Below are positions 1 through 64,000 of a DNA stretch of 64,000 nucleotides, piece after piece. The translations under genes and the position numbers were made by a program. The stretch is from Methanobacteriota archaeon (GTDB lineage: Archaea > Thermoplasmatota > Thermoplasmata > SG8-5 > DAIRED01). Within the stretch, counting starts at the first letter, position 1, and the number at the start of each line of letters is the position of its first letter. The DNA is taken from contig JAZDNO010000002.1 in the NCBI GenBank assembly GCA_043799545.1, positions 42,269 through 106,268 of the forward strand, read 5' to 3'. The notes under the pieces were generated by a model. It was not told the DNA's origin. It saw only the letters and a list, made by a program, of their open reading frames with translations, and searched no databases.

Positions 1-653
1 GTGACGTCCTGCGCCCAGCCCCGCGCCCTCAACTGTCGCACGAGCCTCTCCACCTGGTTCGCCGAAGGCGTGTAGAACGCGGCAGACGCCCCGGGCCTGA
101 GAGAGCTCTCCGCGAATTCGAGCATGTCCCACGGGTTCGGGACGTCGGCAACGAGAGCGTCGCTGTCCTCTTTCCCCCGGGATTTCGCGGCATCCCCTTC
201 GACGAGCGAGACCCTTTCCGAGAGCCCCGCGCGCTCGAGATTTTTCCTGACGAGCTCTATCGATTTCGGCTCTATCTCATGAGTCGTAACATGGCCGTCC
301 TTTCCCACGAAAGATGCCAGAGCAAGCGTCATGTACCCCGAGCCAGCCCCAATTTCCACAACCCGCGCCTCGGGCCTTATTCCGAGCCTTGCCACGATTG
401 GACCGGTGTCCTTGAGCGTTATTATCTGGGCGCGCCGCTCGCAAAGCGTCAGGATGTCTGCCAGCCCAGCTTCCCGGAGGACCACGTACGTCTCTCCGCA
501 GAACTCGAATATCGCGCCGTCCGCCAGACCGGCGAGCTGGCGCGGGTCCAGTATCCCCAGGCCAGCGACCTTGACATGATCCCCGGTTGTCGTTACCAAG
601 TGCGTCTTGAAGTCCTTCAACGAGACAAGCAGCCTGCGGTCATCGCCGTGCAT
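1..653 (-). CDS. trmI: tRNA (adenine-N1)-methyltransferase TrmI/GCD14 family, 3' end runs off the window
   Basis: Not in the ORF track; translated by hand from ATG at 653 (GAGGT upstream): ...RRAQIITLKDTGPIVARLGIRPEARVVEIGAGSGYMT...HEIEPKS...ALVADVPNPWDM...FYTPSANQVE. This has the SAM-binding GxGSG and the D-x-P-x-P-W motif of TrmI. Confidence 0.9.
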   Translation of the reverse strand, partial: MHGDDRRLLVSLKDFKTHLVTTTGDHVKVAGLGILDPRQLAGLADGAIFEFCGETYVVLREAGLADILTLCERRAQIITLKDTGPIVARLGIRPEARVVEIGAGSGYMTLALASFVGKDGHVTTHEIEPKSIELVRKNLERAGLSERVSLVEGDAAKSRGKEDSDALVADVPNPWDMLEFAESSLRPGASAAFYTPSANQVERLVRQLRARGWAQDV

Positions 654-948
654 CGACCTCGCGAACACACGCATCGATATATGCATTGTGCAAACGGCAC
701 CTACGGCTTTTGCCGAAGAGCATGTGCGTCTTTCGCCGTATATAAAAAGACATTTTACTAATCCAACTCACGGACAAGTGATGTTATGTAATATTAGCTT
801 GATTTATTATCAAAATTAATTGTTGTGCTTATTTGTAATAATACTATATATAAAGGAGTGTTTTTAGAGAAAAGTTTATATATATCTATAACTCTCCCAG
901 AAACAATGAGCCGCAAGTGGCGGCCATAAGAAAAATAGGAGGAATATA

Positions 949-3690
949 ATGGAAAAGATTTGGCAGAAGGGATGCGCCATGGTGCTGGCAAGCTTCATGG
1001 TAATGACGGCGCTGGCAGTCTTTGCGACACCGGTATTGGCGGACGAGTACGCCGCACGCACCGGCGGGCGCATGGGCTGGAATATCCACTGGGTGGACTA
1101 CCGAATGGCGGACGACCCAGCTGTCGATGCTGAGGATGAGAAAATCATCTTCAACTACGACGGGGAAAACGGCAATATGTACTACCTGGGAGATGACGAG
1201 TCTAGCCTATCGTTCCGCCTATGGTCGAGCGGATGGGACACGACCGCAGGTGGATCGAACGGGATTGACAACGACGGCACATGGGTTAACGTCACACTTG
1301 TGGACGGGAACGCGACCGATGCAGTGAAGCCTGGAGACGACTACTTCAGAAGCTTCAACGGCTTGTGGACAAACGACTCATACGACAGGATCTACTTCAC
1401 AGTCGACATCGCCAACAACGGAACTGTCGAAAAATTCTACCCGCTCACTGTGAGGATTTCATACAGAAATGAAACCATGGCACCGACTGACGCCTACCTC
1501 ATCGACACGATTGGCATCGACATCTACGTCTCGTCCGTCTTCCACGACGACGACGGCGATGACTCAAGAGACATGGCCGACACCCTGACCTACGACGGCG
1601 ACGACGGCTCGTGGGACTGGGACAAGAACTTCCTCAAGGACGATGGCGGAGACTTCGGGTTCGAACCTGGCGACACGTTCGAGGACGGCTTGTTCGAGGC
1701 TGACTTCGACGCACCTTTCGACATGATAAACACTATGCTGACACTGACCCCTCCGACAGGTGGCAACATCACATATGCCGCGAACTACGCCCAGAGCATG
1801 GGTCGGAACTCGGGCAACATCGACTTCAACTACAGGGTAAACGTGGCACCGCAGACCCCCGCAGGGATATACCATGGAACGGCAGCCTTGGGATTCACCA
1901 GGGATGACCACGGATACAACCAGAACATCGTCGAAGGCGCAAGGTCTTACGACGTTTGCGTAGACTACACGTACGCCGACCGCGGCGCGTTCACCCGCGA
2001 CGACCTGGGCAACTGGTACTCCGAGTACGCGATGGTCGCGACCGAGGTCAATATAACGGACATCGGCGAGGTAATAGACGACGTGACGCCGACGAACGAC
2101 ACAGGCAACACCACCGGCAACGGCACGAGGCAGATCGACATCTTCGAGCTCCCGAGCGACACCTACGAGCAGAGCACCTTCAGCGACAAGCTGATTACCT
2201 TCGACGTGACGATACAGAACAACGGCAACACCGAGCTCTTCAACGTCGAGTTCTACTTCGACCCCCAGACCGGCACACCCGGGGAATGGGACTACTTTCG
2301 CAACCCTAACTTCTTCTATGACTCTTGGGATATGCAGTATGATACTGCTAGGATGTTTATTGAGAGCTTCCCTGTGGGTGCGGAGGAAACGTTCACAATC
2401 CAGGCGACGGTAGTCAAGGAAATCCCGGTCGGCGAGCACAGGCTCCCGATATTCTACACGGGATACTACTTCGACGCAGGCGTGCTCCTGACAGACACCG
2501 ACTTCGTCGAGACGGACGAATACACGGTCTACTTCAGCATCTTCGTGACTGACGGACAGATGGACTGCAAGGTGGACGATGTCTGGACTCCGAACAACAA
2601 CTACGGCACTGACGACACGACCGACATCTTCGTCAACGTGGACATCTGGAACCTAGAGGGTTACGCCTTCATCGATGTCATTGCGACAGCCGACTTCACA
2701 GGGACGCCATTCTACGACCCGATGATTGGTCAGAGCGCGAACCGCATCATCCCGGCAGAGCAGACCCCGTGGGACTACTGGGGACCAATAGACTCAGGTT
2801 GGGACGAGATGGACCTCGACTTCTGGGTCGACATGCAGACCGACCTCACACCAGACAAGTACCCGTTCACGATAACGCTGGTCGCGATAATCGAGACGAC
2901 CCTAGAGGAGGTCACGACGACAATCCCAGCCACGCTTGTCATAGAAGGCTACGGCCCGAGGATCTGGATTGAGGCATTCGCGACATCCGAGATCAAGGCC
3001 GGCAACTACTTCGACCTGAACCTCACGGTCACGAACAGCGGCGACGACGACCTCAGGGACACCTGGGCCTACATCGGAGCTGACGGCGTCGAGCCGGCAG
3101 GGTACCTGTACGATGAAGTGATTTGCAATGTCATCGGCCAGATACAGAGGGAGAGCGAGGAATTCAACGGATCTGGAGATTTCCTGGGCGAGGAATTTAA
3201 CATCTCCGAGTCATATACCTGGGACGGAGCCGAAGTCACCCTCGAAGACCTGGACATCGACAGCGCCAAGGAAATCGTGGCACTGAACCTATACATCGAC
3301 GGTGTCTACTCCTCGCCGAGCGCGGTCATCACACTGCTCTACATCGGCACAATCGCCGCTGGCGAGAGTGTCCAGGTGGACTACCAGATGATGGCGGACA
3401 AGGATATGGTCGACGGCAAGCCATACGTCATAACTGTGGAAGTCTGGGGCATAGACTCAGAGGGAAACGGTTACGACATGGGCGAAGGCTACGGTGTTGA
3501 CATTACTGTCAAGACCGCGAAAGAGGGAGCCGGTTCGTACAACCCCGTAGAGACGGACTACTTCATGGGCGGCATGCAGATAATGGGCCTCGTGCTCTTT
3601 ATCATCATCGTCATCGCCATACTGTTCTACGTCCTCCGGAGGGTCGTCTTCCCGCCGAAGAAGGAGCAGCCACCGGTGCCACCGCAGTAA
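949..3690 (+). CDS. Secreted, C-terminally anchored acidic surface protein (COG1361 S-layer-domain-like)
   Basis: 913 aa with signal peptide, D/E/T-rich beta-sandwich segments (FDLNLTVTNSG) and a C-terminal hydrophobic helix followed by RR. TATA-like tttatata near 875-885. Confidence 0.7.
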   Translation: MEKIWQKGCAMVLASFMVMTALAVFATPVLADEYAARTGGRMGWNIHWVDYRMADDPAVDAEDEKIIFNYDGENGNMYYLGDDESSLSFRLWSSGWDTTAGGSNGIDNDGTWVNVTLVDGNATDAVKPGDDYFRSFNGLWTNDSYDRIYFTVDIANNGTVEKFYPLTVRISYRNETMAPTDAYLIDTIGIDIYVSSVFHDDDGDDSRDMADTLTYDGDDGSWDWDKNFLKDDGGDFGFEPGDTFEDGLFEADFDAPFDMINTMLTLTPPTGGNITYAANYAQSMGRNSGNIDFNYRVNVAPQTPAGIYHGTAALGFTRDDHGYNQNIVEGARSYDVCVDYTYADRGAFTRDDLGNWYSEYAMVATEVNITDIGEVIDDVTPTNDTGNTTGNGTRQIDIFELPSDTYEQSTFSDKLITFDVTIQNNGNTELFNVEFYFDPQTGTPGEWDYFRNPNFFYDSWDMQYDTARMFIESFPVGAEETFTIQATVVKEIPVGEHRLPIFYTGYYFDAGVLLTDTDFVETDEYTVYFSIFVTDGQMDCKVDDVWTPNNNYGTDDTTDIFVNVDIWNLEGYAFIDVIATADFTGTPFYDPMIGQSANRIIPAEQTPWDYWGPIDSGWDEMDLDFWVDMQTDLTPDKYPFTITLVAIIETTLEEVTTTIPATLVIEGYGPRIWIEAFATSEIKAGNYFDLNLTVTNSGDDDLRDTWAYIGADGVEPAGYLYDEVICNVIGQIQRESEEFNGSGDFLGEEFNISESYTWDGAEVTLEDLDIDSAKEIVALNLYIDGVYSSPSAVITLLYIGTIAAGESVQVDYQMMADKDMVDGKPYVITVEVWGIDSEGNGYDMGEGYGVDITVKTAKEGAGSYNPVETDYFMGGMQIMGLVLFIIIVIAILFYVLRRVVFPPKKEQPPVPPQ

Positions 3691-3709
3691 ACACCATAGT
3701 ACGACTGAT

Positions 3710-3727
3710 GGGCTCCGAAAGGAGCCC
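3710..3727 (+). terminator. GC-rich hairpin downstream of the surface-protein gene
   Basis: GGGCTCC-GAAA-GGAGCCC, a perfect 7-bp stem 20 nt after the stop, with a T-rich tract further downstream. Confidence 0.45.
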
Positions 3728-3834
3728 CTAAAACTCTTAATCCACTTTTCATTTCTTCTTCTGTTGGCGGAAACGCTGCTCACCGAAATTTATATATCGG
3801 CATTTTCCTTACCTATTCCCTGGATGGATGCACC

Positions 3835-5118
3835 ATGGTCGAGAAAGGGATAGCCCTAGGGATACTGATTATCGTCTACGCCCTGATGATATCCGAGAAG
3901 GTCCACCGCACGGTGGCCGTGCTGATGGGGGCGGCCATGATGGTCGGGCTCGGCATCGTCAGCGAGTTCCAGGTCATCAAGTTCATCCACTGGGAGGCGC
4001 TCGGGCTAATATTCGGGATGTTCATCATCGTCGGAGCCCTGGCCGAGACCGGGTTCTTCCGATGGGTAGGCCTCCACGCCCTAAAGTTCACCAAGTTCAA
4101 TCCGCTCAAGATTTTCATCCTTTTCTCGGTGATATCGGCGTTGCTGGCGGCATTCATGGACAGCATCACGGTCATGATTTTCATGGCGACCCTCACAATC
4201 GAGGCGTGCAGGGTGATGGACGTCAAGCCGATTCCGTTCCTGATTGCGCAGATAGCATCCGCCAACATAGGCGGCGCTGCCACGATGGTGGGGGACCCGC
4301 CGAACGTGCTCATCGGCACTACGCTTGGATACTCATTCATGGACTTCGTCGTCAACGTTGGCCCGATAGCCATCGTCCTCTTCATCGTCAACATCGTGCT
4401 CATGAGGTACATATTCCGCAAGTCGTTCATCAAGCACCCGGTGGACATGGATAAGATTTACAAGGAGCACGCGGAGCTCGTGCCGTTCAGCGCGGTCAAG
4501 GACGTCAGGCACATGCGCATAACGCTGGCCATCTTCGCCTTCACGGTCACGATGCTGGTCCTGCACCAGTTCCTCGACATGGTTGTGGCGACGGTGGCGA
4601 TGATTGGTGCCACGCTGGTCTTGCTGGCCGGAGGACCGAAGGCCCCCGAGCTCGTAGAGAAGATTGATTGGCATACAATCCTGTTCCTCGCGGGGCTATT
4701 CATAGTCGTCGGCGGCCTGGACGCCGTTGGCCTCCTCACGGACTTCGCCAGGTTCATCGTCTCCTCGACCGGCGGCAATCCGATAATCATAGTCTCCGCC
4801 CTGCTCTGGGTGTTCGCACCCATCTCGGCCTTCCTGGACAACGTGCCGTTCGCGGCGGCGATGATACCAGTCATTAAGACAATCAACGAGACCACGGGGA
4901 TGCCCCTGCCGACGCTAGCCTGGACCCTGGCGATAGTCGCGGACGTCAGCGGCAACGCCACGCCGATAGGCTCGAGCGCCAGCGTCGTGGGCGTGTCCGT
5001 GGCGAAGCGCGAAGGAATCCAAATCAGCTGGAAGGAATATTGCAGGACGGCCTTCCCCGCCATGCTTGTCTGCATAGCCGTGGCCAACGTCATGATAGTG
5101 GCGATATTCCTGCTCTGA
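3835..5118 (+). CDS. ArsB/NhaD (CitMHS/P-protein-like) ion transporter
   Basis: 427 aa, multi-TM, with SAFMDSITV, ANIGGAATMVGDPPN, SAFLDNVP and GNATPIGSSAS motifs. Confidence 0.9.
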   Translation: MVEKGIALGILIIVYALMISEKVHRTVAVLMGAAMMVGLGIVSEFQVIKFIHWEALGLIFGMFIIVGALAETGFFRWVGLHALKFTKFNPLKIFILFSVISALLAAFMDSITVMIFMATLTIEACRVMDVKPIPFLIAQIASANIGGAATMVGDPPNVLIGTTLGYSFMDFVVNVGPIAIVLFIVNIVLMRYIFRKSFIKHPVDMDKIYKEHAELVPFSAVKDVRHMRITLAIFAFTVTMLVLHQFLDMVVATVAMIGATLVLLAGGPKAPELVEKIDWHTILFLAGLFIVVGGLDAVGLLTDFARFIVSSTGGNPIIIVSALLWVFAPISAFLDNVPFAAAMIPVIKTINETTGMPLPTLAWTLAIVADVSGNATPIGSSASVVGVSVAKREGIQISWKEYCRTAFPAMLVCIAVANVMIVAIFLL

Positions 5119-5176
5119 ATCGGATGTGCCGCCTCAGAGCGATATCCTCATATATTGTCCTTGCATCCCAGGGGCG

Positions 5177-5836
5177 ATGGCCAAGAAAGTGAAGACCGAC
5201 GAGGAGGAAGCCCCCGTCTTCAAATACCCTGAGTTCGACGAGAAGCAGTACCTCCGGGAGGAGATGCGGGACTCGAAGGCGATAATCGCATCGGCGCTGG
5301 TGGCCTTGCCGATGGCCGCGGTCGCTGCGATGATAACGGCTTCTTTCAGCCCCACCGCAGGAATCGTCATGGGTCTCGCTGGCTTCGCCGTCATCTACTA
5401 CATTTTCATCTTCCTGTTCAAGGACCTATCGGGCTTCAAAATCAAGCACTGGCTGATGTCGATTGGCGGATACTTCCTCACCTTCCTAGCGCTCTGGATA
5501 CTTTTCATCAACCCGCCGTTCATGGACCTCTCCGGCCCAGTGATAGAGAAGCCGCAGTACACCACGGCGCTTCCAGACTTCGTCGCCGTCGAGGACGACC
5601 TCATCGACCTGCCAGACGGAACGGGCGACTGGATAGTCCGCGTGCGCGTCGCAGACAACGTCGGGTTGGAGGGGCTGCCCCAGCTCATTGCAGGGAGCTC
5701 CGCGCCGGTCGGCATGACACCCGTCCCAGGGGAGAGAGGGGTGTATGAGGCAGCTGTGAGCGGCATAGTGGGAGTCACGATAACTGCGACAGATGTCAAC
5801 GGCCACGAGACAAACTATTCGCTGAGCGTCTATTGA
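5177..5836 (+). CDS. Membrane protein with N-terminal TM bundle and C-terminal extracellular Ig-like domain
   Basis: Start moved to ATG 5177 (MAKKVKT) within track ORF 5126..5836; about 3 TM helices then a beta-rich domain. Confidence 0.65.
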   Translation: MAKKVKTDEEEAPVFKYPEFDEKQYLREEMRDSKAIIASALVALPMAAVAAMITASFSPTAGIVMGLAGFAVIYYIFIFLFKDLSGFKIKHWLMSIGGYFLTFLALWILFINPPFMDLSGPVIEKPQYTTALPDFVAVEDDLIDLPDGTGDWIVRVRVADNVGLEGLPQLIAGSSAPVGMTPVPGERGVYEAAVSGIVGVTITATDVNGHETNYSLSVY

Positions 5837-5873
5837 GAAGTGTAACTCACGGCACATTCTCGCGGTACTGAGT

Positions 5874-7253
5874 TCAAACAGTCCACGGCATCCGCTTGTC
5901 CAGAAGGGCGCTCATCGCTCCCCGGTGCTCCTCCCGGAGCAGCTCGCTTAACCGCTTTATCTTGTAAGAGCCCTTCACGGGCTCGTTGAGGTGCTTGCCC
6001 AGGTCCAGGCCGGGAATGTTGGCTTCCAGCAGCGCCTTTGCATCGCAGTATTTCCTCGAGATGTCCACGTACCACCTCGCCCCGACGAGGAACGGCGGGC
6101 TGAGCGCAGCCTTGCTGTCACGCCACTTCTCCACGAACTCCTTCGCGTTCGGCACGTCCACGGGCGGCCCCTCGTGCCTCAGCACTCCCGGAAGCTGCGC
6201 GGACTCCAGCTCCACTATCACCATCGTGTCCAATCCTGACGCGTAAACTGCCGAGTCTATGACCTTGAAACCGTAGTGCGCGAACAGGTCGCAAAGGGCG
6301 CGCTCGCACTTCTTCACCTGCGGCCAGACCGTATCGTCGCCAATGTCTGGCGCCCTGAATTGTATCGCTATCGGCTCCGTCCCCCGCTCGCCCATGAGGC
6401 GCTCTATATCGCCCAGGGGAAGGGGTTTCCTCTCGCGCGGGAAGAAGAAGCGCTCCGACTGCCTGCCCAGGTAGTCCCCCGCCGCCTGCATGAACTGGGC
6501 CATCATCCTGTCTCCCAGGGCCGCCGCGACGTTCCGCTTGTCGTCCACCGGGTCCACGAACACCAGAGGCTCGTCGAACTTCTTTGCCGGCCTCGTCTCA
6601 GGTAGGCTGATTGCCTCGCCCACGCGCCACTTGCTCGCGGCCTGGAGCACCCCTCTGAAAGTGCCGTACCTCAGGACTAGAAGTTCTACCAGGTATCCTG
6701 AAAAACCGCTTATCTTCGCCTCGGCGCCGTACACGCCCGTACCTTTCATGAAGAGCTTGAGCATGCGCACGTCGTCGCGCTGGCCGTCCTCGATTTTCCC
6801 GAGGACGAACTCGGTGTGGAACGGCGTGCGGTCCACGGCGGTCATGCGCTGCTCTGGAGAGTCAATTTTGTAAGACGGGACGATGTCCACTTCCATGCCG
6901 TCGTAGACTCCGTGCATGTAAGGATGCTCTGCGTACCTGGCCTCGCCCTTTACCACTGACTGCCCCAGCTCCAGGCCTACCTTTTCCAGCCGCTCGCGCT
7001 CCACCTTCGGAGGGAAGAGGAGGAACATGTCTATGTCCGGCTCCCTCAGGTGGGTGCCCTTGGCTATGGAGCCGACGAGGATGGTTTCTACGTTTATTTC
7101 TGTCTTCGCGATTTCCCGCTTCAGCGCGCGCTGGAGCTTAGCCACAACCTCCTTGATTCTGCGGTCCTCCGTGGCCGTGGGCCTCGCCCGTTCCAGCGCC
7201 TTGAGCTCCAAATCCGTGAAAGACATGATGCGCCTCCCGAACGCTTCCTCCAT
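5874..7253 (-). CDS. cca: Archaeal (class I) CCA-adding tRNA nucleotidyltransferase
   Basis: LVGSIAKGTHLREPDIDMF, YAEHPY, DIVP, AVDRTPFH, GFSGYLVELL and DPVD motifs. Start at 7253 overlaps the upstream stop (TAATG); 7226 is an alternative start. Confidence 0.95.
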   Translation of the reverse strand: MEEAFGRRIMSFTDLELKALERARPTATEDRRIKEVVAKLQRALKREIAKTEINVETILVGSIAKGTHLREPDIDMFLLFPPKVERERLEKVGLELGQSVVKGEARYAEHPYMHGVYDGMEVDIVPSYKIDSPEQRMTAVDRTPFHTEFVLGKIEDGQRDDVRMLKLFMKGTGVYGAEAKISGFSGYLVELLVLRYGTFRGVLQAASKWRVGEAISLPETRPAKKFDEPLVFVDPVDDKRNVAAALGDRMMAQFMQAAGDYLGRQSERFFFPRERKPLPLGDIERLMGERGTEPIAIQFRAPDIGDDTVWPQVKKCERALCDLFAHYGFKVIDSAVYASGLDTMVIVELESAQLPGVLRHEGPPVDVPNAKEFVEKWRDSKAALSPPFLVGARWYVDISRKYCDAKALLEANIPGLDLGKHLNEPVKGSYKIKRLSELLREEHRGAMSALLDKRMPWTV

Positions 7254-7465
7254 TAAGGCTTTTTCGCGCCCCAAGCGAGGCCGAGCGCGGCGAGGACGGC
7301 ACCGATTGAGAACATTGCTATCCACAATCCCCACGTGCCCCAGTTGCCTTCGACCGCGCAGCTCGGGCAGTACTGGCCCAGGTAGGCGAAGAGCGTCAGG
7401 ACCATGAGGAGCAGTCCCACGACGAACATCAGGGTGTGGGGCTTCATATTGCCGGTTTCGGCCAT
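7253..7465 (-). CDS. Small two-TM membrane protein with a CxxC in the loop
   Basis: 70 aa, two hydrophobic helices flanking YCPSC; translationally coupled to cca. Confidence 0.6.
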   Translation of the reverse strand: MAETGNMKPHTLMFVVGLLLMVLTLFAYLGQYCPSCAVEGNWGTWGLWIAMFSIGAVLAALGLAWGAKKP

Positions 7466-7524
7466 TTATGCGGATTGGCCAGGGGGTATAAGAAGGGAGC
7501 GCCGGAGAAACAATGCTTCAGCGT

Positions 7525-10269
7525 TTATTTGCGTGGGGGAGACCGTACATATCTTCTCATTCCGAGGAAAAACGTGGATACAGCCACAGCTACGCAGATG
7601 ACGCCAATGGCGACGACAAACTGCGTAGATATAAATGGTTCCTTGGGTTCTGGCGGAGGCGGTGGAGGCGGTATACCAAAGTTGATTGTACCGGATGCTG
7701 AACCGAAATCGGGATGGCTGACAATAATATCCACGGCGAACGTATGCATTTGTAAATAACTTGAATTGGCTCTAAACTCCAACACAGCGATTCCATCGGA
7801 ATTTGTATCTGTGTCCCCAGAAATCGTCAGCCCAGCTTCGGATGGCACGGCTTCGACTGTCGCGCCTTCCACGGGATTGCCGACTTGATCTTTGACCGTG
7901 ACCGTTATTTTCGTCGTTGTGCCAGGTTCCAGAACATCAGTCTCGACTTCTATTCTTAACCTTAGGAATGTTGCGCCTTCCTTTTTCACGATGATCACGC
8001 TGGCCTTCGACGGCGCCGGGTCGTAGTCTATCCCGATGCGTCCCTTCGTCGCCCCGAGAAGGCTTATCGCCACCTTCGTGTCGTTGCCCGCGTTCCGCGG
8101 AACATAAGGCGCGGTCCACTCGATCTTCGCCTGCCCGTTCCCCAGCGTTGTCGCGTTGCACTCGCGCAGCCCGTTTGCGAATGTGCCGTTGGCGCAACTC
8201 AGTTCAACCGTTGCACCTTCGACCAATGTACCATTCTGGTCCTTCACGGTCACTATGATGTCACTCTCCGAAGCGGATGGGACTGGCGATTCGACCGACA
8301 TCGTGGCCTTCAACCGATACTCGCCTGGCGGGTGGATGCCCATAATGGAGCGCCATGAGAAGATGGAACCTGTCGGGCCGACGGTCCAGTTGACGAAGCG
8401 GTCGGAACGGTAAGCCTCGATGTTAGTTTTGAAGTAGAGAACGTTGTACGGCTGGTCGTAGGCGATTGCGGCCTGGGCGTCCCTGATGGCTTTGTGCTTG
8501 ACGGCTGTGTCGTTCGTGCTCCTGGCGAGGTCTAAAAGAGCGTCGAAAGATACATTCCTATACCCGGGATAATTCTGCCCCGATTCCGTATTGTCCGAGT
8601 GGAAGAAGGCGTACATGAAATCGGTCGGGTCAGAACCAATGCGCCATCCCATCTCAAACATGTCGAAGTTCCGCTGATCGACCCTGGTAACAATCGTGCC
8701 GAAATCAAGGGCGATGGATTCCGCGTTTATACCGACGTTCTGCATCTGCGTCGCCATCATAATCCCAGGCTGCGCAGCTATCGGATCGTAATCGGCTGGC
8801 GGTGTGAGGATTTCGATTTTTCCACCGTCCCCACTTCCTATCGGTGTACCGTCAGGGTTCTTCCACCAGTTTCCTCTTCCAGGGGGTTTTGTCGGGTCTG
8901 TGAGTTGATAGTCATCAGATGTTCCGTCAATTCCATCCGCCCCGTAATCGAGGGTTTCTTTCGCCTTCGTGATGTTGAATTCATATTGCGGTATGCTCTC
9001 GTTGAACCATTCAGTGTCGATTGCACTTATGGGTCCGTCAGCTGCTATGCCGAAGTTCTGGAGGATTCTTTCGACAATCTCCTTTTTGTTTATGCAATAA
9101 GCGATTGCCTGCCGCAAAGGCTTTCCGTAATCCCCTTTCGCAGGGTCGTTGTCCAGATAACCGAAAGACTTCTTCCGCATGTTGAATGCCAGGTATTTGA
9201 AACCTTTCTCAGCGGATTGTGAAATCCCGATATTCTCATCGTTTATTAGGTCCGGCACGTACGTCGGCGGTATCGACCATGCGATGTAATCTACATCACC
9301 TTGTTGCAATGCCTGGACGGCCTGTTCGGCGGTTTTATAAATTTTAAAAACAATTGCGTCGATGTAGGGTTGCTGTCGGCTGAAATGCTCCCGCCATGTG
9401 TTTATCCGCGCCTGCTGCCCGGGCGTCCAGCTGTCGAACTTGAAAGGTCCGCTGCCGATGGCTTCTTTATTCTCGAACGCCAATGCTTTTGCCGTGCTCC
9501 AGCATCTCGGGTCTGTCGCAGGCAGGAACGGGTCCGCGTTGTCGTAGTCCTGCCCCCCGATTATGTTCGCCCAGATGTGCTGGGGGAGTATGAAAACCGA
9601 TAGAGTGTTGCGGATGAAGTCTGCGAACGGTGTCTGGAGATAGAACCTCAGCGCCGCGATTTTGCCATCCGCGCTCTCGTAATATTTCTTCATACCGAGC
9701 CAGTGCGTGTCAGAATAGTTTGAACCTGCTTCTCCGCCCTTGTCCATCAAACACTTGACGCTGGCCGCCCAGTCAGGCTGGATTGCTTGGATGCCGAACG
9801 AGAACATGATGTCGTTGATGTCCATCTGATGCCCGTCGTGGAACTTGACGTTGGTGAAGTTGTAGTAAACAGTTATCTGACCCGCCTTAGCACTCGGTTC
9901 CCAGTCAGATTTGTTATCGAGATTGAATAGCGACGATGTCGAATAATTCAGAGAGTGGATGGCTATATAAGGAATGAATTTCTCCGAATCGATGAGGTCG
10001 ACGCTTAACGGGGTGTCATAGAGGTATCCCAGCACGTTCCACGTCCACACATCCCCAGCCACCAATGGATTCAGCGATTTCACATCGTCCTGCATCGCCA
10101 CTCTCAAAACGATTTCCTCCCGCGTCCCCACGGTTGCGGGCAGGCCGTCGGGAGCGTCGTCCGCTACCTGGGAGGAGGCGATGGGCAATACACACGCCAG
10201 CAGCAGCGCGACCGCAATGATGCTGCCTACCCGCACACCGTACATGGACGAAAATCGATTGCGGAGCAT
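7525..10269 (-). CDS. ABC transporter substrate-binding protein, family 5 (oligopeptide/nickel), with C-terminal Ig-like domains and TM anchor
   Basis: SLNPL, VKFHDG, IGSGPFKF, LAFNMRK, LRQAIAYCINK and NYPGYRN motifs, then Big_1-like repeats, a poly-Pro linker and a TM helix. Confidence 0.92.
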   Translation of the reverse strand: MLRNRFSSMYGVRVGSIIAVALLLACVLPIASSQVADDAPDGLPATVGTREEIVLRVAMQDDVKSLNPLVAGDVWTWNVLGYLYDTPLSVDLIDSEKFIPYIAIHSLNYSTSSLFNLDNKSDWEPSAKAGQITVYYNFTNVKFHDGHQMDINDIMFSFGIQAIQPDWAASVKCLMDKGGEAGSNYSDTHWLGMKKYYESADGKIAALRFYLQTPFADFIRNTLSVFILPQHIWANIIGGQDYDNADPFLPATDPRCWSTAKALAFENKEAIGSGPFKFDSWTPGQQARINTWREHFSRQQPYIDAIVFKIYKTAEQAVQALQQGDVDYIAWSIPPTYVPDLINDENIGISQSAEKGFKYLAFNMRKKSFGYLDNDPAKGDYGKPLRQAIAYCINKKEIVERILQNFGIAADGPISAIDTEWFNESIPQYEFNITKAKETLDYGADGIDGTSDDYQLTDPTKPPGRGNWWKNPDGTPIGSGDGGKIEILTPPADYDPIAAQPGIMMATQMQNVGINAESIALDFGTIVTRVDQRNFDMFEMGWRIGSDPTDFMYAFFHSDNTESGQNYPGYRNVSFDALLDLARSTNDTAVKHKAIRDAQAAIAYDQPYNVLYFKTNIEAYRSDRFVNWTVGPTGSIFSWRSIMGIHPPGEYRLKATMSVESPVPSASESDIIVTVKDQNGTLVEGATVELSCANGTFANGLRECNATTLGNGQAKIEWTAPYVPRNAGNDTKVAISLLGATKGRIGIDYDPAPSKASVIIVKKEGATFLRLRIEVETDVLEPGTTTKITVTVKDQVGNPVEGATVEAVPSEAGLTISGDTDTNSDGIAVLEFRANSSYLQMHTFAVDIIVSHPDFGSASGTINFGIPPPPPPPEPKEPFISTQFVVAIGVICVAVAVSTFFLGMRRYVRSPPRK

Positions 10270-10333
10270 ATAAAGAGATTGGTTCGCCGTTTTGTCGGAT
10301 ATTTAAGAAGTCCGGTAAGGGTTTTGTGGAGCG

Positions 10334-10858
10334 TCACTTCAACGGTTTTCCGAATTCTTCCGCGCTCGTTATCTCCGCCAGCGCCTTCCTCCGCTTCCCG
10401 ACCAGCGCTCTCGTGAGGTCAATTTTCTCGCGCGGATAGCCCAATGCCAGCAGCGCGACGACGCCGTAATTCTCGGGTATCTTAAGCAGCGCCTTCACCG
10501 CCACTTCGTCGAAGCTGCCAATCCAGCATGTTCCCAAGCCTTCGCTCGTCGCCTGCAGGACCATCGTCTGCATCGCAATCGAGACGTCCACGGCGTTCCA
10601 CTTCGGCGACTTCTTCCTGTCCCCGCAACCGACGATTACGACCGGCGCCTCCTTCAGAAATCGCGCCCACTTGCCCTCCGCCAGCGCGGCGCGCTTCTCT
10701 TTATCGCGAACGACGATGAAGTGCCACGGCTGGTAGTTGGCGGCGGAGGGGGAAATCCTCGCGGACTCCAGAATCCTCTCCAAGACCTCATCCGGGACTG
10801 GCTCGTCCCCGTAGGCGCGCACCGACTTCCTAGTCATTATCGCGTCGAAAACTTCCAT
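10334..10858 (-). CDS. Nitroreductase family protein
   Basis: AIMTRKSVRAY, ARISPSAANYQPWHFIVV, GLGTCWIG and LALGYP motifs. Confidence 0.93.
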   Translation of the reverse strand: MEVFDAIMTRKSVRAYGDEPVPDEVLERILESARISPSAANYQPWHFIVVRDKEKRAALAEGKWARFLKEAPVVIVGCGDRKKSPKWNAVDVSIAMQTMVLQATSEGLGTCWIGSFDEVAVKALLKIPENYGVVALLALGYPREKIDLTRALVGKRRKALAEITSAEEFGKPLK

Positions 10859-10908
10859 GACTGCATCAAGGCGTGCGGACTATTTATCTCTTCCCGGACG
10901 GCTAGCGC

Positions 10909-11463
10909 TCACAATCCTCTGTTCCAGTACAGATATAGCGCAATCGATATTATCCCCACAACTCCGGCCGCGGCCATCGCGACCCCTTCTGCCCCGTCCT
11001 TTGGAGTTGCCGCCTCCTCCTGCACGGGAGGCTCTGGCGTTTCCTCAACTATCGGAACCAGGATGCTGGCGTCGGTATGGTTGGCCTTCATCGCGCTCGC
11101 TATCACTGACATGCCGGCATAAGGCTCCACAGCAACTGAAAAGGCGAACCGCGCGACGCCGTTTTCATCCGTGGATTGCTTCGCGGCGTCAAACACGACC
11201 TCGCCCGACGAGAATGCGTAAACCGTGGCGTTCGCGACCGCCGTCCCGTTGAAATCCACGACCCGCAGAACCAGCACTCCCGTCGTGTTTGGACCGCCCA
11301 CATCTGTGACCGAATCGACCGACATGGCCAATTGGTTGTAGTCCACCGCCGGGGCGGTCGACCCCCTGGGCCATTCGAGCGACGCCGGCTTCGCGGAGCA
11401 GGACGCTGCCGCGGCTGCGATGATGAGTAGAAGGAGGAATGCCGCCAAACCCGAGCCGCGCAT
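10909..11463 (-). CDS. Exported protein with an Ig-like domain and C-terminal TM helix
   Basis: 184 aa with signal peptide, VLRVVDFNGTAVANATV (Big_1/carboxypeptidase-regulatory-like) and a C-terminal hydrophobic helix. Confidence 0.65.
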   Translation of the reverse strand: MRGSGLAAFLLLLIIAAAAASCSAKPASLEWPRGSTAPAVDYNQLAMSVDSVTDVGGPNTTGVLVLRVVDFNGTAVANATVYAFSSGEVVFDAAKQSTDENGVARFAFSVAVEPYAGMSVIASAMKANHTDASILVPIVEETPEPPVQEEAATPKDGAEGVAMAAAGVVGIISIALYLYWNRGL

Positions 11464-11543
11464 GGGCTAACATTCCCGTCGAGAATATAAAAGCAGATTG
11501 GTAAACGGTTTTGTGAAGATTTGCCGGCGATCGGCATTCTGTA

Positions 11544-11698
11544 CAAATCCCAGCTTCAAATAAAAAACAAGTGGGGGCGCTGGGATTCACGACCGCGCTC
11601 CGGCGCGGTCTGGTCGCAAAACTGCGGTTTTGCTCCTGAACCTCCGGTTCAAATCTCAGCTTCAAATAATAAATAAGTGGGGGCGCTGGGATATTCAC
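11544..11698. repeat. Duplicated ~47-bp unit containing the tRNA-Trp 3' end (att-like), separated by two hairpins
   Basis: aagtgggggcgctgggatt (11569-11587) and aagtgggggcgctgggat (11675-11692) match 32249-32267 (19 and 18 bp). Confidence 0.85.
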
Positions 11699-11714
11699 TT
11701 ACTCAGTGTAGCCA

Positions 11715-12056
11715 GTGTATGGCGTCTGGTACCACCCAAAAGCAGAATTACGCCAGAATTCCCCATTTTTTAACGTGCGAACAGCAGATGCGCACAGGGG
11801 GATACCCTTGACGGCTACGATTGATGACTTAGTAAAAGCACATAATACTTTAGAATCAATGATTAAAACCATGTCATCATGCACTCGACCAGTGCAATGC
11901 CATAACTGCCCTAAAAATGAAAGATGTGTTAATGACCTGCACGGATTTGCAGTTAATCTTCAACTATCCATGCAAAACTACGCTCGGATGCACGAAATCG
12001 AGATTTCTGGCTACGACCTCGAACCGATACGCCCAAGCGGAGAGCCACCATGCTAG
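11715..12056 (+). CDS. Hypothetical protein with a Cys cluster (CHNC...C)
   Basis: 113-aa ORF overlapping the start of the 645-aa gene; no recognisable family. Confidence 0.35.
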   Translation: MYGVWYHPKAELRQNSPFFNVRTADAHRGIPLTATIDDLVKAHNTLESMIKTMSSCTRPVQCHNCPKNERCVNDLHGFAVNLQLSMQNYARMHEIEISGYDLEPIRPSGEPPC

Positions 12057-13987
12057 TCACCATCGAACAAGTAAGAAAAATCATTAGCACCATTCCAATT
12101 CAACACCAGGACGACTGGAAATGGATTATCCATTTTTGTGCTAAAGCAACCGATGATGAATTGGCTGACATTATCTACGATCTCCCGGTTCAGGATATTC
12201 AAGCAATCAATACGCGCATGATCAAAGGTAAGTATTTCGCCGAATTCGCCACAGTGATGAAGATAACATCGTCCTACGAGCGCAAGATACAGCAATTTCT
12301 CACGTTAGCACAGGAAACGCTAGAACATGCCGACTTCTCGGGCATGGCCCTTAGAAAGCATATAAGGCGCATTTGCGCCTTGAAGATTCTAGCTATAAAG
12401 GATAAGAAAAAGAGGAAAATCCCAAAGGATGACCTCATTAACACTGCCTGGGACTTGGAAAAGGCCGTATTATTGATTCCTAAGACTTTTCCCCAATGCC
12501 AATGGATTATCAACGGTAACAGAACGCCCGAGAAGATTAAATTCGCTCTGGGCGAACTCAAAGAGGAACTACAACGCTCCAGGATGCGCTTCTCGACCAC
12601 CAGGAGAAGGTATTTCAGAAAGGCGATCTCCCTGAACTACGAAGCCATACTAAAGGAATTCCTGGACACCAAAGGACGTAACCTAAAGCTCCACAAAACA
12701 CGCATCGACCGCCTGGTGATAGACGTTTACCACCCCGAACTGATGACGTTCCATCCGGAGGTAATGTCCATCCTCTCCAGGAACGAAGCCGAGAGGAACG
12801 TAGAATTCGCCAAGTCCAGAATCATTCCACAATCGAAAATTGACGCTCTGCGCAAAATCGAGGGAGAATTCACCGCAGAGGCCGATATCGATTCGATAAC
12901 GAAACAATGGGAATCGGACCGCCAAGAACAGCTGGAAAAAGGCTTCGCCTCGAGGGGAAAGATTATTCAAAAGTATCCTTGGGGGAAAGTCGAATTCACT
13001 TACGAACCACACTCAATCGGGGCACCGATACGCTTACGCTTGATAACCAACGTCCAAAACTGCATTCGCCAGGAGCTATTCGACAGATATCCAGATAAAG
13101 AAGCCATGTACAAAGCTTCTAGCTGGGGCGGCAACAGTGAAATTAACTTCATACTGCCCCAGGACTACGATTACTATTATCAATCGGAACGCCCGAAATG
13201 CGACTGGCTTTACAGCAAGGCCAAAGAACTGTTCATGCAGCTTATCAAAGAAGCCCTGGACATGGCCGTTCAGAACCCAGACAAGCTCATTGTCTATGTA
13301 TCCCAATTCGAAATATGCTGGGAAGAACCCCTTGAAAGAACCCACGCACTCAAACCGTTCACGAAACTCGAATATCCAGCACTATCAACCTACCTAAATG
13401 ACAAAGCCGTAGAAATGAACGGTATTGGCAACTACGTCAATTGCAAGATAGAAAACGGCAGACCGTCATTCTATTGCGATATCGCTTCGCTCGATCCTAC
13501 AACGCCAGTCATGCAATATAAGATTTATCCTAAATTTCATATTGCTGGCAAGACCTACCTTCGACACGAACTGACGAATACTAAGTTCTCCAAATTAATC
13601 GACTCGTCGATAGACAGAGAACAAAGCGGGCTGAGTTATACGTTACTGAACGATCCAGAATTCGCTCGAAAGACATTCGAGGAAATCTTCTGGCTCGAAA
13701 CGTATAACCATCGAGGAGACGGTTATAACCGCAGATACTCCCAGGACACAAGCGACGAAGCTCAACTGAACTTCTTTGCCACTCTCACGGCCAAGGCCGT
13801 GTTCAATCAATCCTACCTGTCCAGGACAGGAGATATGATTCAACTTATGAGAACTGGCAGATGCCCCAAAACAATCCGGGGCAGGCCAAGGAGAACAATG
13901 GAGGAACTAGGTATAATCTCCAAGCAAAATAGAGGAAACTATCTTGCTACTCAACTATACCTCAAATACGCAAATGGAAACGGGTAG
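12050..13987 (+). CDS. Putative replication initiator, divergent Rep_trans-like (rolling-circle) fold
   Basis: 645 aa. Motifs in the order expected for Rep_trans: RIDRLVID ... VSQFEICWE (cf. RLDLAFD) ... YKIYPK (cf. RIYNK) ... YLRHEL (cf. WRVEIE). The ORF is solid; the family call is tentative. Confidence 0.5.
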   Translation: MLVTIEQVRKIISTIPIQHQDDWKWIIHFCAKATDDELADIIYDLPVQDIQAINTRMIKGKYFAEFATVMKITSSYERKIQQFLTLAQETLEHADFSGMALRKHIRRICALKILAIKDKKKRKIPKDDLINTAWDLEKAVLLIPKTFPQCQWIINGNRTPEKIKFALGELKEELQRSRMRFSTTRRRYFRKAISLNYEAILKEFLDTKGRNLKLHKTRIDRLVIDVYHPELMTFHPEVMSILSRNEAERNVEFAKSRIIPQSKIDALRKIEGEFTAEADIDSITKQWESDRQEQLEKGFASRGKIIQKYPWGKVEFTYEPHSIGAPIRLRLITNVQNCIRQELFDRYPDKEAMYKASSWGGNSEINFILPQDYDYYYQSERPKCDWLYSKAKELFMQLIKEALDMAVQNPDKLIVYVSQFEICWEEPLERTHALKPFTKLEYPALSTYLNDKAVEMNGIGNYVNCKIENGRPSFYCDIASLDPTTPVMQYKIYPKFHIAGKTYLRHELTNTKFSKLIDSSIDREQSGLSYTLLNDPEFARKTFEEIFWLETYNHRGDGYNRRYSQDTSDEAQLNFFATLTAKAVFNQSYLSRTGDMIQLMRTGRCPKTIRGRPRRTMEELGIISKQNRGNYLATQLYLKYANGNG

Positions 13988-14119
13988 ATACAAACACCAT
14001 AGACAACCATCGCCAGCCCAGGCTACGCCGTTGGGCAGCTAAATGGTTTATATGGAAAGGTCTGCTCGACCATAGCAATCAGTTTAAACGCAGGCCATTT
14101 CTTCAAAATGGCATACACA

Positions 14120-14340
14120 ATCAGACTTGAATCAAGTCCGATTGACAGCTTAACTAGATAACCGTCAGCACTTGACGGCTCGCCGGGCTGCGCCTCGGCT
14201 CGCCTCGAGATTAGAGGCGTTCCCGGCCTTTCGGCACAGTTTGGGGGCTTGCTGAGCAGCCCCACAAATCTTGGGCGCTACGCCCCCAACGCCCTACACC
14301 TATGGTGATGGGCTAAGGCCACCTTCCAGGTGGCTCAAAG
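14120..14340. other. Cluster of inverted repeats, candidate replication origin
   Basis: GACTTGA-A-TCAAGTC (14124-14138), CCGTCA/TGACGG (14162-14178), CGCCTC/GAGGCG (14201-14219), GGGCG/CGCCC and GCCACCT-TCC-AGGTGGC, in a non-coding region right after the Rep-like gene. Confidence 0.45.
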
Positions 14341-15270
14341 GATTTGCTGGGGAACGTCCATATGGCGAAAATGATTTTCTACCTATGGTGGACCGTAATC
14401 CCACGTTGGATACCAACAATACAGAAGCACACGTCTGAAATAACGTATAATGACGGACTTTCATAAAAGCCCCTCTTTAATGTTCCCGACTACTCTAGTT
14501 TGCCAGACAAAAAGCTTACTCATATCTATCAATATGAGCCAAGATGCACTTAAATTCAATCATTACACTACGCTGCATTCATTCATAAGAGTTTATCACG
14601 GCGAATAAGAGACGATCAAAGTAAGCATTTGTCAAAGGCTAAGACAGTAATCTAGGAACGTTCAATCGAATAGGCTCTAAAAAGCCCATTCTAACTTATA
14701 TTCAGACGTTTTAATGCTTCATGAATGGTAACCAGGATAAGGATTACGTCCTTATGTGGCCTCTCGGCGGAGCCTTCGGCCATCCACATATGACATGCAA
14801 TCGGTGAAAAATCTCCACGGCTACAGCTTAAGGACAGAAACTCAATCCTAACTATAGCCATCCAGCCGTAGTATTTTTAACTATACAACTGTGGCAATCC
14901 TATTTACGCAATTTCAGAACTTATGGCCTTCGGTACCCTCGGGCCAGATAATCATTTCCGGTTCCGGAAAAGATTTCAATGATGCTCAATGGAACGTATC
15001 AGGGAAGGCGATTACCGGAAATGTTATCAGGCCACGGCCATGCCGACCTTCTCCATTTCAGCCTATGCTCGAAGGTCCCACACTGTCAAAATTTCCTTGC
15101 CGTCTTTTCGGTCATTCCAGCACCCCCGATGGAATCGAGGTGCAGTAATGACACCATTGGTTAGGCCGTCCGGGGCGAATGACCGGAGAAGCGTGATAAC
15201 ATCCGAGCCGGGATGGGAATACTCCCATGCCTTTAAAATAAGGGAATTCAGCGACCAGGGGGTATTCTGA

Positions 15271-15564
15271 ATGAGTCCTCCCGTCTGGTTCAAGACACTC
15301 GACCACCTGGCAAGTGTGCCTGGGAATGGGTACACGGACTTGACCGCTCCGAGAGGATGTAACCAGGACGGCATCGCTGCGGCCCTGGGGATAACCAGGG
15401 CGCACGTTGCACTGAATCTGAAGAACCTTGTCAATCGCGAGCTCGTGATGGTGCGTTTGCTACATGTTCCCGGTAAAAACCGGAAGGTCAGGACGTACCA
15501 GCTAACGTTTTACGGTTACAAATTCCTCCACGAGCTTCACACCAGGCGTGGTCAGGAGGTGTGA
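15271..15564 (+). CDS. Winged helix-turn-helix protein
   Basis: NQDGIAAALGITRAHVALNLKNLVNRELV...RTYQLTFYG. Confidence 0.8.
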   Translation: MSPPVWFKTLDHLASVPGNGYTDLTAPRGCNQDGIAAALGITRAHVALNLKNLVNRELVMVRLLHVPGKNRKVRTYQLTFYGYKFLHELHTRRGQEV

Positions 15565-15567
15565 GCG

Positions 15568-15729
15568 ATGTGCCGGTACGATAGGGGCTTCAACAAGGGC
15601 TTCATGTGGGCGATGCGCCACAGCGCCGAGGAGGTCGGGAGGTACCTGGCCTCCCGGCGAGCGAGACCGAAAAGGTCGTACTGGAAGGGGTACATGGACG
15701 GGGTGAGAGCTACGGAGAGGGAGGGATGA
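15568..15729 (+). CDS. Small 53-aa protein, missed by the ORF track
   Basis: AGGAGGT upstream; MCRYDRGFNKGFMWAMRHSAEEVGRYLASRRARPKRSYWKGYMDGVRATEREG, with two Y-x2-G-[FY]-x2-G motifs. Confidence 0.55.
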   Translation: MCRYDRGFNKGFMWAMRHSAEEVGRYLASRRARPKRSYWKGYMDGVRATEREG

Positions 15730-16172
15730 GATAATGCTTCTGGCTTATCCGATTAAATTCTTGTCTGGTAGTATGACCATGATACTATTATGTATTGTGA
15801 TGATTATATGGGATATGATGATAATATGATGCGAAGGCAAGCTCTGTCAGAGTTACCAATCATAAATATTCGGTTTATAGGAGGGTATTATTAATGGAAA
15901 AATGGGAGTCAAAAAGAAAAATATTAATTTTTTATAGTTATTCCCATCTTGATAAATATGATGTTGGAAAATTAAAAAGTATACTTGAAATGCATGGATT
16001 TGCTGGGTTTTTAGCCCATGAAGATATTCAACCATCGAGAGTATGGGAACAAGAAATTTGTGAGGCTATTCAATATTCTGATATCTTCATACCCTTTCTC
16101 ACGAATAACTTTAAAACGTCCACATGGACTGATCAAGAATGTGGGATGGCCATGGCTCAAAATAAAAAGCTA

Positions 16173-16871
16173 ATGAGTGCTCCCAAGGCTAAAGCCTTGG
16201 GTATCCTCATCAGTTAGCTGGAGTAATCGTTCAGAGACCTTTGAGGAGTCATAATTTCAGGCATCATCTTACTGGGCCATGCCCTTGTCGGCGCATTGTC
16301 TGGGTGGTGCTTTTTCTGGGATGATTCGATGTAATGTTTGATGGTCTCCTCGTTCACTTCGCTGATTGGTCGAAAGAACTTGCCAGCGGACCATAGATGG
16401 CACCGGCTGTAGCCATCCAATTCGGGGAAGACAAGTCTCAACTCTCTGGAACTGCAGCCCTTCAGATATTGTATCACCTGGCTAATCGCCTGGGAAGGGC
16501 GGATATTCAAGAACAAGTGTACGTGGTCTTCCATTATTTCGTAAGCCTTGATTTCAAATCCGTGCCTCTCTGCAATCGCAAAGAATATAGCGGCCAATCG
16601 CCCTTTAATGTCTGCTCGGGCAAACATCTTAGAACGTTTGTAGGGCACAAGCACCACATGGTACTGGCAACATCCATAGGCATGGCTGAATGATCTGGCG
16701 GGATCCATTTGTGTCATACTCCTGGCGGTTCCAAGGCGCGCCGCGAAGCGGCGCGCGCCGTCAAAACGCCAGTATCGCGTGTATGGCTAAAAAGATGCCC
16801 CGGGTTAGCCGGTGCTTGCTCGCCCTACATCCCCAACCTAAAGGTTGCGGTATTAGGGCTAGGTCAGCCTA
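16173..16871 (-). mobile_element. IS200-type element (IS200/IS605 family, tnpA only, ~699 bp)
   Basis: Right-end hairpin CCCAAGGC-TAAA-GCCTTGGG near 16182-16201; left-end hairpin GCCCTA..CAACC-TTTA-GGTTG..TAGGGC. On the minus strand the target TTAT precedes the left end and the right end finishes in TCAT. No TSD and no tnpB. The exact junction is ambiguous by a few nt. Confidence 0.85.
16214..16717 (-). CDS. tnpA: Y1 HUH transposase (IS200 TnpA)
   Basis: YHVVLVPYKR, EDHVHLFL (HUH), YLKGCSSR, LWSAGKF and IKHYIESSQ (catalytic Tyr). Confidence 0.95.
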   Translation of the reverse strand: MTQMDPARSFSHAYGCCQYHVVLVPYKRSKMFARADIKGRLAAIFFAIAERHGFEIKAYEIMEDHVHLFLNIRPSQAISQVIQYLKGCSSRELRLVFPELDGYSRCHLWSAGKFFRPISEVNEETIKHYIESSQKKHHPDNAPTRAWPSKMMPEIMTPQRSLNDYSS

Positions 16872-17459
16872 ATAATGCCACTGGAAGTAGATATATTACC
16901 ATATGGATTTTTAAATAAGTATCAAAGCTTTAGATACAATCGTCATTCACCTGAAGTAATGGCTGCTAAAATAATTAAAATCATTATGGGTTCAAATATA
17001 AAAGGTATAAAGAGCAATATGATTAACATGTTCTCGGAAAGTCCCTCATTTGATAAAGCAAAATGTAGGGCTAAAATGCTTAAAAAATTTAATAATTTTA
17101 CCCGAGACGAAATTAATTATATCATTGAAAGTAGCATTAAAAATGACCAAATATATAATTCATTTGGTGCGAGGGATGTATTACTTGAATTTTTAAAGAC
17201 ATACGAAGGCCAAATCGTAGAAAAAAATATTGATAAACTAAAGGATATTTTTTCAAAAAATCCTATAAGTGGTTAGTAATTTGTAATCACCGTATGCCAC
17301 TCTGCCATTCCCTTCTGAAGCAATTTCCTTCGTGCGCTCCGCTGTTTGTATTCAATCGGTTCTGAAAGCCGGAGTTAGGTTATTAATAGGCGAATACCCA
17401 TCATTGGACCGTGAGCGCGAATAGGAACCGTCACTTGGGGGCGAACGGAGGGCGCGAGT

Positions 17460-17834
17460 ATGCCATTATTGTTAGCTAGCCATCGAATGCGAACACTTCT
17501 TGAGAACTTATCTGATTCATTACTTTCTAAATGTCCAAGTATAGAATGGAACGACTCTGATCAATGGAGAACTTTTAAAACAAAACAAAATGGATTAGTT
17601 TTTGTTCGTATCAGACCATACAAAGATTCAATTGCCATTTTTCCACATTTACCACTATCATATATGGAACAGATCGAATCTTTTAAGGTGTTTCCGGTGT
17701 CTGGCAAAAAATGGGAGAAGAAAAGACCATTTCGTTTTAATATCGTAAAACAGGAACAGATTCAGGAAACGATTCACATTTTAATGGATGCTAATTACTA
17801 TACAATCAATGGAACGTTAGAGCACCCACCATGA
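17460..17834 (+). CDS. Hypothetical protein, DUF5655/YdhG-like fold
   Basis: 124 aa; FVRIRPYKDSIAIF...FRFNIVKQEQIQETIHIL pattern. Confidence 0.5.
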   Translation: MPLLLASHRMRTLLENLSDSLLSKCPSIEWNDSDQWRTFKTKQNGLVFVRIRPYKDSIAIFPHLPLSYMEQIESFKVFPVSGKKWEKKRPFRFNIVKQEQIQETIHILMDANYYTINGTLEHPP

Positions 17835-17934
17835 GCCCCCTCCCCCGTGCATGCCATAGAACGACGAAAGGGGGCGTTGATGATGGTATGTTTAAGTCCG
17901 CCGAGGAGGATAGCGGATGCGGAGGCGACAAGTC

Positions 17935-18054
17935 ATGCAATACTCGGGGTTGGACGTGCACAAGGAGTTTTGCCATGGGACAGTGCTGACGGTTCTGTTG
18001 CGTTGTAGAGTTATAGCAACCGCCAAGGATGGACTGTTGCATCGCAGTTGCTGA
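17935..18054 (+). pseudogene. 5' fragment of an IS110-family recombinase
   Basis: GGAGG RBS then MQYSGLDVHKEFCHGTVL, the Y-x-G-L-D-V-H-K N-terminus of IS110 DEDD recombinases. Similarity is lost after about 19 codons and the frame stops at codon 40. Confidence 0.7.
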
Positions 18055-18088
18055 CGGATTGCTTCTCCTCACCTGGCCAAGTATAATC

Positions 18089-18361
18089 CTATTTCTCCAA
18101 CTCTTCGTCCACTTTGCTCAGAAGGGTTGCCACGCGCTTGCCTTTGTCGGTCAGGGAGATTAGCCGCCTCCCGCCGAACTTGTCCTCGGTTTTCTCGACA
18201 ATCAGACCGTCGGCCCTCAGCTCGCCCAGCCTTGAGCTTATCGTGCTGATGCTGCCGCCCGTGGCTTCGGCTAGCTTGGAGAACGGGATGGCCTTTCCCT
18301 CTTGGTGAATGGCGATGAGTACGTCCATCGATTTGCTACGTTCCAAATTTCTGAGACTCAT
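18089..18361 (-). CDS. Winged-HTH (MarR/HxlR-like) regulator
   Basis: MDVLIAI...FSKLAEATGGSISTISSRLGELRADGLI...RRLISLTDKGKRVA. Confidence 0.88.
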   Translation of the reverse strand: MSLRNLERSKSMDVLIAIHQEGKAIPFSKLAEATGGSISTISSRLGELRADGLIVEKTEDKFGGRRLISLTDKGKRVATLLSKVDEELEK

Positions 18362-18474
18362 AGAACGGGTATCGACGGGGGCGCAAATATTCCTTGTTTT
18401 TACTATTATAGGAAATTAATATATCATTCTTCTGCCATAACCCTACTTATTGCAGAAACAAGTAGGTGGTCGGA

Positions 18475-18612
18475 ATGGCTGACGAAATGGACGAGATTAT
18501 CGAGATGGTGGCCCGGTGGGTGAGGCCTAACGTTGACATGGCAGAGCTGAAGGCATCCCCGTTCTACGGCTCGGTCAAGAATAAGGTCGAGGAACTGATA
18601 GGCAGGGAGTAA
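18475..18612 (+). CDS. Small 45-aa helical protein, missed by the ORF track
   Basis: AGGTGG RBS; MADEMDEIIEMVARWVRPNVDMAELKASPFYGSVKNKVEELIGRE; divergent from the wHTH gene. Confidence 0.55.
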   Translation: MADEMDEIIEMVARWVRPNVDMAELKASPFYGSVKNKVEELIGRE

Positions 18613-18807
18613 TCTCTGTGCGGTCACGTGGTGGCATCTTTTTATCTATCCTAGTTGTGCTAGAATTCGTTATCAAGTATCAGACTGTGCTCTCCTCGTC
18701 GGTCAACTGCCCTCCTTTTGCTTCCGTTCACAAATCAGTTTACAAAACAGATTATATACACCCTATCCTATCTCATCATCGCAATACGCTAGGAGAGAGG
18801 GGTCGCG

Positions 18808-21800
18808 ATGAGAACATTTACCAAGGCGCTGGCGACGGTGTGTGTAGGCGTAATGTGCTTGACCGCACTCCAGAACGTTTCTGCCGGAGCTTATGACGAG
18901 GGGGAAGACATGGATATTTTCACGGATTCCCTTGGGAACAGGCATATGGTCTGGAGGGAATTAGTCAACGGGGTTTATCAGGTATTCTATAGCCTAGAGA
19001 TTGTCGATGATGAATACACGACAAACTATCAGTCTTATATGACACAGACCATTAACCAGAACTTAAATTTCGACGACGGGTACCTTACCATCCAGAATTG
19101 CCAAATTAATGGAAATTTAAAATTAACTCGCGCACAGGTCTCAATCATCAATTGTACGATAAATGGAAATGTTAAAATCGATATGGGAACGATGATAATC
19201 CGTTCAACTTCGTTACATGGAAACCTGGATATTAAAAATGCGAATTTAGAATTACGGGTTAACGAAATCAATGGGAACGTTAAATCTCAGACAAATACGG
19301 ATTTGTTTTTCCAAACTGTTATCACAGGCAATGAGATTGATGGAAATCTAGATTTAAAGAGTGGTATCTGCTACGTGGTTGGTAACTCAGTAAATGGGAA
19401 TCTCGATATCAAGTCTCCGGCCACAATTCAGTCGGTGAGTGATAACGATGTGAATGGAATGATCAAATTAACAAGCGATACAAGTGGTTTTAATGGAATC
19501 CAGATAACCAATTTAACGACCAATGCAGCATATCCGCAATGTGCAATGGACCCAACAACTGGATTATTCTACATAATATGGGTCACGAATGAAGGTGGGT
19601 ACAGGGCATGGTATAGCGGTAGTGACGATGTGGTCGAATGGAGCCTTCCTTATGTTACCGACGTTGTTATCAATACGTGTGACAATCCGCAGATGGATTT
19701 TATAGCGTATGGTGGAACCCTGAGCATCTCATGGTTGCAGTATGGCAATGCTCAAATTGTTGCTGACTTGGACTTTGATATGATTCCAGACATTAGTGAC
19801 GTTAATCCATTAACATATGATTCTCAAATCGGTATTGGAACGTTTAGCCCGGATGTTATCATGGCGGATGGTACGATGGGAATCAGTGTCGCTATTGATT
19901 ACGCGACGAATTTGACTATCAAACCGACACTCGCCATAGCCTCGTGTCCGATTCTAAATGCTAATTATGGGCCTTATTTTAGCGTTACAATAGGGTCATC
20001 AGATAATTTCACCGCCATCATTAAAATGAAGTTTGACCCGAATGCACTCTCCACTGACACAATCAAATACCTGCGTATGTACTGGCTTAGGGACGATACG
20101 AATTGGAAAATATTAAAAAATGTTTCCGCTGGGGAGGATACAGGGGTTGATTTGGACAATGGATATGTTTGGGCAGTTACTGCTCATTTCAGTACATTCA
20201 CAACCGCGGATTCTTCAATGGTGGATTCTGATTCTGATGGACTTACCGATGCCCAGGAGATAAATGCTGATGGAAGCTTACCTATTGTTATCGATAAATT
20301 TTCAGACGATTCAGCGGAAAGAAGTTTGATATTCAGCGGTTCAGACAGCCAAACTGTATGGTTGAAAGTTCCTATTAGCCAGATTGACATACTTCGCGCA
20401 TCATCAACCCAGATGGATGTTACAAGTAAATTATTCCAAATGTCAGTTCAGCAGATGTTATACAATGATGATGCTGCAGTTTATCAGTTAAGTCCCCAGA
20501 TATATGAGGATAAGGTGATTTGGTGCGACAATCGATACGATACAGTTTCAGGAAAATGCGCAGTATTTTTGAAAACAATTGGAACACCTGATGAAATACA
20601 ATTATCTTCGATTAATGAAAATTCTGGAAACGCGAAAATATCGGGTAATTATGTAGTGTGGTCTACATATAGCTCAACAAGCAATAAGATTAGCGTTTAT
20701 AATATTGAACGGAATGAGATAATCCAAAGTTTTGGGGTAAGTGCCGGTGATTTGGATATTTATGGTGATATAATGGTGTGGAGCGAAATGAGCGTTTACG
20801 GACCAGACTATCTATATACCTACAAAATCAGCACACAAGAACTTCAACAAATTACTACAACGGATTGTGGAGCCACTCATATATATGGCGATTATATAGC
20901 ATATCATGATCATACGCAGGGTGGATTGTGGCTATATCAGCTATCGACTCAACAATATACGAGAATCACGACTGCGGGTGTGAATCCCTGGATGCTCGAT
21001 ATTGATGACCGATATGTTGCATATTTAGATATAACTTCAAATGATATATATGCCTATGTCCTAGCTACGGGTGATACGATTCGATTGACCAATACATTTT
21101 CGTATGAAAGCAATCCCTCAGTCGACGGTGGAATTGTTCTCTGGACTGATTATAGAAATGGCGATCCGGACATATATGGTTTTGACATTCTAAAAAATTT
21201 TGAGATTCCAATATGTGTTGCATCAGGTAATCAGGGAGCTGCATCAAAATATGGAGATAATATCGTATGGCAAGACCAGCGAAATAGTCCACTTCCAAGA
21301 ATATATAGGGGAACAATCGGAACTCCATCTATTTCTATTGCTATTGGAGATAGAAACTTAGATAATATTGTGATGGACGGGACGAATTCAGAGTTCCCAG
21401 ATTTTTCTGTGCCATTAAATTATTATCTTTCGACACATAGTGATAGTGATGATGGGGTATCAGACAACTTTATCTCCGTGCCGCTGGCATTCTCAACAAC
21501 AGCTGTGGGGGAATTGACATTTTCAAACCTGGAAATCAATATTTATCCTGCCCTTACAGATCCAGTGAATTGGGATACGGACGGCGAGGGTCTTTCCGAT
21601 GGTGATGAAGTATTGATGTATTTTACGGATCCATGCGACATTGATACAGACGACGATAAATTGTCTGACTATGATGAACTCATGGGAATCTATCATGGGT
21701 ATATCAGCGACCCAAATAATCCTGACACAGATGGGGATAAAATAAACGATGGTGTTGAGGTAAATGTTTTATCGACTCAAAATTCGGAAATTAATACATT

Positions 21801-24800
21801 TACTGATGGATTTTCTACAAAAGATATTATCTTCACAGAAGCTGGTAGCCAAACAATCTCATTTGAGATTCCAATCACTGCTGAAGCAATAGAGTATGCG
21901 CAGGCTTCATCAGTGCAATTTGCATGCCAGGAATACTTGGTGATTGACAAAACTAAATACCATCATAAACTCGCGATGAATGATAACACAATTGTTTGGG
22001 CAGATAAAGTCGATGGAAATTACGACATTAAATCATATAATTTTATCAATGATGTTAGTAACCAGATACCGACTCTATCGGGCGATCAGGTGGAACCTGC
22101 AATGTACAATAATATCGTTGTATGGACCGATTATAGAAATGATGCGGATGGTAAATACACCGGTACAGGAGATAATGGTGATATTTACCTGTACAATATC
22201 GCTACTGGGGTTGGAAAATACATTTCTTCTTCCACGCAAAATGATTTTGATCCGGCAATTTATGGAAATTACGTTGTGTGGGTAAGAGAGAACAACAATC
22301 AACACGATATAATATTGTATGATATAGAGAAGGGGTATGAAAATTCTGCGACTGGCGAAATCGCAACACTTGGTGGGATGCCATATAATCAATTCGAGCC
22401 TAGCATTTGGGGACAAAGGATTGTCTGGACAGACTCAAGAGATGGAAATTTAAACATCTATATGCATGACATCAGCACTGGAATAACAATTCCTGTTACA
22501 AACAATCAAGCGATTCAAGATTCACCTTGCATATATGAAGATGTTATTGTATGGCGAGACAATAGAAATTCAAATTGGGACATATATTCATGTACTGTGG
22601 GTACATCAGGAGAAAATAAATTATCGAAGATGTCAAGTAATGAGTTTTCTCCAATGGTCTGGCAGGCCGGAGTAGTGTGGACAAAGGCTAATGATGACCA
22701 TTTTGATGCCCAATGGTATAGCGATGGAGTAACGCTTACCACATTCCCGCATTCTACCTTAACCGACCAATTACTTTGCACGGCATGGGGACAAAATATT
22801 GCTTGGATTGATTCCTCAGGATCCGGGTCAAAAATAACTATTTATTCGGTTGGGGATGCCCCTCAGGCAACAATCACGAGCATAACGCCGGATCCTGCAT
22901 CGCCAGATACTTATACATTCCAAGGAATTGGGTCTGCCGCCGGGAGTGCTACGATAATGGATTACAGGTGGTACTCCGACCTTGACGGTCTGCTGAGTTC
23001 GGCAGATACCTTTACTACATCGAGTATGACGAAGGGAACACATGATATATCATTTACAGTTAGATCAAGCAACGGTTTGTGGGCTATTCCATTCCACTCA
23101 ACAATCGTGATAAATAATGATATTCCAATTGCATACATATCTTCGATATCCGCAAACGCAGTCATAAAAGGCCAATCCGTCACATTCTATGGATTGGGAA
23201 CGGATTCAGATGGCTCGATCGTAAAGTATCGTTGGGTATCCAGTCTGGATGGGGACATCGGTAGCCAAGCATCATTGGCAACAAATATGTTGTCCTCTGG
23301 TAACCATGAGATATTTTTCTCAGTCATGGATGATGCTGGTGAGTGGTCTACAGTTGTTTCATCCGGTCCAATAATAGTTTCGGAGAGTTCAGTCACGACG
23401 GGAAACATACCGACAGGGGGTGGCATGATATGGCAATCTACCTATCCAAGGTTGATCAGCATCCAAGTCACGGCTGGAGCCTCCTCAAACTTCGGAATAT
23501 CCGTTGATGGAAGAACCTCCAGAAATGTAAAGAACAGTGGGACGTATTCGTATGTTGGATATGCTACATCGATTTCTCTGAGTTCTTTTGATAGTGGCGA
23601 ATCCGGAACATATTCAGTGCTCCCTGGCATCCTCACATCTTATAGTGGTAATATAAAGAGCGAAGATGTCATATGGGAATCGGATGTATTACGTGAAGTA
23701 ACTGTCAAAGTTGTTTCAAATACAGGGGAATTCGAAATTAATGCGAATGGGAATTGGAGGTCACTAGCCAATTTGGGAACGTATTGGTACGTGGGTAGAA
23801 CCGGTTCCATCGGAATTGATTCTCCTGGGGGATCGTTTAGTGGAACATACCAAATAACACTGGGCATATTAAATGGCTATTCAGGATTATTCTACGATTC
23901 CGGTTCTACGGAGGTAGTCTGGGAATCAGATACGGCGAGGGATGCGACAGTGAGGGTAACATCAACGAGTGGAACATTCTCTGTGAATGCGAATGGGAAT
24001 GCGAGAACAATGGCATACCCGGGGACGTACTGGTATGTCGGGATTACGAGTTGCGTACAAATGACATACGTAGGTTCAGGAGACAGTGGGAATTACGAGA
24101 TAATATTAGGAGTGCCAGGCAGTGCGAGCAGTTACACTGGAACATTCGCGTATGCTGCATCGACCCAAGTTGTCTGGGAATCTGACACAGCGAGAGTAGC
24201 GACTGTAAAAGTTTCATCAACAAGTGGGTCATTTGCAGTAAACGCGAATGGCAATACGAGGTCGATAGCATCACCAGGTACATACTGGTATATTGGGAGT
24301 ACGAACTGTGTACAACTGTCATCGATGGATTCTGGGGATGGGGGAAATTACGTAATAACGTTGGGAGTAGTTGATACGCCATATGGTTATTCTGGCACTA
24401 TTTCCGATGCCGGCACCAGTGAAGTAGTCTGGGAATCCGATATCGACCGATTGATGACAGTGAAGGTGGTATCGACAGACCCAGACCTCGGAGATACCTT
24501 CTCTGTAAAAATCGACGGAGCTACACGAGCAACATTAGCCAAGCCTGGCACATATTGGTATGTTGGTAATATTCATCTTGTAGAGTTAAGTTTATTCGGT
24601 CCAGATGATGCAGGGATATACGAGATAAAAAACGGTATAGCTGAGAGTTACTCGGGGTCATTATTCCACGATGGCGTTAGCGGTGGGAGCGAGGTAATTT
24701 GGGAATCGGATACATCCATTCTCGGATGCCAGGTCGACATCGTGGCATCATCTGGATCTTTCACAGCGTCGGTTAATGGCGGTTCAACAGTAACAGTATC

Positions 24801-27800
24801 TGCAACAACTCCATTATCCTACACAGGAGCGTTGTATTCCATCGTCATTTCCAGCTTTTCAAGCTCTGATACTGGTTCCTATCAAATAACACGAACAAAT
24901 CAGGCTCCAGTAGCAGAAATAATTTCGATATCTCCAAACCCAGTTACAGCAGGATCAGCAATTACATTCGTCGGCTCTGGAACGGATTCTGATGGATTTA
25001 TCGATGGATATTCGTGGTCGATATGGGTTATCGGAGGGTGCGATCCCGCAGTATTCACTAATACTCAGACATTCTCATGGGTTACGACTATTGTTGGTAC
25101 ACATACCGTATATTTTTCTGTGTGTGATGATGATGGCGTCTGGGCATCATCTGATATCGCAACGATAACTGTAACCGCGGCCTCTTCGATCATCTCAATA
25201 CCAGCCCCAATGATTTATGAGGATAAACTACCCTCATCGAATTATAACTGTGGCAATTCAATAAATGACCCAACTCTCCTTACAACCGTACCATCTGAAT
25301 TGCCTATTGCATCCATCGATTCGATTGGACCATCTCCATCGAGATACAACGAACTTGTTACAATGAGAGGGCATGGAACGGGAGCCAATGGTCGGACAAT
25401 CAAAGCATTTAGCTGGAGGTCCGGTGCAACAGCATTGGGTACATCTGCCACGACATCAACGCAATCATTGAGTGCTGGTATCCACATCATCTATTTCAAG
25501 GTCCAAGACAGCTCTGGTCTATGGTCTGAAGAAGTTGGGAGTGTTCTAGTCGTGAAAAGTAATATTCCGCCAATGGCTTTGATTTCGGCACCAATGGATA
25601 GCGCGGTGTTCGTATTTGGCGAGGACATCGTGTTCAATGCAGGGACAAGCTCAGACTCCAACAACGACAGGTTGACGTTCAACTGGGACTTCGGTGATGG
25701 AGCTACAAGTACTAATGTGGTATCTCATCATGCCTACATTATAGCTGATAATAATCAAAACCAGGAAACTACGTATACAATCCGATTGACAGTCAATGAT
25801 GGAATACTCGTGTCCGAGACTTCGATTCATATCCATGTACGGTCGAATATTATGCCGACAATAAGTTACACTCCAAATATTCGGACTACCTTAAATTATG
25901 AATACAAATCGACTCTAGCATCTCCTACCATATCCGTAGAGGTGGCGAATGATGATTGGACCAATCAAAATTTCCGATTGACGACAGAAACTATTTCGTT
26001 AACAAAAGGCATCAACAATTATCTAACATTATTCCATCAAGCGAATGTTGCAGGTACTGCGACTATAGTGTTAAAAATTTCGTCCACCTCTGCAGGACTA
26101 ATACGCGTTTCCAGTCTCTTCGTTCAAGTTTCAATCCTCGTGCTCGATTCTTCTTTCCCAGATACCGACCTTGACAACCTTGATGACGGAATCGAAGTAT
26201 ATGTGCACGGAACAAATCCATGTGTGCAGGATACGGATGGCGACACTTTGTCCGATTACTACGAGATAATGGGCACCCCGACCAGACCAGAGTTTCGTTC
26301 TGACCCGCTCTTATGGGACACAGATAACGATGGCTTAAACGATTATGAAGAATATTCTTATATCGGGTTAAATCCGCAGAACCGTGACACTGACGGAGAC
26401 TACCTATTTGATGGTGATGAATTATATCCATCGTTATACCATAAAGATTGGTTGTACACACCGTATTCGTCAAATCCCTTGAATCCGCATTCTGACAATG
26501 ATGGGTTGAATGACCATGCCGAAGCCATATTCTTGTGCAACCCAAAAGCCGTAGATACCGACCGTGATTACCTTTGGGATGGTGATGAAATCGATCCAAT
26601 TAATTTCCATAAAGACTACTACGAGACCGCTTTCTCATCTAGTCCAACGGTAATGGATTCAGACGCAGATGGGCTGACTGACTATGAGGAAGCCAGATAC
26701 CAATCGAATCCGATGACGAGTAATTCTGATGAGGATGGAATAAGCGACCCAGACGAGTTAACATATTTGTTGAATACTCCAAGATACCACTCATCGGGTG
26801 AAGGAACAATCATATATGGTGAGCAAACGTACAATTTTATCGTAGAAATGCCTCCAATTTATGGAACAGTACAAATGGTATATCTTTATCTAAGAATAAT
26901 GTACCCATATCTGGGATGGCAATTTACCCTAAGTTATTCAAGCCAGGGAGTCACAATCAACCAATTTGAAATAGAATATTCAACTGAGCAATACCTTGTG
27001 GGGGCACACGATCCAGACTGGTACCACCCATTGACACTTACCAAGGGAAGCGTCTGGACTTTGTCCGTTTATAGTCCCGAACCGTATGTTCTCGATATTC
27101 TACAGGAATTTTCATTGTTATTCTATAAATCTCCCTCGCCAACGCTCACGGACAGTGACGGGGACGGATGGAACGACAGCCTCGAAATCGGACAGGGCAC
27201 GGACCCTACATACTGGAACGATATTTCTGTAGGACTTGACACAGACGGTGACGGGTTGAGCAACAGCGTAGAAGACGCAGACGGAGACGGGGCGATAGAC
27301 GGCGATACAAACAACAATGGCATTATTGATTATGGCGAGATTTGGCATGAAACAAACCCGAACAATCCTGATTCAGACGGGGACGGCCTGTGGGATGGGG
27401 ATGAAATCGACCCGATAACAATCCATAAAGATGCGTATGAAACAAAATTCCCATCAGACCCAAAGCTGAAAAACTCGGATTCTGATACCTTGGATGATAG
27501 GCAGGAGGCTATATACCAGTCCAATCCGAAATTGAAGCACTCAGACAACGACGGGCTGGATGACGCACAAGAGATAGCATTTGGGTGCAGTCCGACAAAC
27601 CCAGACAGCGATGTTATCAACGGCATGATGGTCGGCGACGGCCTATACGATGGTTGGGTCGATACTAACGGTGATGGAGTATACAACGCGGGAGAGCCCA
27701 AGGGCGAACTCGGCGATCCTGACCTGGGATATGCTGGGGGGCTCGGGACGGACCCGCACGACCCCGACATGGACAACGACGGGCTTCGAGACGGCTGGGA

Positions 27801-29583
27801 GGATACCAACGGTGATGGTTGGTACCAACCGGGTGAGACCTGGGGCGAAATTGGAAACAGTCTCCAGGGGCTAGGGGGATATGGCACGTCCCCAACAGAT
27901 GAGGACTCCGATAACGATGGAATCAATGACGGACCGGAATCGATATACTGGCTGACGCAAACGGGAACGCGTGCGGTAGACTCTATTGGGACTCTACTGA
28001 ACAACCCGAATTCTGATGGTGACGGATGGACAGACGGCGAGGAAATTAATACCTATTTCACGAACCCAGGGCTGACTTCCACAGACTCGGACGGAGTTCC
28101 AGACGACTGTGACATTGACCCTCTCGTAAATACACAAGTTACATTGAAGATAACAGAGATAGAAGCAAAGGATGATGTGGATCCAAATAATGATCCTGCA
28201 GACTTTTTTATAAGATGTAATATCAACGGTGTTCTATTTGGGCGTAATCCAACTATTAATGACGATACACCATCGAATTACCTAGTCAATAAAAATGGTA
28301 TCGGAACGTGGGATCAGGACAATCACAAAACACCAGATGAGATTGAGAACCAATTACAATTCACCGTGGATGTTTCGGATGACAAGACACAATATAATAG
28401 TAGGATGGAAATCGAAATTGCAATCTCCCTTTTCGATGATGACTATGGGCGCAGTCCGCCTGATGATGACCTATGTGATATAACTCGATTCCCGATTTCG
28501 AATACTGCTTATATATTCTATAGTTTAAAATTCGCTCAATGGTCTGGTGAGGATGCGATATATTTCGATCCTTTATCAGATCCTAGTAACACCCCAGGTG
28601 ATCCACCAACGGGGGGTATTTATGATGACCGATTCGAATATAATTACGGCAATTATGGGCGTAGCTATGGGATGATATCTGGTGAAGAGGATGGTATTAG
28701 AGGGGATGAGAATGATTGCATAGTATGGTTTGATATTACACAAAGTGATTTTGATAACGATGGGTGGACGTATTGGGAAGAGATGGATTATTTTGGCACG
28801 AATCCAAAAATCACTAATCAAAAATATGCTATTGTTGTTGGATGCTCTAATTATGATGATGAACCAATATATACAAATGATCTACGATGTGGCGATAATG
28901 ATGGAAAGGTCGTGTACGATTGGTTATTGGCTGCAGGCTGGTCCCGAGATAATGTATATTTCTATGTCAACTCTAACTTAGAGGATGGAGATCCAGGAGC
29001 ATCTGAATTAAGAGAATATGATGTCGATGGTGAGCCAACGACAGCGAACGTTGATAATGCATTTAGTATTATTGACGGTTGTGTTACTGAAAATGATATT
29101 ATCTTTTTCTACTATTCTGGACACGGTGAAGCAGGGACCTCATCTTTATGGTTTGTTGGTGAGGATAAATACAGTCCTATAAGTTTATTAAATAAATTCT
29201 CATATTTACATGCAATGCATAAAATACTTATTCTAGATTCTTGCTTTGCTGGTGGTTTCGTTGATGAGATTAATAAAGTAATATCTGGAAATGCGTATGT
29301 AGATACGATTGTAATAGCTTCATCAACTAGCGCCGAAACAAGTGGTTATTTGCCCCCTCGCTTTGGAATCGGTGACATTGAGTTAGTAACCAATAGTTAT
29401 ACAACCCTTGACATCACAAATTATATTCTTCAGAGACCATCCGAGCCCATTACACACCCCAGAAGTCTCCAAGATGTCATCGATTTCCTCCCCGAACGAC
29501 CAACTCAGCATCCACAAAGTGCTGACCGCGGAGGTATTGCACAGGATATCTATTATCTCGATGTAGGGTGGTGTAACATATGA
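18808..29583 (+). CDS. Giant secreted multidomain protein (3591 aa) with C-terminal caspase-like (clan CD, C14-like) protease domain
   Basis: Signal peptide; GN[LV]xI beta-helix; two beta-propeller repeat blocks (IVWxDxR..GxxDIY); PKD domains; six ~80-aa repeats; many DxDxDGLxDxxE Ca-binding repeats; C-terminal KYAIVVG..YYSGHG..ILDSCFAGGF. No C-terminal TM. Confidence 0.9.
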   Translation: MRTFTKALATVCVGVMCLTALQNVSAGAYDEGEDMDIFTDSLGNRHMVWRELVNGVYQVFYSLEIVDDEYTTNYQSYMTQTINQNLNFDDGYLTIQNCQINGNLKLTRAQVSIINCTINGNVKIDMGTMIIRSTSLHGNLDIKNANLELRVNEINGNVKSQTNTDLFFQTVITGNEIDGNLDLKSGICYVVGNSVNGNLDIKSPATIQSVSDNDVNGMIKLTSDTSGFNGIQITNLTTNAAYPQCAMDPTTGLFYIIWVTNEGGYRAWYSGSDDVVEWSLPYVTDVVINTCDNPQMDFIAYGGTLSISWLQYGNAQIVADLDFDMIPDISDVNPLTYDSQIGIGTFSPDVIMADGTMGISVAIDYATNLTIKPTLAIASCPILNANYGPYFSVTIGSSDNFTAIIKMKFDPNALSTDTIKYLRMYWLRDDTNWKILKNVSAGEDTGVDLDNGYVWAVTAHFSTFTTADSSMVDSDSDGLTDAQEINADGSLPIVIDKFSDDSAERSLIFSGSDSQTVWLKVPISQIDILRASSTQMDVTSKLFQMSVQQMLYNDDAAVYQLSPQIYEDKVIWCDNRYDTVSGKCAVFLKTIGTPDEIQLSSINENSGNAKISGNYVVWSTYSSTSNKISVYNIERNEIIQSFGVSAGDLDIYGDIMVWSEMSVYGPDYLYTYKISTQELQQITTTDCGATHIYGDYIAYHDHTQGGLWLYQLSTQQYTRITTAGVNPWMLDIDDRYVAYLDITSNDIYAYVLATGDTIRLTNTFSYESNPSVDGGIVLWTDYRNGDPDIYGFDILKNFEIPICVASGNQGAASKYGDNIVWQDQRNSPLPRIYRGTIGTPSISIAIGDRNLDNIVMDGTNSEFPDFSVPLNYYLSTHSDSDDGVSDNFISVPLAFSTTAVGELTFSNLEINIYPALTDPVNWDTDGEGLSDGDEVLMYFTDPCDIDTDDDKLSDYDELMGIYHGYISDPNNPDTDGDKINDGVEVNVLSTQNSEINTFTDGFSTKDIIFTEAGSQTISFEIPITAEAIEYAQASSVQFACQEYLVIDKTKYHHKLAMNDNTIVWADKVDGNYDIKSYNFINDVSNQIPTLSGDQVEPAMYNNIVVWTDYRNDADGKYTGTGDNGDIYLYNIATGVGKYISSSTQNDFDPAIYGNYVVWVRENNNQHDIILYDIEKGYENSATGEIATLGGMPYNQFEPSIWGQRIVWTDSRDGNLNIYMHDISTGITIPVTNNQAIQDSPCIYEDVIVWRDNRNSNWDIYSCTVGTSGENKLSKMSSNEFSPMVWQAGVVWTKANDDHFDAQWYSDGVTLTTFPHSTLTDQLLCTAWGQNIAWIDSSGSGSKITIYSVGDAPQATITSITPDPASPDTYTFQGIGSAAGSATIMDYRWYSDLDGLLSSADTFTTSSMTKGTHDISFTVRSSNGLWAIPFHSTIVINNDIPIAYISSISANAVIKGQSVTFYGLGTDSDGSIVKYRWVSSLDGDIGSQASLATNMLSSGNHEIFFSVMDDAGEWSTVVSSGPIIVSESSVTTGNIPTGGGMIWQSTYPRLISIQVTAGASSNFGISVDGRTSRNVKNSGTYSYVGYATSISLSSFDSGESGTYSVLPGILTSYSGNIKSEDVIWESDVLREVTVKVVSNTGEFEINANGNWRSLANLGTYWYVGRTGSIGIDSPGGSFSGTYQITLGILNGYSGLFYDSGSTEVVWESDTARDATVRVTSTSGTFSVNANGNARTMAYPGTYWYVGITSCVQMTYVGSGDSGNYEIILGVPGSASSYTGTFAYAASTQVVWESDTARVATVKVSSTSGSFAVNANGNTRSIASPGTYWYIGSTNCVQLSSMDSGDGGNYVITLGVVDTPYGYSGTISDAGTSEVVWESDIDRLMTVKVVSTDPDLGDTFSVKIDGATRATLAKPGTYWYVGNIHLVELSLFGPDDAGIYEIKNGIAESYSGSLFHDGVSGGSEVIWESDTSILGCQVDIVASSGSFTASVNGGSTVTVSATTPLSYTGALYSIVISSFSSSDTGSYQITRTNQAPVAEIISISPNPVTAGSAITFVGSGTDSDGFIDGYSWSIWVIGGCDPAVFTNTQTFSWVTTIVGTHTVYFSVCDDDGVWASSDIATITVTAASSIISIPAPMIYEDKLPSSNYNCGNSINDPTLLTTVPSELPIASIDSIGPSPSRYNELVTMRGHGTGANGRTIKAFSWRSGATALGTSATTSTQSLSAGIHIIYFKVQDSSGLWSEEVGSVLVVKSNIPPMALISAPMDSAVFVFGEDIVFNAGTSSDSNNDRLTFNWDFGDGATSTNVVSHHAYIIADNNQNQETTYTIRLTVNDGILVSETSIHIHVRSNIMPTISYTPNIRTTLNYEYKSTLASPTISVEVANDDWTNQNFRLTTETISLTKGINNYLTLFHQANVAGTATIVLKISSTSAGLIRVSSLFVQVSILVLDSSFPDTDLDNLDDGIEVYVHGTNPCVQDTDGDTLSDYYEIMGTPTRPEFRSDPLLWDTDNDGLNDYEEYSYIGLNPQNRDTDGDYLFDGDELYPSLYHKDWLYTPYSSNPLNPHSDNDGLNDHAEAIFLCNPKAVDTDRDYLWDGDEIDPINFHKDYYETAFSSSPTVMDSDADGLTDYEEARYQSNPMTSNSDEDGISDPDELTYLLNTPRYHSSGEGTIIYGEQTYNFIVEMPPIYGTVQMVYLYLRIMYPYLGWQFTLSYSSQGVTINQFEIEYSTEQYLVGAHDPDWYHPLTLTKGSVWTLSVYSPEPYVLDILQEFSLLFYKSPSPTLTDSDGDGWNDSLEIGQGTDPTYWNDISVGLDTDGDGLSNSVEDADGDGAIDGDTNNNGIIDYGEIWHETNPNNPDSDGDGLWDGDEIDPITIHKDAYETKFPSDPKLKNSDSDTLDDRQEAIYQSNPKLKHSDNDGLDDAQEIAFGCSPTNPDSDVINGMMVGDGLYDGWVDTNGDGVYNAGEPKGELGDPDLGYAGGLGTDPHDPDMDNDGLRDGWEDTNGDGWYQPGETWGEIGNSLQGLGGYGTSPTDEDSDNDGINDGPESIYWLTQTGTRAVDSIGTLLNNPNSDGDGWTDGEEINTYFTNPGLTSTDSDGVPDDCDIDPLVNTQVTLKITEIEAKDDVDPNNDPADFFIRCNINGVLFGRNPTINDDTPSNYLVNKNGIGTWDQDNHKTPDEIENQLQFTVDVSDDKTQYNSRMEIEIAISLFDDDYGRSPPDDDLCDITRFPISNTAYIFYSLKFAQWSGEDAIYFDPLSDPSNTPGDPPTGGIYDDRFEYNYGNYGRSYGMISGEEDGIRGDENDCIVWFDITQSDFDNDGWTYWEEMDYFGTNPKITNQKYAIVVGCSNYDDEPIYTNDLRCGDNDGKVVYDWLLAAGWSRDNVYFYVNSNLEDGDPGASELREYDVDGEPTTANVDNAFSIIDGCVTENDIIFFYYSGHGEAGTSSLWFVGEDKYSPISLLNKFSYLHAMHKILILDSCFAGGFVDEINKVISGNAYVDTIVIASSTSAETSGYLPPRFGIGDIELVTNSYTTLDITNYILQRPSEPITHPRSLQDVIDFLPERPTQHPQSADRGGIAQDIYYLDVGWCNI

Positions 29584-30317
29584 AAAAGAACATCAAAGGA
29601 GTCGGAGCCATAATATCGATTGTAGTTATTCTCTCTGTAATATCGGTTTATCTTTATATACCAAGTGATTACAAACCAAAATATACCTTGTACACGGCAC
29701 CTAGACAAATTCAATCTAGATTCATATCATCATCTCCAACTATCGACGGGAAACTGGGACAGAATGAATGGGATTATGATGAACTCAGCCAGATCATTTT
29801 ATCATCAAATTTCACTGAAGATTCTCTCACTTGCCAATATATTATTCAAAATATAAATTCAACGTTGTTCCTTTTATTTCGAATAAGCGATGATACTTAT
29901 GGCCCTTTAGACATTTATATAGATAATCGAAATGATAACCTCCTAGACTATACACAAGAACCAATGGAACACCGTCTTCATTTTTACAAAGATAATTTAC
30001 AATGGTGTATATTTTCAAGGGATATTGATGGAAATTTCACTTGGAATGCTGGAGAAAAACGACCAATGCCAAAGATAGTTCAAAGCTTTGGATCGAGCCA
30101 ATCGGAGGATTGGATCGTTTATGAGATAGCCCTCTCCATGACCGAGGAAAACGAGATAATCCTGGGATTAAATAATTCGATTGGAATGGATTTTGCATAT
30201 TGGGACTACGATGTTGGTCAATATTATTTTACTGACCCATATGGTAATCCTGCAGGTGATGCCTCGAATTATACGGACATTTACCTAGCTAATGCTCCAC
30301 AGGATCTACGGGAGTGA
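29580..30317 (+). CDS. N-terminally anchored exported protein with a CBM9/DOMON-like domain
   Basis: ATGA overlap with the giant gene; hydrophobic N-terminal helix; SPTIDGKLGQNEWD...LFLLFRISDD...WIVYEIAL pattern. Confidence 0.7.
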   Translation: MKKNIKGVGAIISIVVILSVISVYLYIPSDYKPKYTLYTAPRQIQSRFISSSPTIDGKLGQNEWDYDELSQIILSSNFTEDSLTCQYIIQNINSTLFLLFRISDDTYGPLDIYIDNRNDNLLDYTQEPMEHRLHFYKDNLQWCIFSRDIDGNFTWNAGEKRPMPKIVQSFGSSQSEDWIVYEIALSMTEENEIILGLNNSIGMDFAYWDYDVGQYYFTDPYGNPAGDASNYTDIYLANAPQDLRE

Positions 30318-30798
30318 AAAATGACCTTCCGTAACCCCCGAACCTGCCGGAGAAAACGCCAGAAGGCGTTGTGTGGCAGCGTGAGCCTTCCCGACAAACC
30401 GTCGTCTGGGATGCCGCCGCTGATCCTCCCGGTGCTTCTCATAGATGAAAAGACCCTTTGCTATCCACCATCCATCGACGGAACAGCGCATTTACTCCGC
30501 AATCCGGCGCTGTATTGCACAGCAAAATATGGGCGGGAAATTCGTAAATCCTTTCGCCAAACACCCCCGTACCGTACGCTTATAGAAACGTTTAGTCCGT
30601 AGAGGATACACGACCGATTCGCAACAAAGCTCAGACCCTTCGCCGTGAATATTATCCCATTGGCGGGAGGCAGCGAAGATGCCTCGATGGAGCATCCCCG
30701 TCCAAGATTTGATGGTAAGATATCGAATGATGGATTGCGACAATTTATAGTTATGGGATGAAGGAAGAAAAGGATGACAGAAAGGTTTGTATTAATAC

Positions 30799-31164
30799 TC
30801 ATCTCACTTTTTTATAGAACTTCGGGGGATCATATATAAAACCACTATACCCAGAGATCTCACCATCACGAAAATCAAGGTCATGAGCGACACGAATCCC
30901 TCTGGGTGTCAAGTAAATCATTCTTTTCCTGTGTCCCTCAGTTGAATAGTCATCCTTTATCAAACCAGCGTTTATTAAATCTTTAAGACGGAGGTTGATT
31001 GTGGAGTTACTACAATCTATAACTTCAGACAGCTCGGATAAAGACATCGTAATTGGTAATGACTTTTCTAATGGATCTTCCTGGTATAACGCAAGCAAGA
31101 TTTTTATAGCTCCAGGAGCTTCAAGTATGTAGATTGGTCTTTTTGGTACATCATTTTTTTTCAT
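30799..31164 (-). CDS. Winged-HTH regulator, divergent from the integrase
   Basis: AIKILLALY..SLSELSEVIDCSNSTINLRLKDLINAGLI..RMIYLTPRGIRVA. Confidence 0.88.
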   Translation of the reverse strand: MKKNDVPKRPIYILEAPGAIKILLALYQEDPLEKSLPITMSLSELSEVIDCSNSTINLRLKDLINAGLIKDDYSTEGHRKRMIYLTPRGIRVAHDLDFRDGEISGYSGFIYDPPKFYKKVR

Positions 31165-31306
31165 CGCGAAACATTATATCAGGGCTCATATTTATAATTA
31201 CCGAATTTGACATTGGGTAAAATTAATATACCCGACAATGCATACCCATTTTCAATATGAGTAATTACCCGAAAAAGAAACAGGAATCGAACAAGAGGAT
31301 GATATA

Positions 31307-32227
31307 ATGCGTAATCCAGCATATCTCATCAGAGCTAACGAGTGGCTCGATGGCCTCAGGAAGAAGAACTATAGTGAGATGACAACGCGCAAGGCTTATC
31401 GTTGGCCGCTAATGGCCGCGTACAGGGCTCTAAAGAGCAAAGGATATCCTACACAGATTAGATCTATCGGTTCAGAAGCCGCATTATTCGTTATTCAGGA
31501 TGTTTTCCATGGACGCGCTAAAGACATCGCAGCATGGAACCGGTTCTTGCTAGCCAACAAGAATCCGGTCATCGAGATGCTGGAGTACCACGTCAATCCA
31601 AGCACGAGAAGCACCGTGGATTGGCTGAACCTAGAGAAAGGCGAGGACTTCGCCGTTTGGGAAGCCGCGCGAGAAATCAGGGAAAAAGCCCTGATTCACT
31701 CGGAACTTTACCTTGGCATGCGCAGGATATCCGTCCAGCGGTTCCAGCTTTCATGGTTCAATGGACAGAGCATAAACATCCATGGCAAAGGGCGGGGAGG
31801 CGGCAAATGGCGTACGATAGCGCCGCACAAAGATACTGCCGAGTTGTTCGCAACCGTAAAAGAGCATAATTCCCAGCTTGCCAAGAAAGCCGGTTCAGAC
31901 TCATATCCCGACAATATGATGTTGTGCGTGAAAGGTACGAACCTCAGGAAATACGGGTTCACTTCGTTGGACAACATCGTCAAGCGGGTTTCCGTCAGGT
32001 CCGGGATAGAATTCAGCCACCACACGTTGAGGAGAACCGCAGGCCGTAGGATGTGGAAGGCAGGAATCGCCATCGAGAGCATCGCGAGGTTCCTCGGGCA
32101 CTCCGACATTAGGATGACCATGTTATATATCGGCGCTAACTACGACGATACCGAGGCGGCGATGCGAGCCGCCGAGAAATGGGACGAAGAACGTAAACGG
32201 TCCGCGAACGGTACAGGGGGTCCATGA
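31307..32227 (+). CDS. Tyrosine recombinase/integrase
   Basis: YLGMRRIS (R), GKGRGGGKWR (K), HHTLRRT (HxxR) and LGHSDIRMTMLY (H, catalytic Y); ends 24 bp from the tRNA-Trp 3' end. Confidence 0.95.
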   Translation: MRNPAYLIRANEWLDGLRKKNYSEMTTRKAYRWPLMAAYRALKSKGYPTQIRSIGSEAALFVIQDVFHGRAKDIAAWNRFLLANKNPVIEMLEYHVNPSTRSTVDWLNLEKGEDFAVWEAAREIREKALIHSELYLGMRRISVQRFQLSWFNGQSINIHGKGRGGGKWRTIAPHKDTAELFATVKEHNSQLAKKAGSDSYPDNMMLCVKGTNLRKYGFTSLDNIVKRVSVRSGIEFSHHTLRRTAGRRMWKAGIAIESIARFLGHSDIRMTMLYIGANYDDTEAAMRAAEKWDEERKRSANGTGGP

Positions 32228-32251
32228 GCCAGCAAATCCAAAAAATAGAAG

Positions 32252-32427
32252 TGGGGGCGCTGGGATTTGAACCCAGATCAGCGGGTTTCTTCCACGCCGG
32301 GAGCTACCCGGCGCGTTTTCTGAACTACGGGTCAGCGCTCCAGTCATACATCACTTCTTCAGCAAACCCGTTGGCAATCATGCCCGTAACTGGAGCCCGC
32401 GAGGATACCGTGTTACCCCACACCCCC
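32252..32427 (-). tRNA. tRNA-Trp(CCA) with a 103-nt intron at 37/38
   Basis: Acceptor GGGGGTG/CGCCCCC-A; anticodon arm GCGGG-CT-CCA-G[intron 32287-32389]A-CCCGC; T-arm CTGGG-TTCAAAT-CCCAG. Confidence 0.95.
32287..32389 (-). ncRNA. Intron-encoded box C/D guide RNA of tRNA-Trp
   Basis: Stem TACGGG/CCCGTA enclosing C (ATGATTG), D' (CTGA), C' (GTGATGT) and D (CTGA) boxes. Guides ACTGGAGC and CGGGTTT are complementary to positions including C34 and C39 (D+5 rule). Confidence 0.88.
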
Positions 32428-32495
32428 ACCATTTCCGGGAGCGCAGACGTTTCGGGCTGCCCGACGGCACACACCGTCAGGCAGCGGCAGTTCAA

Positions 32496-32603
32496 CTAGC
32501 GCTTGCGCAATTTCTGGGCGCGCTTTCGTCTTCGCATCTTCTTCTTGCGCCACTTCCAGCGCTGCTTGCCGCGCTTTTTCCACGCTCTGGAGCTTCGCTT
32601 CAT
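32496..32603 (-). CDS. rpl41e: Ribosomal protein eL41 (35 aa), missed by the ORF track
   Basis: GAGG RBS; MKRSSRAWKKRGKQRWKWRKKKMRRRKRAQKLRKR resembles archaeal L41e (MKR..R.WKK.G..RWKW.KK..RR.KR). Confidence 0.9.
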   Translation of the reverse strand: MKRSSRAWKKRGKQRWKWRKKKMRRRKRAQKLRKR

Positions 32604-32736
32604 TCAGTTTCCTCGCTGAAGTCGGGTAATAGCTGGTTGTTAATATGGTTTTGGGATGGCTCAAGCGGGTCGCGGGTGCAAAGGACGACAAATTATATTA
32701 GCCCCTTCGCACGTGGCGAGCCATATCCTTTTACGC

Positions 32737-32811
32737 GGGCACGTGGCCTAGACCGGATATGGCGCCGGCCTTCTAAGCCGGAGGTCCCGGGTTCGAATCC
32801 CGGTGTGCCCG
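32737..32811 (+). tRNA. tRNA-Arg(TCT)
   Basis: GGGCACG...CCGGC-CT-TCT-AA-GCCGG...CCGGG-TTCGAAT-CCCGG-TGTGCCC-G cloverleaf, no intron. Confidence 0.95.
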
Positions 32812-32946
32812 CTTTTCATATTCCAGCGATGATTGCTGAAGAAAAGCGGAACTACTAGCGGTCTGGATTTATCAGTCGGAGCGGAGCTGGTCCGGTCCGC
32901 TTATCCAAGCGCCATCCATTTATATCCAAAGGTTGATGTTCGGCGC

Positions 32947-33519
32947 GTGTCCCATCTGTACCCCTGGGGCGGCGAGTACGTCGTCGGCAACCCGGACAGC
33001 TGCGTCGCGGCCGTCACGCTTTCGGAATACATCAGGCTGCCAATTGACGAGGTCGCAATACACGGCCACATGAAGACGGAGAACCTGGGAATCGAGAAGG
33101 TCGTCGCGAACGTCGTGTCCAATCCCAACATCCGTTTCCTGATAGTCTGCGGCAAGGAGGTCCGGGGCCACCGCTCTGGCGACACAATCCTGGCAATCCA
33201 CAGGAACGGCATCGACGGAAACAACAAGGTCTTGGATGCAAAAGGGGCGGTCCCGTTCATCGAGAACCTGACCAAGGAGGCTGTCGAGCGTTTCCGCCAT
33301 CAGGTTGAAATCGTCGACATGATTGGCGAGTGCGACCCTGAAAAAATCATGGCCAGGGCAAGGGAATGCGCCGCCAATAATCCGGGCTCGCTCGGCGAGC
33401 CGTTCATAGCGATAAAAATTGAGGGCCAGAAGAAAAAGGCGGACGTGTCGGGGATGCTGGCGCTCCACAGCTCGCTGAGGGTCGACCCGTATTTCGAAAT
33501 GTCTGAGCTGGAGGGATGA
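32947..33519 (+). CDS. mtrA: MtrA-type corrinoid protein, soluble (no C-terminal TM helix)
   Basis: YVVGNPDSCVAAVTL, KTENLGIEKVVANVVSNPNIRFL, EVRGHRSG (Co-ligand His) and GAVPFIENL. Likely GTG start at 32947, about 25 nt after tttatat; the track start at 32833 is probably too early. Confidence 0.92.
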   Translation: MSHLYPWGGEYVVGNPDSCVAAVTLSEYIRLPIDEVAIHGHMKTENLGIEKVVANVVSNPNIRFLIVCGKEVRGHRSGDTILAIHRNGIDGNNKVLDAKGAVPFIENLTKEAVERFRHQVEIVDMIGECDPEKIMARARECAANNPGSLGEPFIAIKIEGQKKKADVSGMLALHSSLRVDPYFEMSELEG

Positions 33520-34475
33520 GATGCCTGCGCGGTGCTGGAGGGTGTTGTAGGATGTTCGGATTCGCAACTGAGCAGAAGAAGTTCAAGGTCATGGGCGCCG
33601 TTTTCGGAGGACAGCCAGGTGAGAACCCAACTATTCTGTTTGGAACAGTCCTGTTCGGGAAGAAGTACCTGGCATTGGGCGCGCCGGAGAAGGAAGAGGT
33701 GAGGGGTTTCATCGCACAACAGGGAGAGTATGCCAAGCTGACTGGAAACCCGGCGGTCGTGGACGTATTCATAGATTCCATGGAGCGCGTCGCTGAGCGG
33801 CTGGAACTGGTGGCCAGCGCGTGGGACGGCCCCTTCTCCCTGGACGTTCCGGAATCCGAGGTCCGCATCGAGGCGCTGAAACACTGCGCGAAAACCGGGC
33901 TGCTGGACCGCGCGATTTATAATTCACTCAACCTTGGTGTCACCGAGGATGAAATTAAAACTCTAGCGAAGCACACGCCCGCAGCAGTAATCTGCCTGGC
34001 ATACAATCCGAAGGACTTTTCCACCGATGGACGGTTGGCGATGCTCAAGTCCGGGGGCGGAATCCTCGACAAAGGGCTCGTTCAAACCGCCAACGACATC
34101 GGCGCAGACAACCTCCTGCTGGACACCGGAGCCACTCCGTTCGAGCACAGCGCCGCCGAGTGCCTGCGCGCGATTCCGGTCTTCAAGCACGAGTTCGGGC
34201 GTCCGGTCGGATGCGCGATACACAACACCGTCGAGAGCTGGCTCTGGATGAAGGCCTGGCGCAAGGAGCACAAGGCGCAGTACGAGCTCTGCGACGCCGG
34301 CTCGAACCTCATGCCGATCCTGATGGGCGCGAGCTACTGCGTGTACGGCCCGATGCGGAACGCCCCTATGGTATTCCCAGCGGCTGCGATGGCGGACAAG
34401 TTCGTCTCCGAGGGGGCCGAGGACTACTTCGGGGTCGCCCCGGCAGAGGGCCATCCGAGGAGGAAGCTCGGTTGA
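33516..34475 (+). CDS. mtrH: MtrH-type methyltransferase (methyl-pterin:corrinoid)
   Basis: MFGFATEQK..FGGQPGENPTIL, IYNSLN, LLDTG and GCAIHN motifs; start at 33516 (ATGA overlap) or 33552. Confidence 0.92.
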   Translation: MRCLRGAGGCCRMFGFATEQKKFKVMGAVFGGQPGENPTILFGTVLFGKKYLALGAPEKEEVRGFIAQQGEYAKLTGNPAVVDVFIDSMERVAERLELVASAWDGPFSLDVPESEVRIEALKHCAKTGLLDRAIYNSLNLGVTEDEIKTLAKHTPAAVICLAYNPKDFSTDGRLAMLKSGGGILDKGLVQTANDIGADNLLLDTGATPFEHSAAECLRAIPVFKHEFGRPVGCAIHNTVESWLWMKAWRKEHKAQYELCDAGSNLMPILMGASYCVYGPMRNAPMVFPAAAMADKFVSEGAEDYFGVAPAEGHPRRKLG

Positions 34476-35383
34476 GCCGCCCGTTCGCGCCGCTGGCTGC
34501 GACGGTGGTCGGCAGTTTTCCCGCAAAGCCCGCGATGAAAATGATGGCGGCCAGCTATCGCGACGGCTCGGACCCGTTCGTCGCATCGCTTGAGGGGAGC
34601 GTGAAAGCCCAGCTCGGCGCGGGAATAGATATCGTTTCAGATGGTCAGACCCGCGACACGATGGTCAACCTCTTCGCCAAGGGGCTGAGGGGCGTGAGGA
34701 TGCGCGAGCGTCCGGCCGTTGTGAGGGAGATAGAATGGATTTCCCCCATCACCCTAGAAGACCAGAAGCATGCGAAGAGCCTCCTGCCCCCTGAAAAGAA
34801 GCTCAAGGGAATCATCACCGGGCCATTCACCATGGCCAAGGGCCTGGAAGACAAATTCTACGGCAGCGCGGAGAATATGGCCTTCGCCCTCGCGGAAGCG
34901 ATGAACAAGGAGGCGCGCTCCCTCGAACCGTTCGTCGACGTCATCCAGTTCGACGAGCCTTTCTTCTCCGTCGAATGGCCAGAATTCGCCCAGGTGCTTG
35001 TCGAGACCGCCAGGCGCGGGCTGTCCAAGCCTGTAGCGTTGCACGTATGCGGCGACGTGGCCCCGATCTTCGACAAGCTTACCGAGCTTCCGGTAGACCT
35101 GCTGGACCACGAGTTCGCGGCGCATCCCGAACTGCTGGCGACGGTCGCGGACGTGTCGTTCAGGCAGAGCCTGGGATTCGGATGCGTGCGCTCCGATAAG
35201 AACGAGGTCGACCGGTTGGGCGATGTTGTCTCGCTCGTCCGCGAGGCCATTGACCGCCTTGGCGCGGAACGCATGCTCCTCGACCCGGACTGCGGGTTGA
35301 GACATCTGGACGAGCCAGTCGCCCGCGCGAAGCTGGAGACTGTCGTCCGCGCTCGGAACGAAGTGCTGGCCATGCTTCGCTGA
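34472..35383 (+). CDS. metE: Core (single-barrel) MetE-like methylcobamide:homocysteine methyltransferase
   Basis: TTG start overlapping the mtrH stop (TTGA); TVVGSFP, DIVSDGQ, KGIITGPFT, QFDEP, zinc ligands HVC and DPDCGL; about 303 aa, no N-terminal folate barrel. Confidence 0.88.
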   Translation: MSRPFAPLAATVVGSFPAKPAMKMMAASYRDGSDPFVASLEGSVKAQLGAGIDIVSDGQTRDTMVNLFAKGLRGVRMRERPAVVREIEWISPITLEDQKHAKSLLPPEKKLKGIITGPFTMAKGLEDKFYGSAENMAFALAEAMNKEARSLEPFVDVIQFDEPFFSVEWPEFAQVLVETARRGLSKPVALHVCGDVAPIFDKLTELPVDLLDHEFAAHPELLATVADVSFRQSLGFGCVRSDKNEVDRLGDVVSLVREAIDRLGAERMLLDPDCGLRHLDEPVARAKLETVVRARNEVLAMLR

Positions 35384-35433
35384 GCCGGGAGTTGGCGAAG
35401 GGGTTAAGTACGTCAGCGGCGATTTGACCCACG

Positions 35434-37527
35434 ATGACCCTGCGGCCCCGCGCTTTCACGGTCGTTCTCGCATCAGCGTTGCTCGTGTCGAGCATCGTCG
35501 TCTGCCTGGCATCGCCCCGCGCTGGCGCGGCCTCGTGGACCGACGACTTCGCCGGCACGGCGTTCGACCCCAGATGGACTTTCCACGGCGACGGCCTGCC
35601 GATGCTCGACAACGATACGCACTGGTTCGCGCTATATCATGACGTCGCGAACGAGACGGCAGGGGTCTGGAGGGGTCCCGCCATCAGGGCGCAGACAGCC
35701 GACGCATACGAATTCGACGTTAGCGCGACGATGAGGTGCATCGCCGGCGAGGAGCCTGTCGGCAGGGCGGAGGTGCGCCTGCTCGATTCCGCTGGCGCTT
35801 CGATATACGCTTTCAGCTGGACCGACCCCGCCAACACCAACAACGCCGCGCAGGTGTCGTTCTTTTCCGGCGCGGCGGATATGTTGATGTACACCACGGG
35901 CGCAACGTACGACTACTCGATATTCATGGACAAGTCGCTTAGGCTGGCACGGCTGTCCGGTCAGGTATCGTTCTACATAGACGGGGCGCTGAAGTATTCG
36001 GGCACGACCCAGGCGGCCAAGGTCTCCACAATCCAGCTCGCGCTGCTGAAGGACACGGACATCTGCCCGCTGAGCAAGGAGGACATGACGTTCGACAGCG
36101 TCTCCCTCGATTACACGGCGGCTCTGACGCCGTCGGCGCCCACCGGGCTCGCCGCGGCACCTTCGAACGGAGCGGCCTCGCTCTCGTGGTCGTCACCGGA
36201 TGTGGGAACGGGCGCCCCCGTGATTGGCTACCGCATCTACAGGGGATACTCGTCCGGGAACGAGCTCTTCCTCACCTCGGTCGGCCCCACCCCTTTCTAC
36301 AACGACTCGGGATTGACGAACGGACAGCCCTATTTCTACAAGGTCAGCGCGGTTTCGGGGCTGGGGGAGGGCGCGATCTCCACCGAGGCCTCGGCCGTGC
36401 CGAGGACCGTGCCGGGCCAGCCCGTCAACCTGCAGACCGTCGGCAGCCCATCGCGTGTCAGCCTCACGTGGTCCCCCCCCGCAGACGACGGCGGCTCGGC
36501 GGTCATAGGTTACAAGGTCTACCGTGGAACCCAATCCGGTTCGCCGTCGTTGCTGGCCGCCCTCGGAGCGGTCGTTTCCTACGACGACGCGGCGGTGACG
36601 GCCGATTCGTCATACTACTATTCGGTCAGCGCAGTGAACGGCGCGGGCGAGGGTGCCCAATCGGGGGAGGCACATGCCAGCACACTCTCCGGCACCACCC
36701 TTCCTTCAGCTCCCAGGGATCTCGCGGCTCTTTCAACAAATGGCACGGTCGCCCTGAGCTGGAGCGCGCCGCTATCGAACGGCAACACCCTCATCGACCA
36801 TTACTCTGTCTACAGGGGGGCATCGTCAGGAGAGAGGGCGTGGCTCGCGGACGTAGCTGGAATTCCCGGCTACGCCGACGCTGCCGTAACGGCGGGCCGC
36901 ACCTACTACTACACCGTCACGGCGACGAATGCCGCGGGGGAGAGCCCGACCTCTGGCGAAGCGAGGGTCACCGTAGCGGGGACGACGGTCCTGACGGAGC
37001 CATCAGAGCCGCTGAACCTCACTCTCCAGACGGGGGACGGTTTCGTCCTGCTGACGTGGGAGAGCCCCGCCGACGACGGCGGCAGTCCCATCACGTCGTA
37101 CAAGGTCTACAGAGGTTCGACGCCCTCCGCGCAGGCGTTGCTTGTAGAATTCGGTCCGGTGAACGGTTACTCCGATACGGATTTGGCGAGCGGCGATACC
37201 TACTGTTACGCGGTCTCGGCCGTGAACGCCGTCGGCGAGGGGGCGGCCTCCGCCACAGCGAATGTCACGATAGCCTCGGAGCAGAGCGTCACCAACGAAA
37301 CGGAGACGGACGACACGTCGCAGCTGAGCCACTGGACCTGGAAGTCGTCGGTCGTGATGCTCGTCCTGCTCGTCATAGGAAGCGCGGGGATTCTGTGGTA
37401 CATGAGAACGCCGGAATCCCCTTCACAACCTGGCGACCCACTGAAGGGCTCAGGTGAAAAGCCAGACGAGAGCGTTGATGGCGAGTCCGATGAGGATGCC
37501 GCCGACGAAGAAGGTGGCCACGATTAG
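35434..37527 (+). CDS. Fibronectin type III repeat surface protein
   Basis: Signal peptide, four Fn3 repeats (PSAP..L.W..P..GG..I.GY.IYRG...YY.VSAVN..GEG) and a C-terminal TM. Confidence 0.9.
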   Translation: MTLRPRAFTVVLASALLVSSIVVCLASPRAGAASWTDDFAGTAFDPRWTFHGDGLPMLDNDTHWFALYHDVANETAGVWRGPAIRAQTADAYEFDVSATMRCIAGEEPVGRAEVRLLDSAGASIYAFSWTDPANTNNAAQVSFFSGAADMLMYTTGATYDYSIFMDKSLRLARLSGQVSFYIDGALKYSGTTQAAKVSTIQLALLKDTDICPLSKEDMTFDSVSLDYTAALTPSAPTGLAAAPSNGAASLSWSSPDVGTGAPVIGYRIYRGYSSGNELFLTSVGPTPFYNDSGLTNGQPYFYKVSAVSGLGEGAISTEASAVPRTVPGQPVNLQTVGSPSRVSLTWSPPADDGGSAVIGYKVYRGTQSGSPSLLAALGAVVSYDDAAVTADSSYYYSVSAVNGAGEGAQSGEAHASTLSGTTLPSAPRDLAALSTNGTVALSWSAPLSNGNTLIDHYSVYRGASSGERAWLADVAGIPGYADAAVTAGRTYYYTVTATNAAGESPTSGEARVTVAGTTVLTEPSEPLNLTLQTGDGFVLLTWESPADDGGSPITSYKVYRGSTPSAQALLVEFGPVNGYSDTDLASGDTYCYAVSAVNAVGEGAASATANVTIASEQSVTNETETDDTSQLSHWTWKSSVVMLVLLVIGSAGILWYMRTPESPSQPGDPLKGSGEKPDESVDGESDEDAADEEGGHD

Positions 37528-38613
37528 AACGGTCACCTTCTTGCCGAACGTCGCGTTGAGCACCGGTATGGCCGAGATGCAGATGGCGTTGCCGCATATC
37601 GCGAACGCTATCGCGTGGCCGAGGGGCAGCCCGAAGGCAAGGAGCGGAGCCAGTATGATCACGTCCTCGCCGGAGCAGATGAAAATCGGTATGGCTATCA
37701 AGACCAGCAGCACTAGCCCGGGTATGCTCCCTATGACGTCCGCCCTGTCGCCGATGAACGATACGATCATCTCTTCGTTCAGATAGGTCGCGATTATCGA
37801 CCCGAGGAGAATCCCGAGGAAGATGAACTTCATCAGGTACATGAGCTGGTCCCAGCCGGCGAGCAGCGCCGATGTGCGCGTCTGGTATGACTTCGACGAG
37901 CGGCATCCCTCGCACGAGTAGCATCCAGCGCGCGCGTCCCCTGGTTCCTTCACGCCAGCGAAACGCTCTATCAGCACCCCAGCGCTCATCGCGATGACGA
38001 AGACGGATATTATCTCGATGACCAGGTACTCCCAGCCTATCCTTGCGACCGCGAGGACCATGACCATCGGGCTTAGTATCGGCACGACGACCAGGAACGT
38101 GATGACAGCCCGCACGCGCATCTGCTTGCCAAGCATCATGCCATGCGCGAGCGGGACACCGGCGCACGAGCATATCGGGATGACCGATGCGAACAGGCCC
38201 GCGCCGAGCATGCTCTTCGGCAGGCGAAGCTTGCCCAACGTCATGTATTTGATGACGAAGCCAGCCAGTATGCACCCCCACACAAACCACGGCGCTATCC
38301 CGAGCAGGTCCTTGTAGACATAATCGAGGTAGCTAGCTTCCCCCTCCCCGGACGAAGTCTCGGCCTTGCACCACCAGCAGTACATGTAGAGGAAGATGGA
38401 GAATACGGCCATGACGGCCATGAACCACCACTTGGCCCTGTCCGAGATTTCGAGACTCCCGCCGATGCGGTTCAACCATTCGTCGAACGGCTTGGATCGC
38501 TTCCGAACGGATTCTGAGACGAATGCCCAGACTACATACACGACAAGGGCGATGCTGAGAATCCAGTGGACCCCGAAACCATCTACGTACAGTTCCAGCG
38601 CGGCCATCGCCAT
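37450..38613 (-). CDS. DUF318/ArsP-family permease
   Basis: Multi-TM; IPICSCAGVPL and IPIFICSGED motifs; central CYSCEGC. Confidence 0.8.
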   Translation of the reverse strand: MAMAALELYVDGFGVHWILSIALVVYVVWAFVSESVRKRSKPFDEWLNRIGGSLEISDRAKWWFMAVMAVFSIFLYMYCWWCKAETSSGEGEASYLDYVYKDLLGIAPWFVWGCILAGFVIKYMTLGKLRLPKSMLGAGLFASVIPICSCAGVPLAHGMMLGKQMRVRAVITFLVVVPILSPMVMVLAVARIGWEYLVIEIISVFVIAMSAGVLIERFAGVKEPGDARAGCYSCEGCRSSKSYQTRTSALLAGWDQLMYLMKFIFLGILLGSIIATYLNEEMIVSFIGDRADVIGSIPGLVLLVLIAIPIFICSGEDVIILAPLLAFGLPLGHAIAFAICGNAICISAIPVLNATFGKKVTVLIVATFFVGGILIGLAINALVWLFT

Positions 38614-38713
38614 AGTTTAACCGCACGAGCTATTTATATTCTGCCACAATCTGGTTTGTTTCGAGCAAAATTTATTATATGACACAGGATTGTTATCTGA
38701 CGAGGTCCGACGA

Positions 38714-41700
38714 ATGCGCTTCAATCCCGCTGCCACAACTCTAGCACTCGCAGTCATGATGCTCACGGCATCGCTCCACGCGTTACCGGCGGCTGGAAAG
38801 GTTGAGGGCGGAGAGACCCCGAACGACATCGAATACGTCCCGGGCGATTGGTACGTCGCTAGTAGCGAGTGGAGGAATGACACTACCGTCATCCTCAGGG
38901 GGAACCTCATCGTCCCGACTGGCGCCACTCTAGCGTTCCGCAACGTAACGCTGAAGATGGACTGCACGCTCTCCGACGGGCAGTATCGCGTCGAGGTCCG
39001 GCCCGGCGGGAGGTTCTACGCAAACGATACTGACGGCGATCCATCCACGGCCGGGGACGCACCCGTCATTGCGAACAACGGTACGATTTACGGCTTCGCG
39101 CTCCAGGTCAACGAGAGCGGCGTCTTCGAGCTCAGGAACGGCGCACTCACCAAGTGCGGTTTGCTCCACGGACAGGTTGGCGCGGGCGTTTCCGGCCCGA
39201 GGTTGCTCTCCGACAACGCCGCGCTCGTCGGCAGCGAGATATATGGGTGCGCGAACGGAGTCGTGGTCGATTCGGCCAATGCTACGATAACGGGATGCAC
39301 CATAAGGAACAACCTGTTCAACGGCGTGTATGTGACGAACCTGTCCGTACCGTCCCACAGGTTCTCGTTCGATGTCAACAACTCAAACATCTCGGGCAAC
39401 GCTGGGGCCGGGGTCGATGTCAACGTCGACTACCTGGATGCACATCTGGCGGATAACGAGTTGTGGTCGAACGGCAAGGGGGGGGTCCTTCTCAAAGGGG
39501 CGATGTTCTGCAACGCGACGCTGAGCCGGAACATCCTTGGCAAGAATTTCGAGCCGGGGACGATTGGATTCTTCGCCTCGCCTGGCGGGTCCGTCGATGC
39601 GTCGATGGACAACAACACCCTGGTGGCGAACAACGGCACGCAGGTGCGAGCCGGCATCGAGAACACTGGTTCGTCCTATCTCGACGAAATCTCCGCCCGG
39701 AGCGTCGAGTTGGATGCGATCGACAACGTCATAGACAGCGACGGCGCGTTCGCGGGGTTCTTCGCCCTGGCGACGGAACGCATCAGGACGAACCTATCTC
39801 GCAACGAGATACACACGGACGGGAGCAGCTACGGAGCGATTCACGTCGGGAAACTGGCTTACGGCAAGGTCAACAACCAAGCGGCCACCGGGAGCGTCAG
39901 CGTCGAATTGGTCGGAAACAACATCTCCAACAAGGACGGGGGGGCCCTCAAGATAACCGCGCTCCGCCGCCTCTGGGTAAATATGACGGACAACAACCTG
40001 ACCAACCTAGTGTCGCTGTGCGGCGGTATGTCCTTCGGCTGGCTCTCCGACAGCATTGACGACTCGACGCCCGACACCGCGGACATTCTCGTTTTGAACA
40101 ACCGCTTCAAGGACGTGGAGGGCTCGAATGGACTGTGGATGAAGGCCGTGTACGACCTGAACGCGACCGTGGAGAACAACACGTTCAAAAACATTCTCGG
40201 GGGGGCCCTGAGACTCGGCTGGCTGTCCGATGTCGATTCAAACTACGCACCGCTGCCGTGGGCCTACCCGACCAGGAATGTCAGGGCAAAGGTCTGCAAC
40301 AACGTCATCTCCGGGGGTTCGGGCCCTGGAATATGGATATACTCGTCCAACGGGAGCCAGGTCTTCTCCAATACTGTCTCGTGGAAGTACGGCAACTACT
40401 ACCCGTACATGGGGGACGGCATCCGCATCCAATCCACCAACAAGCCAACGTTCGTCCATCACAACACCATTGTTGACTGCTCGATGGTCGGGATACGGCT
40501 CTTCAACGCAACCGGCGCTTCGGTCTACGACAACACACTCTCGTCGAACATCTACGGTCTCGGATTCGAATCGCAGGCGAGGGGGAACACGCTCTGGAGA
40601 AACGTTGTAACCAAGACGACGAGCGAATACGGTTATTACCTGACCGTAGATTCTCTCAACAACTCGATACCGGTAAACAACACGGTCCAGGGTTCCTATC
40701 TCAAGTTAATCCACGGCTTGCACGGCACGCCCATCGTCCTCGCCACGTTCCCTCCGTGGAACGAGCAGGTGCACCTCATGTCCAACCTGGGTCAGATAAT
40801 CGTCGGCGACTCGACGTACCTGGACATACAAGGACACGTCGCGAAGAACGGCTCTGCGGGCTTGTGCCTCTCGAACGTGACGCACTCGCTCGTCCGCGGC
40901 AACGCGCTGTCCAGCAATCAAGCCCTTGGCGGCTCCGGCTTGGACCTGAGGACGGGTTCAGCATGGAACGTCGTCCGGGGCAACACGCTCTCGTCGAATA
41001 CGAGAGGGATCTCATTCAACACCATGGCTGCAGAGAATACGCTGTGGTCGAACACTGTGACAAAGGCGGCCTCCCAGACGGGGCTCTGGTTCGACACTCA
41101 ATCGAGGTGGTTGCGAAACATCATCCCGGCGAACAACACGGTCAACGGCGTCTCCATGAGGTATTACCATTCCGTGAGCGGGTTCTCGCTGGACGGCGCA
41201 TCGGTAAACGTCCCGCTCATGACGAACCTCGGTCAAGTTACAGCGGTGAACTGCACGGGACTGTCTCTGTCCAACATCACGTTGATAGGCGCATCAGGGG
41301 CGAGCGGAATCTACCTGCACGCGACCGACGGAGTCACCATCCTCGATTCGTCGGTCTCAGGGAGCTACATGGGCCTCTACGCCAGGGATTCGGACGGACT
41401 GCTTCTCCGGGATGTCTCTCTCAACCAGGGAACCTACAACTGCGACCTCTACAACGTAGCGAACGTCGTCATCGAGGGGTGCAACCTGGACAACGGGGCG
41501 ACCCTGCTGTACCTCCGATCCACGTCCCCGACAATCCGCAACTCCTCAATCAATGGCGCCTCCTACCTGGCATTCAACCTCTCCTCCGGAAGCAAGGCGA
41601 AGCTGCTGAACACGACGCTCCAGAGGAACAGCGCCACTGTCTCCGCGGACTCGTCCCTCGAGGTCAGCTGGTATCTCCACACCCTGGTGCAATGCAATAA

Positions 41701-43228
41701 TATGGTGGTCGGATTCGCGGCGCTTCGCCTCACGAACGTCACGGGCGCTACGGTCCTGAACGCACTGACAGACGGTTCAGGCAGGATGAGGAACGTCGCG
41801 GTTCCTGAGTTCAAGCTCGATGGCGCAGCCGGTCTAAAGATGTACAATCCATACAACCTGAACGTGACGAAAGCAGGCTACGGCTCGGCGGATGTCTTCG
41901 CACCGATGGACTCGACGACGGCACTCGTCGTGATTCTGGATGACCGCACATCCCCTGTAACGACGGTCGGACCATCTTTGGACCGTTCGCCCGTCCTAGC
42001 CTCCAGGGGGAAGGTCTGGCTGAACGCGACCTTCGACGACAGAGTCACCGGCAACGGAACGATATCGAGGGGGGAATATGTCATCTCGGCAACGGCGACG
42101 CCGAACGGTGGGGGGACGGGGATGACGGCCGCGGACGGCGCGCTAGATTCCGCCTGCGAGACGCTCACCGCGCCCATTTCGATTGCAGGCTGGGTGGAGG
42201 GCTCGTACACCATCTGGACCCACGCCGCGGACGCCGCTGGAAACTGGTGCCCCTGGCAACAAGCCCAACTCACCGTTAACGACGACCTTGGACCGAAACT
42301 GACGAAGGGGCCAACCGTGTCCCCCACGGCGGTCTCGACGGAGACTTCCAGGTTGTGGGTGAACGCCACTTTCGACGATTCGCTGACCGGAGGTTCCGAC
42401 ATGGCAGGCTGCTCGCTGACGGTATCGAACGGCTCGGGGGTCATTGGCCCCGCCCTCTATCCATACACGATTACGGCGACCGACGGGGCGTTTGACGAGG
42501 CGGCGGAGGGGCTGAGTGTCTCAATCGACTGCACGCTTTGGGGAGTCGGGATTTACACGCTGAGTATCATGGGGAAGGATGAGAGGGGGAACCTCGGAAA
42601 CGTCATCGCGCTAACTCTCAATGTCGCAGACAAGACTCCGCCATCCATCCCGACTGACTTCCGCGTTTCGACGGGGAATGGCACGCTCAAGCTTTCCTGG
42701 ACGGCGGGTACTGAGGCGGACCTCGCCGGGTACAGACTCTACAGATCATACGTCTCGGGCAAAAGCTACAGCCTAATCGCGAATGTCCCCGGTAACGACA
42801 TCACATACCTGGACGTGGGCCTTGTCAACGGCGTGACCTACTACTACGTTCTGACGGCGGTCGATAACGCGACCGATCCCAACGAGTCCCCCCGTTCCAT
42901 CGAAGTCTCCGGTAAACCGATGGCAGAAGCTGTGATTGACGACGGTGGCGACGGCAGCACGGACGACGGCGGCTCGGGTGACGACGGCGGCACGGACGAC
43001 GGTGACTCGGATGACGGCGGCAGCACGGACGACGGCGGCTCGGATGACGGCGTCGACACGGACGACGGCGGCGGCAGTGCAGACGATGACAGCGATGCGA
43101 ACAAAACAGCAAGTGGCTCGGACCTTGACTCGGGGTTGCTCGGTGCCGCGGTCGCTGCCGTTATCCTATCGATTGTCGCAGCGTCCGCAATATACCGCAA
43201 GAAATCCTTGAGGAAGAGAGGCAAGTGA
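38714..43228 (+). CDS. Large surface protein: parallel beta-helix (NosD/CASH) repeats, Ig-like and Fn3 domains, D/G-rich linker, TM anchor
   Basis: GAGGT RBS before ATG 38714; N-x-I-x-x-N repeats, Fn3 near the C-terminus, DDGG repeats at about 42936-43100, then TM and basic tail. Confidence 0.85.
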   Translation: MRFNPAATTLALAVMMLTASLHALPAAGKVEGGETPNDIEYVPGDWYVASSEWRNDTTVILRGNLIVPTGATLAFRNVTLKMDCTLSDGQYRVEVRPGGRFYANDTDGDPSTAGDAPVIANNGTIYGFALQVNESGVFELRNGALTKCGLLHGQVGAGVSGPRLLSDNAALVGSEIYGCANGVVVDSANATITGCTIRNNLFNGVYVTNLSVPSHRFSFDVNNSNISGNAGAGVDVNVDYLDAHLADNELWSNGKGGVLLKGAMFCNATLSRNILGKNFEPGTIGFFASPGGSVDASMDNNTLVANNGTQVRAGIENTGSSYLDEISARSVELDAIDNVIDSDGAFAGFFALATERIRTNLSRNEIHTDGSSYGAIHVGKLAYGKVNNQAATGSVSVELVGNNISNKDGGALKITALRRLWVNMTDNNLTNLVSLCGGMSFGWLSDSIDDSTPDTADILVLNNRFKDVEGSNGLWMKAVYDLNATVENNTFKNILGGALRLGWLSDVDSNYAPLPWAYPTRNVRAKVCNNVISGGSGPGIWIYSSNGSQVFSNTVSWKYGNYYPYMGDGIRIQSTNKPTFVHHNTIVDCSMVGIRLFNATGASVYDNTLSSNIYGLGFESQARGNTLWRNVVTKTTSEYGYYLTVDSLNNSIPVNNTVQGSYLKLIHGLHGTPIVLATFPPWNEQVHLMSNLGQIIVGDSTYLDIQGHVAKNGSAGLCLSNVTHSLVRGNALSSNQALGGSGLDLRTGSAWNVVRGNTLSSNTRGISFNTMAAENTLWSNTVTKAASQTGLWFDTQSRWLRNIIPANNTVNGVSMRYYHSVSGFSLDGASVNVPLMTNLGQVTAVNCTGLSLSNITLIGASGASGIYLHATDGVTILDSSVSGSYMGLYARDSDGLLLRDVSLNQGTYNCDLYNVANVVIEGCNLDNGATLLYLRSTSPTIRNSSINGASYLAFNLSSGSKAKLLNTTLQRNSATVSADSSLEVSWYLHTLVQCNNMVVGFAALRLTNVTGATVLNALTDGSGRMRNVAVPEFKLDGAAGLKMYNPYNLNVTKAGYGSADVFAPMDSTTALVVILDDRTSPVTTVGPSLDRSPVLASRGKVWLNATFDDRVTGNGTISRGEYVISATATPNGGGTGMTAADGALDSACETLTAPISIAGWVEGSYTIWTHAADAAGNWCPWQQAQLTVNDDLGPKLTKGPTVSPTAVSTETSRLWVNATFDDSLTGGSDMAGCSLTVSNGSGVIGPALYPYTITATDGAFDEAAEGLSVSIDCTLWGVGIYTLSIMGKDERGNLGNVIALTLNVADKTPPSIPTDFRVSTGNGTLKLSWTAGTEADLAGYRLYRSYVSGKSYSLIANVPGNDITYLDVGLVNGVTYYYVLTAVDNATDPNESPRSIEVSGKPMAEAVIDDGGDGSTDDGGSGDDGGTDDGDSDDGGSTDDGGSDDGVDTDDGGGSADDDSDANKTASGSDLDSGLLGAAVAAVILSIVAASAIYRKKSLRKRGK

Positions 43229-43358
43229 GCGCAGAGACCTTGCTCCTCGTGAATGCTGTTTCTGAAAAAATGATCTGAGAATCTGTCGGACAAATAAAAA
43301 GCCTTTAATAATATAGGTTATTACAGGGACGATAATATTCTATAAGGAGGTTTGGAAA

Positions 43359-46300
43359 ATGGCGAAAATTCCCGAGAGAAGCGCGATAGCGAGCATAACA
43401 TTGGTGTGCATGATGTTGGCCAGCACGTTCACGGTGATGGCCGGAAGCCCGGCGCCACCGGACGACGGCGTCGACGGCCTGCAGTACATCGACGGGGACT
43501 GGATTGTTTCCGGTGCGGAGAGCTATACGGACGAGATAATCGTCCTCAGCGGCAACCTGACGATACAGGGCGCCGGTTCCCTGACGCTCACGAACACGAC
43601 GATACAGATGAACTGCACATACGGCAGGGAGTACGGCATCACTGTCATGAGCGGCGGCGCGCTGTTCCTCTACGATGGCGGGGACGGTTTCACACCGATG
43701 GAAGCTGGCGACAGCGACCCCTCGGTCATCTCCGTGTACGACAACAACTATCACACGTTCATGATTGTGGAGACAAACGCGGTCTTCGAATCTGACATGA
43801 GCATAATAGAGTACGTCGGCACACTCGGTCAAGCAGGGTACGTTCGCAGCGGGGCGACCGCAGAGATCAACCTGGGCGAATGGCAGGGGGTCTCGAACGG
43901 CGAATTCCGCATCACCATCGACGGCGTCGCGCAAGACATCTCTGGGCTCGACTTCACCACGATTGGCTCGCTGACGGACGTGGCCGACATCATCACTGGC
44001 GGGATACAGGCTGCGGACACGACGCAGGGCTACATCAACGCCGATTGCGACTGGGACGGCAGCCGGTTCATAATCTATTCCGGCACATACGCGGACAACA
44101 TCGGGTCGCCCGACTCGACCGTCGCGCCGCTGCAGGCGCACTCCGCCCCGACGGGAACGGACATCTCCGGCCTGACGGCGAGCACGTTCGGCCTATATCT
44201 GGACCTCGCGGCGAACGCGCTCTCGGTCCCGATGCTCTCTCCGGAGATGCAGGGGACTTGCTTCCAATCCGACAACGTGCAGATTTCCGAGTCGCTAATC
44301 CAATACAACGGGCACGGCCTCATCTTCGACAGCTGCATACCTACGGTCCTGTCATACAACAACATCTCCGACAACGACGGCTTCGGCTTGGGCATCGTCA
44401 ACATCGCGGACCCCGGTTTCGACGCGACGGGCGCGCTGTCGGACAACAACGTGGTCTTGAACAGCGAGCAGGGGGTCTACGTCAACGCGGACTCCGTCGA
44501 CCTGGACTTCTCCTTCCTGAACGTCTCCGAAAACTCCTACGGAATAACGGTCATCGCGAACAGGACCATTGACATGACGGTCCTCGATTGCACAATCTGG
44601 CGAAACGACGGCTCCACTGACCAGGACAATGCGAGCCTTTACGTCTGGACCCCGCCGACGGGCAACATCAGCCTCACGGTCGAGAGCTCGGTAATCGCCG
44701 AGAACAACTGCGGCGGAGTGTGGGTCGGAACGAGCTATACCAACCCGGACATCTCGTCGGCCAACGTGCTCGCCTCTTTCGTAGGCAACAGGATTTTCGG
44801 CAACCAGGGCGGGAACAGGTACAACGCCATGGACGACCTGGATTTGACCATGCGCCAAAACTATCTCGGCGGTTCCGACTATTATGATGAGGGTGGCCGG
44901 TATATAATTGGTTTCAACACGCAGGGATCTGGCAACGCCCCGTGCGATAACGTCACCTTAAACCTGATAGGCAACGAATTGAACTATGGAATGCCTTGGA
45001 ACGGCTGGAGCATCACGCACGCATTCAGGGTTATCGCGGACAACATCGTGGACGTCAACATCTCCGACAACAAAGTGCGCGGCGCATACGAACTGTACGG
45101 TTTGTTCATCATCGGCGACTCGTACGACCAATATTACCCCCAGGTGATCAACGCCCAGGTGTGGAACAACGATGTCGTTTTGCTCGATGACACGTCGAAC
45201 AACGCCGAAATCAGGCACGTGTTCTTCTTCAACGCCCTGCGCAACATCGACATCGAATTCATGAACAACTACTACTTCACTTCGATCAGGGGTTACTTCT
45301 GGACTAACTGGAACAAGGGCGGCCACCTATGGATAGGCGGCGCGGACTTCTGCAACGCGACGATACAGGGAAACACCATGATACTCAAACCGATTGATTC
45401 GAGCACCGATTGGTCTTCCTCCGCCTATCACGGCCCGATGTACGTCTGGGCGAACCTTGAGCTGAACGTCGACGTGGTCGACAACTTCATCGACGTGCAC
45501 GAGCTAGCGGACGACTCGTACGACGCGCCGTACTTCATCATGTTCGGCGGCGACGAAGGGTTCTGGGACGAGCTCTGCCAGAACGTCACCCTCAACTTCG
45601 TCGACAACACGGTCAGGGAGACCATTTACGGTGGCGGCGAGGCGGGAATCGGGATGATACGCGTCCTTGCCGACGACCAGCTCGACTGCAACTTCACGGG
45701 GAACGACCTGACCTTCAACCACGTCGCGAGTTATGGCAGCACGGCTGAGCTTGAAGGCATGGTGAAGCTCGGCGGCTGGAGCAACACCGAGGCCGAAGAC
45801 GTGAATCTGATATTCAACGGCAACAACCTCCAAGGGAACTTCGGAGAAGATGTTGATGCCGGAGGAGCCCTGAGGGTCGTGGCGAACAACAACATCACCG
45901 CCGATTTGAACGACAACGTCATCCAGGGATGGTGGGGATACTCGCCGGACGATGAGGACAACGCCGAAGACTTCGGCGTGAGGATTGGGTACATCTGCCC
46001 CAACGATGGGATCACATCGGAGAACACCGTCGTGACCATGCGAAACAACGTAATCGGCCCCGGCGGAGTGGGGAGCGCCTTGGCTGTCGTTGCGAACAAC
46101 AACGTTACGTTCTCATTCGACGGCGGCGAGGTGCAAGGCGCGTTCTACGGCGACTGCGGCGGAACCGGCAGCTTCGGGAATGAAATAACGTACGGAAACG
46201 GGATAATGCTCCTGGCCGAGAACTGCCTGACGGCGGACATCAAGGATGCCAACATCCACGACAACAGGGGCGCTGGCATCTTCATCGAGAGCGTGAACGA

Positions 46301-49300
46301 CGCCACCGTGGAGATATCGAACAGCTTCGTGCATGACAACTACTGGGACGGCATCAGGCTCGTCAGCCAGGACGGCTGGCTCGACGCCTCCAGCTCGATA
46401 ACCGAAACGGAGGTCTCCGACAACTGCGACGACAGGAACGGAGATTTCGGCTCGAACGGTTGGGGGCTGTACGCATACCATGCGAGCGTCTACCTGGAGA
46501 ACTGCACCTTCGACAACACCTATTCGCCATTCGAGTTCTACTGCGAAGGGCTGAGCGACGTCGAGACCCTGAACACCACCTTCGACAAGGACCTTGTATA
46601 CCTCGGGGACGCGACAGACGGCACTCTGTACAGCGGGCCACACATCGAGAACGACTGGACCCAGTGGGCTGCGCTGACCGACGCCTCGTTCAACATAACC
46701 ATCGACGGCGTGTCGACGGACATCACCGTTGACATCAACGCTGCCGCGCCGGCAACCATGGATGGCGTGGCTGCAGCCATCGAGGCTGCCATCCAGGCGG
46801 CCGTGCCGACGAACCAAGGATTCATGAACTGCCAGGTCTCGTGGTCTCTGACCTATTTCTACATAGTCTCCGGGACTAACGGGATGCTGTCCGAGGTGCA
46901 GCCGTTGCTCCCCCACAGCCTCGGGTCTGGGACGGACATCTCGGGCGCCACGGCGAGCGTCACCGCAGACACTTACTGGCTCGACTGCGACGCGAACGAA
47001 TCCGTCGTCGAGCTCGGCTATTCGGACAACCTCCTAGTGCAGTGGTTCATGCACGTCAAGGCCGTGCAGCAGTCCAGCGGCGTGGGACTCCCGCTGACTG
47101 ACATAACCGTCAGGGACGCGTCCAACAACATCGTCGGAACAGGGACGACCGGGCTCGACGGGTACGCGCGCTGGTTCGTCGTCGGGGAGTACTTCCAGGC
47201 CACGACCCTCGGCACCGCCGATTACAGGAGCTACTACACACCGCACGACGTGTACGGCATCAAGGGGTTAGCCAACGGTCAAACCCTCGGCACTGTGATG
47301 GACGCCTCGCAGGAGGTCTGGGTCTACCTGGACTACGTGACGCTCCCGCCGAACGCGAACGCGGGCGCGGACCAGACAGTCGACGAGGACGCGTCGATGA
47401 CGTTCAACGGCACGCTCTCGACGGACGACTGGGCCATCGTCACCTACGAGTGGACCTTCAACGACGGCGCACCGCAGACGCTATACGGCGAGGAGCCGAC
47501 CTACACGTTCATCCAGCCCGGAGTCTACACCGTCACGCTCACCGTGACGGACTACGAGGGCTTCTTCGACACAGACACGGTCGTCATAACCGTCAACGAC
47601 GTGACTCCACCGACCGCAAACGCGGGGCCGGACCAGACCGTCAACGAGGGCGCGAACGTCCTCTTCGCTGGCTCGGGGACGGACAACGTCGCCGTGACCA
47701 ACTATACCTGGACATTCACGCACAACGCCATCCTGCAGACGCTCTACGAAACGGGTCCGTCCTTCGTCTTCGCGATACCAGGGGCGTACCTGGTGACGCT
47801 CACTACGTCGGACGCCGCCGGCCTCACCGCAACCGACACCATGTGGGTCACCGTGGCGGACATCGCGCTACCAGTCCCAGTCGCGGGCGCCGGCCAGACT
47901 GTGGGCGAGGGAACGACCGTGACGCTCGACGGCTCCGCGAGCACCGACAACGTAGGCATCGCGGGATACCGCTGGACCTTCAACGACGGCGCGAACGACG
48001 TCGTCGCCCTCGCGCCGACTCTCGACCACACCTTCACCATCCTGGGCAACTACACAGCCACCCTGATGGTCTGGGACGCCGCAGGCAACTTCGCCAACGG
48101 CACGACCTACATCAACGTCGTCGACGTGACGGCTCCGAGCGTCCTGGTCGTCGCGCCGGGCGACAGCCTCATCGATGTCCCGCTCGACTGGGAACTCATA
48201 ATCGTCTTCACCGAGCCGATGAACACCGCCTTGGTCGAGGCCGCGTTCTCCATCAACGGGACGACGGTCGGGTCTTTCACCTGGGACGCAACCGACACCT
48301 ACGTCACGATAGCTTTCGACGACATCCTGATAATCAACACGACCTACGACTTCGGGATAGCAGCCAACGCCACGGACAAGGCGGGCAACGCCATCACGGC
48401 AGCGTATGCGGACAGCTTCACCACCATCGTTGGAGTGAAGCCGTTCGCCAACGCGGGCTCGGACGTCAGCGCCCGCGTGAACGCCTCGATCGCGTTCGAC
48501 GCCACGGACAGCTACGACCCAGACGGCGCCATCCTCTCCTACCTTTGGCAATTCGGCTACGGCGCCAACGGCACCGGTGCGACGGTCTCGCACGCATTCA
48601 CTTCTCCGGGGGCGTACGTCGTCACGCTGACGGTAACGGACAACGACGGGTTGACATCGACGGATACGCTGAAAGTCAGAGTCGTCGCCGACATGATTCC
48701 GATTGCAATCGCAGGACCGGGTTTGATCGCGCGCATGGACACCCCGGTCGACTTCGACGGCTCCGACAGCTACGACGAGGACGGGACAATCGCCTCATAT
48801 GCCTGGAACTTCGGCGACAACTCCACGGGAACCGGCGCGACCCAGACGCACACCTACGCCTCTGCGGGCACGTTCACCGTGACCCTCACGGTCACCGACA
48901 ATGACGGCCACACCGCCACCGACACGCTGACGGCAACCATCTTCGCTGGCAAGGCCCCGTACGCCGTTGCCAACTCCAACATCACAGCGATGGCCAACAC
49001 CGCGGTCAGCTTCGACGGCTCGGCAAGCCACGACGTCGACGGGACCATCGTCTCATACAGCTGGAACTTCGGCGACGGCAGCGCGGACGTCCTCGGCATG
49101 ACAGCGACCCACACCTACACAACCGTGGGCACTTACACGGTCACCCTAACGGTTACTGACAACGACGGCAAGAGCAGCACGGACACCCTTGTCGTCACGG
49201 TCGCGGATTCCATCGATACGGACGGAGATGGAATAGTGGACGCCTTCGACACCGACAGCGACGGCGACAGCATACCCGACGTGAGCGACTCGATGCCCCT

Positions 49301-49583
49301 GGACACGGACAACGACGGCCTGGACAACGCCGTCGACCCCGACGACGACAACGACGACGTGCTGGACGTGGACGATACAGACCCCATTGATTCCGAAACC
49401 GGCGAGGAGACGAGCGAGCCCTCTTTCGTCGAGGACTACTGGTGGATTTTCATTGTCATAGCATTGGTGGCAGTGATAGTCCTCCAGTTCATCATGGGAC
49501 GGAAGAAACCCGAGCCAGCGGTACCTGAGGCCGAGACGAAGCTGGCCGAGCCAGAGGAGATGGACGACGAAGGCAAGCAGTAA
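43359..49583 (+). CDS. Large surface protein: beta-helix repeats, PKD domains, Ig-like domain, TSP3-like Ca-binding repeats, TM anchor
   Basis: 2074 aa with signal peptide, about six PKD motifs (F.G..S.D.DG.I..Y.WNFGD...H.Y...G.YTVTLTVTD), DTDxDG repeats and a C-terminal TM. Confidence 0.9.
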   Translation: MAKIPERSAIASITLVCMMLASTFTVMAGSPAPPDDGVDGLQYIDGDWIVSGAESYTDEIIVLSGNLTIQGAGSLTLTNTTIQMNCTYGREYGITVMSGGALFLYDGGDGFTPMEAGDSDPSVISVYDNNYHTFMIVETNAVFESDMSIIEYVGTLGQAGYVRSGATAEINLGEWQGVSNGEFRITIDGVAQDISGLDFTTIGSLTDVADIITGGIQAADTTQGYINADCDWDGSRFIIYSGTYADNIGSPDSTVAPLQAHSAPTGTDISGLTASTFGLYLDLAANALSVPMLSPEMQGTCFQSDNVQISESLIQYNGHGLIFDSCIPTVLSYNNISDNDGFGLGIVNIADPGFDATGALSDNNVVLNSEQGVYVNADSVDLDFSFLNVSENSYGITVIANRTIDMTVLDCTIWRNDGSTDQDNASLYVWTPPTGNISLTVESSVIAENNCGGVWVGTSYTNPDISSANVLASFVGNRIFGNQGGNRYNAMDDLDLTMRQNYLGGSDYYDEGGRYIIGFNTQGSGNAPCDNVTLNLIGNELNYGMPWNGWSITHAFRVIADNIVDVNISDNKVRGAYELYGLFIIGDSYDQYYPQVINAQVWNNDVVLLDDTSNNAEIRHVFFFNALRNIDIEFMNNYYFTSIRGYFWTNWNKGGHLWIGGADFCNATIQGNTMILKPIDSSTDWSSSAYHGPMYVWANLELNVDVVDNFIDVHELADDSYDAPYFIMFGGDEGFWDELCQNVTLNFVDNTVRETIYGGGEAGIGMIRVLADDQLDCNFTGNDLTFNHVASYGSTAELEGMVKLGGWSNTEAEDVNLIFNGNNLQGNFGEDVDAGGALRVVANNNITADLNDNVIQGWWGYSPDDEDNAEDFGVRIGYICPNDGITSENTVVTMRNNVIGPGGVGSALAVVANNNVTFSFDGGEVQGAFYGDCGGTGSFGNEITYGNGIMLLAENCLTADIKDANIHDNRGAGIFIESVNDATVEISNSFVHDNYWDGIRLVSQDGWLDASSSITETEVSDNCDDRNGDFGSNGWGLYAYHASVYLENCTFDNTYSPFEFYCEGLSDVETLNTTFDKDLVYLGDATDGTLYSGPHIENDWTQWAALTDASFNITIDGVSTDITVDINAAAPATMDGVAAAIEAAIQAAVPTNQGFMNCQVSWSLTYFYIVSGTNGMLSEVQPLLPHSLGSGTDISGATASVTADTYWLDCDANESVVELGYSDNLLVQWFMHVKAVQQSSGVGLPLTDITVRDASNNIVGTGTTGLDGYARWFVVGEYFQATTLGTADYRSYYTPHDVYGIKGLANGQTLGTVMDASQEVWVYLDYVTLPPNANAGADQTVDEDASMTFNGTLSTDDWAIVTYEWTFNDGAPQTLYGEEPTYTFIQPGVYTVTLTVTDYEGFFDTDTVVITVNDVTPPTANAGPDQTVNEGANVLFAGSGTDNVAVTNYTWTFTHNAILQTLYETGPSFVFAIPGAYLVTLTTSDAAGLTATDTMWVTVADIALPVPVAGAGQTVGEGTTVTLDGSASTDNVGIAGYRWTFNDGANDVVALAPTLDHTFTILGNYTATLMVWDAAGNFANGTTYINVVDVTAPSVLVVAPGDSLIDVPLDWELIIVFTEPMNTALVEAAFSINGTTVGSFTWDATDTYVTIAFDDILIINTTYDFGIAANATDKAGNAITAAYADSFTTIVGVKPFANAGSDVSARVNASIAFDATDSYDPDGAILSYLWQFGYGANGTGATVSHAFTSPGAYVVTLTVTDNDGLTSTDTLKVRVVADMIPIAIAGPGLIARMDTPVDFDGSDSYDEDGTIASYAWNFGDNSTGTGATQTHTYASAGTFTVTLTVTDNDGHTATDTLTATIFAGKAPYAVANSNITAMANTAVSFDGSASHDVDGTIVSYSWNFGDGSADVLGMTATHTYTTVGTYTVTLTVTDNDGKSSTDTLVVTVADSIDTDGDGIVDAFDTDSDGDSIPDVSDSMPLDTDNDGLDNAVDPDDDNDDVLDVDDTDPIDSETGEETSEPSFVEDYWWIFIVIALVAVIVLQFIMGRKKPEPAVPEAETKLAEPEEMDDEGKQ

Positions 49584-49713
49584 GCCATCATGGAAAAAAC
49601 CTTTTCACATTTCTTCTTTTATATCAATTCCGCAGATGTTCCACAGCGGGTGCGCCCCTCGAAGCATTTATATCCGTGAACGCATACCTCGAAAGAGACG
49701 GAGGCGAGGGCAC

Positions 49714-50064
49714 ATGGTAGAGACAAGGGAGGCGCAGCGCAACAGGGCAATGAAGTACGACCCGGCCGGGTTCTTTTTGATTTACCTGGACATCGAGAGG
49801 GACGAGATTGTCGCCGAGCATTACCTGAACGTCACGAAGGACAAGGACGCCCCCGCCACTGGAAAGCTGGCCCAGGTCATCACCGGCACGAGCGCCGAGG
49901 CCATCTGCCACACGATTTCGCGCATGGGCCTCATCACCAGGCCAGAGCATTCCACTTATGTCGGGCGAGAGCTGCAGAAGGCGGACATCGCCCTCAGCGA
50001 GGGCATCAAGTACACGCAGGACGAGCCGCTCGATTTCATGGCGCGCCGCAAGCGCTCGAAGTGA
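49714..50064 (+). CDS. DUF4346-domain protein
   Basis: YDPAGFFLI..IVAEHY..ITGTSAEAI..EHSTYVGRELQKA..YTQD; start moved to ATG 49714. Confidence 0.8.
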   Translation: MVETREAQRNRAMKYDPAGFFLIYLDIERDEIVAEHYLNVTKDKDAPATGKLAQVITGTSAEAICHTISRMGLITRPEHSTYVGRELQKADIALSEGIKYTQDEPLDFMARRKRSK

Positions 50065-51344
50065 GCAGTGACAACATGCCCAGAAACGAGCTGACCAGGA
50101 AGGTTTACGAGATAATGGAGCGGGAGATGCAGGACATCGGCCCGTTCATCGTGAGGAAGCAGTGCCTGCAGATACACGTGGACCCGGAGAACATCGAGCC
50201 AGCGAACCTTGCGCAGCTGGCCGCGAACCTCTCGGAGGTCATGGTGCTTTTCGGGGGCCATGAGAAGGCCAGGAAGATATACTCCGAGCTCAGGAAGCTC
50301 AAGGACCTGGACCTCCTGGTCAAGGAGGAGACCAGCGAGGGGACGAAGCTCAAGATGACGGAGGAGCTGGGAAAGGGCAGCCTCTTCGCCGGCGACTGGC
50401 CCAAGGCAAAGGAATATTTCGAGCAGCTTCTCGCGGACGCCAACGCCAGGAAGGACCAGCTCGCCAAAACTCGGTACATGAAATGGCTCGGGACGGTGCA
50501 CCAGGAGCAGGGCGAGTTCGACCAGGCGCTCCAGAGGTTCGAGGCCGCGCTCGCCATCGCCAAAGGCTTGTCGAACAAGGCGGAGCTGGCCAATTGCTAC
50601 AATTCCATAGGCGACGTGCGCTGGTACAAGGGCGACCACGCGAAGGCCATCGACGCCTACAGGCTGGCCGCCAGCGACGCGGAGTCCGCGGGTTTCCTGA
50701 TCGGCGTGGGAATCGCGCACGTTGGCATAGGCAACGTCCTGGCCGACAGGCACGAGCTCGACGAATCCATCAAGAGCTACCTGACCGCGCTCGAACGCCT
50801 CAAGTACACCGAGGAGTTCCAGCAGATAGCCAGGGCGTACAACAACCTCGGCGACACGTACAGGCAGAAGAAGAACTGGGACGATGCGCTGAAGTGCTTC
50901 GGCAAGAGCGAGGAGTACGGCGATAAAGGCGGCTGGCTCAACATGGTCGCGTGGGCCAGGTTCAACTCCGCGATGGTGCTGGTCGACAAGGGCTCCCTGC
51001 CGGAGGCGGAGGGGCTGCTCAGGAAAAGCGAGGCGTCGCTCGTCCAGATAGGCGACAGGACCGGGCTGGCCGGGGCCAAGCACGTGTGGGGGAAGCTCTA
51101 CGCGGCGAAGGGTGATGCGGCCCAGATGGACCGCGCGTACACCGAGGCCATCGAGAGGTACCGGGTGCTCAAGACGCCGTTCAGCGAGGCGGAATGCCAC
51201 AACGAGTTGGGCATGGCGCACAAGAAGCTGGGCAACCGCACAAAGGCTCTGGACCACCTCAGGATGGCGGCCGTGATTTACACAGACTTGAAGCTCGACA
51301 AATGGGCCAAGGTCGCGGTCAAGGAAATAGAATCGATGGGATGA
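50061..51344 (+). CDS. Tetratricopeptide-repeat protein
   Basis: GTG start overlapping the upstream stop; repeated A..YN.LG..Y...G.Y..A TPR units. Confidence 0.88.
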   Translation: MSSDNMPRNELTRKVYEIMEREMQDIGPFIVRKQCLQIHVDPENIEPANLAQLAANLSEVMVLFGGHEKARKIYSELRKLKDLDLLVKEETSEGTKLKMTEELGKGSLFAGDWPKAKEYFEQLLADANARKDQLAKTRYMKWLGTVHQEQGEFDQALQRFEAALAIAKGLSNKAELANCYNSIGDVRWYKGDHAKAIDAYRLAASDAESAGFLIGVGIAHVGIGNVLADRHELDESIKSYLTALERLKYTEEFQQIARAYNNLGDTYRQKKNWDDALKCFGKSEEYGDKGGWLNMVAWARFNSAMVLVDKGSLPEAEGLLRKSEASLVQIGDRTGLAGAKHVWGKLYAAKGDAAQMDRAYTEAIERYRVLKTPFSEAECHNELGMAHKKLGNRTKALDHLRMAAVIYTDLKLDKWAKVAVKEIESMG

Positions 51345-51829
51345 TGCCAGTGCCGAACGATGCCAAGCGCCGTTTCATGGCGCTCGCGATAGACCAATCC
51401 CGGGAGGGCGTGCGCGAAGGCCAGACCCCTTTCGGGGCGTGCATTGTCAAGGACGGCGAGGTCGTAAGTTGCGCCCACAACAATGTTTGGGCCAGCACGG
51501 ACATCACGGCTCACGCCGAAATCGTCGCGATACGGGGGGCGTGCGCGAAGCTGGGAACGATTGACTTGTCCGGGTGCGACATCTACTCGACCACGGAGCC
51601 GTGCCCGATGTGCTTCAGCGCCATCCACTGGGCCAGAATCGGAGAAGTGGTTTTCGGGGCGTCCATAGCCGACGCAAAGGCGTATGGTTTCCACGAACTG
51701 CCAATATCGAACGAGGCGATGAAGGAGACGGGAAAAAGCCCCATAAAAATCACACGGGGATTCATGGCGAGGGAAGCGCTGGATGTTTTCGCGGAATGGG
51801 CGAAGAGCAAGGAAAAAAGGACGTATTGA
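51341..51829 (+). CDS. Zinc-dependent nucleoside/guanine deaminase (CDA/TadA superfamily)
   Basis: PFGACIV, TAHAEIVAIR and STTEPCPMC motifs; ATGA overlap at 51341. Confidence 0.92.
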   Translation: MMPVPNDAKRRFMALAIDQSREGVREGQTPFGACIVKDGEVVSCAHNNVWASTDITAHAEIVAIRGACAKLGTIDLSGCDIYSTTEPCPMCFSAIHWARIGEVVFGASIADAKAYGFHELPISNEAMKETGKSPIKITRGFMAREALDVFAEWAKSKEKRTY

Positions 51830-51993
51830 GCCAAAATCGGCCGAGCGAGCAGGCTTGGTCTGAGTTTCTTTGCTCCAAATGCTTTCTTTGCGAAGACCAA
51901 GCCAGCGCAGCGAGGCTCAAAGAAAGCGTTTGCGGGGAAGCGCTGGATGTTTTCGCGGAATGGGCGAAGAGCAAGGATAAGAGAACTTATTGA
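51771..51993. repeat. Direct repeat of the deaminase 3' end flanking a palindromic insert
   Basis: 43 identical bp at 51771-51813 and 51935-51977, followed by mostly synonymous variants to the stop codon. Confidence 0.9.
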
Positions 51994-52121
51994 AGATGGC
52001 CGCGGTTTGCATACTAGTATAAAAATATTCAAATCTCTTGCCATTTTAGTAAACTCGTAAGTATATACCAACTGATAAGCTAATATCCACCTTATGACTA
52101 TTACCTTCTTCAAAGTCAAAG

Positions 52122-55100
52122 ATGGTGCATATGGCCAAACGAAAAGGCAAGAAGAAAAGGCCGGTTCGGGGGGAAGAGGAGTTCTTCATCGTAGATGTTC
52201 CCGGCCAGTCCGCCGAGAATGGTTCGCCCAGCAGCGACAAGGTGGAGGCGGACCTCGACGCGCTGGAAGAGATGGCTTCGGACCCGGATTCGCTTGAAGG
52301 GTTGATGGACCAGCTGGTCGAAGAGGTCAGGAGCGCGTACCCGGAGCCGGAGGCGCCAATCGTCTCGGACGGTTCCGAGTACGGCACCCAAGGCGAGGCC
52401 TATGACGACGATATCGTTTTAAAGACCCTGATCGAACTGGAGGGGGCGTACATCCAGGAGGTCGGCGGCTCCGAACAAGGGGAGCGCCCCGAAACCGCGA
52501 GCCTCACCAACGCCTCGCCAGAAGAGATGCGAAGCGAGGAGGAGCTCGAGGATGAAGCGGACGCATCCTCAGGCTACCGAGGAAAGGGCCTGACCAACGG
52601 TGTGAGGGGGCGCAGGAACGGTTTCACCAACGGCCGCGGACGCACGAACGGACTCACCAACGGCGTCAGAGGCCGGACCAATGGCCTGACCAACGGAACC
52701 GGCCGCACAAATGGCCGGGGAAGGACGAACGGCCTGACCAACGGTTCCGGTTACGGGCGCACGAACGGGCTTACCAACGGTGTCCGGGGGCGCACGAACG
52801 GCTTGACCAACGGGACCGGCCGCACAAACGGTTTCACCAACGGCTGGGGAAGGACAAACGGGTTGACGAACGGCGTGCACGCCGGCCACACGAACGGGTT
52901 GATAAACGGGACCGCTGGCCTGACCAACGGCTTGAGCCGCCCGCGCTTTGTGGGAGACCGCAGGCCCAAGAAGCGGTTGAAGAAAAAGCACAGGTACATC
53001 GTCACGATCGCACTTGTAATCGTTTGCATACTGATGCTTCCGGTTCTTTACGTTCTGATAGTGCCAGAGACGGAGCAGCAGCGACTTATCGAGGTCGACG
53101 GCGCTTTCGAAGATTGGGGGAAGGTGACCCTGTACGACGAGTCGTTGTCCATAGCCGACCCGGGCCTGGACATAATCGATTTCTCCATAGCGGCTGACCC
53201 GGACACGGTTTACGGCTACATCAGGACCCGCGGGGACATCATGGCCAGACCGCAGATAGACAGATTCTACGTCTTCATCGATTCGGATTCGAATCCCGCC
53301 ACGGGCTACTCCATGGAGGGCCTGGGTGCGGACTACGTTGTCGAGGCCAACGGCTGGAACGGAAGCGAGTTCTCGGTCGTGTCCCAGTCTTTCACCGGCG
53401 GCGACCAGCTCAACTGGAGCGCGTTCGGGAATCCGAGGAGCGGGTACCTCAAAACCTCGGGAGCCAGAGTGGAGTTCGGTGTGAACCTCGATACGACGCT
53501 GACGCCCGGCGCATTCAGGGCGAAGTTCGCCAGCGCATCGACCGGAGGCGCGGGCAAGGTATGCGCCCCCACAATCGACGGCCTGAACGGCGCGCTCGTG
53601 ATTCGCCAGATTCCCCAGGACACGAACGGCATCGTCAACTCGGGCGGCCTGATGACCCTCGACGTCAGGGCCACGGGCAAGGATGTGAGCCTGAACGGCA
53701 TCCATATGGAAAGCCTCGGCGCAACGCCTGCGACGGTTGCCGGGCTGGAGTCCGCCATCCTGATGCAAGAGGGAGAGAGCGCCCTGCTCACAGTGAACGG
53801 GAACCTTGTGGGCCTTGCGGCTGGAACGCACGTGAAATCCGAGGTGGGTTCCGTGGATGCTACGGGCACGTATTCCGTTATCGGCTCAGAGCTTACGGCC
53901 TACGCCTACTCCCCGCCATCCCAAATCAAGATAGACGGGGCGTTCGCAGACTGGAACTCCGTAACCAAGGTCTCCGACCCACTGGGAGACTCGCGCATCC
54001 CCAACCTGGACATCCTGGAACAGGCCGGAACGACGGGGCCAGGCAACCTTTACGCCTACGTGAGATTCAACTCCGACGGGCGTCCCTTGGAAGGGGCGTT
54101 CTCCCCCGTGTCGAAGGTGAGGTCTGCGCCATCGGCGCCGTCCACGCCGACCAACGGAACCACCAACGGCACGACGAACGGTACGACGCCAGTGGCTCCG
54201 GTTTACATCCCGCGCCGCACGGGCGAGGACGTCACGCGAATTTACATCGACTCGGTCCAAGGGGGCGAACTGGTCGGCGGCATCAGCGCCGACTATTGCA
54301 TGGAAATAAAGGGCTACGGGGGTAAGGTCACCTCGAAGCTGTTGTACCGATATCCAGGTAAGACGCTTGTCGGAGAGGTGTCGGCTGAGACGGGCGGCTC
54401 CATGCTTGAGGCCGGCGTGCCGTTCTCCATGGCCGGGAACCCTACGGGGACTGCTCGGCTATACATAGAGACGACGGACTGGCAGGGGGTCTCCGATGAC
54501 TCGGACGCGTTCAATGTACAAACGTTGGCTTCACAAACGAAGGGTGATACAAGCCATGAAATTTTTGATTCGGGTGGACAGAGTGGCATCGAAACATGGC
54601 CAGCCGTTTATGGATTTGAGGGCATGGTATACCTCACAGATGGCGCAACACCCCTTGATGGGGAAACTGTGGCGAGCTTCGATATAATGATTTGCGTGGA
54701 CCAGGATGGCGACTCGACTGTTTGGAACCCGAGCACAATGACGCCAGCTGGCGAAAACATCTTCTGCTACAGCGACAAAAACATGAACAGCTACGGGGCG
54801 ATTGACGATTCATATATGCCAGGTTATGCATATTACGCTAACACATTCCAGACTGGACGGCCTGGTAGTGTCGGCGATATGTTTAGGGTCTGGGTCAATG
54901 GCTCGAAGTTCGGAAGCGTGATTTCGCAGGACGGATATGTCGGTGCCCTCGGAGCGACGCCTCAGGCAGATGGAACATATTCTGCAGCCGATTCTACATT
55001 CACGTTCAGTGCCGGCGCGAGCATGTGGTTCGACTTCCAAATTCTCGGACCTCCCACAGCGACTGTCACCAACGTGATACCTTCATCTGTTTCCGGAGAT

Positions 55101-55754
55101 TCGACGCCACAAATCGTCTATACATTCAGCGGCGCCCCTGCCAGCGTGCAGTTATACCATACAGCCAACGGGGGAACTACGTGGACCGCCTGGGACACGG
55201 ACAATACCCCTGGCACATCCCCTAGAACGTTCCAGACGACAACGGCTCTATCACAGGGAACCTACAATTTCATGGCCAAAGCCCCTGGCGAAGCTGCCCC
55301 AAGTGGAGCAGCATCCATTGAATTTGGCCCATGGATTCTCGACCTGACAGCGCCTACCAGCAGCGTGCAACCTGTAACCACGAAGTGGATTTCGTCTAGC
55401 AACCTGCAGCTCAACGTTACCAACGCAGCGGACACCGGAGGTGCGGGGGTGGCGGGCGTCGAGCTGTTCTACAGCTACAACGGAGGGGCCTGGACGAGCT
55501 TCGGGATCGATGCCTCATCCCCATACAATTGGGATTTCAACTGGCCCAACGGCGATGGCTATTATCAATTCTACTCGATAGCCACCGATGCTGCCAATGG
55601 CCAGGCCAATGTCGAAGCGCCGCCGGCAGGAAATGATACGTGGATATACAAGGGACCGGTCGTCATCCCCGAGTTTCCGACATCCTTGGTACCAGTGGCA
55701 TTGATGATAGTGCCAGCTGTTGTTGCGTTGCGAAAAAAAGAAAAGTCGAAGTGA
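52122..55754 (+). CDS. Large membrane protein with TNG repeats and a C-terminal PEF-CTERM sorting signal
   Basis: Acidic N-terminus, (GR)TNG[LF]TNG repeats, basic patch plus TM helix, extracellular domains, and terminal IPEFPTSLVPVALMIVPAVVALRKKEKSK. Confidence 0.85.
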   Translation: MVHMAKRKGKKKRPVRGEEEFFIVDVPGQSAENGSPSSDKVEADLDALEEMASDPDSLEGLMDQLVEEVRSAYPEPEAPIVSDGSEYGTQGEAYDDDIVLKTLIELEGAYIQEVGGSEQGERPETASLTNASPEEMRSEEELEDEADASSGYRGKGLTNGVRGRRNGFTNGRGRTNGLTNGVRGRTNGLTNGTGRTNGRGRTNGLTNGSGYGRTNGLTNGVRGRTNGLTNGTGRTNGFTNGWGRTNGLTNGVHAGHTNGLINGTAGLTNGLSRPRFVGDRRPKKRLKKKHRYIVTIALVIVCILMLPVLYVLIVPETEQQRLIEVDGAFEDWGKVTLYDESLSIADPGLDIIDFSIAADPDTVYGYIRTRGDIMARPQIDRFYVFIDSDSNPATGYSMEGLGADYVVEANGWNGSEFSVVSQSFTGGDQLNWSAFGNPRSGYLKTSGARVEFGVNLDTTLTPGAFRAKFASASTGGAGKVCAPTIDGLNGALVIRQIPQDTNGIVNSGGLMTLDVRATGKDVSLNGIHMESLGATPATVAGLESAILMQEGESALLTVNGNLVGLAAGTHVKSEVGSVDATGTYSVIGSELTAYAYSPPSQIKIDGAFADWNSVTKVSDPLGDSRIPNLDILEQAGTTGPGNLYAYVRFNSDGRPLEGAFSPVSKVRSAPSAPSTPTNGTTNGTTNGTTPVAPVYIPRRTGEDVTRIYIDSVQGGELVGGISADYCMEIKGYGGKVTSKLLYRYPGKTLVGEVSAETGGSMLEAGVPFSMAGNPTGTARLYIETTDWQGVSDDSDAFNVQTLASQTKGDTSHEIFDSGGQSGIETWPAVYGFEGMVYLTDGATPLDGETVASFDIMICVDQDGDSTVWNPSTMTPAGENIFCYSDKNMNSYGAIDDSYMPGYAYYANTFQTGRPGSVGDMFRVWVNGSKFGSVISQDGYVGALGATPQADGTYSAADSTFTFSAGASMWFDFQILGPPTATVTNVIPSSVSGDSTPQIVYTFSGAPASVQLYHTANGGTTWTAWDTDNTPGTSPRTFQTTTALSQGTYNFMAKAPGEAAPSGAASIEFGPWILDLTAPTSSVQPVTTKWISSSNLQLNVTNAADTGGAGVAGVELFYSYNGGAWTSFGIDASSPYNWDFNWPNGDGYYQFYSIATDAANGQANVEAPPAGNDTWIYKGPVVIPEFPTSLVPVALMIVPAVVALRKKEKSK

Positions 55755-55775
55755 TTAACAACGATTTTTCACATC

Positions 55776-56100
55776 GAAGGTCGTACTCGGTCCAGCTCCT
55801 CGTTCGATAAATATCGAAAACCGTTAGTCCTTTACTCCCTTCACCTTCTACTGCCAAAATGGGTTGAGTGCCAGGTGAAGGTCGTACTCGGACGACCCCT
55901 CGCATTTTTACCAGCTCGTCCTTAACGCCCTTCACATTCTGCTGCCAAAATGTATAGTGCCAGGTGAAGGTCGTATCCGGACGACCAGTGCCTACCCCCA
56001 AGTCGTCCTTAACGTCCTTCACCTTCTGTTTACAAAATGATTAAAGCCAGGTGAAGGTCGTAAGCCCCCTTGGCCCGGGCCAGTCGCTCACAAAATGGGT
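55776..56100. repeat. Tandem array of ~87-91-bp structured repeats (3 full plus partial copies)
   Basis: Units start at 55827, 55918 and 56005: gtcctt.ac..ccttcacct-N24/26-aggtgaaggtcgta-N-(gg)acgacc, with about 20-nt variable linkers. Confidence 0.85.
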
Positions 56101-56341
56101 ACAAAACCTTTAAGATTTTTATTTATCTTGTTACGTTAGAATTACATCAATATCTTCTTCTTAATCAAGACAATAGCTGAGTATTCCTGCTCGCATGGGG
56201 ATCTCAATTCCTCGATATGTTCTAACCACCTTCCTGATTTAGAGAGTCTATTCTTCTCAATAATAATGAGTATACTAATTTTACTTTTATCTACTTGAAA
56301 ACGGAATTTTATCTGGCGATAGAGCCAGGAGCATAACAAAA

Positions 56342-56833
56342 ATGTTGTTAAAATATCTAGTATTGGGCATTGTAGGGGCTTTGATGCTGACGGGAGCGTC
56401 TGGATTCGTTCGCGCGGAGACACCAGTCAGCACCATAGAGATGAACGTCTATTGTCACCAAGCGAACGAACGGATATCCATCTTCCTGATATCCATTCAT
56501 CTCACCGATTACCCGACGGAGGCACCGCAGACAAGACTGTTCCTCGCCATACGCAACGATGCACAGGCTGGCGATCCGAGCAAAATAATTCACAGCAAGG
56601 AACTGACGGGCACATGGAAGCACCAGATAAATTCGCAATTGGAGCGAAGGGCTAACAACTCGGAATCGTGGCTGCAACTCTGGCGCGGCGAGATACCCTT
56701 GACGTTCGCAGGCAACCTCACTTTACAAATAGGCTCGTTGGCAGTGACGCTAATCAGACCCAGCCAGATAGAACCCGATGGCACATCACCCATAGTCATA
56801 GAAATAAGACCGAGCCAAATCGAACCCGATTGA
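56342..56833 (+). CDS. Secreted hypothetical protein
   Basis: 163 aa with signal peptide; C-terminal IRPSQIEPD occurs twice. Confidence 0.6.
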   Translation: MLLKYLVLGIVGALMLTGASGFVRAETPVSTIEMNVYCHQANERISIFLISIHLTDYPTEAPQTRLFLAIRNDAQAGDPSKIIHSKELTGTWKHQINSQLERRANNSESWLQLWRGEIPLTFAGNLTLQIGSLAVTLIRPSQIEPDGTSPIVIEIRPSQIEPD

Positions 56834-56834
56834 T

Positions 56835-59462
56835 TTATCGCCTATCACTGGCCAGCCGGTCCAAATCCCTTTGAATTTCCTCCATCAGGTTAGTCTCGCA
56901 TATCGATATCGCCTTCTTTTTCGCGTCGCTGAGGTACTCGTGCGCTTTGGAGTACTGGCCGACGTTCATCAAAACGATACCCATCATCTGGTCAGCCCTC
57001 GCCATCTCATACTTGACTCCCGATTCTGCAGCAGCCGTCAAGCTCCTGCTCGAATACCCCAACGCCTTCTTCGGTTCGCCGGTCTTCAAGGCCAGTATCG
57101 CCAGGCTGATGCACGTGGCTGCAATATAGCGTTTCTCTTTCAGCCCTTCGGACATGGCGAGCGATTTCACCAGAAACCTTTCTGCCCTGTTAGGCTTATT
57201 CTGTTCTATCATGACCCCGGCCACGTTCAGCAGGGCGCACGCTTGAAGCCTCGGGTTTCCCATCTTCTCGCACAATTTCAAGGCCTTGTCGTGATATTCG
57301 AGTGCCTTCTCCAATTCGTCAGCGTTGAAATAGCTGACGCCGATGGCGGTCAGTACTTTTGACAACTCCATCGTCTCCCCGTGCGCCTCGAAGATGTCCG
57401 CCGCTTTTCTTTTCGTTCCGATTGATTTCGCTGTATTGCCCCGTGCCTGTTCAACGCGGCCGATTCCATACAAGGACTTCCCTTCGACCCTGTGGCTGCC
57501 GCTCTTTCTAGCGAAGGTGAGCCCCTCTTCGAACTCTGATAGCGCGCGGTCATAGTCACATTGCTGGATGAACAGGTTCCCGAGCGTGCATCTTATCTCC
57601 GCGACGAGCTCTGTCGCATTCAGCTCGGATGACAGCTTCAAAGCCTTTTCAAGGATTTGCTGTGCTTCAGCATAGCTGTTCTGCCTTATCAGTATCGTGC
57701 TGATCTTCATCATCACCTTTGCCCCGTCCTCGTCTTGCCCGCCGTAATGCTGCATCGCCTTGTCATAGACCCCGAGGGCTTCGTCCCAGCTACCGGACGA
57801 TTCCAAGATGTCGCCTACTCTGTGCAACAGCTTGGCCGCTTTGTAGTCGGGCCGCTCGCACATCTCAAGCAACGTCCTCGCTTGCTCTACGAGGCTTGAT
57901 GCTAGACCGAGGGCGATGATGTCATCCCCGTACTGTACGAGGATATCCGCAGCTTTGTCGCAGATGCCGGCCTCGGTGTAGTGGTAGATGGCCTCCGATG
58001 AACGTACGCTTCCCAGTTCCCTCTGGTACATCTGACCAATCTTCTCGTGTAGCTTTACCTTGGCGCCATCCGCCAGCTTCTGAGCGAGATGCTGCCTTAG
58101 CAGGTCATGTATCTCGTACGACCGCTCATCGCGTTTCAAGACAATTCCCCGGTCCTCAAGAGATCCTAAGGCTCCGCTGTCTATGCGCAGGTAGCCGATG
58201 AGGTCGCTTTTGCTGGCCGGTCGCCTTATCAGCGAAAGGGTTTTCAGGATGCACATTTCCTCGTCGGAAAGGTTGGCTATTAGCTCCTCGTTTATGTATC
58301 TCGAAAGTTCGACGTCGTCCGAGAGCATCAGCGGGGCGTTCTGGAGCAGGAACGGGTGCCCGGATGTGAGCTTGAAGATATATTCCGCCTCTTCGGAATG
58401 CCGCCCAATCCCTGAAGGAAGCAGATGCATTGCAGCGTCCTGGTCCAGACCCGTCAACTTGACCTTGCAGTAATGGTGCGTGGGATAATCCTTTCCGTCG
58501 ACAATCTTCACATGTTTCGTGGATGATGTCGCCAGCTTGACTCCCTCTTGCCGGAGGGAAATGTCTGCGATTACCTTTATCGCTTGCAGAACCCTCTCGT
58601 TCGCCCTGTGGATGTCGTCGAAAATGAACGTTATCGGCATGTTACACAGGTCCTCGTTCAAGGCGTAGCCGAATACTCCCAAATCGACCTTGAAGTCGGA
58701 AATGGCTTTGGACACGGTTGCCTTCCCGAGCGCAGAAAGGAAGATAGCGATGTCGTGGACGATGTTCCACGGCTCGTTGTATTCCCGTATTCTGTACCAG
58801 AAGACGTGGCTGTGCAGCAGCCAATCCTGGGTGGCTCTGGCGAGCATGGTCGTCTTACCGATGCCGGCCACTCCGACGACTTCCAATACCGCGGATTCCC
58901 CGGACATCGCCCACTCCCGGAGGATTCTCATCTCTTCCGCACGACCGAAGAACCGCTCGATGGCAGGTGTCTCTGGGTTTGTCCGGTATAATCCGGTACC
59001 GATAATCGTCCGGTCTGTCATGAGCGTGGACACGTTAAGACGGTTCTCGACGACGGCTGAGGCGATCTCAGCCATCGTGGGCTTGATGGGGAGGTAGGAA
59101 TATATGTCGTTGAACAGGACGTTTTTCGTAAACTCGGGGGTGACCAGTTCGATCCTGACCTTCGAAATAGAGTTCGATATGTTCATGCTCCGCTCCAATC
59201 CGGATGGCGTTAGCGTGAAGTACTTGAAGCGGGACTTGCCCCCGTGGGGCCTGCCTTTCGACGCAGTCACGAAGCCTTTCTGGTACAAAGCGCCCAGGTA
59301 TCTGGAAACATTGCCTACCCATAACTTCAAACAGCCCGCTATGCCAATCTCCGTCAGAATCCAAGGGATCTCATAATCCTTCTTGCTTGATTGGTTTTCC
59401 AGAAGGTGAAGCAGAATCAGCTCCTGCTTCGTAAGCAGATGCACTCCTTTCTTTGGTCTCAT
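56835..59462 (-). CDS. wHTH - STAND-type P-loop ATPase - TPR protein
   Basis: N-terminal wHTH, FFGRAEE, Walker A GVAGIGKT, Walker B FIFDDIH, GHPFLL, HDLLR, then TPR repeats. Confidence 0.9.
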   Translation of the reverse strand: MRPKKGVHLLTKQELILLHLLENQSSKKDYEIPWILTEIGIAGCLKLWVGNVSRYLGALYQKGFVTASKGRPHGGKSRFKYFTLTPSGLERSMNISNSISKVRIELVTPEFTKNVLFNDIYSYLPIKPTMAEIASAVVENRLNVSTLMTDRTIIGTGLYRTNPETPAIERFFGRAEEMRILREWAMSGESAVLEVVGVAGIGKTTMLARATQDWLLHSHVFWYRIREYNEPWNIVHDIAIFLSALGKATVSKAISDFKVDLGVFGYALNEDLCNMPITFIFDDIHRANERVLQAIKVIADISLRQEGVKLATSSTKHVKIVDGKDYPTHHYCKVKLTGLDQDAAMHLLPSGIGRHSEEAEYIFKLTSGHPFLLQNAPLMLSDDVELSRYINEELIANLSDEEMCILKTLSLIRRPASKSDLIGYLRIDSGALGSLEDRGIVLKRDERSYEIHDLLRQHLAQKLADGAKVKLHEKIGQMYQRELGSVRSSEAIYHYTEAGICDKAADILVQYGDDIIALGLASSLVEQARTLLEMCERPDYKAAKLLHRVGDILESSGSWDEALGVYDKAMQHYGGQDEDGAKVMMKISTILIRQNSYAEAQQILEKALKLSSELNATELVAEIRCTLGNLFIQQCDYDRALSEFEEGLTFARKSGSHRVEGKSLYGIGRVEQARGNTAKSIGTKRKAADIFEAHGETMELSKVLTAIGVSYFNADELEKALEYHDKALKLCEKMGNPRLQACALLNVAGVMIEQNKPNRAERFLVKSLAMSEGLKEKRYIAATCISLAILALKTGEPKKALGYSSRSLTAAAESGVKYEMARADQMMGIVLMNVGQYSKAHEYLSDAKKKAISICETNLMEEIQRDLDRLASDRR

Positions 59463-59719
59463 TAATCATGCTACTTCGTGGCGCGAGATAAAACTTTCGT
59501 TTTGTCGATATTCCGGGTTGAAAAATGGCCAGAGGCAAAATAATCGAGCTATCGATTTCGGGACGTCATGTATTTCGCATCTTGAAAATAATGAGTTTCC
59601 TATGGAAAATCCTATGCAAACTCGTCCAGCGCTAATTTTTATTGTATTACAAAAGGTCATGTTAGAAATGAGTATCCTTGTGTTACTTATTTATACCGAG
59701 GACCGGCATTGCTCACTCC

Positions 59720-59989
59720 ATGACGATAGAAGACATCGAAAAACCCGTGGGATCGCTCAGGATACTCGTCCACCTATTTAGGAACGAGAAGGCGACCATA
59801 ACGACGATGCTGAAGGACGCGGACCTGAACCAGCGCACCGCCTACGCAGCCCTCAGAAAGCTAATGGACAAAAATCTGATAGAGGTAGAAGTAAGCTCTG
59901 GCTTTCCCGTGCGAAAATATTACCTGCTTGCATCGAAGGGGAAGAGCGTAGCGAACCATCTGGAAAAGGTGGACTCGTTACTCGGGTAA
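59720..59989 (+). CDS. Winged-HTH regulator
   Basis: SLRILVHL..TAYAALRKLMDKNLIEV..YYLLASKGKSVA; start moved to ATG 59720. Confidence 0.82.
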   Translation: MTIEDIEKPVGSLRILVHLFRNEKATITTMLKDADLNQRTAYAALRKLMDKNLIEVEVSSGFPVRKYYLLASKGKSVANHLEKVDSLLG

Positions 59990-59997
59990 TGCTTCGA

Positions 59998-60333
59998 TTA
60001 AACTTTTGACAGGATAGCAACCAGTTCTTGTTCGTTATCAGGGATTTTCTCAATTTTATGGCCATTTATCACGAGTAATGGTGTGCGCTTTATCCCTTTA
60101 AACCATGCCTGCCTTCCCTCGCTTTTTAGGCCTAAATCGTGGAGAACTACGTCAATTCCATAATTTTTTCCAATGCTCTCAACTAACTCTTTTAAATGCA
60201 TTTCTTCCTCGTTCAACACATAGGTTATAGATACCACTTTACTGCAACTAGGAAGACATGACAGCACTGTCGATGTTACAGCCTTGGATTTTATATATAC
60301 CTCAATCGTTTTTTGGTTTTGCTTCATGTACAT
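59998..60333 (-). CDS. Thioredoxin/glutaredoxin-like small protein
   Basis: IEVYIK...CLPSC...VVLHDL...GIKRTPLLVING, including the cis-Pro motif TP. Confidence 0.5.
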   Translation of the reverse strand: MYMKQNQKTIEVYIKSKAVTSTVLSCLPSCSKVVSITYVLNEEEMHLKELVESIGKNYGIDVVLHDLGLKSEGRQAWFKGIKRTPLLVINGHKIEKIPDNEQELVAILSKV

Positions 60334-60439
60334 TCTATCATTTCCCCCATCTATAAATTTTTCTACTGATGTTCACGCACATCTCTCTTGGACATAAGAA
60401 AGAATAAATTGAAAAGGTTTTTCAAGTAGACCACCTTCC

Positions 60440-61756
60440 TCAAAGGAGTCTAAGTCCAATGCACCAGACCCAGCACATCCAGTTCGTGCAGAGGGGTTGC
60501 ATGGGTTCAGTGGTGTCCAGCCTGATGGGTACAAGTTCTCCGTCAAGTATTCTAACCCCAACTCCCTGCCATCCCTGAAGATTTTCTGTTGATTGGTTGC
60601 CATTGATACTAGAGCTGAAAGTGGTTGTGTCCGTATTCGAATCATAGAATGTCTGGATGTGCATGTCTTGGCTATATCTCATGTTTTGATAGTATTTGGT
60701 TAGAGCGCCATCATCTATTTTAAAGACTGTAAGGAACAAGTTGTTCTTGGGTTCGATTGTTAGAATTCCATTGTAGTCAATTTCTTTAATTTTAATCAGG
60801 TTGAGATTCTTGGTACTCACCATTTCGACAATCGCACTCAGATATTGCCCGCGATTATTTGTTACCGTGTATTTCGTTACACTTATAGCGCGAGTTTGTA
60901 ATATGATCTCTGAAATTACTGAGACCTCTGAGTCTATCTCATCAGTGCCAATCACAGAGATATCATTGAGGTATGGATTGAATGAGATGCCCATTTCTGG
61001 TGTAGTGATTATTTTGATACGTATATCTGTGATCTGCCCATCGCTCTGCCTGATCGCTCTCAGTTTTAGGGTGGGGTTAATAAGTGCGTCCTCTGGCACA
61101 TAGATTGTCTCTGCTACGACGACATTGCCACCCGGAGGCGAATCTATTGACGTGGGAGGGATCCCGCCACTTACTACCCAGCCTGACGGCACAGTTGTTT
61201 CATCCATGCCAATACTAAACGAGTCAGCAGATTGGAGGTTCCCGTTCCGAACGTAAATAGGTATGCTAACGGAACTACCTGGCGCCACCCCAACTGCAAT
61301 GCGGCATAAGTATCCTACGTTGTTTGTTTCGTCAACCTCTTGTATCAGGTCCGTAGAATCGGCTGTGGCTATGAAATTTGCCGTGTTCGTCGCAAGACCA
61401 GTGGTGGTGAATCCAACTCCTTTGATTTCTCCAGCCTGTATTGGGGGGTCCATCCAAATTTGTTGTGTCTCAACGACCTGTTGCCAGAAGCCGGGTCTCT
61501 CAGCGTAACCTAGCTCAATCCAAAACCCTGTTTCCACTGCACTGGCCCCTTGATTTTCTACGTAGATTGTTCCCAGAAGTTCATTCCCTTCCATTACGGG
61601 AAATCTCCATCCGATATGTGTGACGGCTAAATCTGGCATTCCTTGTTGTTGTGCACGAACTCCCGATGGTATCACCATCAGCCCACTCGTTATAAACAGA
61701 CCCACAATCGTCAGGGTCATCGCCTCTCCCCAAAATTTGTTATGCATGTTTTCCAC
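60440..61756 (-). CDS. Secreted CARDB-domain protein
   Basis: Signal peptide; PDLAVT..VENQG..ATADSTDLIQEVDETNN (CARDB); Cys/Trp-rich C-terminal tail. Confidence 0.75.
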   Translation of the reverse strand: MENMHNKFWGEAMTLTIVGLFITSGLMVIPSGVRAQQQGMPDLAVTHIGWRFPVMEGNELLGTIYVENQGASAVETGFWIELGYAERPGFWQQVVETQQIWMDPPIQAGEIKGVGFTTTGLATNTANFIATADSTDLIQEVDETNNVGYLCRIAVGVAPGSSVSIPIYVRNGNLQSADSFSIGMDETTVPSGWVVSGGIPPTSIDSPPGGNVVVAETIYVPEDALINPTLKLRAIRQSDGQITDIRIKIITTPEMGISFNPYLNDISVIGTDEIDSEVSVISEIILQTRAISVTKYTVTNNRGQYLSAIVEMVSTKNLNLIKIKEIDYNGILTIEPKNNLFLTVFKIDDGALTKYYQNMRYSQDMHIQTFYDSNTDTTTFSSSINGNQSTENLQGWQGVGVRILDGELVPIRLDTTEPMQPLCTNWMCWVWCIGLRLL

Positions 61757-61995
61757 CTACAGAGAATTTTCACTTTTCTCTGCAATTAGACACATATATC
61801 ATAATCGCATATAACAATTTTTAATCAATATTAGCATATTAAAATTTAACATACTAATCAGTAGTATTTTTTATTAAATGGAAAAGACCATGTCTGACCA
61901 CCAGTCAATCATTTTTCTAGCTACGCGAGCGCTATTAAGTCCAAGATAGACGGGTTTTAGTAAACTTTATCTCCTCATAGACCCATGAAGCAAAT

Positions 61996-62535
61996 ATGAC
62001 ATCGAATGCAAGAGAAAGGGTTAAGGTTTGTCTATATCTCAAGCCAACGAAATACGCCACCACTTTCAACCCTAGACCAGAAAGCAGGGATTTCGATGTG
62101 TCGAGAGGCATTAACCCGCTTAAAAAAGAAATAATCGATATCTTTTCCCCAGCAGAAGAAAGGGTGAAAACAATCCTGGAAAATCTCAATATACTGGGTA
62201 AGGTTATTCTCAGTATCCAGACCATCTCTGCAAAGGAAACCAAGGATCCATATGTCGTAGTCATCGACCAGATCTCTGGAAAAGAGAGAACAATGAGCAT
62301 TACAAAAAACCTGACTGAAGAACAATTGACTGACTTTATCAATGGCTTAGAGCGTCGCCCCCTCGCAGATGGCGACAGAATTTGGAAACTTAAACTCGAT
62401 GGCGCTACGCCTATTGATTTGACTGATTTTACTTGCGCAAATTGTGGTAACCACCAGTTCAAGATATTTCCAGACTATTCGGGTTGTTGTGTAAAATGTG
62501 GAAAATCATACCGTGAAATCAAGATAGATGCCTAA
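61996..62535 (+). CDS. Hypothetical protein with a C-terminal zinc ribbon
   Basis: 179 aa; CANCG...CVKCG. Confidence 0.65.
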   Translation: MTSNARERVKVCLYLKPTKYATTFNPRPESRDFDVSRGINPLKKEIIDIFSPAEERVKTILENLNILGKVILSIQTISAKETKDPYVVVIDQISGKERTMSITKNLTEEQLTDFINGLERRPLADGDRIWKLKLDGATPIDLTDFTCANCGNHQFKIFPDYSGCCVKCGKSYREIKIDA

Positions 62536-62664
62536 TGATATTGGTGCCTATTTTTAATACCAGCGTTGTATAGCAAGTTCGCAGAAGGGAACGCCATGGT
62601 AACTGCATTTCTTTTCATACTAGCAACACGAATGCTCAATGATTTTCTACATCTTGATTCCAGA

Positions 62665-63414
62665 TTATTTAAGTGCCTTCGCGTATTCAGGAAACTCAAT
62701 TGCCGGGCATGTGCCAACTTGCTGTAGTCTAGCGAGTAGTTTGAGGAAGAAGAATACTAAAGCGTCTTTCTTCTCGCTCTCGTCAATTACTGGTCCGTTA
62801 GCATTATACGAAATCTCAGATGAGCCATTTTTGAGAGCACATATAAAATCTAGTCGTTCGGAGTCCTTAAAATTGGCCAATGCTTCTTTAATGGGTGAAC
62901 CGAACATGGGTTTCCACTTAGAGTCAAGAGATAAAATACCTGCGAAAATTGGTTTCGGTTTTTGAGGAGCATACTTACCACCAGCATGGGGAATCTCTGC
63001 ACTTGTACGGTATAACTTTCTAACTGAAGCAGCCTTTTCCCCTGCGTATTGTATCATCTTTTTATCCAAGGACTGTTTGACTTCAAACACAGCATATACG
63101 CTTTCAGCTGGGATATATGTGGCTCCTTCATGTCTAAATAAAAATGGAGAGTACTGGCAATCATAAATCACAAGATCAATCTGGTCACTAATGCCTCCTC
63201 TCGAATCGATAACAAACGCTTTGCCAACGGAATATCTAGATGGCAGGTAATTTTCCAACCACTTTTGCCAGTTAAGCTCAGAGTCGTCACCTTTACTGCC
63301 TGGATGACGAATAGCTCTCCGACCAGTAGAAAGCTTAGCGACCATCTCTTTCTGTAGGTCCATAAAAAGGTGTGGAAGTTTTACTTTTGATTTACCTTTA
63401 ACCATTCGTATCAC
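62665..63414 (-). CDS. nucC: NucC cyclic-oligonucleotide-activated endonuclease (CBASS effector)
   Basis: HPGSKGDDSE.NW...YLPSRY, SDQIDLVIYD.QYSPF, IPAESVYAVFEVKQ and RTSAEIPHAGG closely follow the E. coli NucC sequence as I recall it. Confidence 0.93.
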   Translation of the reverse strand: MIRMVKGKSKVKLPHLFMDLQKEMVAKLSTGRRAIRHPGSKGDDSELNWQKWLENYLPSRYSVGKAFVIDSRGGISDQIDLVIYDCQYSPFLFRHEGATYIPAESVYAVFEVKQSLDKKMIQYAGEKAASVRKLYRTSAEIPHAGGKYAPQKPKPIFAGILSLDSKWKPMFGSPIKEALANFKDSERLDFICALKNGSSEISYNANGPVIDESEKKDALVFFFLKLLARLQQVGTCPAIEFPEYAKALK

Positions 63415-64000
63415 CAGATTATCTCGCTCCAGTTTTGTTTTCCTAGAGATGAGGCTGCATTGTTTTTCATGCTTACTTTATCGTCTTGGTCCACTAAGTC
63501 CGAGACAATGTTGTTTGTGTTGGCGGGGTCTACTAACTTTACGTTTTCCACATGGTCTCTGATAAATTTTAAAACATGCAGAACCTGATCGCCCAGGTCA
63601 TTACTGTTGCAGCTTTCTAGCGCCCTTATTGTGAGTAGCTCAAGAGCGAATGATTTGAAGTGGAGTGCGTGTCTGAGTTTCCATATTTTCATCAGCTTAA
63701 TCGTAGACCTGCATTTCGCCTGGCTAATGTACTCCTTGTGCTTAGGTATATTTGTTTTTATCTGGCTATTGTTTGTACTGATGTAGAGATTGGCATCGTC
63801 TGTTTTTTCATCTATTTTCCTTGCTGGTACGATGTCTATGTTATCGCCATCGTATGTAAGTCCGATCGAGACTTTTTGTTTATTGACTGGATATTTCTCG
63901 CTAAGTGCCTTGTAGACATCATTATACATATCCGACAAGCTGGAAAAAGCGTTGTTCCAGAAATAGATACAGAGGTCCAAGTCGTACTTCAGATTAATTG
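63411..64000 (-). CDS. CD-NTase (cGAS/DncV-like) cyclic oligonucleotide synthase, 5' end outside the window
   Basis: The frame stays open to the edge: INLKYDLDLCIYF (DxD), NIDIVP (third Asp), IKLMKIWK, KSFALELL, LVDPANTNNIVSD. GTGA overlap with nucC. Confidence 0.9.
   Translation of the reverse strand, partial: INLKYDLDLCIYFWNNAFSSLSDMYNDVYKALSEKYPVNKQKVSIGLTYDGDNIDIVPARKIDEKTDDANLYISTNNSQIKTNIPKHKEYISQAKCRSTIKLMKIWKLRHALHFKSFALELLTIRALESCNSNDLGDQVLHVLKFIRDHVENVKLVDPANTNNIVSDLVDQDDKVSMKNNAASSLGKQNWSEIIW

Follow-up and report, generated by a model that had tools for sequence, protein, structure and literature searches.

The stretch of archaeal DNA analysed here carries what is best explained, with a probability that we estimate at roughly 0.6, as an integrated mobile element of ~20.6 kb, inserted by its integrase at a tRNA-Trp gene and combining a 645-aa putative Rep_trans-like rolling-circle initiator (gene rep) with regulators and cargo. 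Positions refer to the window, i.e. the whole stretch of 64,000 nt (contig JAZDNO010000002.1, 42,269 to 106,268), and the features on which the argument is built are the following:

11675..11692, unstranded: attL core, an exact 18-nt copy of the tRNA-Trp 3' end and true left border of the island
11715..12056, + strand: orf113, a small ORF overlapping at its 3' end with the beginning of rep
12050..13987, + strand: 645-aa putative rolling-circle initiator (from structure models and conserved residues), at the far end of the island from the integrase
14050..14365, unstranded: block 1, strongly structured, downstream of rep; candidate replication origin (from L005 conservation and DNA folding)
14905..15270, unstranded: block 2, immediately before the 97-aa wHTH gene; could be a second, sso-like origin or a regulatory RNA
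15271..15564, + strand: weak wHTH protein, 97 aa (sub-threshold MarR_2/TrmB matches)
15894..17276, + strand: TIR-domain (ThsB-like) gene, split by IS200 into 15894-16174 and 16874-17276
16175..16873, - strand: IS200-type insertion, 699 bp (Y1_Tnp E 2.6e-30; CTAAT flanks)
17460..17834, + strand: 124-aa ORF, no family in Pfam, PHROGs or PADLOC
18089..18361, - strand: probable wHTH regulator, 90 aa (HTH_24 E 1.2e-5; Csa3/CARF-type wHTH in PADLOC)
18808..29583, + strand: giant secreted protein, 3591 aa (signal-like N-terminal segment, PKD, TSP3 repeats, C-terminal Peptidase_C14)
29580..30317, + strand: 245-aa protein with a single membrane helix at the N-terminus, the start of its gene overlapping the giant gene end; no family match
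30799..31164, - strand: probable wHTH regulator, 121 aa (HTH_24 E 1.1e-4 and HTH_27), divergent from the integrase gene
31307..32227, + strand: intact tyrosine integrase, 306 aa (PF00589 E 3.8e-12; PHROG integrase E 2.4e-19)
32249..32266, unstranded: attR core, within the tRNA-Trp 3' end
32251..32427, - strand: tRNA-Trp(CCA), the integration target, intact thanks to the repeat (ARAGORN with introns allowed)

That the island is a site-specifically integrated accessory element is supported by its borders and by its distribution. The tRNA-Trp gene, which contains a 103-nt intron, was missed by plain ARAGORN and by Rfam, and the 2.06-Mb genome contains only three exact copies of the 18-nt core of the tRNA 3' end (AAGTGGGGGCGCTGGGAT, + strand), at 11569-11586, 11675-11692 and 32249-32266. 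An earlier, sequence-only reading had seen a tRNA-Trp direct repeat at both ends, which the exact copies bear out, but it had started the element at 11569; this outer copy was rejected as the left border, since it lies outside the island and is retained at the empty site of a genome from the same genus (G001). In this congener, the tRNA-Trp 3' end is directly followed by a homologue of window positions 11426-11692 and the island is absent, which, given that the outer repeat copy is kept, places the insertion between 11675-11692 and 32249-32266 (20,574 bp from core to core). The empty site that the same reading had proposed looking for in related genomes does, then, exist, and the genes are not fixed core content either, as int was found in 4 and rep in 3 of the 40 related genomes; it is on this patchiness, together with the congener empty site, that the accessory status rests. 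The GC content of the island is 44.0%, against 58.0% for the genome. The host belongs to an uncultivated, non-methanogenic and non-halophilic archaeal lineage.

The integrase gene ends 21 nt from the attR core, adjoining the tRNA-Trp gene, and the description of its product as intact was confirmed by the legible catalytic residues (R, K, HxxR, H and Y) and by homologues of 312-322 aa that span 99-100% of the protein. Three wHTH genes had also been counted, two of which are clear from their HTH_24 matches, while the third is weak (MarR_2 E 0.01 for the 97-aa protein, 9.5e-4 for its homologue in the related element L005). This 97-aa protein is the best-conserved one of the element family (79% identity to the L005 homologue), and the wHTH proteins are likely to be regulators of the element.

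The TIR cargo was correctly recognised at the domain level (TIR_2 at 15894-16217, E 1.8e-14 in Pfam; PADLOC ThsB E 2.8e-8), but the gene is interrupted by the 699-bp IS200, whose tnpA lies at 16214-16717 (- strand) and which is present in the genome as one full copy plus an 85-nt fragment on C2. In-silico removal of 16175-16873 gives an open, in-frame TIR ORF of 227 aa, and the gene is, judging by its present sequence, inactivated by the insertion. The IS200 points to some residence time and decay of the element. The giant protein had been said to take up more than half of the element and to end in a protease, and both statements stand: its gene makes up 52% of the length, and the C-terminal caspase-like peptidase carries SGHG and DSC motifs. 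In its N-terminal region it shares 34% identity with the giant protein of L005, and paralogues occur on C22 and C31. Paralogues elsewhere in the genome lie in low-GC islands without an integrase.

The inactivated cargo gene, the setting of these paralogues and an assembly that shows neither a circular junction nor a second copy or an episomal contig of the element are what would be expected of a decaying, immobile genomic island, inherited only vertically and with the integrase and the 645-aa gene as relics. Such an origin is, however, unlikely, because there are no mismatches between the 18-nt repeats, neither the int nor the rep ORF is truncated or lacks a conserved residue, and the empty site of the congener implies that the insertion happened within the genus.

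Relatives of rep, a family that is mostly archaeal, recur at island borders (in L005, L006, L037 and L045), beside tRNA-Ala and tRNA-Lys. A complete element of 10.8 kb is made up of L047 and L049; it has a 17-nt repeat, an integrase adjoining tRNA-Lys and rep at the opposite end. The layout is thus found with other cargo at tRNA-Lys (in this element and in L045) and at tRNA-Ala (in L005). In this respect, the check suggested by the sequence-only reading, a search of related genomes for the same integrase/Rep pair at tRNA-Trp with different cargo, had a positive outcome for the layout but not for the pair, since Rep relatives accompany unrelated tyrosine integrases, and integrase relatives occur in other kinds of element. 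In L005 and L045 it is the rep end, not the integrase end, that faces the tRNA, so that members of the family differ in orientation, and in L035 (on a contig of uniform GC) the order is int, small ORFs, rep. A homologue of orf113 (57% identity) precedes rep in L045, and L006, L035 and L036 have small ORFs at this position which are not alignable with orf113.

The temperate virus SNJ2 is a documented case of a Rep-Arvir/Rep_trans-like initiator combined with the same separation of int and rep, and a provirus (pleolipovirus-like or from an unknown archaeal virus family), with the membrane and secreted proteins as virion or entry parts and Rep replicating the viral genome as in SNJ2, has to be weighed as well. 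Archaeal virion proteins are often unrecognisable. The claim of a self-replicating element that is neither virus nor ICE was drawn from the absence of recognisable genes, which is weak evidence as regards archaeal viruses; additionally, distant Rep relatives (L035, L049 and L006) lie in compact clusters of small co-oriented genes, which could be viral. Nevertheless, among the island ORFs only the integrase and the 121-aa wHTH protein have PHROG matches, Pfam finds no capsid, spike or NTPase family, no Rep relative was detected among 2.9 million IMG/VR viral contigs, and a single 3591-aa protein filling over half of the element is atypical for small archaeal viruses. A viral nature is, in our view, improbable.

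The integrated mobile element that we favour would owe its replication to the 645-aa protein, which is composed of an N-terminal helical domain (~1-205), a TBP-like/Rep_trans-like core (205-560) and a C-terminal wHTH-like domain (~590-645). It has no family in Pfam, PHROG or PADLOC, and profile searches did not connect it at the sequence level with either Rep_trans (PF02486) or DUF7845. The AF2 models have pLDDT 80 and 83 (core-domain model: pLDDT 83, pTM 0.82), and whole-domain matches of the core in the PDB are limited to TBP and the Rep_trans initiators 4cij, 4cwc and 4cwe (Foldseek E 3.4e-5, probability 0.98, for RepSTK1 4cij). With VIA, TBP (Z 7.8-8.2) lies slightly above RepDE/RepSTK1 (Z 7.2-7.3), values of 7-8 being middling on the tool's own scale. 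Matches in BFVD are Inoviridae Rep/G2P proteins and viral TBPs, the same pattern as for RepSNJ2 (PMC13107129), and the ESM-atlas neighbours include Rep_trans and Phage_CRI clusters. Even the deepest subfamily (16-22% identity) retains D220, E421, K-x-Y493-x-K and R-x-E507; the residues D220, E421, Y493 and E507 sit on beta-strands of the model, and their spacing (201/72/14 residues) is similar to that of E25/D207/Y283/E303 in RepSNJ2 (182/76/20; PMC13107129). Based on these models, the proposal of a Rep_trans-like initiator is upheld, in that the data support a Rep_trans-like (TBP-like) fold for the core, which also contains conserved acidic residues and a conserved Tyr; order, spacing and conservation suggest that these residues may be catalytic equivalents of those in Rep proteins. 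We infer a deeply divergent member of the TBP-fold Rep_trans/Rep-Arvir superfamily, which by analogy most likely starts rolling-circle copying. It is very unlikely that the protein is instead a Rep_trans-type relaxase using the transfer apparatus of another element (cf. bacterial NicK, MOB_T) or a non-catalytic TBP-like DNA-binding regulator: the fold is indeed common to ICEBs1/Tn916-type relaxases (established knowledge, cited in PMC13107129) and structure searches give TBP scores as high as those of Rep proteins, but the invariant Lys-flanked Tyr and the conserved acidic residues fit a nuclease and not TBP, Pfam and PHROG recognise no conjugation genes in the element, and one protein may combine the roles of relaxase and initiator.

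Block 1 is 80-96% identical to L005, compared with ~70% for the rep DNA, has DNA-fold z-scores of -6.2 and -6.3 on the two strands and preserves its hairpins (one with 2 compensatory pairs); it has no Rfam family. Block 2 (82-100% identity to L005 in 50-nt bins; fold z -2.5 and -2.6) is judged non-coding from its 1-nt and 3-nt indels relative to L005. Position, structure and conservation suggest an origin function for the hairpin-rich region, although the conserved blocks could be RNA instead.

In the mechanism that we propose, the integrase recombined the tRNA-Trp gene of the chromosome with an attP core identical to the final 16 nt of the tRNA and 2 nt of trailer, leaving an 18-nt direct repeat at each end and the tRNA intact; this step is well supported. 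On excision, the element would form a circle in which int, attP, orf113 and the 645-aa gene are co-oriented and ~60 nt apart. By analogy, the 645-aa protein would use the C-terminal wHTH for DNA binding, introduce a single-strand nick at a hairpin of the conserved structured region that directly follows its gene, become attached through Tyr493 and prime rolling-circle replication. As cargo, the element would carry the TIR gene as well as the giant secreted protein with its caspase tip, the latter accompanied by a membrane partner; giant surface proteins that end in a protease are also found in the closest related element.

Among known systems, pNOB8-type and Thermococcales pTN3/TKV-like elements have, like the present one, a tRNA-adjacent unsplit tyrosine integrase, direct repeats of the tRNA 3' end and plasmid-like content. 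They use MCM/primase-type or other replication proteins and are not known to have a TBP-fold initiator, and they differ from the present element in that its cargo is dominated by one giant secreted protein. The sso/dso of bacterial rolling-circle plasmids have no sequence relation to the blocks described here, but are likewise hairpin-rich non-coding regions beside rep; stronger conservation between elements than that of Rep, as observed here, is known for sso types that depend on host factors. Bacterial Rep_trans proteins (PF02486: pT181 RepC, pC221 RepD/RepDE 4cwc and RepSTK1 4cij; inovirus gpII/Phage_CRI; ICEBs1 NicK) are, after TBP, what the core as a whole matches best in structure (Foldseek probability 0.97-0.98; 171-190 residues at the VIA scores given above) and share a Y-x-K type motif, located on a strand, and after it a conserved R-x-E, whereas the 645-aa protein has no PF02486 match, is about twice as long, with extra N- and C-terminal domains, and belongs to a family found on elements that also encode an integrase.

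The closest parallel is Rep-Arvir (DUF7845, PF25227), with RepSNJ2 of the betapleolipovirus SNJ2: archaeal Rep_trans-like initiators of this group occur in viruses, plasmids and integrative elements, and in SNJ2 the provirus has the integrase at one end and rep at the other, excision bringing the two together (PMC13107129; NAR, April 2026). Both cases have a TBP-like core from an archaeal mobile element, with Rep_trans kinship at the fold level only, similarly spaced Tyr and acidic residues that are conserved, a wHTH fusion, rep and the tyrosine integrase at opposite ends of the integrated element, so that only excision would make them neighbours, and conserved hairpin DNA downstream of rep, as at the SNJ2 origin. 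They differ in sequence (no PF25227 match for the 645-aa protein, with PAV1 ORF528 at 2.6e-55 as positive control; hhalign probability 0.2%), in domain order (a ~200-aa helical domain before the core and the wHTH at the extreme C-terminus in the 645-aa protein) and in the host, here of a non-halophilic, uncultivated lineage, in whose phylum DUF7845 was not found among 301 genomes. The kind of element, with an archaeal Rep_trans-like initiator and split int/rep, is therefore already described (PMC13107129), which weakens the earlier suggestion of a probably undescribed type; judged by its sequence, the 645-aa Rep forms a separate family rather than a member of DUF7845, and the novelty remains at the level of a variant.

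The composition profile of the window contains a sharp low-GC block at about 12-32 kb (0.36-0.53 per kb, against mostly 0.54-0.67 in the host-side flanks), and the island has an overall GC content of 44.0%, compared with 58.0% for the 2.06-Mb genome. At its right end lies a tRNA-Trp(CCA) gene with a 103-nt intron (32251-32427, minus strand), which was found by ARAGORN with introns allowed and was missed both by plain ARAGORN and at the Rfam gathering thresholds, which saw only the tRNA-Arg at 32737. The final 16 nt of this tRNA-Trp and 2 trailer nt form an 18-nt core, which occurs in exactly three copies in the genome (32249-32266, 11675-11692 and 11569-11586). In the same-genus genome G001, contig C107 keeps the MtrA / tRNA-Arg / tRNA-Trp neighbourhood and carries a homologue of window 11426-11692 directly after the tRNA-Trp 3' end, with no island between. 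This empty site, of the kind that the sequence-only reading had proposed to look for in related genomes, places the island, 20,574 bp from core to core, between 11675-11692 and 32249-32266. It also moves the left border from the 11569 first suggested, since the copy at 11569-11586 is chromosomal and is present in the empty-site relatives as well, which rules it out as an att site of the island. As in other tRNA-targeting elements, direct repeats of a tRNA 3' end surround foreign DNA and the tRNA is intact, and we consider the integrated element and its borders secure. The assembly contains neither a second copy of the element nor a circular-form (attP) junction.

The chromosomal core copy at 11569-11586 closes a structured unit of about 100 nt that follows tRNA-Trp in three genera (window 11562-11690, minus strand; positions 2712-2840, 1385-1518 and 1689-1822 of loci L015, L016 and L017, respectively). 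From a T-stem copy at its start, the unit runs through three hairpins to a second tRNA 3'-end copy. Compensatory changes affect 10 of its 29 predicted pairs among the four sequences, the terminal copy co-varies with the acceptor stem of each genome's own tRNA, and in the related genome G005 it occurs in tandem copies. A small RNA, a miniature element and an old att relic are possible readings of the unit. The tRNA-Trp intron (32288-32390, minus strand) has box C/D-like motifs (TGATGT ... CTGA, read by eye), and can be likened to the haloarchaeal tRNA-Trp intron, which encodes a methylation guide. The element is flanked on one side by genes for a CCA-adding enzyme, a solute-binding protein and a nitroreductase, and on the other by the tRNA-Arg and a MtrA-MtrH-MetE-like trio (32833-35383). 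As no mcrA was found in this 94%-complete genome, these subunits would serve something other than methanogenesis here.

The genes of the island are as follows.

Genes between the two att cores, in window order
11715-12056, plus strand: orf113
12050-13987, plus strand: rep, encoding the 645-aa protein
15271-15564, plus strand: weak wHTH protein of 97 aa
15894-17276, plus strand: ThsB-like TIR gene, split by an IS200
after the TIR gene, plus strand: ORF of 124 aa
between the 124-aa ORF and the giant gene, minus strand: wHTH protein of 90 aa
after the 90-aa wHTH gene, plus strand: protein of 3591 aa with a signal-like N-terminus, PKD, TSP3 and a C-terminal caspase-like peptidase
overlapping the end of the giant gene, plus strand: single-helix membrane protein of 245 aa
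before the integrase gene, minus strand: wHTH protein of 121 aa
31307-32227, plus strand: tyrosine integrase of 306 aa (PF00589, E 3.8e-12), ending 21 nt from the attR core

The integrase had been read as intact, and so it appears: in addition to the Pfam match and the adjacent att site, the residues R-K-HxxR-H-Y are all readable in the 306-aa sequence, and integration leaves the gene unsplit. The public gene call is only 226 aa long, although the longer start is the likely one, since homologues of 312-322 aa align over the full 306 aa. The insertion in the TIR gene (699 bp, with CTAAT flanks) encodes a Y1 (HUH) transposase (Y1_Tnp, E 2.6e-30) and lacks inverted terminal repeats, as expected for IS200/IS605, and its removal in silico restores a TIR frame of 227 aa. 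In agreement with the sequence-only reading, Pfam and PHROGs recognised no capsid, packaging or conjugation genes in the island, nor any structural or NTPase families, bearing in mind that archaeal virion proteins often escape such searches. We infer that the element excises, replicates and is not a virus.

Just after the giant gene and its membrane partner, about 100 nt (30315-30422) are 80-89% identical to two sites on contig C31 of the same genome (34475-34564 and 32432-32532), downstream of a giant-protein paralogue; this is probably a conserved element, non-coding or a short ORF, that accompanies giant-protein operons. Contigs C22 (~92-100 kb) and C31 (~31-46 kb) of the same genome contain low-GC islands with giant-protein paralogues (the N-terminal 309 aa of the one on C22 are 52% identical to the window's giant protein) and no integrase nearby, so that low GC may characterise such genes, or older islands.

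The central question is the nature of the 645-aa protein, for which Pfam, PHROGs, PADLOC and PDB sequence profiles give no sequence-based family. It belongs to a very small, unannotated family: a word-indexed search returned 13 proteins and a search with the core profile 25 among 1.84 billion representatives, with an 85%-identical homologue in ENA; no Pfam family was found for the homologues from the profile search, of which 16 distant relatives were scanned. In particular, neither the 645-aa protein nor 16 family members match PF02486 (Rep_trans) at E <= 0.05, and a PF02486 search of genomes returned nothing in the host's order. Two genes considered as possible relatives, one of 643 aa beside an integrase relative in genome G003 (locus L033) and one of 448 aa in locus L034, proved unrelated.

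A relationship is visible at the level of the predicted structure. The AlphaFold model has a pLDDT of 80 for the whole protein, and of 83 (pTM 0.82) for the core (residues 205-560). In VIA searches with the whole protein, helical-bundle hits of the N-terminal domain dominated the results, a problem that was solved by folding the core alone. The best Foldseek matches of the core in the PDB are then two Rep_trans initiators, RepSTK1 (4cij, E 3.4e-5, probability 0.98) and RepDE (4cwe, probability 0.90, and 4cwc). In VIA, which is independent of Foldseek, the Z values are moderate (7.3 over 171 aa for 4cwc, 7.2 over 190 aa for 4cij and 7.8-8.2 for TBPs), and whole-domain matches are limited to TBPs and RepDE/RepSTK1, all others aligning to one helical hairpin. 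Among viral models (BFVD) the core matches Inoviridae Rep/G2P proteins and giant-virus TBPs, and its structural and embedding neighbours in the ESM atlas include Rep_trans and Phage_CRI clusters. The core model thus has the TBP-like pseudo-twofold alpha/beta fold of the catalytic domain, which by itself would suit a TBP as well as a nuclease. A nuclease is favoured by the conserved motifs, D220, E421 (in SQxEVCW), K491-x-Y493-x-K495 and R505-x-E507, which are kept even in a subfamily with 16-22% identity and are all placed on predicted strands. Rep_trans initiators nick DNA at a specific site and attach to its 5' phosphate through a Tyr in a Y-x-x-K-type motif, with acidic metal ligands; Y493 and the acidic residues named here are candidates for these roles. 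The core is preceded by a helical N-terminal domain of about 200 aa, and the extreme C-terminus (590-645) is a wHTH-like segment with a predicted helix-helix-strand-strand-helix arrangement and a conserved GIISK..RG.Y motif, without a Pfam wHTH match. On the basis of these models, membership of the Rep_trans superfamily is well supported at the level of fold and motifs, short of proof.

Between rep and the 97-aa wHTH gene there is about 1.3 kb without a credible ORF, and a non-coding gap of ~0.9-1.3 kb also follows rep in loci L005, L006 and L035 and in the ENA contig. Compared with L005, two blocks of this region, 14060-14360 (80-96% identity) and 14910-15260 (82-100%), are better conserved than rep itself (~70% at the DNA level), while the stretch between them falls to 32-48% and short ORFs in the blocks are broken by small indels. 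The first block is a string of hairpins with a fold z of about -6 on both strands and one stem with two compensatory pairs; the second is less extreme (z about -2.5). In the second block (14989-15564 region), the TGA of a 93-aa ORF immediately precedes the start codon (ATG) of the 97-aa wHTH gene in the same frame, and L005 has TAG there; the indels between the two sequences speak against this ORF being coding. By their position and by analogy, the blocks are candidate replication origins, double-strand and perhaps single-strand. They may instead be a regulatory RNA; no Rfam family was found for them. As candidate origins more conserved than the Rep, they are directly testable.

Across related loci, rep is found again and again at the border of a low-GC island.

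Related loci, with the identity of their Rep to the 645-aa protein where available
L005: 68%, directly after tRNA-Ala and followed by a 79%-identical wHTH gene
L045: 78%, after tRNA-Lys, with an orf113 homologue
L006: 54%, followed by ParB and many small ORFs
L037: rep adjoins SRP54
L047 and L049: 27%, overlapping at 100% identity to give a complete element of 10,812 bp
L035: 36%, a 19.6-kb contig of uniform GC (Logan SRR23618951) with an integrase, three small ORFs and rep

The complete element has a 17-nt direct repeat of a tRNA-Lys 3' end, a 301-aa integrase beside the tRNA and rep at the far end, which is the plan of the window element with different cargo. The contigs of L005 and L006, both metagenomic, end short of the integrase end. 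In L035 the tyrosine integrase is preceded by a long run of unknown genes in one orientation, one of which encodes a BNR-repeat protein, and this contig may be a free plasmid or a viral genome belonging to this replicon family. Upstream of rep, the small ORFs of different loci do not align with one another. The integrases at these loci are unrelated, or just distantly related, to that of the window, relatives of which occur in other types of element, and the modules are therefore exchangeable. Hence, of the expectation that the same integrase/Rep pair would recur with different cargo, the layout was borne out and the pairing was not. Rep relatives were absent from IMG/VR, and among 40 related genomes the integrase was matched in 4 and rep in 3, there mostly as partial genes at the ends of contigs, with neither matched in G001. 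L005 also carries surface proteins of 1115 and >2373 aa; the larger has a Peptidase_C11 domain, and its N-terminus shares 34% identity with the window's giant protein. Two related elements of this kind thus carry very large secreted peptidase-bearing proteins, which suggests that horizontal transfer shapes the extracellular protein-degrading enzymes of subsurface archaea. A same-order genome, JACRNV01, is a groundwater MAG.

At slightly less than even odds (about 0.45), a more far-reaching reading is that TBP-fold rolling-circle initiators comprise, in addition to bacterial Rep_trans and archaeal Rep-Arvir, a very rare third lineage founded by the 645-aa protein. This lineage would be set apart by the helical domain at its N-terminus and by a large structured origin that is better conserved than the initiator, and would define a family of tRNA-integrating elements that move giant extracellular protease-tipped proteins between uncultivated, probably Thermoplasmatota-like archaeal hosts. 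The finding would extend the archaeal branch of Rep_trans-like rolling-circle replication, itself recognised only recently, to a sequence family missed by all profile libraries. To our knowledge, the host lineage is without cultured representatives, and neither plasmids nor viruses are known from it; the compact int-attP-rep-origin module is a candidate base for genetic tools in such archaea.

The closest known system is Rep-Arvir (DUF7845), recently defined (PMC13107129, NAR, April 2026) as archaeal initiators with a TBP-like catalytic domain that resembles Rep_trans in structure alone, with Foldseek matches to viral TBPs and one Inoviridae Rep, the same pattern as that of the 645-aa protein. 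At the sequence level the two are separate: the 645-aa protein has no PF25227 match (the control, PAV1 ORF528, scores 2.6e-55), hhalign of alignment A3 against PAV1 ORF528 and HHPV3 ORF11 gives a probability of 0.2%, and the protein lies outside DUF7845. Searches of 201 genomes at class level and 301 at phylum level gave no DUF7845, and neither it nor Rep_trans turned up in the order, class or phylum genomes searched; the lack of DUF7845, together with the genome sizes of relatives, suggests a Thermoplasmatota-like host lineage. Consequently, the element, which had been read as a probably undescribed type, is not a new category given the Rep-Arvir work (PMC13107129), although its Rep does form a separate sequence family. 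RepSNJ2, the initiator of virus SNJ2, requires Y283, E25 and E303 and has a wHTH after its catalytic domain (PMC13107129); the 645-aa protein adds its N-terminal domain ahead of the core, and its candidate residues have a spacing of 201/72/14, resembling the 182/76/20 of RepSNJ2. SNJ2 was shown to form single-stranded intermediates during replication, and its origin probably lies at a conserved hairpin downstream of rep (PMC13107129). Rep-Arvir genes are carried by archaeal viruses, plasmids or integrative elements, and the present rep is likewise borne by integrative elements, lying at the borders of low-GC islands beside tRNA genes and together with tyrosine integrases. In the SNJ2 provirus, integrase and rep stand at opposite ends and form one operon only once excised (PMC13107129), and the window element has the same topology, its joined att cores giving int, attP, orf113 and rep on one strand.

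Follow-up and report, generated by a model that had tools for sequence, protein, structure and literature searches.

The window analysed here, a stretch of 64,000 nucleotides from a contig of a Thermoplasmata genome, carries a two-gene locus that appears to be a new, archaeal variant of the Sec-type polymorphic effector/partner systems, borne as cargo on an integrase-bearing island. By analogy with Sec-type polymorphic toxins that end in a Tox-Caspase domain, the products of the two genes, P0001 and P0002, have in our estimate an even chance of being a surface-acting effector and its immunity protein, that is, a protease and its inhibitor. The observed parts of this reading are the architecture of P0001, its catalytic dyad, the conserved junction ahead of its enzymatic tip, the diversity of tips behind that junction in relatives, the enrichment of partner genes, the replacement of a cassette in a relative, and the mobile context of the locus.

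A giant exported protein with a mosaic scaffold

The P0001 gene (18808-29583, forward strand) is open throughout and encodes 3,591 amino acids (aa). Its leader (aa 1-26, 18808..18885) reads as a Sec-type signal peptide with n, h and c regions (MRTFTK / ALATVCVGVMCLTAL / QNVSA↓G), and leaders ending in QNV[SF]A are common to paralogues on contig C31 of the same genome and on contig C109 of a related genome (G006:C109), so that the secreted scaffold described in the first-pass annotation stands. A lipobox was considered and set aside, there being no [GAS]-Cys in the signal peptide, as was a C-terminal anchor or PGF-CTERM signal, none being found in P0001. A single 19-residue segment of the protein exceeds the hydrophobicity threshold; its first residue is aa 2428, within a domain spanning aa 2345-2480. 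No delivery or retention mechanism for P0001 is evident, which counts against its being an effector.

The scaffold begins with a module of NGN-type beta-helix-like repeats (aa 27-560, 18886..20487) that is common to other giants: over aa 6-988 the G006:C109 giant is 43% identical, and over aa 25-332 a sequence on contig C22 of the same genome is 52% identical. The module also gave a weak Bactofilin-like match. Two beta-propellers follow. The propellers, PKD domains and calcium-binding repeats predicted earlier all have matching profiles (TIGR04275, PKD at E 1e-15, and TSP3_bac). Searches of Pfam and NCBIfam found the TIGR04275 beta_prop_Msarc repeats in seven stretches of P0001 (E 4e-66). Propeller 1 (aa ~545-905, 20440..21522) was bounded by sequence reading and self-matches, and propeller 2 (aa ~1005-1350, 21820..22857) contains the best TIGR04275 stretch (1192-1224) and a TolB-like match (1153-1286), lying in a region (aa 866-2134) with 42% identity to a giant of the same genus (G001:C14). 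Next come two PKD-like domains (aa 1350-1555, 22855..23472; PKD_4 E 1.5e-6), six copies of a repeat of ~85 aa (VVWESD..GTYWY; 23470..25062) located through direct repeats D2, D4 and D6 and motif positions, and further PKD domains (aa 2085-2345, 25060..25842; PKD_4 E 9.7e-16 at aa 2271-2333). Among 22 genomes of the order, the ~85-aa repeat is present only in the same-genus genome.

Two regions of TSP3-type calcium-binding repeats (aa 2480-2700 and 2776-3085; 26245..28062), recognised by TSP3_bac and a CglD-like match, flank a domain of ~135 aa and hold 8 of the 10 DxDxDG motifs of P0001. Pfam offered nothing for this flanked domain (aa 2700-2835) or for the 85-aa repeats, and the segments described as P-domain-like and C2-like in the first-pass annotation matched no family. 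The domain before the junction and tip (aa 3085-3265, 28060..28602) was recognised from relatives: the C31 giant and G001:C6 each have in this place a domain with 42-45% identity to it. It has no Pfam match and no significant PDB sequence match. The scaffold is a mosaic, its blocks being common to giants with different C-terminal ends. P0001 lacks the density of glycosylation sequons typical of the host.

A caspase-type tip with a complete dyad

The C-terminal tip of P0001 (aa 3339-3591, 28822..29580) was assigned to the caspase/metacaspase fold by profile, alignment and AF2 model. Peptidase_C14 (PF00656) matched aa 3339-3511 with 32.8 bits against a cut-off of 21.4, and scored the tip at 38.1 bits in a genome-wide profile search. 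His3439 (codon 29122-29124, in YYSGHG) and Cys3479 (codon 29242-29244, in LDSCFAGG), already recorded as intact, occupy two near-invariant columns of a 23-sequence alignment and align in Arabidopsis metacaspase 9 to the SGHG motif and to Cys147, the mutated catalytic residue. In the AF2 model, of which the core has a pLDDT of 85-94, each residue follows one of two neighbouring beta-strands (112-118 and 152-158), and the dyad is correctly placed in alignment and model alike. The best fold matches in the PDB are metacaspases, then legumain, GPI8 and MALT1, with a Foldseek probability of 1.00 to AtMC9, Yca1, legumain, GPI8 and MALT1. The 110 residues after Cys3479 were modelled at pLDDT <60, and homologue searches with the tip returned no giant relative and a single weak match of 313 aa. 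As judged from sequence and predicted structure, the tip is a divergent C14 peptidase of caspase/metacaspase fold with a complete predicted catalytic dyad.

The tip differs from gingipains in being C14; C25 tips are found in relatives only, and the Pfam search of P0001 gave no match to the T9SS sorting domain Por_Secre_tail. The earlier statement that clan CD proteases are mostly intracellular was too strong, as gingipains, clostripain and legumains are exported clan CD enzymes. Sediment Thermoplasmatota have also been reported to encode C11, C13 and C25 peptidases that carry predicted signal peptides and were read as digestive enzymes, and the peptidases expressed in these archaea include C14B and C25 (PMC6461988).

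An anchored partner encoded by the next gene

P0002 (29580..30317, forward strand, 245 aa) overlaps the end of P0001 by ATGA. A single hydrophobic helix (aa 3-30) lies at its N-terminus and the rest is all-beta, in agreement with the anchored extracellular protein proposed at first. No homologue was present among 5.8 billion clustered sequences, phmmer found no match among 1.84 billion representatives, Pfam gave none even at E 5, a PDB sequence search gave nothing significant, and one marginal match was seen within 60 relatives. An AF2 model built without an alignment was unusable (pLDDT 42). The Atlas model (pTM 0.72) has TM scores of 0.60-0.67 to CBM9_1 clusters, with a features score of 0.91, and the ectodomain is probably a CBM9-like beta-sandwich. 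P0002 carries 5 glycosylation sequons against 2.2 expected. Co-folding the P0002 ectodomain with the caspase domain (alignment A1), run without controls, gave a score of 0.00 and weighs neither way on binding. Because neither the tip of P0001 nor P0002 has close homologues, their pairing is predicted from the family, a further point against the effector reading.

A junction restricted to Thermoplasmata and its many tails

Directly before the tip lies a conserved junction (aa 3266-3342, 28603..28833; alignment A2) with the sequence ..YG..SGEEDG..DC.VWFDITQ.D.D.DG.T.WEE..GTNP. In the family it measures ~77 aa and takes the form NGYGH..DDCE[LV]WFDI..DxDxDG..YGTxP, with 13 invariant columns that include the Cys and, with it, an invariant Asp-Cys pair. 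The near-invariant His is missing from P0001, which has SYGM for GYGH, and this also counts against the effector reading. Related loci were gathered with the junction alignment. The resulting HMM matched 21 of 401 genomes of the class and at least 100 loci in a collection of 185,579 species, the best 80 of which are all from Thermoplasmata or Thermoplasmatota-type MAGs. The junction, a module restricted to Thermoplasmata, may be new.

The tail after the junction spans 180-641 aa (median 275) regardless of the total length of the protein (234-3,596 aa). The tails fall into at least 10 types, among them C14, C13 (as in the C31 giant of the same genome), C25, HExxH metalloproteases/zincins, Metallophos, PAD_porph and others that are unassigned. 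Every identified tip is a hydrolase of extracellular type; no deaminase or pore-former was seen among the junction tips, nor any nuclease, the usual toxin of polymorphic toxin systems. HExxH metalloproteases make up 76 of the 95 complete junction-bearing tails (80%), and a PDB sequence search with a representative of them gave nothing significant. In the main metalloprotease group (n=69), identity between MAGs is 80-96% for many members, and a gene for an N-terminally anchored (N-TM) protein follows in just 16 cases, about the baseline. Because most junction tails are thus conserved metalloproteases without an enriched partner, the junction alone is no marker of a conflict system, and the family may have a digestive or adhesive function.

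These tails bear on an alternative that we regard as unlikely, with appreciable weight left to it, namely that P0001 is an exoenzyme for nutrient scavenging or adhesion. Its stalk would bind particles or detritus, its C14 tip would digest external protein, in the manner of the C25, C13, metalloprotease, phosphoesterase and deiminase tips of relatives, and its partner, as a tether, maturation factor or latency inhibitor specific to the tip, would hold the enzyme at the producer's surface. The named tips are all suited to scavenging protein, phosphate or arginine, the dominant family behind the junction is a conserved secreted metalloprotease, and short family members have their own signal peptide immediately upstream of the junction. 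Many further exported peptidases and a peptide-binding SBP_bac_5 protein are encoded in the window and the genome, and extracellular clan CD peptidases have been reported, and found expressed, in sediment Thermoplasmatota (PMC6461988). Against this, the tips other than metalloproteases are rare and patchy, lack close homologues and lie in low-GC islands, and their behaviour towards the following gene, described next, is unusual for housekeeping digestive enzymes.

Joint replacement of tip and partner in a relative

A small N-TM protein is encoded after 16 of the 19 non-metalloprotease tips, compared with a genome-wide baseline of 16-18% (partners were counted as ORFs with an N-terminal transmembrane segment starting from 100 nt before the stop codon to 150 nt after it). 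In 31 loci viewed singly, tip and partner genes usually overlap or are separated by gaps of no more than ~20 nt. Related partners occur exclusively where the tips are related (21 pairs versus 0). Against the effector reading, relatedness between partners is detectable in no more than 21 of the 502 tail-related pairs. Partner domains include LTD, Fn3, PKD, Ig/CARDB, beta-helix, PepSY and CBM9-like types, and no known immunity families. The partners may be immunity proteins, inhibitors or tethers.

In genome G006, three loci have the same left flank as far as the junction, and the right flank is also common to two of them. Between these flanks are a caspase with an Fn3 partner, a PAD with a beta-helix partner, and a C25 peptidase with a 189-aa partner; here, tip and partner have been replaced together between common DNA flanks. 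Such turnover of a cassette with a fast-evolving partner is not what is usual for a digestive enzyme, and a tether could bind the constant junction with no need to change with the tip. Spare cassettes without a signal peptide are found in relatives and on C31, as ORFs that start inside the junction (from HMM positions 33-37 onward) or behind a common leader.

The end of the cassette in the window is marked by an element of ~120 nt (30311..30436, forward strand) comprising a ribosome-binding site, an ATG (30321) and a conserved basic leader, which opens a 93-aa stub (30321-30602), all that remains in the window. Copies that are 80-90% identical follow partner genes on C31 (two) and in G001:C6 (two), where they open the next junction and tip ORF. 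A role as a hairpin was set aside, since the most divergent copy keeps the peptide and not the stem, and Rfam has no family for the element. A scan for promoters and terminators did no better than shuffled sequences, its models being of bacterial type and uninformative for an archaeal host.

The first-pass annotation had proposed checking whether the C-terminal domain and the downstream gene co-vary on a constant scaffold. In the family, the downstream gene appears to vary with the tip, as the above counts and G006 indicate, and the scaffold proved to be mosaic and not constant. Its broader suggestion of a polymorphic pair gained support: the C-termini of homologues differ, partners are enriched behind them, and the dyad is well placed.

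It is improbable that the caspase domain merely processes its own carrier, releasing the giant adhesin by cleaving its stalk in cis once the protein has been exported and has bound calcium, in the way of the clan CD CPD of MARTX toxins, with P0002 unrelated and co-transcribed by chance. Metacaspases are activated by calcium and are self-processing, the stalk is full of calcium-binding repeats, and the junction has its invariant Asp-Cys. In bacteria, the caspase-like domains of polymorphic toxins and of large surface proteins mostly act as releasing peptidases (PMC3482391). However, the caspase domain of P0001 is the most C-terminal one and leaves no further part to be released, relatives have non-proteolytic enzymes (Metallophos, PAD) at the same position, and genes of the partner class show strong enrichment behind such tips.

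An integrated element as carrier

P0001 and P0002 lie in a low-GC integrated element of ~20.5 kb (11668..32267), delimited by att-like 26-nt direct repeats of family D7 (11668-11693 and 32242-32267, with a further copy at 11562-11587) and containing a tyrosine recombinase gene (31307-32227). GC content is 0.36-0.48 inside the element, compared with 0.57-0.60 in its flanks and 0.58 in the genome. Matches in the element include Phage_integrase, IS200 and TIR, and there is a Rep-like gene. Both giants of this genome sit in low-GC islands. The P0001 gene takes up 10.8 kb of the 20.5-kb island, and a mobile element that devotes half its length to such a gene argues against a scavenging enzyme. Most improbable is that the giant serves the element, by promoting cell-cell contact for its transfer or by altering the host surface to exclude rival elements or viruses: the share of the element given to P0001, the integrase, att-like repeats and Rep-like gene, and the sequon density unlike that of the host are in keeping with it, but homologous giants and cassettes occur in many genomes with no visible element context, and the enzymatic tip and paired partner would be left unexplained.

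Proposed function and significance

In the effector/immunity reading, P0001 is a Sec-exported, anchorless, calcium-binding modular protein of a family specific to Thermoplasmata, in which an enzymatic tip formed by the last 180-641 residues is set off from the stalk by the junction. For some members of the family, tip and next gene together make up a cassette that is recombined between the junction and a conserved downstream flank, the next gene encoding a small, outward-facing, sequon-rich membrane-anchored protein, and the whole P0001/P0002 unit travels with the integrase-bearing island. The 3,300-residue stalk would keep the protease at a distance from its producer, the tip would cut surface proteins of neighbouring cells, and the cognate partner on the producer's membrane would bind and neutralise the tip.

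More tentatively, and short of an even chance, Thermoplasmata may run their own system of contact-dependent competition or kin discrimination, with sequon-purged, calcium-stiffened stalks, exchangeable surface-attacking enzymes and cognate glycosylated anchored immunity proteins, shuffled as cassettes from the junction to the 3' element and spread by integrative elements. The locus and its relatives give an archaeal system defined by a junction motif with which members can be found, visible cassette boundaries, a mobile carrier and candidate anchored immunity proteins, and enzymatic tips acting at the cell surface would suit cells bounded by an S-layer. If P0001 is instead an exoenzyme, the family illustrates the way in which exoenzymes of long reach are built and diversified in uncultured sediment archaea, with a bearing on organic-matter turnover. 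In either case, assays of expression, binding and proteolysis could start from the junction HMM and the tip/partner pairs.

Comparison with known systems

Surface display of extracellular clan CD cysteine proteases fused to adhesin or Ig-like domains, as in the gingipains (C25) and PPAD of Porphyromonas gingivalis, resembles the present architecture, and the archaeal tip repertoire likewise includes both Peptidase_C25 and PAD_porph. Gingipains have an N-terminal protease and a C-terminal T9SS sorting domain, with no paired partner gene or cassette exchange. The CPD (C80) of MARTX and large clostridial toxins is also a clan CD domain in a giant secreted repeat protein, one that acts on its carrier; it is internal and is activated by inositol hexakisphosphate inside eukaryotic cells, whereas the tip of P0001 is terminal and of C14 type. 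The best sequence and fold matches are to metacaspases and orthocaspases (MEROPS C14B; AtMC9 8a53/9n3d, Yca1 4f6p), which have the same SGHG and D-x-C-x-[SA]-GG motifs and whose type of calcium dependence would suit the calcium-rich stalk. Unlike them, the tip is exported on a carrier of 3,300 aa, has 16-22% identity to solved structures, and is poorly modelled after the Cys.

The clan CD peptidases of Thermoprofundales/MBG-D come from the same phylum and type of habitat, with C14B among those expressed, and the reports on them contain no description of the junction, giant stalks, paired membrane partners or cassette exchange (PMC6461988). A similar architecture is that of the bacterial Sec-exported, propeller-bearing polymorphic toxins with C-terminal caspase-like toxin domains. 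In these Sec/T2SS Tox-Caspase systems (Zhang et al. 2012, PMC3482391), as here, a signal peptide, a long repeat scaffold and beta-propellers precede a caspase fold that comes last, a small gene follows, C-terminal cassettes are exchanged behind a junction, and relatives hold spare cassettes. The present locus differs in its archaeal host, its Thermoplasmata-restricted junction, its tips of extracellular hydrolase type, and its candidate partners, which are membrane-anchored extracellular beta-sandwich or beta-helix proteins outside the known Imm families, recognised from sequence alone. Among archaea, polymorphic toxin systems had been predicted and, according to the study of VARTIG, still awaited experimental characterisation (PMC8416519). 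The VARTIG module of Thermococcales, likened by its authors to such systems, also has an exported multi-domain protein of large size, made hypervariable in its C-terminal part by recombination, and small, mostly membrane proteins encoded after it that track the subfamily (PMC8416519). VARTIG tips are Ig domains with no recognisable enzyme, whereas those of the Thermoplasmata family described here include identifiable hydrolases, set behind a different junction motif.

A giant protein with a caspase-fold tip

The source genome (2.06 Mb, 94% complete, 31 contigs) is that of an archaeon, since it carries MtrA/MtrH-like genes as well as a CCA-adding enzyme of archaeal type. Its relatives are uncultured Thermoplasmata MAGs with isolate names that point mostly to hydrothermal and marine-sediment sites. 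As the first-pass annotation had reported, an uninterrupted frame (P0001, 18808-29583, plus strand) encodes 3,591 aa and is followed by an ATGA-overlapping 245-aa ORF (P0002, 29580-30317, plus strand). P0001 is acidic (D+E 14%, K+R 4.5%), contains ten DxDxDG motifs and, over the full protein sequence, has no anchor apart from its signal peptide. Of the scaffold domains proposed earlier, the PKD domains, propellers (seven Methanosarcina-type repeats) and calcium-binding repeats (TSP3, including a CglD-like TSP3 stretch) were matched in family scans.

Judged by its similarities, P0001 is evidently a mosaic of blocks common to differently ending giants. Residues 6-988 are similar to a giant from a different family (contig C109 of a relative's genome, G006; 43% identity) whose C-terminus is a zincin (HExxH metalloprotease); residues 866-2597 resemble a same-genus giant (G001:C14, 42%) in which the junction described below was not matched and the end has no family assignment; and residues 2855-3326 resemble a giant on contig C31 of the source genome (34%) that ends in a C13 domain. 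An ~85-aa repeat (VVWESD...GTYWY; 23470-25062) occurs six times and has no family match; among 22 genomes of the order it was found elsewhere only in the G001:C14 giant (54-62% identity). Other very large ORFs of 1,210-2,297 aa occur in the window (38690-43228, 43359-49583, 52122-55754) and on contig C22 of the source genome (93777-100667); the latter lacks the junction and shares an N-terminal module with P0001 (52% identity).

P0001 has 7 N-x-S/T sequons versus 43.8 expected, only one of them in its last 3,150 residues. A similar purge was noted in several related giants (L061, which is G001:C14, L108, L143 and L186), and sequons are 1.2-2.75-fold enriched in other large exported proteins of the source genome and two-fold enriched in the downstream partners (216 versus 109).

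The tip of P0001 is, on sequence and modelling, a real caspase-fold peptidase with predicted catalysis. Peptidase_C14 matches residues 3339-3511 above the Pfam threshold, and in a phmmer search of the PDB YYSGHG pairs with SGHG of Arabidopsis metacaspase 9, while DSC pairs with the catalytic Cys147 of that enzyme, a residue mutated in the crystals. His3439 and Cys3479 occupy near-invariant columns in an alignment of 23 sequences from archaeal relatives. The AF2 model built on that alignment is confident in its core and poor over the last ~110 residues; it places each residue directly after a neighbouring strand, and in the PDB metacaspases match it best, followed by GPI8, legumains and MALT1. 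These lines agree on the dyad first read from the sequence. In several relatives from the phylum, the N-terminus immediately ahead of the caspase domain looks like a signal peptide; thus, exported C14 enzymes are not odd there. A second Peptidase_C14 domain, with no junction match, lies in a 797-aa open frame on contig C6 of the source genome (43389-43790, 57 bits).

A conserved junction with varied tips

Searching relatives with the stretch ahead of the caspase domain uncovered a recurring module, the junction (residues 3266-3342 of P0001), approximating G.W.GDD..GD.NGYGH.SG.EDG......DDCE[LV]WFDI.Q.D.D.DG.T.W.E...YGT.P with an invariant Cys. Its HMM matched 21 of 401 genomes of the class (13 of 105 genera), and a scan of 185,579 species gave 100 confirmed loci, the best 80 of which are all from Thermoplasmata or Thermoplasmatota-type MAGs. 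The distance from junction to stop codon is 180-641 aa (median 275; 106 distinct ORFs), regardless of protein size (234 to 3,596 residues).

The tips after the junction comprise Peptidase_C14 (P0001), Peptidase_C13 (on contig C31, in a paralogue of 3,132 aa), a second caspase-like type, Peptidase_C25, Metallophos, PAD_porph, two groups of HExxH zincins and at least five further types with no family assignment. Zincins account for 76 of the 95 tips in the wider set, and many of the main group (n=69) are 80-96% identical between MAGs. The junction occurs most often in the ~460-aa proteins of one conserved Thermoplasmata family (L126-L131, L137, L154 and about 60 further loci), many likewise 80-96% identical between MAGs, in which an unclassified HExxH zincin follows the junction; Pfam gave only sub-threshold Reprolysin_3/Metallopep matches.

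Partner genes and cassette exchange

In the first 31 complete cases, an ORF with a hydrophobic N-terminus came next after 24 tips, versus 16-18% genome-wide by the same criterion; these ORFs are mostly of 137-413 aa, and the next ORF usually overlaps the tip or follows within ~20 nt. In the wider set, such an ORF follows 16 of 19 non-zincin tips and only 16 of 69 tips of the main zincin group. Partner domains are LTD, Fn3, PKD, Ig/CARDB, beta-helix, PepSY or DUF6438. On whether tip and downstream gene co-vary, the check proposed by the first-pass annotation, detectable partner kinship was confined to pairs with related tips (21 pairs versus 0). In most of the tail-related pairs (481), the neighbouring genes differ or show no relationship.

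P0002 itself has a single helix at its N-terminus and is otherwise all-beta, and it had no homologue in either of two large protein libraries (5.8 billion clustered sequences and 1.84 billion representatives). ESM Atlas features and the Atlas model point to a possible CBM9_1-like sandwich, kept as a lead because Pfam and PDB searches returned no match.

Three loci of G006 (L005, L065, L070) share DNA of 82-92% identity as far as mid-junction, and L065 and L070 share DNA again downstream of the partner gene; between the flanks lie a caspase with an Fn3 partner, a PAD with a beta-helix partner, and a C25 peptidase with a 189-aa partner. This arrangement suggests strain-level polymorphism, which would also have broken the assembly. 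The three alternative cassettes (caspase, PAD_porph, C25) sit on short contigs of one MAG.

A 120-nt element (30311-30436) begins six bases ahead of the P0002 stop codon and contains an RBS and an ATG; it also encodes a basic leader peptide (MTFRNPRTCRRKRQKALCGSVSLP.KPWSGMPP). Copies 80-90% identical come after four other partner genes on contigs C31 and G001:C6 (C31 34475-34564 and 32432-32532; L062 7895-8020 and 5208-5321), where the element starts the next junction and tip ORF via a basic leader (MTFRNPRTCRRKRQK...) and the ORF so opened lacks a Sec signal; in the window it opens just a 93-aa stub (30321-30602). The element was seen only in two families of the order. With the conserved junction on one side and this element on the other, the window's cassette is therefore bounded by conserved sequence.

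Genomic setting

The P0001/P0002 pair lies within a 20.5-kb low-GC stretch (0.36-0.48 versus 0.58 for the genome). This stretch is flanked by 26-nt direct repeats and holds small wHTH genes, an IS200 inside a TIR gene and, at its right-hand end, a tyrosine recombinase. The IS200-type transposase gene (16214-16717, minus strand) adjoins a short TIR-domain ORF (15894-16217) in the interval 15894-17276. The C31 paralogue is likewise in a low-GC stretch. A tRNA-Arg(TCT) gene is at 32737-32812, and MtrA-like and MtrH-like genes lie immediately beyond the island (32833-35383), with no other mtr genes found nearby.

Possible function

The junction is conserved, the tips are varied, tip and partner are replaced jointly, and non-zincin tips are rare and in islands; the family therefore fits the logic of Sec-type polymorphic toxins, and we give even chances to P0001 and P0002 being an effector/partner system, with binding and toxicity putative. 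However, the majority of junction genes encode conserved zincins without a partner, every tip is of an extracellular-hydrolase type, and the usual view of clan-CD peptidases from sediment Thermoplasmatota is that they are digestive (PMC6461988). Scavenging or adhesion is a serious, if rather unlikely, alternative. Pure self-processing by the caspase-fold tip is improbable, and an adhesin serving the mobile element slightly more so.

In an effector/partner system, an immunity protein that counters a surface-acting enzyme would be expected to face outward from a membrane anchor, and P0002 is a candidate for that role. Bacterial Sec-type polymorphic toxin systems include toxins with a caspase-like domain at the C-terminus (PMC3482391), and the four features named above for the present family also resemble the VARTIG module of Thermococcales (PMC8416519).
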